64,000 bases of DNA from Botryllus schlosseri (taxonomy: Eukaryota): NCBI GenBank assembly GCA_051294905.1, contig CM119384.1, forward strand, positions 12,400,001 through 12,464,000, in the 5' to 3' direction. The first letter of the stretch is position 1. Every line of letters begins with the position of its first letter. Below the pieces are notes generated by a model, which was not told where the DNA came from, did not search any database, and worked only from the letters and a program-made list of their open reading frames with translations. A program made the position numbers and the translations under genes. Of this stretch, positions 1 through 64,000 are shown piece after piece.

Positions 1-131
1 GTCAATATCAAAAGCGACGTTATGAAATGCAAAATTACAGAAAAGAAAACATGATACACCACTTGTTGGTATTGTAAAGCTTATCAACTCGAATTGCACT
101 CGGAACAAACAGTTGAATAGAAGCTCCCCAC

Positions 132-302
132 CTTGAGTTTGGTTATCATGTTCTTCTCGGAATCGTCGGAGATACTTTTGTTCCCCAGCAACCTCCTCGC
201 CAGATGCTGTTTGTAATACCGTTCGAAAACATCCTTCTCTTGCAGAAACCGGAAGAGGACCATTGTCTTATCCAGAACCACTTCCACCTCCTGCTCTGAC
301 AT
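132..302 (-). CDS. CUL3: CUL3 exon 10 (equivalent of the 171-nt human exon 9)
   Basis: [57 protein letters not shown], donor GTGGGG. Confidence 0.95.
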
Positions 303-3300
303 CTATCAAAACACAAGAACACGACATTACACGTCGTCGGTAGCTAGGATTTCACAACGTTTGCGAGTACAGATGTTCAACAGGTGCTTCGGTCCAAAAT
401 GACTAAATTTAAGCTCAGGCTGCATCTTATCTCAATTGTTGTACATTGTACATTAGGGCTCTTCAAAAATGACTTTTTTTCTCAAATCGTACTGGCTACT
501 TGATAAAATTGTTAGGTTACATAATTTAAGCCTACACACAAAATTTGGTTCAATTCCAGCCAGTAACCGCTTTGCTACAGGAGAAGAAAGTTTCCATTTT
601 CTAAATAAAAATAAATGATAAAAAAATTTGAAAATTTTCTGTTCACCCCATGAAAGTGTTAAGCTGTCTATAGAAACGATGTACACCAAATTTGATTCAA
701 TTCCAACCAGTGGAAGCGGAGTTATTGCCGTCGAAAAATTTTGATTTGAATAAAATAGTATAGTGAGCACAACTATAATAAATAAACAAAGAATCAGTCA
801 CCGTAAATACTATTTTATTCAAATCCAAATTTTTCGACGGCAATAACTCTGCTTCCACTGGTTGGAATTGAACCAAATTTTGTGTGTAGGCTTAAATTAG
901 GTAACCTAACAATTTTATCAAGTAGCCCGTAGGATTTGAGAAAAAAAGTCATTTTTGAAGAGCCCTATTGTACATTCACTTTCACTGCCTTGGCTTGTAT
1001 TCAAAAATTTGATACTTTTGGTCAGCGTATTCGTTGATCGAATGAACACAACTATTAACTTATCAAATATCACTTCAAATAAATCAGAGTTTTAACAAGT
1101 GGAAATGTTAGAGGCGTATAGCTGCACAGTAGATCGACTTCCTGCACGGGCAGACCGAAACAAAAAAATTTGTAGCTAACAATCTTGTAATATTTATCGT
1201 TGCATGTTACTACTCAGTTACATGTTGATCCAGATAGATGAAGCCAAGACTCGATCTACGGCTTATCATTGTGCCATATGTCCAGTGATAGACAGCAATA
1301 GCAGGATAAAAAATTATTGGGTGATAAGTGCGATACAATGGACATCAAACGATAAAGTAATGTCTTATCAAACATTAGCTGAGAATAGTAAACAAACCTT
1401 TGCAAATCAATGCTTTATAAAATACGATAGTGTGATTTGTCGTGATTGCATTTGTGTCAAGTCTAGTAATTACCGTCAAGTAATTACCACAAAAATAATT
1501 ATCATTGAAATGGTTTGTTAAAATTGAGTTTAAGCTTCCACAAGTTATTTATAAACACCAGCGAAAGCAGATGCACACAATAGCAATTGGAAACAACACC
1601 AGTCAACATCAGTCATCAAAAATAGTCTCATTATTGTCATCGAATAGCCTATACAGTCGAGCTGTCATGCGTCAGCTCATTGCCTATGGTGGATACATTT
1701 CAAAACAACCTAAATCGAAGTTGATAGAAAAGCCCACAGAGACCGAGCCCATACACTTTCGCCTATGTAACATGATAGTTTGATTCAATCATCATATGGT
1801 CTTTTGTGTTTATATTATGAGAGCATGGCGTCATATGCCAGATATATGACTCAGTATTTTTATAGGTGAAATGTTGTGGTATCAAATGTAAACAGAATCT
1901 TTGTGCATTGGTATCCACATCAAAATCAGTGACCAAGCCCAGCCGAACCCTAGCAACCCTATACGCCAATTCTGGGTTGGCCTAGATATTACCACCGAAA
2001 TTAGAACATGAACAAACATCAGGGCCAAGAGCAGCATTACCAAATTCAAGCAGCCGTTAAGACATATTCCTGATTGATTTGACCCATATGACTATGTACT
2101 GTATGTAGTCATCGTCTGTTCAGAGAAAAGACGGATACATTGGGTTATAGTGATAGCTTTACCTTTCTGTGTTAGGAAGGCACCATCCATAATTTGCCCG
2201 AAGCAATTTCTCGACAACTGCATTTCAAGTTTTACCCAAGTCAAGTTACATCGACTACGAATTTTTTATCCCAAAAATTGCCAACGACTTACGATTATTA
2301 CATCGTAGCCTAATTCTGAATTGTGTTTTGGCACTTTTCATAGCTGATTGCCATGGTGATGAAAAACAGGATCACAAATTTCAAAATTTAACCACTCTGA
2401 TGACAGCGTCACAACATTCCAGTAACCGAGTAGAAATCGTCAAGCGTCCTACCCCTTTGAGTCCCTTTTTGAGCTTGTCGTCGACGAACAGCGAAAGATA
2501 TTCGGGAGACTTTGGATTCTGATTGATAAACCATTCGAAATCGGAGCAGATCATTTTCTTGAAAAGTGGCGAAGTCTTGAACGATTCTTGGTGGAACATG
2601 TCGAAGCGGTCTTTCAGGTCGAGGAGGTTCTGGAAAATCGTGTGCCGTCAATGTCTGGCGGATTCTCGGGCACAGGATATAAAAATTTTGGGGGTGCAGA
2701 TGAAAAATGTTTATTGGCACGGAAAACCACTGAAAATAAGAAAAAACTTCCGGACACAGCAAACAATTTTTTTTGTCATAGAAAACCGAATTTTTTGGGA
2801 GACACAGGCACAGATAGCATCACATCGCATCACAGAAAACAATGTTCTTCCAGTTACAGAAGCAAATTTATTATGGCATTAGAAAAAATATTTCGAGGGC
2901 AGAGAAAACAATTTTTCGCCATAGAACACTGAATTTTTCGGAGGGCACAAAAAACAATTTTTCAACCGATACAGCCCTGACAAGAAATTTACCTGAATAA
3001 ATTCCACGGCAGACTTTCCCTCTTCGTCGGATATCATGCCTTTACCCTGCTCCCGCAGATACTTGCTGACGCAGTCCCTCAGCGTCTCCGGGCCCATTTT
3101 TACGCGCTCAAACAGTTGAAACATGCATTGTAAATCTGCGAACATAACATCGGACGTCAACGAATGCCACATAGCAGACCTCGGTTTGACTTAGTAATGG
3201 AAAGCTATTCACCCTCTTTCTTTTCCTGCATGAGCATTTGTACGACGCCGGAATTCTCCATGTCGACGATCGTCTTCATGTGCTTCTCTATGAGTTCGGT

Positions 3301-6300
3301 TTGGAGCACTGCAAAAGATCACCAACACTGGTAATGCGCAGACAATATCAAAGTAATTAACGTTGCTTCTCAAAGTAGAATCAATGCCGTAAACTTCTCA
3401 ATAACAAATAGATGTAGCAATTTCAAAGACCACTTCAAACGGGAGTAAAAATAAAATAAGACTAAGGGACTCCTGTTGTTGTGGTATTCATGGTGTTTGT
3501 CGAGTACTAAGGTCATTTACACCAAACCAATTTTCTTCATTTTGATTCCATAGCTGGCGACTTGTAGCACGGCCCACTTATAGGCTTTTATAAGACACCG
3601 CTCACACAGATGAGATGGAGAGGAGGAGCCTACTACTACTACTTGAGTAGTTTCAAAAAAATTGATTTGGCCGAGAGCAGGGTTGCAACCAAGTCACAAG
3701 TCAATCTCTCTTTTATAGTTTTGACTCGAATCAAGTCGAGTCATTTTTAGTTCATCACCAAGTCAAGTCCGAGTCCAAGTCAGTGAGCAGAGGGTCGAGA
3801 CCGAGTCATGGTATTACGAGTCGAGTCCAAGTCATTGCGTTGACTGCTCAGTTTCGAGTTCAGTCTTGTTAAAAACACCTGTGAACCTTAACATTCTGTT
3901 TGGTGATATCGAATGGTTTACATTTAAAATATACTAATTTTCCTCGCTCTCAACAGTTTCTGGTTGAATTTTCAAGTACCAGTACCAATAGGCGAAATAC
4001 CAACATTGTAGATCCTTTACTATTCTTCGAAATTACAATGAAATGTCGTCTTGGGAGTCTGAACTCGAGTCATGAGACTTCGTCCTCGTAGTCGAGTCTC
4101 TATTCTATATTATGATAATCTCACACACAAAATTGATGCAAATTATCCCAAATTGACTTCCAACTTACAAAATCTTAAAGGCAAAAAGTAAGTAGTTTTG
4201 ACTAGAACTCTGATAAAGTAGTAAAATCAACCAGTTAAGTACTGAAAGTAGGCAAAACCAACTGGAGTACTCCAAAATATCAGTACTTCATTGCTAACCA
4301 CCTCTGGACTAGTGATAGCATAGATTACAAGCCAAAACGATACAAGCATCGGTAGCTTATGGTAGCTTTTAAAACCCTAATTCAATCAAGACGAAACCCG
4401 CATATCTCGAGCACAACCGGCCGGTAACACTAATCCGTCAATTTTCAAATTCCACATCGATAGGAATATTTTTCAAGTTTTGCACCGTCATGCATCACAC
4501 AATATATTACGGCAGATATTTTATGTCGATTTGAGAATCGCGTTGTCGTAACAGCAAATAAGGAAATTATGGAGCACGTGGTCACGCCTCTGACTTCCAA
4601 CAAACCGGCATTGATTAACGCCTGGTTTATTACAAATATACAACTGCCGGCTTCGTTTCAGACCTGGTATCCTTTCAAATCATTTCTAAAGTCATAGTCA
4701 GTGCAAATTCCAAAAGGAACCTTCGATTATTTAATGGCAAAGTTGCTTAATTCGCACTCATTCATGGCTGCAATCGCCACAATATTGTCATTCAATGGCA
4801 GAGCTGCTTAATTTTGACAGAGTTCCAAGCCAGTATCAAAGCTGACTATGATACTTTCAAAATCCCTAAGTAAGCAACTTCTGTACCATACCGGTTGAAT
4901 GAAATTCAGAGGTGTGGCCATGTGTGCCACGATTACCTTGATTGCATGACCAGATGAATAATAAACAAAATCGATGTTAGAGGGCAAAATCTACACATAC
5001 AAGGATATGCAACAAAGAAATCATATTTTATGCTTCAGTAAAACATTAAAATCTGTTCAAACACGTAATCATACATAGGGTTAGCGATTTCACGGCCAAA
5101 TTGTTACTATCTAGCCATATTTTCGGATGGTTGGCTGCGAAAAATGCCAAATTATATTTTGATGTGAAAATGGAGATTTTATGGCAAAATAATATAGAGC
5201 TCACACACCGAATGGCACCTAACTACTTTCCAACTGTTACTTCGAATGCAGTCATGATTCATTATAGTCAACGAAGTCTATATGAATGCACCAATGCTTA
5301 ATTCACCATCCCATGACATTCAAAGTTTAAAATTACTACTTCTAAAAATACCTAAGGTTAATCGAGAGATAAGACAATGAAAGCACAATTTCCCTCGTGA
5401 TATCACTGAAAGGCTACAATTTGGTTATAGAAATTGGCATGACTGGCCGCCAATTCGCTTCTATACCTTTGACAATTTCCTCCTCGGTCGACGGATCGAA
5501 ATAATGCCTCGCTCGTTCGCCCTCTTCGTGGATGCGCGCCTCCACTTTTTTTATGTACACCGACGCGCTATTTTCCGCCAGAAAATTTTGGCTCTCCATC
5601 TAGGATAGAAGAGACAGCTCACAACCCAAAAGGCAACGGGAAAGAGAGTTTACTACTGAAGAGAGCCAGAGGTGGTGACTGCATGTGTGGCTAGCAACTT
5701 CAGTAGAAGTAGAAGTAACATCATGAATTGATACTAAATACAATTAGAAGTGGTGATTTCCAAGAAAGTATAAAAACAAGTATTCTAGGCCTGCGTTTGC
5801 CTAAAAAAACTTGAAATTGTCTAGTAGAAGTGAAGTACCGGTAGTCTAAAAACAACCAATAGAGTGAGTAGTAGAAGGCAAAACCTACTCAAATACTCAA
5901 AAACGTGGTAGCAGGGTATTGGTTACTGGCCAACTCTTTGAGGCGAGCACCGTCCTCTCATTCAGCAAAATGGAATTGTCACACTGTGTTCAAAAAATCA
6001 CCTGATAAAATTCCGCCGACTTCTTTAAAAAGTCTTTTTCAAATTCCTCGACGTACACCTCCCTGCCCAAAGTCACCAGCATCATACAGGCGTTCCGAAC
6101 GGCACCCCTACAATAAAAGGCGTTGCGTTTTCGTTCACACCGACCGATATTCGGCCTCTCAACCACCTACCTATCGACAACTTCGCCTCGTCTTTCGCGC
6201 GCGACCTTATCGAGTAAAACTTCCTTCAAGTGTTCGCGAATGGAAGACTCCCGAACCACTTTGTCGCGGAATATGTTCAGACCAAGGGTGTAGACGCTGT

Positions 6301-9141
6301 CGACGTTGTTTTGCGAGACGTAGACACGGTCCTAGCAACCAGAAAAAAAGATTGACACAAGTACTCAAATGAAAGAAAGAGATTGCCGCTTACCATATAC
6401 ATCAAAATGTCTCTTATCATAACCATGGACGTCTGATGATCGTTCCACGCCGTGTTTAGAGTCGGTAGAAAATAATTATTCAACGAATCCAAGACATCTT
6501 GGCGTACCTTGAAGGGGCAGATAAATTATTAAAGGCAGCGCGAAAGCTTCCGAGTCAAGTACCATAATTCGAAAATAACATGTATCAAGCTTGCATATAT
6601 TTGAAACTGCCCAGCACGACTGCTACAGAGTCTTTTGATTTGAAAAAACAATACATCAGGGACTGTACTATTTTAACCTCCATCTAATTTCGTAACTTGG
6701 TTTTACTATACTCCCAAGCGAGCAATGGTTTAATAGTATTGGATTTAAAGAATATTTACAGAGTTGAACAGAGATTGAATGTGTCTTCTCAGTTACAAAA
6801 ATATTACTCCCCTTAAGAAATGGCAGTAAAGTGATATGGAAGCTATGTCCTGTGGTAGAATGAATTTTACAGTTATATACATCCTGGTGGAGGGGTGGAT
6901 ATCTATCATGTCCCTTCAAACTTTTCGTTACCGCCTGGCAGTTATGCAGCGTGTTATTAAATAATCATATATTCAGTTAGAAGTTGATTTGGGGAGGGAG
7001 GCAATTTGGACTGGTTGTGAAGCACTGCATACTAGTCAATCACTCACAGAATTGGTGATATGTGCAGTTCAATCATGGCAGTTGAGGAAATAATAGAATT
7101 TATCCTTTGTAACCAGTCCCAAGATGCTATAAAATTGCTGTAAGGTGTCATTCAAAATGATATGTCATATCTCTTTGTTGATGTTCTATTTCGGGAGAAT
7201 TCAGGGGATTTTTGATAATTTTCCAGTGAAAATTCTGAACCCTTAAAAAACATATATAATAGCTCCGCCGATGGACACAGCTGCATATTTCAGCAACATG
7301 AGATGTTAAATCCATTTCATCTGGAAACCACTCTCCACTTGAAAATTTTCGGATAATCAGCACGTGCTAAAACTGATGTAAGCAAAACAGAATCCACGCA
7401 AGTACGAACGTGGTAATCTTCTATCTCTCACATCATAGTAATCGATACTCACTTTGTTGACAAGATGCTCCGTAACTACATCTCTAAGTCCGTTGTACAA
7501 TTTTTCGCCGTGCTTATGCAAGACCATGGTGTAGGCGTTGCGATACAACTCTTCAAAGCTGAGGCCACTGTTGTTCTTCTTCTGGATTTCTTGGATGGCA
7601 TTCTTCAGAAGATCCCAAATTGTGGTCACGTACTTCTCATCCATTGTCATCTGTCGAAATATTAGACGTTGTATTACAGAATGTATCAAGGTAGGAATCA
7701 TAAAAACAATCTCACTGCTTCAACCTTAGAATGGCTCGCTGAGTTGCAAATCCATAAAGAAATCATTCTTAATAACAATGATCAGACACAAAAATAAGTG
7801 TAACAAGTCACAAATCCTGGTGCTATCGATGTCAATTTTGAAATTCTAGTATGAATTAGGTATCTGGACACAAAATTTCGAATTTGTTTTTCATAGTAGG
7901 CTACCGGTATTTGATTGAACTAATTGAGAACGTGGTAATGTTTTGGGAAAAGCAATCATGTAGCACACTGAATTCCATGCATTATGGGTTGTATTTTACA
8001 GATGAGCTAGTCGAAAAACATGGGACAATCGCAATAAAATGTAGTCGACCAATTGAAGTCGGTGGCGCCTTGCATTACTGATATGACTGTAAACCGTAGG
8101 CCTACTACATGGCGATTTGGACTACATGCAGTATCTGTAATATACAGACCCCACCTTTGGTAAAGTAGTTTTGTTTATATAGCCTACTTATTTTACTCCA
8201 AGTTTTGATTTAATTTTTGTTGAGAGGAAAGTAGTTTTGCGATGCATTTCAATCACTTTTACGAGAGCACAAACTAGCTGACGCCAGATGAGCCTATGGA
8301 TACAGACAGACTAGTTCAAATCTCTCGCTATGAAGAACAAGGTGAATAGTCATTAAAGACAATCGCTCTAGCATCAATGTCCATCGATTAAATATTCAAC
8401 ATTGCAAGGAGTTGAAAATATTAGTTTAATGACTCGACATTATTCATCATCATCATCATCATCATTGGTTTATTTGCAATTTTATCAGTTCAATACACCA
8501 CAAAAATGCGATACAATGAAAAGACAGGAAGATGTCGAAGCGACAAGGAGTAGTCTATGGAATCTGACACCCACCTTGGCCTAGGCGATGTAAAGAGGAG
8601 GCATGCACACTGAATGAAAGTAAGGAAGATAGTATAGAAGAAGAATGCGACAAGAAATAGGGCGGCATGTCATGGGAAGCGAATTTCCCTCATATATTTA
8701 TTCACAACTTTATTATCATATTATATTATTATTACCTGTTTTAGTGATGAAACAGAGAACCACTGCTCTAGACACAATGTTATATTAAGCCTTACCTGGA
8801 AGTTGAAGTTGATAGTGAATGTTGAGGACATTTTGCCTATTGGTATTCAATATCATGTAAAAACTCAAATACTTCAGATTGGGGGTGTTTTTCATAAACT
8901 ACATCTTGGTGGGAATATGCTATCAACTTGAAAAAAGCTTCAAGAAGTAACCCAATAAATTTAAATTGCGTTCGTCATGATAGTGCAACAGGTAGTGTGA
9001 CATCACACAGGGTTCAATGGCAACAACAATTCCTCATTGTAGGCAAGCGACATAACTGGAGTAAGAAGTCATAACAGCACTCACGGGGAAAGCACGGATC
9101 CTCATCTTGGAATCTTTTTTGGTTTGCAGGCGGGAATTCAT
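132..9141 (-). CDS. CUL3: Cullin-3, 5' part (452 codons in 10 exons); gene continues beyond window start
   Basis: Exons 9141-9085, 7650-7453, 6507-6394, 6331-6171, 6107-6002, 5599-5467, 3308-3213, 3135-2993, 2629-2453, 302-132 all have GT-AG boundaries and compatible phases. They splice to [71 protein letters not shown]...[16 protein letters not shown]...[16 protein letters not shown], which matches CUL3 as I recall it. Confidence 0.97.
454..967. mobile_element. hAT-type MITE, 514 bp, long imperfect foldback
   Basis: TIR TAGGGCTCTTCAAAAATGAC...GTCATTTTTGAAGAGCCCTA; exact 8-bp TSD TTGTACAT at 446-453 and 968-975. Confidence 0.9.
2453..2629 (-). CDS. CUL3: CUL3 exon 9
   Basis: [12 protein letters not shown]...[19 protein letters not shown], 177 nt. 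Confidence 0.95.
2993..3135 (-). CDS. CUL3: CUL3 exon 8
   Basis: [12 protein letters not shown]...[23 protein letters not shown]; preceded by a 77-nt intron. Confidence 0.94.
3213..3308 (-). CDS. CUL3: CUL3 exon 7
   Basis: [32 protein letters not shown], 96 nt. Confidence 0.94.
3472..3632 (-). mobile_element. 5'-truncated copy of tRNA-SINE family A
   Basis: Shares GTGGTATTCATGGTGTTTGTCGA..TA..GGTCATTTACACCAA and GGCTTTTT.TAAGACACCGCT with the full copy at 23325-23600. Confidence 0.7.
3678..4100. mobile_element. Truncated hAT MITE (GAGTC/AAGTC-rich family)
   Basis: Starts CAGGGTTGCAACCAAGTCAC and is collinear with the element at 12065-12542; right terminus not found. Confidence 0.7.
5467..5599 (-). 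CDS. CUL3: CUL3 exon 6
   Basis: [44 protein letters not shown], phase-1 donor GTATAG. Confidence 0.94.
6002..6107 (-). CDS. CUL3: CUL3 exon 5
   Basis: [35 protein letters not shown]; preceded by a 63-nt intron. Confidence 0.94.
6171..6331 (-). CDS. CUL3: CUL3 exon 4
   Basis: [26 protein letters not shown]...RERRGEVVD, 161 nt. Confidence 0.95.
6394..6507 (-). CDS. CUL3: CUL3 exon 3
   Basis: [38 protein letters not shown], 114 nt. Confidence 0.95.
7453..7650 (-). CDS. CUL3: CUL3 exon 2
   Basis: MTMDEKY...EHLVNK, 198 nt, cag/GTGAGT boundaries. Confidence 0.96.
8444..8660 (-). mobile_element. 3' end of a LINE/SINE (CR1/L2-like) with AATAAA and (TGA)n tail
   Basis: (TCA)n run at 8444-8465 next to TTTATT; body is repeated in diverged form at ~13900-14060. 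Clade assignment is inference. Confidence 0.55.
9085..9141 (-). CDS. CUL3: CUL3 exon 1 ([19 protein letters not shown])
   Basis: ATG at 9141, [11 protein letters not shown] motif, donor GTGAGT; too short for the ORF track. Confidence 0.92.
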
Positions 9142-9330
9142 AGTGGATGTCCAAAGCAGCAGGCGGCAAACTTTTCAGAGAAATTGGGCGAGGGAACGTG
9201 ACAAAGGCGAACAGTCGCCTGAAGCGGAAGTTAACAATCCTCGCCGATGACAGCCTACTTCGCCTTTAACACCACGTTTATAATGCGACGTCTTCGAATT
9301 CGCAAGCGGTGACACTAGTTCGTTACTGTA
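9142..9330. promoter_or_regulatory. Candidate bidirectional promoter of CUL3 and the divergent plus-strand gene
   Basis: CpG-containing stretch directly upstream of the CUL3 ATG; ETS/GABP-type GCGGAAGT at 9224-9231; genes diverge. Confidence 0.5.
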
Positions 9331-9645
9331 TGCTGAAATTGTATCAAAAGTCTCTATGACGGCGTAACAATTGATCAAGAACTGGAAAGACAAGCAGCCA
9401 GTGTCGTCATCACAGCCTTAGAAAACAGCTTGACAAAAGTGCCAATCCGGAGATGGAGTTATAACATCCGGATATACCGGTAGATTCATAATGCATACTA
9501 AGATCACGAAACAGTGCCAAGGACGTGTAACAAGTAACAACTGCCAATAGACAATAACATAAATTCATTCCTTACAGGGCATCAATAGCTACTGACATCG
9601 ATCATGAATCAAAAATAGAAACGATATGTTCGTGCTGTGATATAT

Positions 9646-9931
9646 TAGGCTTACCATACGTCCTCTTTTTTGAGATTTTGTCCTCTTTTTTTAAAATTTA
9701 GGTCAGAGTCAGAGCAAATTGCGAGTGATATGCAGAAGTGAAGCTCCGGCGGGTATTTCGGAGTGAAAAACGGTGATTTTAGCACTGAGCGAAAAGATGA
9801 TCTTTTTTTTAGTCAACCGATCACTAAGTGGGGAAAATTCACCGGTTTTTGAGAATTCTTCTCCGGTTTTGCAAGTCTGAAATTTCTGGAAAACTTTCCT
9901 CTTTTTAGATTTCCAAAATATGGTAAGCCTA
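9646..9931. mobile_element. hAT MITE, 286 bp
   Basis: TIR TAGGCTTACCATA...TATGGTAAGCCTA; exact TSD TGATATAT at 9638-9645 and 9932-9939; related partial copy at ~21396-21690. Confidence 0.9.
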
Positions 9932-10870
9932 TGATATATATACCATGACAATATCATTGGCTCGAGGGAGGAGCATGATTTTTGGTCCTACCTAAACAAC
10001 AAACGTATCCAAAAGTGCATCAGTTGTTTCGTGTCATAGCCATTTTATTCGCTACAATAAACACGAGCGTAGTACCAAAATCAACTCATGATACTTCATG
10101 TCGACTACTCGTTTATACCCATGATGAATGGACACTGGACAGCTCTCATATTCCAAAGCAGGAGAGTTCTTTTCAATACTGATGCGGAATAAACTCACTC
10201 TCACTCACGCCCTCTCGAACTCTCGCCATTCCACTTCATCAGTTAGGGCGATTTCAGAAGGTCCACAAGCTCAGTCGGTTGGCAGCTTATTTTTAGTTTG
10301 TTTGCTATATTGGCAACATTTCGAAGTCTGTGAGCAAATTTTAGGCGATGCTGGCAAGATAAAGGGCATGCTTGATGTTCACTTTACATGCGAACAACAA
10401 TACTACCATAAATCATTTAGTTATAATGGGTGAATAATCATGTATACTCTCAGTAATTGCAATAACTCCATTTGACTCTATAGCTTTTTGATCATCACAA
10501 TCGTGTGGTGTTTAGATCTGATAAAAGTTTCAATTGAATGAGCATGAACATGTCGAATCCATTGAACTGTGATCTGTATAAACACTGATATAAACCACTG
10601 AACTATACACAGCAATGATGTATATACATTACATTATACATACATTATTGTATACATATCATTGATAAACAGTAAACTCACAAGCACAACACTCATGAGC
10701 CATAGCATTATATCTTGCCCGCTAAGAACAGCAGAGAGCCATCCTTTGTAACCTGGGACGCTTGATTCTGCGTTCATGTGAAGGATGCGAATGCGATACG
10801 TGCGGTAACCTGCAAAGTGCAAGACAAAGGACGAGTTATAAACCTGATGAAGCGTTGACGTTAGGGAGGT

Positions 10871-10908
10871 ATGGGCAAGAAAGGAAAGGTAAAAGGCAAG
10901 AAGAAAAA
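10871..10908 (+). CDS. EF/UBL gene coding exon 1 (MGKKGKVKGKKK)
   Basis: ATG, phase-2 donor GTAACT, followed by a 57-nt intron. Confidence 0.7.
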
Positions 10909-13900
10909 GTAACTACAATAGTTTGTATTTTTGTGGACGTAAATAAATGATAAAAATTTCATCAGGAAAACAAAAGTTGATACAGCAGTCAGCGATGCTC
11001 CTGCAGGAACCGCCGATGAACTGAATATAGATGGAGATGGAGCCCAGCTGGGAATAGGCAAGAAGAAGAAACCAAAGAAGAAAAAATTAACGAAGGAAGA
11101 AAAGCAAGCAGTATGTTTACTTTAATTCTTTATCTCAATCACCGTTTGACCTGCAAAATGATTGATTCTACGCTTACGCTTAGGTGGGTGTCTCCACTGG
11201 CGTAGCCAGAGAGGGGCGAAAGGGGCGATCGCTCCCCCCAAATTTTTGGAAACTTTTCGTAAAATCAATAAATATAACAGTATTTTGAGGTAGATGAATG
11301 CAACCTAATAAATTTCTTCGCGCTTTGCGCGATTTAGTGTCCATACACGTCTTGATTTTGTTATCGGTATCCCGAAAAAAATGTTCCTCAAATACCCATA
11401 ATTGAATTTAGCTGCATTCTCATGAGACTACGACAGTACCAGTAGATACACGAGAGTAGCCCGAGGTCGTTGGGTTGATTGGGTCTAGGGGTGGTGTCAG
11501 TTCAGTAAGGGGGTTGGGGACCGTTAGTTCCGGCAATTTCCGTACCGGGACACATGAAGACATTTACAGTAGGCTACATGAGACTCCGCAAAGTCCGTTC
11601 TCAAAATGATTGACAACGATAAAACCGACGCATGTATTCCGAAGCCTTCAATATAGATTTTCGGGTGCTTAAATGGCTGGTGCCTAATGATCCTGCCCCT
11701 GCAATCAGACCCCTCCGACATTAATTCGACTGGCACACCTCCCGTTAAAAAGTGCTAATTTGGAATCGCACGAGTCTGATCAAAGGAGTTTTTTTAGTTT
11801 GGTCTGTATGTAGGCTATCAGCAATTCCAATCTTTAAAGTATAGCATCTTCACGCCCGAGTTTTCTACAATCATTATATTATCACATCACTTTATGTATG
11901 AGTGGAATATTTGCCCCGGATGTTGTGTTAATCATCCAATAAGGGACCAAGACCATCGTTTTAACCTATTTTTTCCTTATCTTTAAGGGGGATGGGCTCA
12001 TTTACGTCATCGAATTTTTCGCCACCCCCAAATATTTTTTCTGGCTACGCCCTTGGGTGTCTCCCAGGGTTTTAACCAAGTCACAAGGTTCTGAGTCACA
12101 AGTCAATCTCAGTTTTATAGTTGAGTAATTTTCAATCCCTCACCGAGTCAAGTCAAAGTCGGCGAGCAGAGGGTCGAGTTATTGTGTGCACTGTTCAGTC
12201 TCGAGTTACCGTAAGTCTTGCTAAACCCACTTTTTACAACTCTGCTTTGCGATATTTACTGCTTCGCATTCATATTTAAATTTTTCTCACTTTTTACAGT
12301 TTCTGGTCGCATTTTCAAGTACCGGTACCTATTACTATTTGACGAAATACCGATAGTGCGTAACTTTACTACTTTTCGAAATCACAATGAAATATCGGTC
12401 TTGGCTGTCCAAGTCTGAAGTCATATGACTTGTTCCTACGCAATGACTCGAGTACAAATTGAGGTTAGTGCACAGATTGATTCAAGTCGAGTCGAGTCAT
12501 TTATTGTATTTGGAGAAAATGACTCGAGTCATTACAAGCCTGGTGTCTCCTACTCCAACACATGTATATATACTTAGTTCTAGATGTGTAACCTTAACAA
12601 GAATGCTATCATGTATATTTTTTCCTGCATTTACTATCATAATTACAGGAGAAACTCGCCAAAAAGTTGTCGAGCTTTCAACAGGATGAGATGAAGTACA
12701 ACGTATTTTGGCACAAAATGGACAAATGGATGAAAGACAACGCTGAAAGAGTGGAAGAAATATTCAAGCATCAAGAGCACGAAGATGAAGGCTGGGTGCC
12801 TCACAATTATTTTAAAGCAGGTCATTTTTTTTCGTCACAGGGATTTGGTGATTGTCATGGGTCGAGATAAGATCTTGCGTATATCAAAGCAATACCATAT
12901 CATGCGCCAGGGGTATGTAACCTTTTTGGAAAGCAGTCCAGATATAGAAAACGTGGCCAAACTGTGGGTCACACGTAAGCCTTCCAGTTGTGATGTCTAA
13001 TCTTATCAATTAAATTCGGTATCACACTACAGACACCGATTGTGAAGAGCTGAAGAGAAATCAAGCATATGCATGATTTGTGTTTTTGTTTTGGCCCTCT
13101 GGTAGCTCACCTCATCTTAGCTCAAACGCATTGGACCTATCTAGAGTGCCTATAGTCCTCAGAGCATTTCAGTCACTAATGTTCGTGTGCATTGAATTTT
13201 ACTCCCAAGTCCAATGTCAATGTCATGTAGTATGTTCTAGAATCTAGATGGAGTATACCTACATAAACAACCCATGGCTTGTATCGTCTTGATAAGTTTG
13301 AAACGGCATGACACCAAGTCTGACATGGTCCAGCGTTAGCCTATACACATCTGCATCTGCGCATTGACTCAAACAACTTGAACTACATAAATTTGTTGCA
13401 TTGAAATTGTCAAAACCGGAAAATTATAGATGACTTGATTTCACTCGAGTCAAAATTTGTAATGACTCAAAATAAGGTAGTGACATGATGTAGTGACTTG
13501 ATCCCAACTCTGCTTAGAATAAGAAAAAATAAATCCACTAATCAGAAATAAGGTCAATGTACTTTTAAGAAGAAAAATGATATAAATAATGTCGGAATGA
13601 CAAGCCTACCTATAGGTCACACTTGTTAGAAAAGCTTGGAATATGCTTTATAAATATTTAAGGTCGCGTTGCTCTTCCCAATATCGACATTCCAACTCTA
13701 TTTGTCAGGAATCATAGACTTGGAATGTCCAGTGACTAATTTGGAGCTGTTCTGCCTCACAAAAATATTGGATCCTGAAGATACCGGATTTGTGCGCTAC
13801 ACCAATTTCCGAGGTGGATTCTTTCATTTCTATTGGCTGTCAATAATTCTGCGTACATTTTCGCGAAAATAATTAGTTCAATAGAGTTTATTGTCAATAA

Positions 13901-16249
13901 TTTTATTCTTTCAAATACCCCACAAGATTGCTATACATTAAAAAAATGGGAAGGTGTCGAAACGACTTGGAGCAGTCTTTGAAATCAGACACCCACATTG
14001 GCATAGGCGATGTGAAGAGGTATGCACATTGAATGAAGAGTAATAGAAGATAACGGGAAAAGAACAAGCGAGAGAAATGAGTGTCCGTTTAAATAGCTGC
14101 ATGTCATCTTCATTATCCTAGTTTTATTGGAATTTTCATCAGATCAAAACACCACAAGATTTCGATATATTTAGCATCCGAGATCTCACGTAAAACCACT
14201 ACAATGATTGGCTTGGCTTGGCATCATTACGGAAATATGTGCGTATAATCAATGGGTGGAGTCGGAGAGTCCCAAAGCTTACATTCTCCAAATTACTATT
14301 TCTTGGAAATAGATTCCAAAACGGCAGTGTCCCTTTTCATGTGCTTTGGAAATTGGTTCAAATATAATTCCAGAGGTAGTCAGTAACGCAGTACTTCTAA
14401 TTTTATAGAGTACTAAAGAACGTTTTGGCTACTTGCATTATTTGCGTAAGTGGTTATGTTCTTACACTATTTCCGCTTCTACTTAACAGTTTTTAAGGCA
14501 AAGCCACTTACATTTTACATTTTGGATTTGCCAAACTGGAAAGTGGTCACGTAAATGTACCCTGCATATTCGGAAGTAACCACCGCCAACTAGGTTCTAG
14601 AAGTACGCGACTCCTTGGCCAAATCTTCTTTTCGAAACTGCTTGAGTTCTTTTGCGGCCTTTATTTCCAGTTTCACTTGAAATGGTTTTGACAGCTCTTG
14701 GAAATCACTATACTTGTACTTGTAATGAGTAGAAATTTTCTTCTACTTCTACCCAAGTAACAACACCGACTACTTTAACCAACTCTGTATAGGTCACCCT
14801 ACAAGTGACTTCCCGAACGAAAAAATGTTAAATTGTGTATTTAAAACAGCGATCTTGGTAACGTTGTAAATAACACATATTCTGACAATTCTTTATATAG
14901 GCAGGCAAATTGAAGCAATACATATTGGGTGATCTAATCGATATGCACGGGATTTGTAATTTGTTTAGCTGGTATGAGGCAGCCCATTCCACCTGATTCT
15001 GACGAGGAAGAAGATTTGCGCCCGGACGATCACAAACCCGGTATCATTTCAGGCAGAGAAAAACTGCCTTTCCATTACATAGGAGACCCCTACCTGGCGA
15101 AATATCCGAGGTAAATTAAGTAATGTTGCGTTGCGTAATTTGCTTATTTTCGCGATGCTATCAGTTTATGATGTTTCTTTCCAGATTAGTCCACCTATCA
15201 ACAAAAATTATATCTGATATTCGGTAATAACCGAATGTCATCAGCCGAGGGGAATTTAGTCACGAGTCTCGCAACGCGCGTGACATAGTTTCGACTAAAT
15301 GCCATCACTCAGTGCTGTAAATCACAAAGTTGTTGATTGTTTTTTTGTATGACGAATGTAGGCTTCAAGATTGCCTGGAAGTGATATTACGTTCCTGGTA
15401 TAGGCCCATTTTGTTGAGTGTTAGCGACATATTTATACCATACAGCGCAACAAAATGCCGACGCTTTCGTCACAATGACGAGCTATTATCGGCCTACACT
15501 GTGTTTACAAATTTTGAAGATGTTTCACAAAATCGAAATCATGCGTACTAACCTTGAACGATTCTAGATATTTGCCCACTTGACAAATGTCGTCACGAAA
15601 AGGAACATTCATTCGCTCGTTTCTTTATCAATATTTCAATTGTCATCAATTTAATACGCCGCGATACTACAGTAGAGTAAAAACATTCGAAACGACATGG
15701 TTAAGTATATGGGTTATTAACTCATTAATGTCACTTAAGAAACAGAGTTTAGGCTGTATTAGCGCTGTATCGTTATCTGTTTCGAAATTGCATACATATT
15801 CTTCATCCGTTGTCAGGTACGTGTCTCTCAACATGATACTAAAAGACTTCAAAGTCCTGCAAAAGCACCCGGGCCATTTTCAGCTGATCGTGCCCAGCCA
15901 CTTGTCGGTGCGCGGCTTGATCAACAAGATAGGCGAGCTCTCGGAAATCACCAGCGGCCAACTGCGTGTGTACGCCAGTCCAGAGTGCACGCAAGAGAAC
16001 TGCCTCCATCCGCGGCTGTCGCTGGAAGACTGCGGCTTTGAAGGCGGGCCGCAGTGGGCCCCGCAGCACGGGGAATTGTTTTACGACTACTTCGTGGAAT
16101 ACGACGACTGCCCGCTGCTGAACTGCGATTTCTACTTCGGGCAAAGTAAGAAACCGGCCAATCCGGTGTTGAAAGGCGCTTACCCGGACTATGAACAACG
16201 CCTAGCCAAGAACAGACGAAAGTCACGTGACAGCGAGGCGGATTTTTAA
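10871..16249 (+). CDS. Uncharacterised 344-aa protein: Lys-rich N-terminus, degenerate EF-hand pair, ubiquitin-like C-terminal domain
   Basis: Exons 10871-10908, 10966-11110, 12649-12820, 13709-13813, 14969-15110, 15817-16249 have GT-AG ends and splice in frame (1035 nt) to TAA; ATTAAA at 16310-16315. Domain calls are by pattern only. Confidence 0.82.
10966..11110 (+). CDS. EF/UBL gene exon 2
   Basis: KTKVDTAVSDAPAG...KKKKLTKEEKQA, donor GTATGT. Confidence 0.8.
11195..12055. mobile_element. Non-autonomous hAT element, 861 bp
   Basis: TIR CACTGGCGTAGCCAGA / reverse CAAGGGCGTAGCCAGA; exact TSD GGTGTCTC at 11187-11194 and 12056-12063. Confidence 0.9.
12065..12542. mobile_element. hAT MITE, 478 bp (GAGTC-rich family)
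   Basis: Ends CAGGGTT...AAGCCTG; exact TSD GTGTCTCC at 12057-12064 and 12543-12550. Confidence 0.88.
12649..12820 (+). CDS. EF/UBL gene exon 3
   Basis: EKLAKKLSSFQQDE...VEEIFKHQEHEDEGWVPHNYFKA, first EF-like helix-loop; weak donor GTCATT. Confidence 0.8.
13709..13813 (+). CDS. EF/UBL gene exon 4
   Basis: GIIDLECPVTNLELFCLTKILDPEDTGFVRYTNFR, second EF-like loop DPEDTGFVRYTNF. Confidence 0.8.
14371..14787. mobile_element. Older hAT MITE of the high-copy CAGAGGTGGTCAGTAAC family
   Basis: CAGAGGTAGTCAGTAAC...AACCAACTCTG; degraded TSD TATAATTC/TATAGGTC. Related TACTTC/AGTAG-rich fragments at ~4200-4305, 5668-5910, 23240-23312, 39620-39957, 42200-42330, 55385-55520, 61070-61240. Confidence 0.65.
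14969..15110 (+). CDS. EF/UBL gene exon 5
   Basis: AGMRQPIPPDSDEEEDLRPDD...YLAKYPR, donor GTAAAT. Confidence 0.82.
15817..16249 (+). CDS. EF/UBL gene last exon (ubiquitin-like fold)
   Basis: YVSLNMIL...HFQLIVPSHLSVRGLINKIGEL...QLRVY...LSLEDCGFEGG...ELFYDY...DCPLLNCDFYF; GC-rich codon usage. Confidence 0.88.
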
Positions 16250-16993
16250 AAGGCTGGCCGTAATTGTGACACTTCTGTGTATCCGTGTATATCTCGTAAA
16301 GACTTTGTTATTAAACAGCCTAATCTACAGACGCAGTGTTTCCGAGCCAGCCTAGCGCTTCTGTAGAGGTGTGCCGTGAATGATAGCGCTTCTCTGCCTT
16401 CATTCCTACCTTGTTTTATTCTTTGTGTAAATTATCGCTCACAGTATTATTATTACAAGGATTTCATCGCGTGGTCTGCTCTTTTCTTTGATACGTGTAC
16501 TGCACAATTGCGGGAATATAAGGGAATATAAGCTTACGCCATAACGGTCTAGGCCAGGCCGGACAATGTATTCGGCGGCTGAGTGTTGCTACGTTGATAT
16601 TGAGCAGAGCGTAAAACGGGTTTTACCACATTAACAGGTTATACAGCGGTAGGACTATAGCCCACACTTCAATCGCGCGTATTTGGTTTCTATGGCAATA
16701 TACATATGAAGTCGAGATCACTGAGCTATATAAACACTGGAGTGCGTTACTCGCGATATTTGCGTGATCGATTGGCCGCCATCTTTGGGTTAAGTTGATA
16801 GTTGCGCGTTAAGCTGGTAGTCAAGGCAGAAGTGGTTGGTTGATGTGACTGTTTAGATTACTCTTTGGCCTGGGCATATCGATTTCGATGGTTCGGACAA
16901 GATATGGTTATATATGTGTCACCGTATGTATTCATTTGCAAATATCTTCCTGACGTAGATTGCTTAACTCGTTGTATCCAGGTAAATAAACAT

Positions 16994-17667
16994 ATGCTTC
17001 TACTCAAAAACTCCTGCTGGCCTTGAGTGCTGTTTTCACAATTACTGGGATAAGTCAATTGTCATGGCATTGATAATTCGATTTGAATATGATACCGGTA
17101 ATCCTAAGGGAGCGTGGTAATGTTGTCTTCTCTATCCCTACAGCTTCAGTTTCAGGTACTGTGTATGGCAATTTGATTTGGATATGATGCCATTAATCCT
17201 AAGGGAGCTTGGTAATGCAGTCTTCTCTATACCTACAGCTTCAGTTTCAGGTACTGTGTATGGCAATTTCATTTGGATATGATGCCATTAATCCGGAGGG
17301 AGCTTGCTGATGTTGTCTTTTTACTCATTATAGCTTCAGTTTCATGTACTGCGTCCTCGAATTATTGTTGTTGCAAGCACACACTGTAATTTACTATTCT
17401 TACAAATCTTGAAAACCAGCGAACAGGCACATCTCAAGTATAAATAATTACCAAGCTATATCAAATGATTGCAATGGATAATGTCAGTTTTGTTGTTATT
17501 TCCCAGGTACAGTATCTATAGGTAGTAAAAGCATCTACGGCTATGACCACCAGCTTCAAGTTATTACCGGAGACTGCCTCAGAATCACCCTGGCCTCGAC
17601 TCGAAATCTTCTCACTACAATGGCGCTGATGTCAATGCTGTCGCTGCCAGCTACGTGGAGGCTATGA
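16994..17667 (+). pseudogene. Candidate small secreted-peptide micro-exon gene, frameshifted at its start
   Basis: TATATAAA 16727-16734; hydrophobic stretch STQKLLLALSAVFTITG one base out of frame with ATG 16994; 12-nt AG/GT-flanked units at 17144-17155, 17239-17250, 17334-17345; strong acceptor before 17507; AATAAA 17781-17786. Confidence 0.35.
17085..17350 (+). repeat. 95-bp tandem repeat, ~2.7 copies
   Basis: AATCC(T/G)...GGGAGC...CAGCTTCAGTTTCAGGTACTG unit starts at 17100, 17195, 17290. Confidence 0.92.
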
Positions 17668-18539
17668 ATACCACCGGCGGAGGAAAATTCAGCATCATGT
17701 GACATGATGAAGGCACAGCTACAATCAAACTTACACCATCTAATTGTTATTCTACTTATTCATTGTGTCAAAGTAGTCGAAATAAATCGTAGAAAGTGAG
17801 GATATGTGAGTTATGTGTAGCAATATGGGTTACTGGGTTAGCGATTTCTGCAGAGGTGATCAAATGAGAGAAATAATATATTTATATCATTAAATGAGAG
17901 AAACAAGATGAATGTAGGAGTCCTTATTTAGATCGGGGTAAAATTGCCTAGTGCTCACTGAAATTGACGCTATGTTGGTTAGAGCAATCTGCGCTCGGAG
18001 TTTATTATCGTTATTGATTTGATTGGATCAATCATCGATGAAAAGATGGCAAGGTAAAGCAACGACCTGAGGAAATCTACACCCACCCACCTTTCCTTGC
18101 CTGCTAGATGAAGCATTCCTACTTGGTGCGTTACCAACCATTTTTTCTGGGATCACGCAGTTGCTGCCTACCTTCCTTCCCTACAAGACGATGCATTACA
18201 ACCTGGCTTTCGATCAACTATTTCTGGGATCACATGAAATACCACGCTGTACTGTCTCGTACCCAAACTTTCGTTTTCAGAAACACTAGCTTCAGTCACG
18301 ACAAACGCAAGGTTTTGAATGATTTTTCTTTTAAAATAAGTAACATAAAAAAATAAAAACAGAAATTAATTAATTGTTATTGACTTGACGTCACCCTCGA
18401 CGTAATTGAGGGTGATCTGAAAGTAAAATGTGGGATAAGTAAGGGCTTAATATCTGCAAACGAGGTACAGTAAACGAACCAATTCTGATCGTCATTGCAA
18501 TTTAATAGACCAAATTTGCTGACCACGCCCATCCAGCAA

Positions 18540-19617
18540 AGTACCCATTCTGCTAGGCAGTTTCTGATGAGTTTGAGCATTTGACAAGTATCTAAAATTA
18601 CTTGGATTTGATGATTGGGTAAATATGGACCAGGAAAACTAGACTCAATGTTCCTGGACGATATGTTTGCCCGCAATGAGGAAAGCATAGCGGAGTGGCA
18701 GGAAAGCCCGTCGCATGTCAATGAAGCAACAGTTGCACCAGTTTCGCTAACCTTGTTCATCCAAATTTGCTAGTTCCGATCCTGTCAAACCATTAATGAA
18801 AAAGTATCCAAGCGGAATCTTCCAGGATGAATTGACGCAAACAGCCATACAAAACTTATACATCTTTTGTCAGTCGGATGGGGAAGAGCGAGTTGAAAAT
18901 TTTGACGCACAAAATTGTATGCCTTAGCAGAATAATACTGCAGCGCCATTGCAAAAATATTGCAGTTCTTTAGAGTATTTGACTCCTCTTCCACCAACTT
19001 GTAGCTTCATGCGCTGTAACAGCTCACTTGGTAGACGTCTGAATTTGTGTGACATCACTTTTCCACACAAATCGCTGATCAAATTATTTTTTTTCAGAGA
19101 TGCAATGACCTCGTCCAGAGTTTTCACTTTTTTCCTCAGGCGGCATGTCCTCATTTTGGCAGCATGCAGCCCCTTTTTACTTTGTACCACTCTACGGCGT
19201 TGCGGTTGAACGAGTTTTTGAGGAGAGGTACGTGCACAGTAACTGTGGTCGTGGAGAACTGCTTCACCGGTTTGTGCTTTACAATAACGTTTCTTATCTT
19301 AAAGTGTTGCTGGTCTCGCTGGCCGTTTGTTGGAAGCCTGAAATTCACGAATTTCACATCAACAGAGGCTAGGGTAAGGGTATACTAATATAAACTTAAC
19401 TTTAGAAGTAAATTTATAAATGTCTACTGTTCCTTTGACCTCATATATTTCGGGAAGTTCAGAAATCTCGTTGGCACCGCATTCTCTCTCAAACGTATCA
19501 ACTGGCCCACATGGTAAATGGCACTCTCCGGAAAATGATCGGAGCAGATAACTGACGATCTTGATGGAACCCAGTTTTTTCTAACATCTTCCTTTCAGCG
19601 ATTCATTAGTAGGAAAC
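18540..19617 (-). pseudogene. Degenerate THAP-domain P-element (THAP9-like) transposase
   Basis: THAP C-terminal half WVPSRSSVICSDHF...LRENAVPTRF (19617-19430); coiled region; ALQYYSAKAYNFVRQNFQLALPHP; ASLTCDG...VILDTCQMLKLIRN. Frameshifts, a stop and an internal deletion are present. Confidence 0.85.
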
Positions 19618-21951
19618 CTGCATTATACGGAGCATTGTATGAAGCAAATCACACTAAATAGTCAATTTTTTGTTATGAGGTACGATAAAAGCAGAAGGGA
19701 CATAAAATAACTTGTCTGATAAAAGTATACATCTGCCACTTTTCACTCCATAGGCTATTGTATTCAAGATTGACGCAGCCTTCTAAAGCTAAAGCAGTTC
19801 AAAGGTAAACCTTGAAAAATATTTTTGAATAAATAAATTGACAGTTTAGCACAAAGCTATAAGGACTATATTGATGAACTCGACTATGGAATTTGCAAAT
19901 TCCACAGTATTTGTTTAGCATCTGAAAAAAAAATCCTGTTTTAACTATGCTGATGAAAACCCATAGGCCATAAATTGAATCTTTTCCTTGTATTCCTACT
20001 CTTGCCTACATAGCATAAGCAAGAATTGAATACTAAACTGATTATTGGCCGAACTGCTTGTACTCGATCATGGACAAAATACGAACAGTGAGATGGACAT
20101 TATTACAGATATTGATGATGAACATTACATAGAAGATATGGTGACACGGATTTCTGCTTGTAGTCTGGTCTGGTCATTTCATCCATATAGCTGCAACGAA
20201 ATGTTCTGCTATCACTTTACCATGACCTGTTCATTACAACTGTGACTGATCTGGGCATGTCTGGCTGCTATGCTTTATTCTGTTATTCACTTACCGGTGA
20301 AAATTTCTGGGGTATCGACGCTTTACTATCGACTCTTCAGCACTACTGCCGTTACTATTACTTCTTGCATACGACTCACTGGATATCTTCTTCCGCCTTT
20401 TACTACACCCATATATGCACAGCAAAGGCTACCACTACCACCTGATAAACGTACTATCTTCGACATGTCGAATTACACAGAATATCAATATACTGACACG
20501 AGATATTGGGCTGAAACAAATCCTGAATGTTGGAATAATTAGTCATTCAAAGCTCTATACGCATACAATACTACAGAACCAACACGAATCAAATATATTC
20601 AAACACTGACCGCTTTTCCATAAGCCCCCATACTAAATCGATTAACCGAGTACCCACAATGCATCTGCGCATGGGGATCACGCAAATTTGCTTAGCCGGA
20701 GATAGCAGTAGTTCGGGGCTTGGTCGAGATGGACCCCGTACGTATGCTACATTTTTTACATCTAACAAACAACGATATCAATTTTATTGATTGGTTGAAT
20801 AAGCATCAATCGCTGACTACATGAAGCGTATTTCGCTCTTGATGTGTGATTGCGGGTCAAGCTCACAGCAGCGAGTCACTAAATATTCACAAACAGAGCG
20901 CTGGATATTTGGAACAAACTTTTGTAACAAAGCAGGCAAAATGTTCGAGATTGTCAAGGTGCTGCTGGTTTAGTGTTGATTTTTGATATGCTGTCAGCGC
21001 CATGCATAGAGTGGCCCGCAGTTAAAATGCAATTAATTTCAACCAAAGATGTTATAATGACGTGAAAATTGTTATATATGAAAAAGGTTCACACTGCAGA
21101 ACCTACCAAGGTTCGCTTGTGAACGTGAACCTCTAAATTTCCGAGGTTCACACACAGAACGCGAACGTGAACCTCACGTTCACACCATCCCTATCCTGTA
21201 CCCACTTAAGTTCCGATGTCAGAACATTCAATCCGGTGATACAGTCAATTCATGTGACTCGTACATTGTGTAGAACAATGTGACTCCATACTTGCCACCA
21301 CGTCTCAGGTCTCATCAGATTCAGACGAAAAGTTTAATGTAGCCTACGTATCGAATATATTCGACAATATGAATATCTTTTCGAGCGTATAACATAGGGT
21401 TACCATGCGTCCTCTTTTAAGAGGATTTGTCCTCTTTTTTGACTTTTTTGAAAGTGTCCTCGGAGGACGCCCTTTTGTCCTCATTTTTGAGATTTTGTTC
21501 GATTTGGAGGAAATTGCGAGTGATATGCCGTAAATTAGCACAGAAGTGACACTCCGGCGGGTATTTCAGAGTGAAAAACGGTGAATTTAGCTCTGAGCGA
21601 AAAGATGACCTTTTTTTTTTTAGTCATCCACCTAGCAATGTGTAGAGAAAATCGATATTTTGAGCTCCGAGCGGACCGGTTTTGCAAGTCTCAAATTTAA
21701 CCGAACTTCCAATAATTCTGGGGCCCACCTCAAATGCTCCTATGGCCCACTGTTTGAGAGCCCCTGCTCTTAGCTTTACAACTGACTGGCTTCACTGACT
21801 CAACAGCCGCTCGGACACTTTACTACAAACACTGGATTCTGTTTCGAATCACTACTGTTTTCGATTTTGTCATTCTCTTTTGAAAACCTCCCAAACCCCC
21901 TGCACAAAAGTCAAGACAAGCGATCGACGATTCAAAAAACAACTTTTCGTA

Positions 21952-21957
21952 TTTATT
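21952..21957 (-). terminator. Candidate polyadenylation signal of VGLL4 (AATAAA)
   Basis: AATAAA on the minus strand ~460 nt after the stop, just before the TE-rich block starts. Confidence 0.4.
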
Positions 21958-22420
21958 CGCAGTTAATGTTGGGGGAAAGGCACAGTCTTGCAACAATAGC
22001 GAGTAACAACAACAAAGAATCACCGGGGCCCCCAGCCGCAGCCCCACCGGACGACAGGCCGGTCTCGCGTCCGTGCGAGTAGCAGAAACGACAAAAGCAA
22101 GGTAGCCACAGAAAGAAAAACAAGCGTACGCGAAAGGCGCGTTCAGACCTACGCCAAAGCAAAACTCACATCGCATGATTGCTATAATACACGTCCACAC
22201 GACGCGACACAACGCAACGAAACGCGAAGCTACACGACGCGATGTCGCAACCCTCTGCTTGTAAAACATCTGGCGGTTTTCCAGAGCCCGATTTCGGAAA
22301 CAACCGCCCCAATAACCTCGACCAAACTTCCAATTATCCGGCTCGCGGGCGCGGGACCCGCGCGCCGTTTCCTCGCCCCGCGCGGAGACATCTCCAGTTT
22401 TGACGCGACTGCCTTTCGTG

Positions 22421-23121
22421 TCACGTGGCGCGCTTTCCTTCCTCGCACGCGCCGTCGGTGGACAGGCGTGCTTTGGCGGGGTCTTCGCCATCCGCGTTTC
22501 GCGCCCCGTGTGGAGAGTCCCGCACGCGCTGGGGCGCAGCTTCGTTAGGAGGGTGCGGGTAAGGGTACTGGTGACCTTGCGGGACAGCGGGAGGGGAGGA
22601 CGTGGACGGGCTTTTGTTCGCGTTGGACAGCACGCTGTCCGCGCGAGGCGCGCTTTTTCCGCCGTCAGAGTTCGCACGCGCGCTTCCAGCCTCAGGTATA
22701 AAAGCAGACTTGGCTTTTACCTTCTGTCTGGGCGGGGCCGGGCCGGCCGGGTAGATTACAGTGGTGCCGGGCGGCGATTTTTCGGGTTTCCTGCTTTGAT
22801 GCGGCGAGGCCCCTTGCAGATAGTACCGGTCTCGCGCCAGAAACGGCTGCTCGTAAAACCGGGTCGGTGGCTCCTTCGCGTCCGGGTGTGCGGAATAGAG
22901 TCTGCCCGCCGATGCCGCGGCTACAGCCACCGAGTACGGCGGCAGCAAGTGGGCCGGGGCTGGGTCGCGGGCCTCGCCTTTGCCGGCGTGCACTTGCTCG
23001 TACATGGGACCCAGCGCTTTTTTGAAGTGCTCGTCCACGGAGCCGGAAATGTTGACCTTGTTCGAGGCCTCCTTGTAGTCTTTGCCGAGTGACCGCCGGA
23101 AATGCTCCTCCGGATCGTTCT
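22421..23121 (-). CDS. VGLL4: VGLL4 last coding exon with both TDU domains
   Basis: tacag|AG AAC GAT CCG GAG GAG CAT TTC CGG CGG TCA CTC GGC; TDU1 at 23110-23084, TDU2 at 23038-23009. Confidence 0.95.
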
Positions 23122-26100
23122 CTGTAGCGGAGACGAATCGTGATTAGCAACGTCGTGAATCTCTACCCAAGGACATGTGGAAAGTATGTATTCTAGGCAA
23201 CGTGTTGAATAAGAAATGAAAACTATGACACAGAAGCAGAGTTAGTGGTGCGAGCAGGCAAACCCAATTTGAGTACTCCGAAAAATTAAGTACTTCGTTG
23301 CTGACCAAGCCTGGTCCTTACCGACATACCGACAATGTTGTTTGTGGTATTCATGGTGTTTGTCGACTACTATGGTCATTTACACCAAGTCGATATTCCA
23401 TATCTTTGATTACACATCTGCCCATTTCTGGGCTTTTTGTAAGACACCGCTTACGCGGATGAGACGGCAAGGAGGAGCTTAGATAAATCTCCAACACTTA
23501 GGTAGGAATTGTGGAGTCGACCTCGGTATGACTCGAACCCACAACGGCCACAACCGATTTGTGTTGTAGCGGTGGATTCTTCCCACTACGTTATCTCGCC
23601 ACACACACCGACAATAATCGGAATTGAACAACGTTTATTGGACACCGGCGGAGCATGAACTGCCCGCAAATATCCGGCTCTAATTAGGCCTTCATTTATC
23701 CTCAAATCCAACACCGCGAGATTAAAAAGCGAGACTCAAAAACGTGTCGAAAACAGGTGCGGACGTACAGCGAGTCAGCGACAGATACCTAATTAGGATT
23801 TCTACTTCGCACACCAAAAGAGGGCTGTGATTGTTCAAAACAATATTCCGCTCGTATTGCGTTACACAGGGACAGCATGGACAGGCAGGTTCGAATCACA
23901 TTCCTACCACAATATCGCTTACGCTAAACACAGAAAAAATATTACATCCGTCAAGACTAAGCAAACTGCCTGTTCCACCACAGACCATCAGCAACCGCAA
24001 TCATTCAAATTTCGGATAGAGATCGATTCCCGACAACGCGTAATAGCGCCATAATTGACGACAAGGCACTGCGAGTATTTTCCCGCTTCGGGCTAAGAAG
24101 CGCTACTTCCTTTAGTAACTTATTCGACTCCGAAGACAGGCGCCGATTCTTCGAAAGACAAGCAACCGCCCTTGTACCGGGCCGAGACGCGCGCCGTACT
24201 TGTAAGGAACCCCTTTTAAGTATGCGACCGTACCGACTCCGACAGTCAACAGAGCGAATTTATGACACGGCAACAATTTCGTCATTGTTTAAATCGCGAA
24301 AAATCAAAAAGACTTTGGAAATCTGCTCGCCTTTGCCGTGCGCTACGTCACGCGAGAAATAGGTTAGTAACTACCGCGCGAGTCTGCGAGATTACACAGT
24401 ACGATCTCGGAAAAGGGATAGTTATCGAATCAAGCGCTGGTAATTGTAGCTATTCTTGACCGCGCTTCTAAAAAAAGACCTCATGAAGTCTCTTTTATAA
24501 GCTCCATTCCAGTAAGAGTTAAATTATCATCAATGGGAACCACAGTTCTATACAATTTTCCTATTGTGAAAGCCTTCAATCCGCGATTGGTGGTATCACC
24601 TCATACGGAAGTGTAGCAGAAACGTGTAGGCACTATAGAGATGTACGGACCATGGTTTTTCAGGATCCGGACCCTGTTTCCGTCTCAAATGTCGAAATCC
24701 GGATCCAAAAATACCCTGTACAAGGTTGAGCATCTGTTTGTCCCTATAGTCGAAATCTTTCCAATTACACTTCGGCAATGCATTTGAAGCTTGTAGATGA
24801 GGATTTTTTCGAAATAGTGATGCAATGCTGCAGCCGGCCGAGTCCAAGTTGAAAAAAATGGCGCAGTGAACAACAGGAAGTCACTTTCGTGCACTAGAAA
24901 TTTAGAATCTTTCCCAGGGCTGTCACATAGTGCAATAGCCATTAGGTATGGTCGAAGACATACCAAACTATCTTCAATGTCATGGAAACTGGCATAATTT
25001 CCTTTGTGATCGCAGAAAACAGTACACATTTGACCTTTCCACGCTACCCATACTCTCGTAACCTAATAACCGAATGATCGATTCGGAGTCGAAGCACTCA
25101 GATAATGCATTTTGACCAGCCCTCTACACGTACTGTCAAGGTCACTGCTCACTGTCACGTGAGCTTCAAGTTACTGATGAAGATTCCCCATCCGCGACAA
25201 GTGAACACTATCAACGGTAACAGCAACAAAGCCGGCAGGATGTTCGCCGCGGCTTACACAAAACACCCGCAAAACGTGACGCCGCGTCCGATGTAAGCCG
25301 CGTAAACCGCATGCTTTTCGAGAAGGTTTTAACGCTGCGAACGCGGAGGGATGGGCCCGATTTCGAAACGACTTCAAAAGGCAGCGCGATGCCGGCGGAG
25401 GGCTCGCGCGTGTTTACGAGAATTACAGGGCTACGTTCGGGCGGCAGGTGACAGGTGTTGGGCGATGCAGACTCGCCTCACGAGTACGAAATACTCTCCT
25501 ACATGCCACGCGCAACTGACAAAATCGTTTGGGAGTCGCGTAGCTGTGTTTAGATCTCGTTTCGGACGGGGAAAACCTGCGGTTGAGTACGCGCCTCGCC
25601 TTAGAAACGAGAAATCAGTTCAGTAAAGGGCATGGATTGGTATCTGGACATGGGTGGGATTCGAAACACGGACGTCGTCAGTACAGAAGTACTTCTACTT
25701 CACGGTATACTAAAGCAGGATTTGGCTATTTGCACTGCAGCACATACTCCCAAGTGCTCATGATTTCAGAATATTTATATTTCACAGTTTTCAGTTTGTC
25801 TGTCAAAACTAGGCTTCGAAATCATACTTTTTTCAAGTTACTTGAGTAGAAATTTAAGTCCCTTCTACTTGAGCAGCAACGACGGCAACGTTTAGGACCC
25901 GCAGACATCCCGTAACGTGCAGTGATTCAGATCTGGACTTCGAAGGTAATTATGCGAAATATAATCTCAGAGATTTCATCGCACTCTCGAGATAACGTGA
26001 GAGTTACGACCCGCCGCGGCTTTTCCAGACAACAAATCCACCGCAAAAATCGCCGCAAAAATCGCAAACGCGAGACAGCTTGCACACGCAATCAAACCTT

Positions 26101-29100
26101 CTATCGACTTGATTTTCCGTGTTAGCCAGCGAAATCACCCATATAATCGCAGCACACACACACCTATACCCTGTGGGTGCATTTTTGCCTACATTTGTAT
26201 TGAACAGCTTAGACTGGCGATACAAATCAGCACAACGCATTTCGTCACCTACAAATCGCGCAAAGCGCTATACTCGCCCAACAACCTACAACACCATCCC
26301 GGCTGGCGTACGACCGATCGCTATCGCCCGCAACAGCAATAATCCCCACTTTGTTCAAATTCACGGTACAGGGCGGCGGCGCAAAAGACCACCCATTCAC
26401 ATTACCAAAAGCTCTCAAAACAATGACACCACGCTTTTCGAGGCGCACAAATTGCGGGGCGTTTTCGGGGCGGAGGGCAAAACGGACCGATTTAGCGAGG
26501 GTTCGCCGGGTCTCGCGCCTCACGAACAACGGAAACGACAACCGCGTCATTTTCGCGCAATAAACGCCTTGATAATGACGCGCTGGAATTAGGCTTTATC
26601 CGTGCCCTTTTGTAAAGTCTGCGACGGGTCAGGCACAAGTTTACACAGTCGACACGAACGCATCCTGCTCGCGGATTTAGAACCGCTACTCAAACGATGT
26701 CGTGACGTCAATGTCAGTACGGATAATCGACACAACAACATCGAACCTAATATTTCCGAAGGCTTATTAATCTAGCAACAGACAATACATTCACATTGTC
26801 GAGTATATCCCAGTCGACGCATCTCCACTAACTCTCATCAGGAGCTATATCGCTGAGATATTGAAGTTCTGTCTTAATGAGTTCCTAGAGCGAAATGTCA
26901 GTAATCTAATTCTTATCTGATTTTTGGTTTTTATAAAAGGCTACACGAGAACTGCGGTATAGCACGAAAAGATTCTCTGATTTCATATGAACTGTTGTAT
27001 TTCTATCGAATTAGGAGTGTTATTCAATTCGCAAGTTTGTGTGAATTCGGTTACTCTAATTATAATTTAATTAGGAAAAGCTAATTATTTTGTAGTTGGC
27101 ATACTCTGCTGGACGGGGCCCTCTTCAGCTTTGACAGTGAAAGCGGTTAAACAGCAGACGTGGAAATGATAGAGTCGCAGGGTTCACCGATTGCTATTTA
27201 GTGTTGCCGTGTCAATCGTTTTGTGACACATGAATCAGGGCCAGCGCGCATGCGCGAATAGCAAATTCCCGCCCAGTCACACTGTGAATTGCGGCCACCG
27301 CTTGGCATCCGTCAATACGCGACAGACAGCGCCAATCACACAAATCTGCGGACGCGCACCGCCACGCTCTCGTGTTTGCATATCGCTGGATTACAGCCAT
27401 GACATTCTCCGGGTGTCAGCATCGAAAATCAGCTTTCAAAAGATTACAAGAGATAACAGATATTTGCGCGTTGCGCAACGGACGCGACTGGCATATATAC
27501 GGATAGGAATGGAATGCGACATCAAATACCGACAATGGAATCCGTCTGTTATGGTTATTCGGATTCGCTCCGGGCATCGATACAAGAGCTCAAGACGGAA
27601 TGCAAGACAAAGATAACGAATGGAGGCGATCGAAATATCAACTAACACAATTAGTCAACCAGCCCTATAGCTGTGTTGTAAATAATCGGCGACACTAATT
27701 CCACAGCCACCAAGCGAAATGTAGGGGCTTTTTCGTGCTGATTTTCAGCTCCACAACCTGTTTTTCACACGTACTACTTCAAGTTGCGAGTGCGGATATC
27801 AGGTCAGAAAAACAGAAACGAAAAACCACAAATCAAAGTCGATAAAGGGCGCGATTTCCAGCTGCTTTTCTCGCGTGCGAATCGGAATTTACAATATTGG
27901 GCCTGTCCGGCACAGACAGACGCGTGGGCTCAAGTATCGTATCTGTCTCGAACGTCAAGCCTTTCCAAATAGGTGCATTACAAGAATTTCATCGTGATTG
28001 ATGATATCTCAAGGTGTTCACATAATACTGAGCATTGGACCCCAAAAGCGACTCATCCCAGAGAGTTGATTAGTAACAACGTTTTCAGAGTGATCAAGTG
28101 GATTTCAGACAAAACTAGGCATAGAATACTTGATCCTTGGCTTCGGATACTTCTACTAGTAACAGAGTGAAATTTTACGTCCATGCCCAATGACATATGG
28201 CACGAAAACTAGCAAAAAACACCTTTCTTTATCCGACCGGGAAGATTTTAGAAAACAGTCACATACTTCTCGCAACATGCCCAGTAATTTAGCTGCTATC
28301 AGATTTGGATTACACCCAAACGCGCCGCCTCGACCACATCGTGTAGGCGTTATCGCTGCATCTCAAAATAGCAAAAATACGCCATGACGTAAAGTCGCGT
28401 TTCCACTCGTAGCCCGCGGTGTATACGGCGACTTTTCCAGAACGCCTCTATTCCTTTCCGAAAACTGCCGAATCGCAAAGATGCGATCGCGATGTAATGC
28501 CGACCGTGACCTAGCCACGACAATTGCTTTGCAAGAATCGCATTGCATTAGTACTTACGAATTTGGGTATTTACGGGCAAAGCCAACAGCATGCGTTGAA
28601 ATTGCAATTGTACACACTGATGGTCTGAGTTTGTTCGCTGAGTGCCGCTTAACAACTACGACGGGTGTTTTACTTGAAACCGCGTCGAACAGCGAATACA
28701 GAATCAAAAGATACTTAGACGGAGTAGTTCGGTTATGTTAGGGCCCCGAAATTCACCAGTCTTCAGAGTTTAGAGGTACTAAACGACAAAATATCAATTT
28801 GCCATTAGTGACATCTGACTTGTTCCATTTGAAAGGCGTCCAAGTCGCTACTAACATTTGTCGACCGAAGACCTAGCCAGACTTGGACAACTAGATAATT
28901 CTAGTTGTCTAATTTCACTAAATTAGAGCGAAATGCCAGTAATCTAATTCTAATCTAATTTGTGAAATGCTTCCATGCTCTAATTCTAATTCTAATCTAA
29001 TTTGTGAAATGTTCGTATGCTCTAATTCTAATTCTAATCTAATTTGTGAAATGTCCGTATTCTCTAATTCTATTTCTAATCTAATTATTGTTTTCCTGAA

Positions 29101-32100
29101 AATGCCTCTTTGTCCGAGGCATATATTGCACTATTGCAGTGAGTTAAAAAGAATATCCCGCTTTCGCAGGGAAATCCAGTGCCAAGCCGCCATCGCATTA
29201 CTTCTTACACCGTGCAGTCATAGTAGATATTATGACGAATATAGCCTGCTAGAGTAGCTTGTAGTCTGCGAACAGCATTCTAGTTTCTAAAACTTTACGT
29301 TAGTACGTTGCCATTCTGACTAACATGGGCGATGCCCATGGATACCATAAAAGAAGTAATATTTTATTAAAGTATAGTAAAAATCGAGCCAAGCTTGGTG
29401 TACAGAAGTTAACCATTCTCATGTTTATGGGAATGCACTATTGTTGTTGTTTATTAAACAAAAATATGTGGCACCTATCGCCTCACGGCCTTTTGCACCA
29501 CGCACTGTGATTTGATGTGAACTGCATTTTGCTGTATTCATTTCCCATATACAATTTCATTCCATTTCCAAGTTTTTGCGAACTAAGTATAGCTCTAATT
29601 CTAATTCTAATCTAATCTGGAAAAGGCTTAGTAGCTCTAATTCTAATTCTAATCTAATTTGAAAAAGCTGTGTAGCTCTAATTCTAATTCTAATCTAATT
29701 TGGAAAAACTGTGCAGCTCTAATTCTAATTCTAATCTAGTTTGAAAAAAACTGTGGAGCTCTAATTCTAATTCTAATCTAATTCAGAAAAGCTGAAAATT
29801 TTCTAGTTGTCCAAGTCTGCACAACACGGCGGCCCTAAACCTCGCGTCCTTACGTCAGCCGCTACTGTAATTACGACGGGAATTTACATTCTCAATAACA
29901 CTTGAAATCAACACGATGTGTTCCGAGCGCAAGATGCAAAACCCGCGACTAGTCACGGCCGAAAAAAACTCATTCAAAGATGCAAAGGTGTGAAATTCCT
30001 AGAATCGTACCGGAACGCAATCCCGTTTGAATGACGCGAACGCATCTCGCATTCCGCGACAAGACACCGCGATACGCACCTACTTGCACTTTATTAATAA
30101 CAGACGACTGCCATAACAAGGCTAATTATGTCGTCATAACAGCCGACCCGCGGTTTGGTCCGCACAATGGTTTCAAAGCAGCGATTAAACGTGGTAAGCG
30201 AAAATAGCGCACGAGACAGTTAGCGGACTTTCAATTCGTGCAGTTAGCGCAACGCCGACGGCCTAATTTTAAACGGTTTGCTCGCGCGCGTAATCGGATT
30301 CGCGACAACACTGGTGCAACACGGAATTGTCGCGGATTTATCGATGCCTTGGCGGGCTTACTACGCGACTAAAACGAGCGGGTCAGAGACGGGTTCAACT
30401 AATCGCGGCAGCGTGTGGAAAACATTCATCATCATCGACTCGTCGTAACAAAACATCAGAGATTAGCACGTATTTATAAAGTGAAATTGGATATTGAATA
30501 TCTAACAAATAACAATTTTCATGCGTCTTTTGTATACATTCCAGTTCCAGACATTACCGGATTTTCACTTGGATTTGGACAGTGGACACGACATGAAATC
30601 ATTCTGAGTTTGATTTAAAAATGGATTGTATGTCAAATCCCATTTAAAAACATGAAATCAGCCAATCATGTTTGCAAAATATCGATTGCCGTAAAAACCA
30701 GGGAGGCGTTATCGGGGTGATTCCGCCGACGAGTGCGTAATATCAAGATTATCTTCAACTACACGCTATACTGCGAGATAAAGCATCCGCTAAAGCTAAA
30801 AGGCCTTTCAATACCAACTGTCCTACCATTCCATACATTGCCATTAACCTATACACGAAGACCAGCATTTATTCTCGATAAAGGCCACGAAATAAGGACT
30901 ACCTCCAACCATTAACGACTTGTACGCTTGCATATATCTGTACTGTTTTCAAAGTCTTATCCGAATCACATCCGCTTGATTAAACCCGAACGGAAATCAA
31001 TTACGCGCTTAGTTAGTTGGCAAACAGGTCATTCTAACAGTCGCAAATGCACATAAACACATATAATTTACTACCGTGTCATGTTAGGAGAAACAAAAGC
31101 AAATGGGCCTGTGTAATTAGGGCATTAGGCAGTTCCCGTAAATCAACTCTGCATTGAAACTTCCATGCAGCAACCGCACAGTCGCACACGCATCGATTTG
31201 ACGCGAAGTCGAAAATTGCGGGCGATACGTAAACGCGCGAAAGATACGCGTGCTCAGAGTGCCTTCGTTGAAAAACTAAGGCGGGCACACATCTGTAATG
31301 AAGTGGGGATAGCTTTTCAGCAGATCGAGTGCCATTACATCATCGATTACTCATAGCTAGCCAAACAAAGAGCGGGTTGGAAAATCCGACTGCAAAACGT
31401 TATCCTAAATAACGGATCGCGGTAAGCTTTCAATGGTAGGCCGTGTGTGCTTTCAGAAAGCCATGAAACGTGACGTGGAAATCTTCGTTTTACTACACGC
31501 AATAATGGCAGAGGCGATACATACAAGACGTGCGAATGAAGAAAAGTGGGGCCGGTCTAGTTGCGACATAAAAGCTCCGTCGAAGCATCAAAGAAGCCCC
31601 AACCGATTCGATTCAACTTGTCATGGTATATATGTAATAAAACGGAAGCGGGAACAGTCAAGCTTGGCTCTGATTTTATCAAAGACAAACACCGCAGCGA
31701 TAAATATGAACGATTGTGAATCTGGACAGCGCATGCGAAAAATAGCCGTTAAACACCAACGCAAATAACCACATCTTGTATGTCCTCATTGGTAATTAGT
31801 AGGGCTGGGCAAAATCGAGTACCTGAGTGATTCGATTCTGAATCACGTATTATGCTTCGAGTCGAGTCGAGTATTCGAGTATCACTCATTATGACGTCAC
31901 AGTAAAATGTAGTATGTCAAAGTTCAAATATGCACCTTTTATGCCACCGCAAAGAATATAATGTAGATTATCCATCACATTGAAGATACTTCGGTATTTC
32001 TCCGACCCTATCGCTTTCATTGCACTTTGTGACAATGTCGTGGGAGGATCATGACTTCGGAAATATTTTTTTTTCAGTAACCTTAGTAGCTTTGTACTAT

Positions 32101-35100
32101 ATGTTTCGTATGCTGCAATATGGCAAATCAAGGTTTCAAGGCTTCCGCAGTGGAAAATAGTATCAAAACCATAATTCTCGTTGATAGAATAACTTTCAGT
32201 AGCGAGGAGCGTATAATTTCAGTACTCGAAAAAATCGTCTTTTGCTACTCGACTCGAATCATGAAAATACTTACTCGATTCAGATTCGAGTACTCGAATC
32301 ATTGTGCCCAGCCCTAGTAATTAGCTTGATGTTGCGCGGACTGACATGCACAATTGCACACACACACATAGTGACATCTACACCATACTCTAACAGACTA
32401 ACTCGATTAGGGGCGTGGATACCGCACCCTGATTCGAATCGCATGTATTTCGACTTTGCCCATCCACGGTGACCAGAATAGCAGCTTGGGGGGGGGGTAG
32501 AATTGCCCCGCTGATTTCACATATCCATTATTTGCCGTATGGTAACTTTTAATACTATTAATGACTGATCCCCCGTTATCGTCCTATTAACACTGTTGCC
32601 TTATTTGGCCAGGGATTACTACCAACTTTTGAAACTATCAAGTAGAATTGAAAAGTGTGATCATACTAAAATAATCCCGAACATTTTAGGCTGACACTCG
32701 TCAGGAGTAATCGTCAGCTATAACAGTGAATTTGAAAGAACATTGTGTATATTCTTAAGTAGTCTTAAATTATAATAGAACGTTGTATATTTTTGTCCTT
32801 TTTTTTGGCATATACAACACCGACTCGTGATATACAAACACACGATCTGTGTATATGCCTCTGGACAGAGAAAGTGCAGATATAGCCTTGTACGGCTTTT
32901 CAAGTCTTGCACCATCCTGCACGCTATCCTGCTAATGCTGAGCGCCAAGAGGGGAACCCATGGATACAAGTGTTACTAATCAGTTTTTGGTGTGACCCGG
33001 CCGGGGATTGAACCACGACCTACCGATCAAGAAGCCGGACGCTCCACCATTACGCTATCTTCTCGGTATATCTTGTTTAATAACCGCTTCAGCGAGTGGT
33101 GCGATTAAGCATAGTACTTGGGTACTCCATTACTGACCGCCTCTGGTTCGATTGGACGACCCTCTCGCACGCACACAATCCAAACCGCACATCCGTCGCG
33201 CAAATCTCATTCCGCACCGCCGCACTTTCAGACGATCATATCACATCCTCCAAGCGTTATGTCTTACACGCCTGGGCCGCACCAAGTTTATTTTGCGGCC
33301 GCGAGCTATTTTTCGATCCCGCCAGAGATTACACCGGGCAAGAGACGACACCGTCTAACAAAACTATGCAGCGATCCGAAAGCCGATTACAATCGCGATT
33401 CGATTGTGTACCGTACGCGGATTAAAGTCGGCTTGGCATCATGTTTAGACCGGCGCAGCGCTGAAGACTGTAAAAACCGCCTTTCTGCTTAGCGTGGGTC
33501 TTCGCGTATACGTGTTGGTCGGGCGAAATAATCCAAGATGTAGCGGAAGACTTTGTTTCAAACAGAAGATCTCCGAGTACGGACACGGACACGTCATCTT
33601 CGAGTCGGTATTGAAGGCATGCGTACAATAACATATCGCTAACAACGTGCATCACAGTACGTTTCCCTATTGCTACTAAAACAAGGACTGGCGAAAGCGA
33701 ACCGCAACATGAAATCCGTACCCGAGTAGAATCGGATCGGGTCACACAAATCAGACATGAAATATTGTGTGTATGTGTATTGTGTATGCTAGCGTGCGTC
33801 ATCGCTCCAAGTTTCAATGGGCAAGTACCCAAATGTGAAACTAGTAATAATTCTAATGATTAGAGAGATTATTATTTCGAGTAAGCTACTGAAATTACGC
33901 GCTCCATACCACTTAGTTGATTTATAAACGAAAATTGTAGTTTCAATACTATTTTCCACTGGGGAAGTCTTGGAAACCTCGATCGGTAGTATCACACCAC
34001 ACGAAACAGGTAGTACAAAGCTAGGCACGTTAGCGGAAATGACATATCCGTGAAGTCGCTGCAATGCCAAAAAGTGCGATGAAATGGTCATGGTCGAACT
34101 GGCTCTACATTCTTTCGGGTCACATAAGAGGTACATATATGAACTGTCTCACTACACGATCGCGCCCAGCCCTGCTCGTAACATGGTTTTCGCAGTTGAA
34201 TCTCTACGAATCGTGTGATTCCAGAAACAGCGATTTGTATCGCCCATCCCTAACGAGGCGCCGTGTAACGACAATAATAATCCAGCGTGATACCGCAAGA
34301 GAAATGGCCCGATGATTGTCATCAACACATTCGCACAGCAACAATACACGAACCGCACGCGTGTCACCTATCACTTTTTCGACACGTAAGCAAAAACACC
34401 CGGCTTAGAGCTCAATTACGTCACGCGTCGTCAATAGAAGTAACTCTCCCCCAACCACCGAAAACCGGGCGGTTACATTCCCTCACCTCAAATGAATTCG
34501 GTCGCTTCAGAAGCACTAATTGCGCGGGAGATTTATTACCGCTATATTCGGCGGGCCTAATTCAATTCGACTCTATGTGCGCTCTAAATCTGATTTCAGG
34601 CAGATTTTAAATATCGATTGCGAGTTACCGGCTACCATCAACGGTAGCTCGCAGTTGTTTTCCGAAGAATGATATGTACCGACTAATTACTATTATCACT
34701 GATGACGTCATAGCAGTACCCAGTACGGATGATTTGGAAAGTTCATGTATGCGTCTCTTACGCAACCGCAATTAACGCCGGTCACACACCACATTAAAGG
34801 TAATTTGGTGTCATTTCGACGATACTAATTTCGTAACGCTTCGAGACAATGCCGCGGGTTGATAGTTAGGCCTACTTCACAGAAATGGCTGTCACTAACC
34901 AAGGCTGTCACGGTGCGAAGAAAGTATCGAAACTAGGATTTTCGTAGTCGAAAATTTCGCCTCCGAGGTAACAAAATTGATACTCGATACTGATGGAAAT
35001 GTCCTGTTATCAAAGGACACGCGTCTACTATTATAACCACTACCGTAGTATGCGATAATCCTATGAGCGGCCTTTAGGTGCTTTTAATTACAGCGTTCCA

Positions 35101-38100
35101 ACGGACGACAATCCCATCGGTTGGAATAAGTAAGCGTTTTCCTCCTAAGTTTACGACCGCAGTGGTGACGAACCTCAAACGCGTCTCACAGCAAAACGAA
35201 ATTGATAAGGTCGAAAATACCAAATCATATTCAACTAGGTGTATAACTTGCGTTATAATGTGGTCGCACATATGAAACTCACATATTTGTACTTATCAAC
35301 TGACTACTCGAACCGCGACCAGGGCCTGTTCGATTGTCTGTATCAGTCGCCAAAGCATGATTACGAGTTACAGACCGCGCTTACATCCAACGTCGACAAA
35401 GCCAAAACAAGATAATCGCCGAGCACGAGAAGAGGGTTTCTGACTCACGCACTTGGACGCGATCGCGCCGTACGCCGCAAAGCCGCAGCCCGAGTGGATC
35501 TCCATTACGTGAAACACGACCGCAGATAAGTCGCGGAAAAACCTCACGCTGCAATACCAGCAACGAGCGGAGGAAAGCCCTTTTCTGTAGCAGCGCACAT
35601 GAAACGCGGCGTAATTGTTTTCGCGACCCGCAACGTGTAATGAGATGTCGTTACGGCCGCCTTCTCGAAATCGGGACCGGATTAACGCGACCTCGCGGCA
35701 ATTACGCCTAGACAGTATAATGAATCACATTCCTACATTTGTAAATTCGGAGCTTATATTACCGTACGCGCGTAATAATACAAATAATACATATGCCGTT
35801 ACTGGGAGCTAGCATTGGATACGCGCGATTCGACAGACAAGCGAAAAGCGAAGTATCGCTACAATGTCAGTGGGACAGGCTCAGATGGTCGAAGTCCTAC
35901 GTGGCCCAAACATCGTTGGTACTCAAGTATCAATACCCTCGTAAATTTCTACTGAAGTATACAAGTCAGGTCTATAGTTTGACGTGAAAAAACGGATAAC
36001 TTCAAGGGTAAGTAGTGCAATTGGGCGAAACCTACGAAAAATGAGGTGTAGTTCGTTACTAATCCCTTATATATATAAATCTGGTTCTTCAGGGGCGGTA
36101 TGGGCACACAACGTACCAAAATCGATAACGACAATTACGTTAGTAATAGAATGACTGCATCTATTGCAGTACCAACAACTTTTAATAGCTCTGCGATGTT
36201 CAATTTAACCGTGGCGCTGCGATCGCATATAACACCTCAAATACGCCACACGCCCACTCACCGGAAATAAGCTGCTTCACCCTCTTCGGGTCCTTCCTGT
36301 CGTCTTTCGCGTGGTGATAATCTCTCTCGCCCTTGAATTTCTCACGCACAAACGCGCCGCCCTCCTCGCGCATCGCCATCTCTTCCTCCATCAGCTTACG
36401 CTTGCGGTTGCGCTCCAGGTCGGGCGCGTGCTGTCGCAGCATTGGGTTGGGCCGGTACGGTTTCGAGGAAGCCTGCTGCTGCTTGGGGGAGGCGTCCCGC
36501 GCGGGCCGGTCCGCTGCCGAAGGAGATTGGCGGTAGTGGCGATGATCAGCCGATGGTATGCCACTGCCGCTGGGCGGCGAGTGCGGTTCTGAACATAAAG
36601 GGTGGGGCGTGATGCAGGGTTTGAAACGTTTCAGCCGGATCCAAATGGGCTGAGCAGGGGTACGTTAACATAATCCTGATTTGAAGTGTATACCACAAAA
36701 AGCAAAATACGGCTACAAATTGTTAATAATCTTCATTTTCCCCCATTGTCACTCAAACTCGTTTCGTTGACGGTGCAAGGTCCGATCTAGGTTTCCCTAT
36801 TTTAACAATCCAAAATATGGATAGGTTACTATCACCGTTACCTTGCATTTGTGGCGCTAACAATATAAATTCCACCAAAAATAGCCACCCGATGCTGATT
36901 AATCCAGCTTCGATAAATTGACTGTTCGCGACGATTCGAATTCGCAATCACAATCGTGGACTCTAGGTAGATCCATCAACGCAGTACGGCGGCTTTAACG
37001 AACGACGAAATCATCACTACCTTGCTATTGTGACGTCGAGAAAGAAAATCCCTAATTCCCACTGTTAGTAACGATTAGAAGTTTCAAGTGTTTAATCCAA
37101 TCGCCGACTCTAATTCCTGCGACGCAGTACGGATTTAAATAACGTTAAAAAAGTAACCAATCCGCCTTCATTTCGAAGACGGTAGCGTCTTTTCAAAACA
37201 GCAGGCAAACCGTCAACGGCCCCTCATCTCTCTTAAGAGCATGCGTGCCGAATCTCCAAATTACCGGCTAAATATAGCCAAATCCAACTAGAGCAACCTC
37301 AATTCCCCTGCCGCCTTAAAACACACAATCCCAACGCACACCTAACCGCCGCGCATACCTTGTCTCTGATGCTGCTGCTGCTGCGCTGGCTTGCCCATCT
37401 GCGGGCTTTCGTTCGCCTTCGCGCCCGATTTCGCCGGGGAATTGCTCTTCGGCCGCGCCTGCGTTTGCATGGGCGGCCTGTCGCGCGCCGCGGCCGGGCT
37501 CGACTTGCCGCCGTCCTTGCCTTGCGGCGAGAAATAGGCGGCGTTCTTGAGCGCGGCGGCCGGGTAGTCCTGCGGGACATGTGAAATAGAGGGCGTAAAT
37601 GAGCGGGAAACGCAGTCACGTGACGGGCGGCGTACCTGAGGAAGGCGCGCGCCGGCCAGTAGCTGCTGCTGCTGTTGGTACTGTAGCTGCAGTTGGAGGT
37701 TCACGAATCGGGCATATTCCGAATTTTGTTGCTGAAAGATGCATGTATTTTATAGGCAACACATGTAGGATGGTGCTCAAGCTGAAGTAGCCATGTTCAA
37801 GACAGTAAAAAGGCAAGTATTCTATACATTTTTTCCAACTGCGTGGTTTTAGGCTCAAAGCAGGGATATTCATCGAGTATTATTTAGAGAGCGTTCGCAA
37901 TTCACAACGTCTATCGGTCTTCACACGTTTTCTCAATACCTCTGTCACACCACACCAAATGCGTTTCATTGATATACACAGTATCATGTTATGTTATTAT
38001 TAGGATTATCATACATCAATTTGATTACAGACCCTCTGCCGAACAAGTTCGAAAAATACAGTAACGTCCAGAACGTTTGGAAAGGCTGGTATTCTTAGTT

Positions 38101-41100
38101 ATCCACTAGGTTACTTGAAACTTCACGTTGAAGTTAGCGTTATTTGGAATTAACAACTGCATCCATTACTTACTAATTAAGATGGACGACATTTAACGTT
38201 GTTGTCAGAGTTTGTTTGGTGGCCTATACAGGTATGGGAACAACAACAACTGTTTACTTTAATTTTCAATGACGTAGTAAACGGTTGAGAAAGATAATAC
38301 GATACACAGTAGACAGTGCACACCTGCATCGTTGCCTTGCAAAAACGAGATACAGAGGTGTACGCAAGTTAACGTAGGGGCCTACTAATTTACAGAACGA
38401 AAAGAAGCCAGCCATGCTTGAGTTCTACACATCCAAAAACTATCATCTCACCTCTCCGGCTTTGTAAACGGACGCCAGGTCTCCTCCTTTAGCCGCCATC
38501 GCTTGCGCGAGCTGCCCGCTCAGCATATAATGCGCCCCCGGATGGCCGGCCAGCGCCGGCATCAGCTGCGGGTTCAAGAACGGCGGCATCCCCGCAACCA
38601 GGTACGGGTTCAGCGGCGGCGTCTCGTTCCTCTGCTCCCGCGCGTCTCCGCCCCCGAAAGCCGCCTGGTTCGGCGAGCGCGAGTGCCCGGCCGCCATCAA
38701 CAGGTGTTTCGGCAGCTCCGTAGACACCGTCGCCGCTTCCGCGGTACCGTTCGGGATTTTAGCGCGGCTGGTTTGCGCCAGACCGTTTGATAAAGGTGAC
38801 GCCGGGCGACTGTTATGTCTGTCGTGTGCGATCGGGCTGCCTCTGGCGAGGTGATGATGGTGGTGGTTCTCCAGAGACCTGCGTTTGGCGTCCAGGCCGT
38901 TTGGCGAGCGGTCCCGGACGGGCCGATGGTAGGGCCCGCGTTCGTCGCGCGCGCGAGGCGACGGCGAACGATCACGGGGAGCATGGTGTGCCGTTAACCC
39001 GCTCGAATGTGGAATGTAAAAGGCCCTGAAAAAATATATACTTCAACATGTCTATTAGAGTATTGGAGAGATAAATGGTACGGGCAGTTGGACGAGACAA
39101 CGCGAAAGTCAACGCTCTTAAACACAGAGGTAATTGGGAACGAAGTGCTACTGCATCTCCAGAGTACTCCTGTAGGGTGTAGGATTATTACGTACTCACA
39201 GCACAAGGCAATGGGGCGTAATCACAAGAAAACAGTTTCGAGTGATGATGGAGGAGACAGACGAGAAACGCTGTACTGCGTTTTGCGTCCATGATAAAAC
39301 AAGTTCAAGTTCACTTTAAGCGCCAATTAGGACGGGTTGTTTACGGGTTTGTAGCGGGTTGTGCGAGTTTGGTGATTTTCCGGCGGTGTGCCAGCGCGCG
39401 TAATTGCTACACGGATAACGGATTCCAGAGAGGCGGTGATTATTTCCGACAACAAGTCACGAATGGGCCAGACCGCATCAAGAACGATTCGCTACCTGGC
39501 CGCTTGCGATCACTGTTGATTGTACAGTACATGTACAGTACACTGTATTAGCAACAAGGGGTAAGGTATATTTATTCGTTTGAGAAGGCTGGATGTTCGT
39601 ATAGCTCTAGCAGTATTGGTCATCAAAGCAGTCAGTCAAGTTACTCTAGCGGACGAAGTGACGCCGTAATGTGCTACTCATTTACAAGTAACGGTACCAA
39701 TCTCAAACACGTCAAAACTAAGTAGAAGATGTAGGTCTATTCAGCTACCGCGATATCGCCAGTTGCTACGAGTTCTACTAGCATATCCTAAAATTACTTT
39801 CTTCTTTACAAAACCAGAAGCATCAAGTATATAGTTTTGTCAAACAAAACTCATGTAGAAGTGAAAGCAGTCTAAAAATAGAACCAAGTAGCACAAGCAT
39901 GCAAATCCAGCTTTAGTACTCGAAAAACGTAGAGTACTTAGTTACTGACCACCTCTCTAATTTGAGTAAATAAATAGTGTATACAAGCGACAAGTCACTG
40001 CAAGCGTGGCCCCGCAAAATTACACTTTCCCTTCAAGACGGTAGGCTGCGCTGAGACTATGCGGCAACATCGATGAGATTATGTCCAACTATAGTTCGTA
40101 TACGAACCAGCACATATATTAATTGCGGGCTTGCGGCATTGCGCGTAGCGGATTGCGGAAAACGTGACATGTTAAAAGCTGTAATTCGCTCTGGTTTTTC
40201 GGATAACGAATCATGAATCGTAAGCGGGCGCGCCTTGTAATTATACTACAATAGAATTTCGATGCGGAATTCGGAATGCGCCGCGTCGTCAAGGGTGCCC
40301 GCTGCCAGACTGCGCCGGGAGCGCGAACTCCGGCGCGTGGATAATCTCTTAAACACGGAAGCGCATTGATGGATATCCAAAATTACGCGCGGTCGCCGCA
40401 ACAGTTCATCGGCTGGTACCAGATACAAAAATCCAAACTATTTGTCAGCGATTCGGTATCTCCGCGACGCATCTACCAAGCGAATCGATCACCGGCGAAG
40501 ACGCGCAGTCATTCGAAAAATGCGCACACGGTCGCGTTCATAAAAACACCGAATTACAAATTTCATTCGGTGCACAATCGATTATATTTGGCTGGCGTGT
40601 GAAATTGATGGCAAATTAAGCACCAGTGAGACAAGATCACCACAATTTTCATTTTACGGTCATTCATTTTGTCAGCTTGACCTGCAATGCACATTTCCGC
40701 TGCTGCATCTATTGATATCTATTGATACAGCAAACTAAGCGTAATGGCACTTAATCCAAACACAACCAGGCGCTGCAGCGCTAAGCGATGAAGCGGGTCG
40801 ATGTGAGCGATTTCAATTCAGTCCTTCCCGACATACAAACTGATCCCCGGCGTATATCCCTCTCCTAAACAAGCGGGGACATTCAAATTCTACATGCTGG
40901 CCGTGTTTTCAATCGTGCAACAAACCGGACGCCTACATGATCACAAGCAGTGATGTTGGCTCTGACAAGGCGACTTTCGGTTTATACCAAGCCAGCAACG
41001 GATTATGACTGTTGGAGCGGGTGGAGCAACAGTTACAACTAACCAGCGCATGTTTAAGGTACAAATCTGTGTGGTGATAGGATAGCCGTGAATGAGCTTA

Positions 41101-44100
41101 AAGGTCCCGCAGTGTAAGGCCTGACCCGGACACGGGCATCTAGATAACTCTAATTTGACTAATCCGAGCGAATTAACGGTAATCTGACATCTGGTTTTCC
41201 TGAAAATGCCACAGTATAACTGTATGCTGCAAAACGAGACATGCTTGGTGTACTGTACTGTACGTACATATCTTCGTAAGATTCATGATAATGAACTCTG
41301 ATTCAATATGAGGTGAGCTTGATTTTTGATCTTTCTCATTCATTCATTTGAATGCTTAATATGATTCCCAAAGTGCAGACAAGGGGCCTTCTACAACGGT
41401 AGGCCTATAAAGTAGGCTACAAGCTGCAAAACCCAAATGATAAGTTCACCGAAAGTGCAAAATCTACGATACAAACGAAATGCAGGTTGTAAAAAAGTTT
41501 CAACTTCGTAAACAATTTTGACATCTTTTGACCTAACGCTACAATTTTGACCTACTTTTGACATGTCAAAAAAAATCGCCCTAGAGATCACAGTTGGCGT
41601 TGTTCAAGTTGGGTTAATAATGCGACAGTAACAACATCACTCTATATCCCACAATTACCAACTTTCAATTAGCGCAAATTGCGTGAGGGCCCACTATCCG
41701 ACAGACGTTCAAGTAGGCACTGCCGACGATGAATAACGCACGCCATTAACCGAGGTCACCGCTTAGCCTTTTCGAGGGCGTATGTCACACAACTGGAGTT
41801 GACAGGGGATCGCGTTTCAATGAGCGATACGCGGGCACCGCGCCAGCGCGCTACGCGTCGCTTGCTTTCACACGGCCCGGCCGTACGAGAGCGCCGGGCT
41901 AAAAGCGGCTCTCTTCAGACGCTGTGGCCGTTTCGGTCGCAGTGATTTTCAGTAACAACGCGACCGCGACATATCGCACTATTCTCCATAGCGAGCGCGC
42001 CTTTGAAGACGGGTAGAATAACTTGTCCCGATAGCGATCGGGTGAATATTTGCGGCGGGCGGAGGTGAAATTGGATGCCGGCTTCACAAAACATGACGTT
42101 GAGAGACGGGTCAACGGCGATATGCTGGGTGTCAAAGAACGGGCGAATTACGCCGTTTTGGGATCTAATGCTGCAACCACAGAAATTCTACCCGAGTGCG
42201 TTTTGCGAAAAATCAGCAGAGATGGTCCATACCGAAATACTTCTACATCTACTTGAACAGTTTTTTGGCAGAATCGCCCACTTGTTACACTTTGGATTTT
42301 ATGAAGAAGTAAGTAGTTTAGCGACACGCTTGCTAAACCTTTACGAGTGAAAGCGGCCTGCCAACTGGGAAAATGATCCCCTGTGTCGTGTAAGTAATAG
42401 AACACATATCGGAAAATCGCACCTATTTGTAGCGTCACCGGTTATTTTGCGTCAGTCGCGAATACGCACGCTTCAATGTCGAGGTGTCCCCTCCGACTAA
42501 CTGCTAAAATCGTGCGACCCGTCGATCAAATGTACTTTTTGAAACTACTTGGAGTACTTATCAGCCCCTATTACTTTTACTTGTGCAACATTTGAAAAAT
42601 CTTTAAATTGCTAGTCCTGCTCGTAATTGACTGGCGATTGACGTCTCTTCTACGGCATAGGAAAAGTAAAGAATTCGAGTTTAGCATCAAAAATCCGAAA
42701 GTACGCAGTCAGCATTTTCCAGTAATATCGTGACCTAACGCCAACCCGTCCTAAAGAGACATTTACAGCACCGTAGACTTCATGTAACGAACGCTCGAAG
42801 ACGGGAGATATATTGCCAATAAACCGCGTAAGCTGCATCGGTATGCGGAATGTGCCTTACTGCGGACGAAACCCGCCTCGTGCAGCGCAAGTCAAATATT
42901 TGCCCCGTACATTTCACGCCGCGTCTAGCCAATATTTGCTTTTCGGATCGCGGCCCGCGATATGTGCTAAGGCGCGATTTTGCCGGGCGAGAGGTCACAT
43001 TTCAAAGAAACAAACGAATGGCGACCTGGCGCGTTATTTGATTTACGCGCAGCGTTTCCGGCTAATATACAACATATCGCGAGTTCACACAGTCGCAAAA
43101 CGCGATACATTTTGAATAGCACTCAACGCTGGGCGCGCACCATAACATTCAAATCCGACTTCAAAATTTTGAAGCTGTTATTGTGGAAGTACAGTATATA
43201 CTGCATAGGTCCATTGTTCATTGTCCTATTTTAACCTAAATATGCTTACATATGATTAGCTATCTATGAACTTAATAAAGTTTATATAACTATAGACATC
43301 AGCGCATTAGTTTCGCACGTCTGCATTGAAGCGGGTCGGAATCTCAGGAATGCAACGCGTATTTTCCGGACAACCGCCAACCACAATGCACAATCGAGAA
43401 TAAACAGACTTGTTCTCGCCGAAATTGAAGCGCTCATTCACAAGATCTTCTTTCCGATCGCATCTTATGTCTAAATTTAAAGAATTCCGCAGGAATGCGC
43501 TTCTCGGAACTGCGCTACGCGGCCGCGCGTACGCGAGTAAATCCGCGAGTTTAAGCCTCGTCTGTATCGCATTTCAACAGATCACGATCGCGTCTCACAC
43601 GCGACCCGGTCCGATACCGCATAATCTGCACCGCAAGCACAAAAAACACTAATCGAACACACCCGAGTCAATTAGCCGGGGCGCGCAATCAAAGGCCCCG
43701 TTGCCGCTAAAAAAGCGCGGAATCATGGCACGTCTCAAGCTCGCAAACACACCACGCTTACCTGCAAAGCAATGTTTACAGGAGCTGGCAGCACTTGTTG
43801 AACACAATTTCAAAGTGAGAACCCTTAACACCAAGGCTAGCACCGCAAATAGCAACATGTTTGCACAAGCGCCAGACATCAAAGTATCCAATCAGAACTA
43901 CGTGGCCAGCGCGTAAGCTACAAAATCTACAACCTGACAAAAGGCAGACCCGTGACCTCTGACCTGGTTTCAAATTCGAGCAAACGCCAGCATTCCAGAA
44001 AGGGTTTCCGGGCTTTATTCCAATTGCGTTGGATCAAGACGAACGGGGAACGCATATTTCCATATTTCCTTCCCGGCAATTGCCAACCGAGTGCGCGATA

Positions 44101-47100
44101 AGCACGTAATACTGTTTGGTTCGTAAACTAGTAATAACAGTGACCCTGCTTAGATTCCCGACGCTAGGCATTCACGGGAATTTACGCAGTGGACGTTTAG
44201 TAGATCGCCTATAAATCAACGCGTTTTATATTATTTGATACTCGGAACGGAGCGGATTTCCTAGTCCCCCGTATCGTTTTACAGCCGGTAAACCCGGCAC
44301 GAGTTTACATAAATACGGGCCGCTGTATTTGAATGATGAAAATACCGATTCTAGATAACCGATATAAATAAATGGCGAACGCAACCAAAACTACATCACG
44401 ACAACTAACCGACACCAAGACAACGCAACCGAGACTTATCAAACGTCATCACTAAAAACGAAAATTGGTACAGATAAAATTTGGCCGCGCTAGTTTAAAC
44501 CAGTGAACGTTGCTATAGTTGCTAATTATGAAGGGCTAATTATGAAGGTTGTAAAGTACAAGAAACATCGCTAATTATTACTCAATGCAAAAATTTCAAA
44601 GATACGTCAGTAATCCAAAATCATATCCACTTGATGGGTAAGCATTGAGCAGCGTAATTTAGCAGAGCCTACTCGCCAACTAGAGTTCTTCCAAAAGTAG
44701 AATTACTTCGTTGATAAGATGTGTTCAATGTAGCTACTGTTCTTACTCAACTAGAAGTAATGTCGTATATCTTTAAATACAAGCATCGATACGTATATCC
44801 CAGCACTAGTTTTGCCGAAAAAACGAAGCTGTCACACAAAATCGAAAGTAGTTAAAAATCATAGCAACTTGAGTAATCAGCTAAAGACGCAAAATCTATT
44901 CGAGCACCTGTGGCGTAGGCGTATACACGCCTAAAAGCAATCGGACAAAAACGCGACGCGGATTAATGTGGTCTCGAATCGCCCCGCGCTATCTAGTTCA
45001 AGTACTTCACACGCGGAGCCACCAACAAGCAAGCACAAAAGATGCAGGAAATACTCACGGGACTGGAATCTTCCGTCCGTTCTCGTCCGTGACCGAATAC
45101 GGCGGCACCTGCTCGCCGCTGACGGTCCTACCGCGCGGCTGCTTCGCATCGCGATCCATCTCGCGCGGCCTGTAACCGGACCTATCCGGATCCGGTTTTC
45201 GTACACTTTCACCCGCCGGAGACCGCGACCCCTGACCCGCCTGCGAGGAGAACATCGCCGCAGGCGATCGCGACATGATCAAACCCGCGGTCGAACTGTT
45301 GATTTGAGACTGTACCAGGGAGGGATGATGGAATGGATAAGAGGGCGCCGTGGATTTACTCCCGTTGGCGAGATTCGGGGATTCGGTCCGGCGCTTCGGC
45401 GGAAACGGAGATCCGGATCCGGGCGAAACCCCGGCAGGGGGCCGTAACATCCCCATCGCGGCAGGCCAGTGTTCTGGGTACCGCAGTAATAACTCAGGCT
45501 GCCCTGCCAGAGAAAGCCCCGGCTGCAGTCTACCCGCCATGGCGCTAAGCGCCAGCGCGTCTTTCGACATGTCCAGCCCTTGCTGTGTGGCCACCAGCGT
45601 TTTCAAATACTGATCGGTAAGCTGCGGGTTGAGTCCGGGGTAAGAAAACTGCATACCTTCCATCATACGCTTGTACTGCTCTAAAGCCACGGCTGGATAA
45701 GGGTTAGCCGCTAACATGGGCGATATCTCAGCCCCAGGGGGCCGGGCAGGCATCAACAACGTGGGATGGTTTGGTAAGGGGTACATTAAGCCTGGTATGT
45801 GTAACCCAGCGGCCGCGCTTACTGCAGTTAACCCATCATTAGGGGATCTATTCGGAGATGACACCAGCCCTTCTGGTTCTTTGAGAACACCTGGCGCTCT
45901 ACTCAGCATAGACTCCAGCCCTGGCGCTGACTGGTACAGCAGTGGGTACATGTTCCACGGGTGCTGCATTCCGGGAAGTGGTATCCCGGGGTTGGTGATC
46001 CTTGCCGGGTGGGCTGGCCCGGCCGAAGATAGAGTCGTGGCTGCCGGCTGTTGCAGCAGTACCATTGGCTTGGTCGTGGCGTGCTGTTCGCCGCCTCTGT
46101 CCGAGGCCGGCGAGGTGTTTCGGCGCGGAATAATAGCTGAGAGTCGTTCCGGAGATTTGCTGCGCGCGGCGTCTTCCGGAGTCTTCGGGTAGACGTGCTC
46201 GTGTCTCTGTATATTTCCGTTCCGGCGTTCCGGATATGCGGCGTTCTGTGGGTAGTTGTAATATCTCTGCGGATCTTGGCGTGGACTGTTGTCTACGATT
46301 GCCGCCCGTTCTGTGCTATTCCCGCTTAATCGGCGATTGCTATCTCCTGCAAAAGCGAACGCACGATTTAGGGCCGACGCCAGCTTTCGAGAGGCTGAAT
46401 CATCGTGGCATAGTATCGTATCCAAGACTGTTTGTGACCATAAAAGGGACTTTTGCACGAGTTTGGGAGAATCGCAGTTTGGGAGGGTTATAATCATACA
46501 ACGAAACACAAATGCGTATCGCCAAACAGTTTCGAATCTCCTGCCTCACTACGTGTACGCCGCTTCATATTTACCAATGATATCTAAAACCCTACATATC
46601 GCTGGGTATTTACGCGGAAAGCGTTGTTGGTATTATGGTAAGCACTTATCAGCCATATAGACACCGCTACTTCAACAAGTTACATCCATATCGCACGGTA
46701 GTCAGCAGTCAGGAGTCTTTGTTATGTACAAGGAAATTAAAAGAGATGATATTACTAGGATCCTGATCAAAGGGTGTGTCATGAGCTCTTGACTAAACTT
46801 GACAAAACGGATCGGAAGATGGAAAATAAGGAATCATGCTGACGCATAGTATATCAAAATTCACACGCTTTCGTTGAATATATGAGTTAAATGAGTTATA
46901 CTACAGGACAGTGACAAACGCGAGAGTCGAACTAAATGCACATACGATGGGACATAAAATCATTCCGCGGTAAGCAAGTAACAATAGAGCTACGCCTCAT
47001 AGTAAACATATCGGTCGCCAACGGATAACACACAGTGACAAAGAAGCTGGCAAAAAATTCAACACCTCCACGACAAAGACGCGAATTGTGTGTTTACCGC

Positions 47101-49761
47101 AGATATTTTTACTAATCCAGTTTCAAGATGGATCCAACCGTGCACGACCGCCGTGGCGTATCGGGTGAACCGGAATTAGATCCGCGATTTCGGCGAAAAG
47201 CAATAACAACGCAAAAACCGCGCTCGTATCGCAAAAACTCGAAAATGTAGCGAAAAACCATGACACGCGGCACACAGAAAAAAAACACGAAACAAACTAC
47301 CCCGGGGGTACGGACGTTACACGCACGATGAGAGGCTTACAATTTCGATCGAGTAGACGCGAAGCCATTGTCCTTTTATGAATGAGCCCGCTGTTTCTAC
47401 GCTATCAGATGTGGCGTGCGCTGTAAGCCGATAGTCCGCCTCGCGTTTAACCATGCAAGACCGTGTGGGCGGTTAAGGCAATTTTTCCGGATTTTGTTAC
47501 CGTCGTTAGGCCCGATTTAACCAGGCGACACAAGACGCGTCGCAGATGAGTTCCAGACAAGGAACAGAAATAAGGAAGAAGCTACAAACGAACAACACCG
47601 TGAGTCACTGGATGCGGTGTCGCGTGTCTAAATAGTCAAGATTTACAGCCGTACAAGGCAAACTCCAAAACGACACAAATTAGGACCAATCACGGAACCG
47701 CGTCATGAACATTGAACAAATGCATTCCGCTGCGAGGCTCGGTGATGCGTACAACTTGTACTGAATCAGCACGCGTATCCTACCGACCGCTAACATAACT
47801 TTGTTTTAACAACGTCGTAATTCAATTCCGAATATTCGCAGTACATATACACTTACGACATCGGGCAGAATAAACGCAGGGTCACGATCTTGGATTACGG
47901 TCAGCGGACACTGATGAATGCTACCAAAGTGAAAATTTAGTGTTCGCTGCCCGATATCAAATGTCAAAATCACAATACGGGCGCGCGCGTTTCCCACGAC
48001 TCAAGTCGGATGCGTCATCTTTCCGGATACGTCATCAGAAACCGCTCATTCACCAGGGAGATGGAATTATGATAAGTTTCTGCAACAACCATTATTTATT
48101 CCAACTATTTCGTTGAGACAGCGGCGGCAATCGAGTTATTGATACACGCACGGGTGTGCTCAGCAAAATTTATAGTGCGGAAGAGTCTCTCTTTTACGAA
48201 TAGCGAACCTATACGAGAGCTCAGTTAGATATCTGGTTGCAATAAGGTAGCCAATCCGAATCGCGGTTGTCAATTGTTATGACGTCACAATTAGAATACC
48301 GCTTTTTAGCGAGTTCACAGTCAACAGTCCTCCGCTCATTTCAGTTATTGCACTCAATCGACCGGGTCAATCCATTTAAAAGAAATACAGGAAAAGCCAT
48401 TGACTGCAACAGCCGCGCGCTACTCCGCGTTGCGCAGCTTGCTCGATTCGCAAACTCATTCAATCACGGCAAACCGGATGTTATTTTGTCTGCATGAATC
48501 GCGATTGAGCGCAATCCGGCGATCTCTGTGACGGCGTACGCCGAGCATTAGAATCGGAGTGTAAGGTCCACCGGGTTCAAATTTCAAATTTACACAACCA
48601 CGAACCAACCATAGTTTATCGCTAATCGGAAATAAATTGATAATACCAGCGGGCAAGGCAACCAATATTCATGAATGAACAAGAACAATGAACATCAAGT
48701 TCATCGTGTGTACTATCTTCAAATTATTGAACTGCCACACAAATCAAAACAAGTCGGGCTATGACTTCGAAATACCGCGCCGGAAAAAAATCACAGGTAA
48801 CAGAATAGCATACGCAAGCAAACCGCGATATCCTACTCAATTTCACTTCACCGCAAGCTGGTGGGCGGTTGATATTACGCGCCGTATCTACGCCATCGCA
48901 GTCACGAGCTCGAGCATAGTTACCGAAGCCCGCAACGCCGGCAATAGCTTCGCGCAATCGAGTCATCAATTGATCGCAGTACTTAGCACACGAACACACA
49001 ATAACTCCGGTGTTGAATGGGCCCGCCGATAAAATAACACCGGACTAATTCAGAGCAAGCGCCGTTGATAGAAAGACCGTTTCTCCCAACTCTAGCCTGT
49101 CACGATTCAACACAACTGTGTGTCCCTGCGCGTGCGATGGAGATCAATATAGACAAAAAATTCCCGGACTATCGTTACCGCCTCCCATCGAATACCGACA
49201 TCCAAAAATGAGCCGACACACTACGCTGTTTTAATAAACGAGTTCTTTTTACGGAGCAATTCCGTCACGATTCCTAAAACTGGCAAACCGTCACAAATTC
49301 AAAACGATGCTATCACCATTATCGCATACATCATCTCGCGTGAACGCATAGTAATCAAAAAACTGTGCAGAATCGATCCATCACGCCGACGCAACAGCGA
49401 AGCATAACTCCCAGACAATTTCTGTAATGCGACCGCGTACCTTATGCGCAAACATGCGGTTTCGTAATTTCCATCGACGCCAGGAAAATCGCTACAAGTT
49501 GATACGCGCAGCAATGCGTAGGAACCAAAATCGCCACCAGATAAGGCGGCGCTAAATCGATCATTGAAATGCCACCCACTGTGTAACGAATCTCCGGTCA
49601 CCGGTAAATCAACGCAGTGGATGTTCGAGATGCCTAGCATTTTGAAAACTTGATATATATATACCGTACACGGCGTTCAGTGTCAATTGTACTGGGCACA
49701 TTTCAAACACACCTTCTTACTTACCATTTTGATCAAACCGAACTATAAAATATGCACACAT
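22421..49761 (-). CDS. VGLL4: Vestigial-like 4 (Tondu-domain TEAD cofactor), ~1,077 aa predicted
   Basis: Tandem TDU motifs DPEEHFRRSLGKDYKE and SGSVDEHFKKALG match VGLL4/Tgi. Exons 49761-49725 (tentative), 46346-45059, 39025-38452, 37731-37636, 37569-37359, 36588-36262, 23121-22421 join GT-AG in frame (3234 nt). RKRK NLS-like motif in the 36588-36262 exon. Confidence 0.85.
23325..23600 (-). mobile_element. tRNA-derived SINE, family A, full length
   Basis: A box TAACGTAGTGG (23593-23583), B box GGTTCGAGTCA (23539-23529); body shared with 3472-3632. Confidence 0.8.
28878..29819. mobile_element. Non-autonomous hAT-like element with subterminal 42-bp repeat arrays
   Basis: TIR CAGACTTGGACAACTAGA / TCTAGTTGTCCAAGTCTG; arrays at 28941-29087 and 29593-29783; no TSD found; related fragments at ~26890 and ~41140. 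Confidence 0.78.
31800..32316. mobile_element. hAT MITE, 517 bp
   Basis: TIR TAGGGCTGGGCA...TGCCCAGCCCTA; exact TSD GTAATTAG at 31792-31799 and 32317-32324. Confidence 0.92.
32790..33066 (-). mobile_element. tRNA-derived SINE, family B
   Basis: A box TAGCGTAATGG, B box GGTTCAATCC, then GGTCACACCAAAA...CTTGGCGCTCAGCATTAG and an A-rich tail. Confidence 0.8.
36262..36588 (-). CDS. VGLL4: VGLL4 exon (phase 1-1, NRKRKL motif)
   Basis: ttcag|AA CCG...ATT TCC G|GTGAGT; open frame; phase fits both neighbours. Confidence 0.85.
37359..37569 (-). CDS. VGLL4: VGLL4 exon
   Basis: cgcag|GAC TAC CCG...AGA CAA G|GTATGC. Confidence 0.82.
37636..37731 (-). CDS. VGLL4: VGLL4 Gln-rich exon
   Basis: ttcag|QQNSEYARFVNLQLQLQYQQQQQLLAGARLPQ|GTACGC. 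Confidence 0.8.
38452..39025 (-). CDS. VGLL4: VGLL4 exon with His5 tract
   Basis: ttttcag|G GCC TTT TAC...GGA GAG|GTGAGA; continuous open frame with LHHHHHNE. Confidence 0.85.
45059..46346 (-). CDS. VGLL4: VGLL4 large Pro/Ser/Gly-rich exon (1288 nt)
   Basis: Lies inside ORF 45055-46509; ttttgcag|GA GAT...GTC CC|GTGAGT; phase 2 matches the 39025 acceptor. Confidence 0.82.
49725..49761 (-). CDS. VGLL4: Candidate first coding exon of VGLL4 (MCAYFIVRFDQN-G), or an 18-nt micro-exon 49742-49725
   Basis: Perfect donor G|GTAAGTAAG in phase 1, matching the 46346 acceptor; in-frame ATG at 49761; internal ttttatag acceptor. Confidence 0.45.
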
Positions 49762-51589
49762 TCCCGTGTCGCCGTATGTATCAGAACGGATGCGACTGCG
49801 ACCACAGCATAATTATAGCAACCCTCAGAAGAATAACATATTGATACACGGATACATCATTTTATCCAGTTAATCTATTCAGTAACGTAGGTTTCTAGTA
49901 AGATATTCGATGCCGAAAACACGCATCGACACATAATTGCGGTGTTTACCGAAAATCCGCGCCGAAAATCCGGCAGAAATCCACATTCCTCGCCGATTTG
50001 CATCACACGGGACGGCCTAAATCTGCAGAGTGCAGACAGACAATATTCCCGCTTTCCACTAGCACACAAGTCGGTGAAATTACGGTCTTTAATGCCTTAA
50101 AGGATATTCAGCAATTTCGCGAGGTCTCGACGGAGATGAATACAAGAAGACTAACGAAAGAAGTAAGAACACACGCAATTGCATGCACCCGTCGAGTTCA
50201 ACGAAATTACGGCAATAACGACCACGTAGGCACTACCACCGTAAATCGTTTACAACATTACTTCGTTTTAACAGCGTAATCACTATCTAAAGCAGCAAGA
50301 TCACCAATTATCCGCAAAGTGAACGAATTTTATAAAGCTTTCCAAAATAACTCTTCGAGAATTGCCCAAATATTCAAAGCACTATCACGGGTGCTGCCGA
50401 GTTCGCCATTACCTCTACGGCGGATTGTCATACCGGTGGTAAACTACGCACAAGACATATTAGACATGAATTTTCCTCCCTATCATCAGCATGATCTCTC
50501 GGGAATATGTTCCAAAAACGCGCGCGGACAGACAAGCAACACTGATTCAAATTGAATCACTGAATTGGAATCTTTGCCCATCGCCAACCCCGGACCGCTT
50601 TCTAACCGCAAAAACGTGAGGTTTTACAATAGTACTTGGCCGACATACCAGAGCAAATCTCCGGCAAAAGTGTCAACCAACTATCGATCTCGAATAACAC
50701 AGCTGCACTCAATTACGTGGTAGGCAGCGATATCGATTCTTATATTATTTATAGCCAAGAGCACAGGCTGCTCGTAGATTAAGCAGGAATGCACATTGGC
50801 GCGTCGTCTCCCTAGGGCCTTTTCGACCCTAAAACATAATTTTCGTATTTTACCGCACATTAGTAACTTGAAGCACAGCTGTCTCATTACAAGCTACGCC
50901 CGGCGCATTCCACGATCGATAGCTTAATCGGACCGTAGGTGTCAAAATTTCAACAGCGGGACACGTCAGCAAACAACCGCTAAGATTAAAGTTCACTTTT
51001 CCGAAAGAAAAATACATTTCGCTAATCTAATATTAAGCTAAGCCACAGAAAACAAACGGCGTGCCCGACCTTGCCTAAGCCACTTCCAAACGAAAACAGA
51101 GCAACGCACAGTCTCGCACTACTAGATTAAGAACGATATCGTAACACATATTGACGACGGCCTCTAAAATTTCCAATTTCGCATTCCGCAACCGCGAAAT
51201 CCTCACTGCATTACCCGAAACCTTATCCAGTAACTCAAACGATCGACCAGACCTATGTAAACAAGATTTAGCCGTACACAAAGATGTCGAGCGACTCAAA
51301 TTATAGCGATTAGATCTTAATTACTGGAGATAAAAGCTACAATCACGTGGCGACACTCGAACGAGATGCGGGAAACACGTTTTAAAACGCCCGGCGCAAA
51401 CAGCCTCATATAAAATTTCAACTCTCCGACTGCCGTCAATAACAGAATTCAAACCGCAGACCTAGATATCCAAAGAGTTCAAACGCGTCGGTTACTCAAC
51501 CTCAACTGCTTGGTACACTGAACGCAACCTAATTTCACTACGCAACGCCGTTGAAGCAGCATCAGTTCGCGCATCGCGTGGCAAAAAAC

Positions 51590-51860
51590 TTAACCTCCGC
51601 CGAGCTAGCCTGGCCTCACTCGCAATGTGGAAACGGTACGTTTCTTTTGCGAGCGACTCGTCACGGGCGCGAGTGCGTGTGCGCGCGCGTGAAATACAAT
51701 TTTTCTCTCGCGAGTGACTTGGCGTAAAAAAGGCGCGCCCTCGTTAAAGGCGTCGGAAGGAACGCAACGATACCGGGCGGAAATTAACGCGGGCTTCGGA
51801 TTCCAGACGCTGTACCGCGGCTGTCTCTAGTATCCGGCGTGCGCGAGTAAATAACCTAAG
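51590..51860. promoter_or_regulatory. CpG/GC-dense non-coding island, possible VGLL4 promoter or enhancer
   Basis: Dense CGCG runs and no ORF, 1.8 kb upstream of the candidate first exon; function is inference. Confidence 0.25.
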
Positions 51861-53164
51861 CGAGATCGGGGCTGATATGTTTTCCTGATTAAAAACAACT
51901 TACTGCTGGTGCTGCTGTCCACGGAATTGGTGAGCAACAGAGTACGAAAAATGGCGGCTGCACTTGAGCGGGATATCTGAGTGCTGTAGCAAAATCGCAG
52001 GAATTCTATAGTGTCGTCGATTAGTACATTTTTGGAGGATAATTTCCGAATTTTGACACTCTTTCAAGTTGTTTGGCACTAGGGTTCGGCGCAATTTTTG
52101 CTCGTATCACAGCATCCAAAATACGCAGCACAAAGCAGCGCAGTACACACGTTAGTGGAAATAATATTACTGTGAATTTGTGATCAACCCAATGTGATTG
52201 AAGTAGTTCCATTTCGGTTGATACCCGTGCAGTGACGGAGAAAGGCGGTCTCTGGCTGCTTCATATCAACTACCCTACGATGAAAAGAGATTGAATTCCC
52301 CCCAGACCTCCCGCCAAGATGTTTCTGCCACCGAAAGAACTCATTCTTCACATATAGGGAGATATTGAATGTTAACAGTAATCAGTCGGTCAATTTGGCA
52401 CTAAACACGAAAGATTCAGAATCTTTCAGTGGTCGGAAATCGCAATCCTGTTCAGACATTCAGAAGCACCGGCAAACCTACTACAGCTATACCCTCGCTG
52501 AGAGTCAGATACGTGTGAATAAGACGCTCAGTTATGCATACCGAAACAGCCAAGGAGCGGTATGCAGTCGGCTTTCATTATCGCTCGCCCGGATTAGGAA
52601 GTTGCGGAGCAAGATAAGATATGAGGGTTGCACCCGCACATTGCGCACAATCATAGCCTGCAAAATGCAGATAACGCTCGCCGCCGAACACAGTTCAAAG
52701 CCAGGCACGCATGCATACCCGAAACTCAGAGTAAACGCTTTCCGTAATTCCATTTCCACCCACTTGAGATACGGAAGGATAAGTAGTCCGAAAATACAGC
52801 GCGTAGCTGTGAAGTCGCGCTATTTTAGCGAGCGCAACAGGCGATACCTAACACGCGTTAAGCGAGTACGATACAGCCTCGGTGCGATAACGGATGGCTG
52901 CTCAAGTAGACGATAGCTTCGTACATCGACGTGACGTAAGCAACTACTTGAAATGATGGAAATGTGGCAGCTGATACACAAAACGCGTGACTCGAACGGA
53001 AAACGCGCCGAAACGCTACGTTGCTCCGGCGACCGGGTGATATACTGCTTTGCTACGTGACGAATAGGGAGGAATTTCCGCGGATGAAATAACTCAACGT
53101 GACACTCAACAGTATATATACGGGGCATAGCATTTTGGATGGTCAAAATCGAGTATGAAGAAGC

Positions 53165-53460
53165 CTCGGGCAGAGTCAAGTATTCGAATATACATCACTG
53201 ATTATGACGTCAGAACAGCATCGCTTATGAGGGAAGTTCAAATATGTACCTTTCATGCGACCACATTGATAATAATAATAACAGTGCTACATCACATTAA
53301 ACATTACTTGTTATATTTTGATCAATTGATCATACCCATTTCTTCACACTTTGTGACTACGCTGTTGGTTGATCACAACTCCACAGATATGTCCTATCCA
53401 CTAACAAGCGTAGGCACTACATATATAATGTGTCTTATGTTGGGTCTATTTCCTTCATGA
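53165..53460. mobile_element. Diverged internal fragment of the TAGGGCTGGGC MITE family
   Basis: GAGTC.AGTATTCGA...TTATGACGTCA...GTTCAAATATGTACCTTT matches 31860-31940. Confidence 0.6.
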
Positions 53461-56400
53461 CGCCATCGATATCGTGACGCTAGATTCAATGTGGGTTTTC
53501 CAGACCCTGCCGCCAGGCGCCATTGTTTCTGATCGCCCATTCGTGTAAATTGAAAGCGATCCTACGCGTTGAAAAGTTTTCGCTGCCAAAAGAAGTGTAT
53601 GCGAGTCTCACGTCCGCGCTTGGCAACGTAAAGGTCAGCTAGGTCTTGTCGTATTTTTTCAAGGCGGACACCGCGTAATAACAACGCCTATAACATCAAC
53701 AATGCAAGGAGTGTTGTTGATGCTGTCCAAGCTCCTCCGTGGTCGTTGGCTATTGCAAATGCAGGGCGCTTAATTTGCGGGAGAGGATAATGTTGTTTGG
53801 TGATAAGATCGAAACAATCTAATTTTCCACAAGAGGATGATGCATTTTCACACAACTGATCAAATGCTAAAAGTTTGCGACGCATCAATTAAATCTACTT
53901 TCCAGCACTTTTAAGATCTTGCAATTGAGTAGACATTTATACGGCCTCACCTATATATCTATACTTGGGTAGCAACGCGTACTTTGACAACCTATGCTTT
54001 CTACTGCCTATGCGCGTCGTTTTTCTACAACGTAGACAGCAGTGACTAGTTTTTCGAAAAAATTCCGGCTATAATATAGAATCCTTGGATTTCCAATCGG
54101 AATTAACCTGAGGCAAGCATATCCCCGCTAGACAGAGTACACTTCGTAACTGAAGCGGCGGAAAAATGTCCCTTACATGTTCCGCATGGTTAACCCTTTC
54201 GACAGCTACCGAAAACGTGCATCCGCTATCGCCGGTAACGAGAAGCCGAAAAGGCGTTTTCAATTCCCGCGGGTAATCGCGCCGCGAACAACATAATCGA
54301 TAACAGCCGCGCTGCGCATGCGCGATAAAATTGCCGGCGTTCGAATGCAAGGGCTGCATACTTCCGTCAGCATGGAGTTCACAGAGGTTTCCAATGACGT
54401 CAGAAGCTCAGATAAGGTTGCGGTAAACATTTATCATGAATAAAACTCACAGTCAACGCATTGCTTAGGGAAAACCACCAGATAATCAAAAACAATAATA
54501 ACATCATGGAGCGGTGGTTATTGAAAGGGCGGATGATATTACGGGTTATTAGCGGTCGTTGGACGGTTACTACTGGATTGAACAGCGCAATGCTGACTTT
54601 CCGTCCGACGAGCATACGCTAGGACTGATCATATCATGGTATATCTGCTGCCTTTTTTTGATATTAAGCGCGTCAAACGCAGTCCCGTTGTTCGTAGTGT
54701 ATACATATACATTACATACACGAAGAAGTCCTGTTTCAAAAGCCACCAACTTGATTTCGATTATTCGATTTCTGCTGCCACTATGCTGTTTGTTAGCCTC
54801 TAACAGCAATCAATGTTGTTACACCGTACCGCCGGAAAAAATAATTCTATATCACGACAACTTCAAAATTATTTTGAGATTTGACCTTTCACATCACCAA
54901 TCCATGCAAAAGATTTTAACTTCTTGCGATAAAAATCGCAATATATCTGGCGGACCTGCGGGGAATTTGACGCGAACAACCGCTTTAAAGCGATCGTAAT
55001 ATTCACCGTTTTCTACAGTCAATACCTAATATAACACATGGGTATACATGTCAGTCTCAACACGGTTTAACGCAGCACAGCGATAACTGCGAATCCATCT
55101 TTCATGCACTGTCAACATCACATCATCATCCTTATGACGTCGACAAAAGTAACGGAATTTTCACTCGCTACAAAATTTTTGTTCTGGACACGTTGCGATT
55201 TACGCGGTCAGCACCTTCCTTACTTCAAACACTGCGAGAACAAACAATGTTATTTTCCTCAATCTCACGCTGCTGACGTAGCGCCTACGATAGGATACGC
55301 CACATATTTCCCGCAACGCATCACCGAGACACGTAATCTCCACCTCCGTTGTGCGGCCTTGCGCTGTGAAGCACAAAAAACTAACTAGAGGTGGCCCGGT
55401 GGCCAGTAACAAAGTACGGTACTTCGTATTTTCCGTAACTAAATTCACAACAAACTCAAGTGCGTGTGTTTTTTAATACTTCTACTTGAACAATTTTACA
55501 GGTAAAACTACTTGCTTTTCATACTTTGGCTTTTGAAATGCAGAAAGCAGGTTTGGGCTAAGTTCGGATCGTTTTTACGTGGGAAATCGTCATCAGAACT
55601 AAGTGAAATAGCGACCGCAGTTACAGTCGAATATATATTCGAACAAGATTGCTCATAAAAATTGCGTGAAATGAACCTCTATCAACGTAACTGAATATAT
55701 ATTCGAAGATTGTGCTTATTTGTAGCGTCATCAATTGGCGCTATTCGTGAAGATGCATCTCGCAATTCGAAAGTCGCCGAACAACACCACCACGTCTCGG
55801 AATCGCCGTTTCTACTTGGAATTGAGTAGAAGTATACGGAGTTTTCTCTAGTTCTATCGAGTAGCAGCGATGTTTACTTTGACCACTTTTGAAACTAACC
55901 AGGTAGGTTAGATATCTATAGTCACAGCGCCAGCAAAGATGCAGTGAGGACGCTTTAACCCCATGTTATGCTTGGCACTGAAGGACACGCCCCCGGGTTG
56001 TGGCGCCTAGGAGACTTCCGTTGTCGAGTTTCATCGGGCGGTTTTTGCGTGGAAGTATGTAGCGGGGCGTAATTTCTCTCTTCGGGAATTATCTTGGCGG
56101 GCTCAACAGACAAAACAAACTCGACAGGATAAACAATCAGCGCGGCGGTGAGCTACGCGTGACTTGCGGATAATTGCGAGGAATGCGCCATAACACGGCT
56201 AGCAACGGAGTATGCGAGTGCGCGATCGAGGAATTTTTGCAACGTTTCATCCTGAAACTTGTCATGACAAGGTTGATATTTCGCACTTTTGACCAAAGGC
56301 GGTCAGTAACTACTTCTGCTTCACAGTTTTCAGTAAAAAAGGTGTCCTACAACCAATGCACTGCAACAACCATGGAGTGATACCGTATTAATGCGCAACG

Positions 56401-56499
56401 CTACTGACAACACAAATAACCCCTCTGAAATGTAACCGGTCGACCAGGGGAAAATACCACAGAAAAGGAACCAATGCGAACACAAGCGGCGATTTAAAT

Positions 56500-56877
56500 G
56501 GTGTCCGGTCAATACCGAGAAAACCATTACCGAGAATGGACACCACCGAGAATGGACATTACCGAGAATGGACACCGCAGAGAATGGACATTACCGAGAA
56601 TGGACACCACCAAGAATGGACATTACCGAGAATGCAATTTATGCAATGCAGGCATGTTATGCATATACACAGGTCGTGTGTGTGCATCACGGCGTCGCCA
56701 CGTTCGGTATCGATGCTCAGGTATAAATTTCTCGACAACGTAAGTGACAGTAAGCTATATTCTTGACATTGGCCATTCTCGGTAATGTCCATTCTCGGTG
56801 GTGTCCATTCTCGGATATGACCAGTCTCGGTAATGTCCATTCTCGGTACTGGCATTCTCGGTAATGGTATAGAACCG
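56500..56877. mobile_element. Foldback-type element with inverted arrays of a 16-bp unit
   Basis: (ACCGAGAATGGACACC/CATT)n at 56516-56635 and the inverse at 56770-56868; flanked by direct (G)ATTTAAAT(G). Confidence 0.8.
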
Positions 56878-56915
56878 ATTTAAATGCGACATCACAATGT
56901 CTACCAAGTTATAAG

Positions 56916-57429
56916 TAGGGCTGGGCAAAATCGAGTACCTGAGTGATTCGATTCTGAATCACATATTATGCTTCGAGTCGAGTCGAGTATTCGAGTATCA
57001 CTCATTATGACGTCACAACAACATGTACTATGTAAAAGTTCAAATATGTACCTTTTATGCCACTACAAAGAACATAACGCATGTTATCCATCACATTAAA
57101 GATACTTTGTTATTTTTTCAACCATAACGATTTCATTGCACTTCTGGACAATGTTGCAGGTTGATCATGACTTCGGAAATGTGTTATTTCCAGTAACGTT
57201 CGTAGCTTTGTGCTATGTCTCGTATGCTGCGACACGGCCAATCAAGGTTTCTGGCTTCCTCAGTGGAAAATAGTGTCAAAACTATAATTCCCGTTAGTAA
57301 ATTAACTTTCAGTTTCGAGGAGTGTATAATTTCAGTACTCGAAAAAATCGTGTTTTACTACTCGACTCGAATCATCCAAATTAATACTCGATTCAGATTC
57401 GAGTACTCGAATCATTATGCCCAGCCCTA
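56916..57429. mobile_element. hAT MITE, 514 bp, same family as 31800-32316
   Basis: Same TIR; exact TSD GTTATAAG at 56908-56915 and 57430-57437; collinear over its full length. Confidence 0.92.
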
Positions 57430-60400
57430 GTTATAAGAAATCAGACCTGGGTGGGCAAAGAAATGCAAATCCACGCGCCACAATTACCCAATCGCCAGGC
57501 GTCGCATCACAACACGGGATACGCGTTAGACGAGACGTTGCTCTTCGAAATGCCCCGCAATAAATCAGGCACGCGCAGCCGAACAATATACTCCCAGGAA
57601 AGGACACAGCCGGCCTGGAACACGCGCGTCTACCGCAGCACCGCCGGCTTTTCTACCGAAAGCGAAAGGATGCTGGATCCATGTTGACAGTTTGATACTC
57701 GGGGCAACAATGGCGCGGCTTTGCGCTAACGGAAATTGCGTCGCAGAAATTCGATATCGGGCGACCTTTCTAAAGTAACCCGGCGAATTTGCGAAGCCTA
57801 GGATTGGAGAAAAAATTCGCGGTTTGGCTGAGCATTGTTCGAGCTGTGAAAAACGACCTCTCCCGCCCCGAGTTCGAGAATCATAACTGCGAACGGGAGT
57901 CAATAGCGACGTATTGCAACTTTATGTGGGATCGATGCAATTCACTCAATACCCTCACGAAAAATCAGTGGATGTACTTTGCTCAGTTATAACTCTCACT
58001 TTAGTCACTTTACATTGGACGAAACCAGGATTAAGTTTAGAGAGTGGAAATGACGTCAAAAATCCACCGCGATCACAGCGTAACAATGACATGACATCAA
58101 AATACCCAAATTCGAAATTGGAGGGGCAAGAGAGCTTTCTGCTGTCTCTACTAGTTGCTGACGATTACCCCTGACGAGTGTCAGCCGAACATCTTCGGGT
58201 TCATTTCAACATGAATATACTGTTCAATTCCAAAACGTAAGAAGTTGGTTGAGTGGCCATTAATTTAAGCAATAAAACACAAAATTTCAACGTATTTAAA
58301 AGTTTGGAACATATTTTATATGGTGTCGCAATTGAGAGTTCACATAGTCTACTTTGTGAGCGTGCGTCACAATGGCAAAAGTGCTAGAAGAAATTGTCTA
58401 GAAGTAGCCTGCAAGTCGTTTCGGACAAGTTATATGCGAAAGCTACGTAGACTTTCAAAGAAACTTCGTTAACTTCCGACAGTGCAATTGAACGACACTT
58501 GACAGTGTAAGTGTAATAGAGGCTATAGTAAATAGCTAACTCGCGTTTATTTCGAATATGCCGAACAATCACAATCAGGTTAGTGGTCTTTAACATGGCT
58601 TCGCGAGGAGAAAATTCAATAGAACCACATCTAAATATCTAGTATCTAAAAGACACCATTAAGGGAAGTTTCCAATATTACATTCAGTTGCGTGCATTTG
58701 CCGTGAACAAATTTAGAATGAATTTTGATTTTTAAAAGTTTGCCGGTCCGCAACGTTTGTTTTAAAGTTTTACGGGTCCGCGAGGGTCAAGAACCACTGT
58801 TTTGGAATGCTTCCACATCTTATACGTGAACAGTTATTTAGGCATAACTTTGGATATAAAGAAGTAGAAAGCAGTTTTGTGATGACTTAGCATTGCTGTA
58901 ATATGTGAAATCGTCAAAGGAGCCGCGTGAAGTAACCATCGCCGTGACTGCTGAATATATTTTCGAAGATTGTATCTATTTGTAGCTGCGTCAGTCATTT
59001 TGGGTCAGGCGAGAAGATGCATCATTCAATTTAAAAAGTAGCCAACTGCCAAACGCATGCGAACCGTCAACCAAATCTACATCTCGAAAAATCTTACTTT
59101 TAGTATTTTCACACCTTCTGTTTTGCACCTCCACTTCAAGCAGTTTGAAAATCCATACATTTACTTGTGATTGAGTACTGAGTAGCAACGATCACAACTT
59201 GACCACATCTGTTGAATGCTAGACTTTACAGCTGCCACTCTATCGGCGACGCCGCACTAGATTTTGTCCCGCTTAATACAGTACGTCTATAATTCTCTTG
59301 ATTGAATGTAAAACATCGATTTACGTTCAAAATACTCGTGACTACGCATACGCATCAAATGGACTGGCAACCGTGCTACAGGTCCGTTGCAGTTACGTTG
59401 CGCTGTTAATGAATCAGCGTGTCACAGAAGTCGGTCTTATAAAGGATACCAAAAATACATCAATCTACGTTTGCGTACGCAATTATGATTTCACGCAGTT
59501 AATGTCGGTGACAGGACAAAACGTGATTGTGATTTCAAAAAATTCACAAATTCTAGTAACAAGTCACAGCACCTAAATCCCAACGATTATTAACACTCTC
59601 TGCTGCCATTACATGGACAACTCCTGGTTGATCGTCTCACTGTCGAGCGGCGCCAGCGAGTAATAACACAGCCGTATAACATGACGTGTGGAATGTATGT
59701 AATGAAATGGCAGACATTATTTATTTAAGATAATATAAAGGATTTTTGTGAAACAGCGATTGATTGGTCGCAAAATAACATGAGTTCAATAATCTAGTGA
59801 CGTGGTTGTCTGTGCCAACCTTTTTCATCTAGCGGAAGGCAAAGTTTCAAAACGAATCCTGTGAATCTGTGTATTTTCATAAATCAAAATCAAACCAGAA
59901 TGTCATTACGAATAAAAGTATGCATCTGAAAACAGAGAATCGAAACTTTAATTCAATGAGGAATTTGCCGTTGCCTTTTTGATATTACGCCCGCTACGCG
60001 TGGTTCTATATAAGTTTCTGCAAGACAACGTCCTGTTGAAACCACCAACTCGATTTTGAGTGGCCGGTTTCTTTTAACAGAGATGAGACTTCACACCTTT
60101 GCTAAACTCTATCATACTGTTAAATTCGGTTTAAAAATTATTCCGAGCCCTCACTTATTAATAATAGTCTTACACGAGGTATAAGGAATTTTCAAACAGT
60201 TTGGTAAACATCATTGTGACGTAGGATCAGTCGAATCTTGACCTTGATCTCTATATCAAGACAGAAGGCGTTCTGAATTACGTTCTAAATTTCAAATTCG
60301 GCGGAAAATATGGTGTATTTTATTTCATTGATTTTATTGGAGAGTTTCCATTTCGCGGTTGAAAACCAGTGATCTATAAAATAGACATCAACATCAACAT

Positions 60401-63400
60401 CAAGGAAATGCCCGAGTGTCAACTCTATTATAGGCTACTAGTTATTCGTAAATCATCCGTTTATTGTCCATCGTGCGAAGTAAGACAATGCTATTCATTT
60501 TCCGTAAAAACTATAGGGAAAATGTGTCAATACATACGTGTTGTTCATGATATCATATATTCCACACATCTACAGTGTAAATCCGCTGTACTTTACTCTA
60601 CGAACACGCGAGATCATAACGGACCTTGTACGTTGCAGCGGGTTAGCAATCCAGCTCAAAACGACAGCACCAGCCTACAATTTCAAGCCAACCGACTACT
60701 TATCACGCGTCCAGGATATGATTAATATACAACGCCAGCGCTTCGCCGGCTGTAAGTAGAGCACAGCGGGAGACTGCACGCTTCGGCGCACAAAGTGTTT
60801 AAGACCGCAAAGCGATTGAGCAATGTTTGTTTTGGCCATACGAGTTCGAGCCGGGCTGTCACGCTCGCGCTAGACGGGCGAGCCGGACTGGAATTATTAT
60901 CATCATACGCAAAAGACCGCGTGACTTATGTAAGGCGTAATGAAGATGTCGTAAATCCAACAATGCGAGATGACTAGGCAAACTGCCCCAAATGGTGTTC
61001 GCGCGCGTGACAGTGTGCGTAATAGATTCGGTCAGTAGGTTAACCACAGGTACGGTCAGCAACAGATTACTTCTATACTTCTTCGGAGTACTCAAAACAA
61101 GTGTTTAGGATTGCATACTACGTCTACTTCTACTTCAGAGTTTTCGTTTTTAGGCACAACTAGGCGCATATACAATACTCGAAATCGCTGCTTCTACTTG
61201 GAGTAAAAATTCACGGCGTTACACTTTGGACCAACACTGGTAGAACAGTGGTTGTCAGTCAAGCAAATACGGCTTATCGTGACTATTAACTCACTTAACT
61301 GCATCGTCAATGATGTTTGTATAGTCATGCTGTATAGAGCATATATTAGCAAGACGCGGACATTGATATAATATTAGCACCTGTTTTGACCTTTAATTGA
61401 TTCCTGTATTCATTTTCGACATAACGTGTCCCGTCACTGCTCAATGAACTAATCCTGTACAATTTGAAACGGAAGTTACGAATTTCACGGAAAATTATGC
61501 CTCGCAACGATTCCCTTGCAAGGATGCCACTAATCGGACCAGGGTAGTAGTGATTCTAAGCAAATTTAAACAAATTGACACTTTCCTGGGTGGTACATAA
61601 CGGCGCTAAAGGTTGCCAGGTGGTACGCAATCTATAGGTTGAGAGTCACTGAATTAGAGTAGCACGATAACACGATTGAAATAGTGGCAGGACTGTCCAA
61701 TGTCGATACTTATGCAGGGCAGGTTCTATTATTTTAGAACGCAATATTTGCAATCATGATAGACGAAAACGTCCTGAATCAAGCAATCTAGTATATTCAT
61801 ATTGAGGAAGCTGTATGGTTGGGCTATCCGTTTATCTATTCTTTAGATAAGATAATGTGACATGATGTTCTCGCTAGTCCGCTGAAGTCATTGCGTACCA
61901 ACCGCGGGTGAGCAAAGGCCAGTCGAAATGGATCTACTTGGGAGGCAAATACACTGCACTATCGGTACGTTTTCCTATCAACCCGTGACGTGATAAAGCT
62001 GAACCCTGTGAAATGATGAAGCTAACGCTGTTCACTAACGTTAGCACAATATTGACATTGGCATGAGGACAGCACACATTTTACACTCTGTTGTATAATC
62101 TCATAAAATCCAGCCACAGCTTGAAATCAATTGAACGAAACCCACAGCTCCCACCAAGACAGACTACAATGTCACACTGTTTCGCACACACACAACAAAT
62201 CATGCAGAATATCCAGGGCAATGCAGTACATGTTGACAGGGGTACCAATTTAGGCCAGTCGAATTTCGCTGAGTCAGCTGCAGCCGATTAGCCGCCCATA
62301 TACAGTACCAAACCAACCAGAGCAAATAATCAGAATAGTACAATCATAAAACCAAAAAAAGGTTGCTTGTTATGAACATCGCGAGTGCTGCATATCAGAC
62401 AGGTTCGTGTTACCGAAAAAAAATCACGCCACACCGTCGGACGTCGCCACGATTGGTCAAATATAGGCGGTGTGATGCTTTTCTGCGTATCGTTGTCAAC
62501 ACATTCATAACATTCCCGATGCCGCTGGCGAACGTTATCGGCCGGTGTCAGAGGGATCAAAAGGCCGGTCTCTGTTGCTGAATTTAAGCGTTGCTGCGAT
62601 TGTTCACGCCGCCGTGAATACTGCAACTGGGGTCATTTCGTGCCAATCAGTGTCTCCGTATATTGCCCGCAATGCATTGTTTGAAGTCAAACCATGATGA
62701 ATTGTCCAATAATTCAGCGTGTTTCATTTCACTGTTCAAACCCGGTAAACACCAAATCACTTTTACTTAAAATGCAGAGCGATTACAATTCAATCTGGGG
62801 ATTTTGACTTTGGACCACACTTCTAAAGCTTGTCGTAGTACTAACTTCCACAGGTTAATATCAATCAATTTAATTTGTACGGCTATACATTCATCGCTAC
62901 CTCAGTAACAGCAGTAAGTAATTTCTGCGCTCTGCCCAGGAGTGGAAATGAATATGGATAGATAAAACCAGCTTCAACGAAAACGCATTCCAATTTTCTC
63001 AAGTCTTAGCGTTTCAAACGATAAAACAGCACCGTCTAACAACGGAACCTTGTTTTCTCACGAAACACCGCGACGCGCTCCATTCAACTAATCCAATAAC
63101 AGTCGCGGGGTAGTAAATTAATCACATTACGGAGCCGCCAATTCCCGCTGAACTCCTCGACCCGTGAGAGCCTTTTGTGAGGAGTCCAAATGGACACAGT
63201 CGGGAGATTGCCAGCAGCCGAACAAACGCGCACTCGAGACGACACGACGTGGGTTAGCAACGCTAGAATACAGCCGCGACTGCCGGCCTCCACATTTTAT
63301 TAGGACGAGGACGAGGCATTACATAAAAACGCGGAATAGGTACTGTACGGTGACTCGATACTGATCACGCCCCACTCATAGAAATCCCTTAGCTGAATAT

Positions 63401-63958
63401 TACTCACAGAAACTATGACTCTGCGTTAGAAAGCGGATAACGGCAGAAAAGAAAATATCTCAGAAACTGGACAAGTGGACAGGCGCCATAACAAGAAGCG
63501 GATTGCCGAAATCATCGTAAAGTTAGCACGTAACACGCACACACACCGATACGCAAGACGGTAACAACTCTAATTAGCACCGGAATGTCATTCAATCGCA
63601 ATCAATTAGTCAGCAGCTGGATTGATTTCGCATACACGCCTCGGTTCACAACCTGTATGACGTCACAATTACATCGCTCAGAACCGGAAATATAATCGTA
63701 CGAAACCGCTTGCCACGTATTTTCACGGCCGAGCAGAAGTCGAGGCGATTTTATGGGCTTGCCAAGGGCTTGGCGATTCTTCAAGTACCTCGATTTAATG
63801 GCTCATGCTGCTCGTGAATCACTGCGCGTCTCGTGCCGAAAACAGGGTTATTCTGATACGAATCAGACCGGAATTTAAACTACCTGTTGACCTTGGCATG
63901 GTCGGGTTTATATCTGTGAGCAACTGCAGTTAAAAGCGGATTCGCCTACCTCCTACAT

Positions 63959-64000
63959 CAGAGGTCTCAAACACGCGGCCCGCGAGAACATTTTGTGCGG
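63959..64000. mobile_element. Left end of a Charlie/MER5-like hAT MITE cut by the window edge
   Basis: CAGAGGTCTCAAACACGCGGCCCGCG is a typical hAT terminus. Confidence 0.5.

What the first reader, a model, noticed from the sequence alone, without database searches (positions are those of the whole stretch)
22421..49761. Giant VGLL4: about 1,077 aa, with ~840 aa of low-complexity sequence ahead of the TDU pair
Seen: seven phase-compatible exons give a Pro/Ser/Ala/Gln-rich protein with Q and H runs, an RKRK motif, the two TDU motifs only in the last exon, and a ~200-aa tail after them. Established: human VGLL4 is ~290 aa and Drosophila Tgi ~500 aa; both bind TEAD/Scalloped via TDUs and antagonise YAP/Yorkie. 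Inference: a lineage-specific expansion of disordered regions could change Hippo-pathway repression, for example through condensates or new cofactor sites. The ORF track hides this because it shows only unannotated fragments and starts the last ORF at TDU2.
Basis: partly seen in the sequence, partly recalled or inferred. Interest (0 to 1): 0.7.

Follow-up and report, generated by a model that had tools for sequence, protein, structure and literature searches.

The report
Giant ascidian VGLL4 gene, confirmed
The window holds most of a real, transcribed gene for a 1,139-residue version of the Hippo-pathway repressor VGLL4, about four times the vertebrate size, and several related sea squirts share it but nobody has described it.

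Summary
Spliced transcript contigs from three studies join the minus-strand exons 39025-38452, 37731-37636, 37569-37359 and 36588-36262. Their overhangs read into the end of the large exon (46346-45059) and into the start of the TDU exon (23121-22421).

Two real 5' coding exons lie outside the window, at window-equivalent 70977-70864 and 80816-80708. They were found by homology and have matching splice phases.

The full model has 8 coding exons, all GT-AG, and gives 1,139 aa. About 907 aa come before the TDU pair and 196 aa come after it.

A 1,283-aa Styela clava protein, named "uncharacterized", and a 1,242-aa protein from a spliced transcript contig of another species are collinear with the model from end to end. 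Styela has the same 8-exon layout.

The TDU pair matches the TEAD-bound Vgll4 fragment of PDB 4LN0 (E 2.5e-11). It is the only such locus in the genome.

The extra sequence is compositionally biased and predicted disordered, but it is conserved (45-70% identity) and is not simple low complexity.

Verdict: a new, lineage-restricted variant of a known family. Function is inferred, not tested.

The parts
45059..46346 (-). Coding exon 3 of 8 (the large exon, 1,288 nt, aa 75-503). It enters in phase 1 after a ttttgcag acceptor and ends at a GTGAGT donor.
   Evidence: The overhang at 39025 in X1, X5 and X9 equals the reverse complement of its last 30 bases. The X5 contig continues about 1,284 nt beyond exon 4, matching this exon's length. 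It is collinear with P0004 aa 83-563 and P0008 aa 73-523. Alignment A1 has 61% mean column identity.
38452..39025 (-). Coding exon 4 of 8 (574 nt, aa 504-695). It contains the H5 run and several SP-rich blocks.
   Evidence: One X5 contig lies on 38452-39025 and is joined to 37731. The 37731/38452 joint is also seen in 2 raw RNA-seq reads of X23. It is homologous to P0004 aa 573-747.
37636..37731 (-). Coding exon 5 of 8 (96 nt, aa 696-727), with the Q5 run.
   Evidence: Joints 37731/38452 and 37568/37635 (cut +1) appear in X5 and X9, and the latter also in X1. The frame is verified.
37359..37569 (-). Coding exon 6 of 8 (211 nt, aa 728-797). It is separated from exon 5 by a 66-nt GT-AG intron (37635-37570).
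   Evidence: The 66-nt skip is seen in contigs of three runs, and the 36588/37359 joint in X1 and X5. Styela has the equivalent short intron.
36262..36588 (-). Coding exon 7 of 8 (327 nt, aa 798-906). It holds the invariant KPYRPNPMLR block and the RKRK basic motif (36406-36395).
   Evidence: The overhang before 36262 in X1, X5 and X9 is the reverse complement of the TDU exon's first bases. RKRK sits in the same alignment column in all three species.
22421..23121 (-). Coding exon 8 of 8 (701 nt including the TGA stop, aa 907-1139). It holds the TDU pair and a 196-aa conserved tail.
   Evidence: The ctacag acceptor and phase 1 fit exon 7. The match to PDB 4LN0 chain C has E 2.5e-11. The tail is 64-65% identical to P0001 and P0008 and 45% to Styela.
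23081..23110 (-). TDU1 (EEHFRRSLGK).
   Evidence: AlphaFold2 predicts a helix at residues 3-11 of the exon.
23009..23038 (-). TDU2 (VDEHFKKALG). Its GTG is where the mechanical ORF starts.
   Evidence: AlphaFold2 predicts a helix at residues 28-36.
21952..22420 (-). 3' UTR, with an AATAAA signal at 21957-21952.
   Evidence: The X5 contig extends 1,164 nt past exon 7, which is 701 nt of exon 8 plus about 463 nt. The AATAAA was read.
49725..49761 (-). It is not supported as the start of this protein. An alternative 5' exon is not excluded.
   Evidence: It is phase-compatible by sequence. It has no similarity to the N-termini of P0008 or P0004. The homologous N-terminal exons lie outside the window.

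Best explanation
This is the single VGLL4/Tgi-type gene of a stolidobranch-like ascidian.

Shown: it is transcribed from the minus strand and spliced from 8 coding exons spread over about 58 kb. Six of these exons are in the window. The product is a 1,139-aa protein.

Inferred: the two short TDU helices near residues 908-943 bind the TEAD transcription factor, as mammalian VGLL4 does in PDB 4LN0. This keeps TEAD targets repressed and competes with YAP. About 907 aa before the TDU pair and 196 aa after it are intrinsically disordered but conserved. They carry short conserved motifs:
- an N-terminal MSKLxMLTEAADLVE block;
- an invariant KPMVLLQ block;
- three basic-S/T sites (RRxT, KRRT, KRRS);
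- 24 conserved SP/TP sites;
- RKRK and KRVK basic motifs that look like nuclear localisation signals;
- an LPxY motif just after TDU2.

These regions most likely act as a regulated docking platform for phosphorylation and for cofactor or WW-domain binding, added to the basic TEAD-binding module in this ascidian lineage.
For: - One transcript: spliced contigs from three studies link all in-window exons, including the 13-kb jump from 36262 to 23121.
- Open frame: the 3,420-nt CDS has no internal stop, and all introns are GT-AG.
- Conservation: it is collinear end to end with the 1,242-aa P0008, whose 3,729-nt ORF lies uninterrupted on a 4,430-nt transcript contig, and with Styela clava XP_039250445, 1,283 aa. 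The Styela locus has the same 8 exons.
- VGLL4 identity: the TDU pair matches 4LN0 chain C at E 2.5e-11 and a shark VGLL4 at E 3e-15. It is the only TDU-pair locus in the 495-Mb genome.
- Disorder: AlphaFold2 gives mean pLDDT 42.5 for the large exon and 50.4 for the last exon, where helices form only at the TDUs. Disorder-promoting residues make up 64%.
- Constraint: each exon is 42-74% identical to P0008 and 19-59% to Styela, and motifs are conserved in the same alignment columns.
Against: - No binding or repression assay exists. TEAD binding rests on motif homology alone.
- Pfam PF15245 is hit only below its cut-off (24-25.6 bits against 27) and only at the profile's last 30 positions.
- The link from exons 1 and 2 (outside the window) to the large exon rests on homology and splice phase, not on reads from this species.
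- The contig runs are labelled 'RNA?' by guess, although removal of GT-AG introns implies RNA.
- Only 6 raw RNA-seq reads lay on the stretch, so expression in that sample is low.
- The acceptor of the TDU exon was not examined for other upstream partners, so shorter isoforms cannot be excluded.
- The AlphaFold2 alignments were shallow (4-5 sequences).
Confidence: 0.85

Rival explanations
1. The giant form is a minor isoform. The main VGLL4 product would be a short protein from an internal promoter or alternative first exon close to the TDU exon, as vertebrate VGLL4 uses two promoters.
For: Vertebrate vgll4 has two promoters (PMC12922143). The X5 contig stops at about the 5' boundary of the large exon, which would fit a branch in the assembly graph there. 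The single read-laying run did not cover the TDU exon's acceptor.
Against: All three contig sets that reach 36262 continue into the TDU exon. The X5 contig is one 3,659-nt record carrying exons 3-8 at a single mean depth of 29. The only long transcript-derived proteins recovered from relatives are the giant form. No short TDU protein of this lineage appeared among candidates of 128-408 aa, other than a genomic read-through ORF.
Confidence: 0.12
2. These are two neighbouring genes. The 36-46 kb exons would belong to a separate gene, and the joined contigs would be read-through or assembly chimeras.
For: Logan contigs are de Bruijn assemblies and can be chimeric. A contig across two genes does not prove one transcript (tool caveat).
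Against: The same junction, with exact GT-AG removal and a preserved reading phase, appears in three independent studies. It also appears in a transcript of another species (L001) and in the Styela gene model. There is no stop or start codon between the parts. The N-terminal block and the TDU-bearing last exon are conserved at the two ends of one collinear ORF in three species.
Confidence: 0.02
3. The extra 1,100 aa are functionally neutral disordered filler that drifted in by expansion. Only the TDU pair matters.
For: AlphaFold2 predicts no folded domain in the two regions tested, the large exon and the last exon. There is no Pfam domain. Composition is biased, and the H and Q runs are species-specific. 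One run shows a 3-nt length polymorphism in a Q run.
Against: Identity of 45-70% is kept across species that differ as much in the TDU exon's tail. There are 83 invariant columns across five sequences in the large exon. In all three species, 24 of 31 SP/TP sites, three basic-S/T sites, RKRK and LPxY lie in the same columns. Exon structure and length are retained at 1,139-1,283 aa.
Confidence: 0.08

Closest known systems
Vertebrate VGLL4 (TEAD-bound tandem-TDU fragment in PDB 4LN0; shark VGLL4 P0002, 272 aa)
   Same: It has tandem TDU1 (EEHFRRSLGK) and TDU2 (VDxHFxKALG) with a short linker, aligned over 46 residues to 4LN0 chain C at E 2.5e-11 and to shark VGLL4 at E 3e-15. The TDUs are predicted as short helices. 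The rest of the protein is disordered in both.
   Different: It is about four times longer (1,139 against about 270-290 aa). Nothing outside the TDU pair aligns significantly. The linker is 3 residues shorter. A 196-aa conserved tail follows TDU2, where the vertebrate tail is about 30-50 aa. The Pfam VGLL4 model is not reached at its cut-off.
Drosophila Tgi (SdBP)
   Same: It is a two-TDU partner of the TEAD orthologue. Tgi also carries PY motifs that bind Yorkie's WW domains, and short conserved cofactor motifs (10.1101/847707). The ascidian protein has a conserved LPxY just after TDU2 and an invariant KPMVLLQ block loosely like RPSVIT.
   Different: The window protein has no canonical PPxY and no PxDLS-type CtBP motif. 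The resemblance of KPMVLLQ to RPSVIT is weak and the motif order differs. No Tgi sequence was available here for direct comparison.
Styela clava LOC120328107 (XP_039250445, 1,283 aa, 'uncharacterized protein')
   Same: It is the orthologue. It is collinear over the whole length, has the same 8 coding exons including the short intron between exons 5 and 6, and shares the N-terminal block, RKRK, the TDU pair and the tail motifs.
   Different: Identity is 19-59% per exon. It is 144 aa longer and lacks the H5 and Q5 runs. It carries no functional name in the database.

Membership tests
VGLL4/Tgi subfamily of vestigial-like cofactors | Two short (about 10-aa) Tondu motifs in tandem. The family is defined this way in PMC12922143. 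| tested here: met
   EEHFRRSLGK and VDEHFKKALG are separated by 14 residues in the last exon. They align to both TDUs of 4LN0 chain C and of shark VGLL4.
VGLL4/Tgi subfamily of vestigial-like cofactors | Sequence match to the experimentally TEAD-bound VGLL4 fragment. | tested here: met
   phmmer against PDB: 4ln0_C, E 2.5e-11, 47 bits, query residues 4-49 against chain residues 9-57.
VGLL4/Tgi subfamily of vestigial-like cofactors | Pfam PF15245 (VGLL4) at its gathering score. | tested here: inconclusive
   The window exon scores 24.0 bits and Styela 25.6 bits against a cut-off of 27. Only profile positions 188-217 of 217 are matched. The rest of the profile models vertebrate-specific sequence, so a sub-threshold score is expected for a distant orthologue.
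VGLL4/Tgi subfamily of vestigial-like cofactors | Physical binding to TEAD/Scalloped and antagonism of YAP/Yorkie. | not testable with these tools
VGLL4/Tgi subfamily of vestigial-like cofactors | Accessory conserved regions shared by Tgi and VGLL4: the N-terminal region, a PxDLS-like CtBP motif and the RPSVIT motif (10.1101/847707). | tested here: inconclusive
   The N-terminal block MSKLxMLTEAADLVE is conserved in three ascidians, but its likeness to the vertebrate isoform-B N-terminus is recalled from memory only. No P[LVIM][DN]L[ST] motif occurs in any of the three. KPMVLLQ is invariant but only loosely RPSVIT-like.
VGLL4/Tgi subfamily of vestigial-like cofactors | It is the genome's orthologue rather than a divergent extra copy. 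| tested here: met
   A six-frame search of the whole 495-Mb assembly with the TDU pair finds only this locus.
VGLL1-3/Vestigial subfamily | A single, longer (about 24-aa) Tondu domain. | tested here: not met
   Two short TDUs are present. Pfam Vg_Tdu is hit only weakly (16-19 bits against a cut-off of 27) over 13-14 residues.

The most novel reading that the evidence does not exclude
The roughly 900-aa conserved disordered N-terminus and the 196-aa tail would form a lineage-specific regulatory platform. Its elements are multisite SP/TP and basic-site phosphorylation, an LPxY that recruits the YAP WW domains, and helical or hairpin micro-motifs. The platform would change how TEAD default repression is set in stolidobranch ascidians, for example by multivalent or condensate-type assembly or by direct capture of YAP. 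This group includes colonial species with whole-body regeneration.
Probability: 0.2. Interest if true: 0.6.

Novelty: new variant of a known kind. Interest (0 to 1): 0.4.

Why it matters
VGLL4 is the main TEAD-bound antagonist of YAP. It is usually treated as a small protein whose activity lies in about 50 residues.

A conserved form four times larger, and the only VGLL4 in its genome, gives a natural experiment on what sequence outside the TDUs can add: regulation, cofactor docking or multivalency. It occurs in the invertebrate group closest to vertebrates.

There is also a practical point. Public annotation calls the Styela orthologue 'uncharacterized', and ORF-level views show only fragments. 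Hippo-pathway inventories of ascidians may therefore miss their VGLL4.

Tried and rejected
- N-terminus inside the window: regular-expression and tblastn searches for the N-terminal block found nothing. The exons were then found outside the window.
It is phase-compatible but has no homology.
- Pfam on the separate ORFs gave nothing, except a sub-threshold DMRT5_DMB hit (15.8 bits against 25) on the 38443-38727 ORF, which I take as compositional. Pfam on the N-terminal 36-80 aa of three species gave nothing.
- Motif scans found no PPxY, PxDLS, 14-3-3, LxxLL or EH1/WRPW motifs conserved in all three species.
- The shark VGLL4 and the P0001 contig could not be fetched as DNA. Conservation of the intron position before TDU1 in vertebrates was therefore not tested.
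- Literature searches for VGLL4 with ascidian, Ciona or tunicate, and for the Styela accession and locus name, found nothing relevant. A search for the remembered vertebrate N-terminal peptide found nothing.
- The scan's own notes hold nothing on VGLL4, TEAD or Hippo.
- Two other long ORFs in the window (15587-16249 and 52365-52916) have no Pfam hit.
- Proteins of 409-682 aa were not covered by any length-limited search, so mid-sized orthologues (for example in Ciona) remain unsampled.
- The strand signal of the 3 raw read pairs in X23 is too thin to use. Transcript strand rests on the GT-AG orientation.
Full report
**What is in the sequence.** The last exon on the minus strand reads ...ENDPEEHFRRSLGKDYKEASNKVNISGSVDEHFKKALG..., followed by about 196 further codons to a TGA at 22423-22421. 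This is a tandem pair of short Tondu motifs. Those fragments are 45055-46509, 38443-38727, 37342-37704 and 36200-36442. Pfam recognises none of the fragments.

**Are the exons joined?** I laid contigs of three runs from three studies (X1, X5, X9), plus raw reads of one RNA-seq run (X23), on 35900-39400.
- Three joints with CT..AC ends on the + strand (GT..AG on the minus strand) are seen: 36588/37359, 37568/37635 (66 nt, cut +1) and 37731/38452.
- In all three contig runs the letters hanging over at 36262 are the reverse complement of AGAACGA(T/C)CCGGAGGAGCATTTCCGGCGGT. This is the first 30 bases of the TDU exon, after its ctacag acceptor at 23121.
- The letters hanging over at 39025 are the reverse complement of the last 30 bases of the large exon, just before its GTGAGT donor at 45059.
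- One X5 contig of 3,659 nt carries 1,164 nt before exon 7, then exons 7, 6, 5 and 4, then 1,284 nt more. The 1,164 nt equal exon 8's 701 nt plus about 463 nt of 3' UTR, ending at an AATAAA at 21957-21952. The 1,284 nt fit the 1,288-nt large exon.

The runs are only guessed to be RNA, but clean removal of GT-AG introns in three studies is hard to explain otherwise. Low-depth contigs that run through the donor at 36262 and the acceptor at 39025 look like unspliced precursor or DNA carry-over.

**The 5' end.** The large exon starts at an acceptor (ttttgcag|GA) at 46346 in phase 1, so a start codon must lie upstream. Relatives begin MSKLEMLTEAADLVE... (P0008) and MSFSLEMLTKAADLVE... (Styela). No such sequence is in the window. 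A six-frame search of the whole assembly found it on the same contig and strand. G000:C14:12480709-12480816 is 74% identical over 34 aa (E 1e-4), and a second exon lies at 12470865-12470978. Both have GT donors and an AG acceptor in the phases required. In window-equivalent coordinates these exons are 80816-80708 and 70977-70864.

**The full model.** Joining all eight exons gives a 3,420-nt ORF with no internal stop and a 1,139-aa protein. The in-window part is 1,065 aa.

**Relatives.** phmmer of the large exon against 1.84 billion representative proteins returned only three hits. One is a 1,283-aa NCBI protein of Styela clava, XP_039250445, named 'uncharacterized protein LOC120328107'. The other two are genomic ORF fragments from Logan assemblies. 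A word-indexed search with the Styela protein found one more full-length relative, P0008 (1,242 aa). Its ORF lies uninterrupted on a 4,430-nt Logan contig, so it comes from a spliced transcript of another species.
- Both full-length proteins align collinearly with the window's exons and with the assembled model from the first Met to the last residues.
- Identity per exon is 42-74% to P0008 and 19-59% to Styela.
- The Styela locus has eight coding blocks at the corresponding positions, including the short intron between exons 5 and 6.

The giant architecture is thus conserved in at least three species, with a fourth suggested by P0005. By its closest relatives, the window comes from an ascidian related to Styela.

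**Is it VGLL4?** The family is defined by two short TDUs (PMC12922143).
- The window's pair matches the Vgll4 fragment crystallised with TEAD4 (PDB 4LN0 chain C) at E 2.5e-11 over both motifs and the linker. It matches a 272-aa shark VGLL4 at E 3e-15.
- Nothing else aligns with the shark protein.
- The Pfam VGLL4 profile is hit only at its last 30 positions and just under its cut-off. I read this as the expected behaviour of a vertebrate-trained full-length profile, not as evidence against membership.
- The TDU pair occurs only once in the 495-Mb assembly, so this is the genome's only VGLL4-type gene and not an extra divergent copy.
- AlphaFold2 places helices exactly on the two TDUs and nowhere else in the last exon.

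**What is the extra sequence?**
- Composition: P 11.9%, A 11.9%, S 9.5%, R 7.6%, G 7.5%, with almost no C or W. Disorder-promoting residues make up 64%.
- Structure prediction: AlphaFold2 gives the large exon mean pLDDT 42.5 and pTM 0.15. It finds only three or four short helices (around QYKRMMEG and DQYLKTL) and a confident hairpin over YSVTDENGRKIPV at its end. The alignment held only five sequences, so this is indicative.
- Complexity: strict low complexity is minor, at 6.4% of 25-aa windows below 3.0 bits against 2.4% after shuffling.
- Conservation: the region is well conserved. The large exon has 83 invariant columns across five sequences. In all three full-length proteins, 24 SP/TP sites, three basic-S/T sites (RRxT, KRRT, KRRS), RKRK, KRVK and an LPxY directly after TDU2 fall in the same columns.
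- Species-specific runs: the H5 and Q runs are not shared. One run carries a 3-nt insertion in a Q run.
- Known Tgi/VGLL4 motifs: Tgi and VGLL4 share an N-terminal region, a PxDLS-like CtBP motif and RPSVIT (10.1101/847707). Here there is no PxDLS or PPxY motif. The invariant KPMVLLQ is only loosely RPSVIT-like. The likeness of the N-terminal block to the vertebrate isoform-B N-terminus rests on my memory alone.

**Mechanism.**
- Shown: one gene, one spliced transcript, a giant conserved ORF, a canonical TDU pair and predicted disorder elsewhere.
- Inferred from established knowledge of VGLL4/Tgi: the TDU helices occupy the TEAD surface, and the protein represses TEAD targets and competes with YAP.
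- Further inference: the conserved disordered arms act as a phosphorylation-regulated docking platform, and the LPxY is a possible WW-domain (YAP) contact, as the PY motifs of Tgi are.
- Untested: condensate formation.

**Rivals.**
- A dominant short isoform from an internal promoter cannot be excluded, because the TDU exon's acceptor was not covered by my one reads call. Nothing found here points to it.
- Two genes or a chimera is very unlikely, given three studies, a second species' transcript, the Styela model and the preserved frame.
- Neutral filler is unlikely given the conservation.

**Novelty.** Among 5.8 billion protein clusters, only 15 proteins of 683-2,173 aa share any 5-residue word with the TDU region. 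Only the two ascidian proteins score. The large exon has no detectable homologue outside this group. Proteins of 409-682 aa were not sampled, so Ciona and other invertebrates remain open. I class it as a new, lineage-restricted variant of a known family. The gene model is solid and worth annotating. It is of moderate biological interest until a function for the added sequence is shown.

Noticed in passing
window 37369 (exon 6, Q run near aa 790): The X5 contig carries a 3-nt insertion (TGC on the + strand) inside the CAG run. This would be a one-glutamine length polymorphism between individuals or strains. Many single-base differences between runs and the assembly were also listed.
   Followed up: no
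window 35900-36291 and 38996-39349: Low-depth contigs (X1 record 1, X9 records 9 and 15) run straight through the exon 7 donor and the exon 4 acceptor into intron sequence. This could be unspliced precursor RNA, intron retention or genomic DNA in these libraries.
   Followed up: no
window 38443-38727 (-), within exon 4: There is a weak, sub-threshold Pfam hit to the DMRT5 DMB domain (E 0.015, 15.8 bits against a cut-off of 25) over the stretch NPYLVAGMPPFLNPQLMPALAGHPG. It is probably compositional.
   Followed up: partly
window 45061-45100 (-), end of the large exon: AlphaFold2 gives pLDDT 78-90 for a beta-hairpin over ...PPYSVTDENGRKIPV, despite a 5-sequence alignment. A second PPYSV occurs just after TDU2 (aa 967), where it overlaps the conserved LPxY. 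This may be a repeated short binding motif.
   Followed up: partly
window 21823-22677 (-) and 22400-23092 (+): Long ORFs of 230-284 aa overlap the last exon, one in another frame of the same strand and one on the opposite strand. They look like by-products of the GC-rich (about 55%) coding exon, not genes.
   Followed up: no
window 15587-16249 (+) and 52365-52916 (+): Two further ORFs of 220 and 183 aa have no Pfam match. The second lies inside the 24.5-kb intron between coding exons 2 and 3.
   Followed up: partly
G000:C14:12464001-12480816 (beyond the window's right edge): The gene's first two coding exons, and presumably its promoter, lie 6.9-16.8 kb outside the window. The gene spans about 58 kb, and any window-bound reading of it is truncated at the 5' end.
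   Followed up: yes
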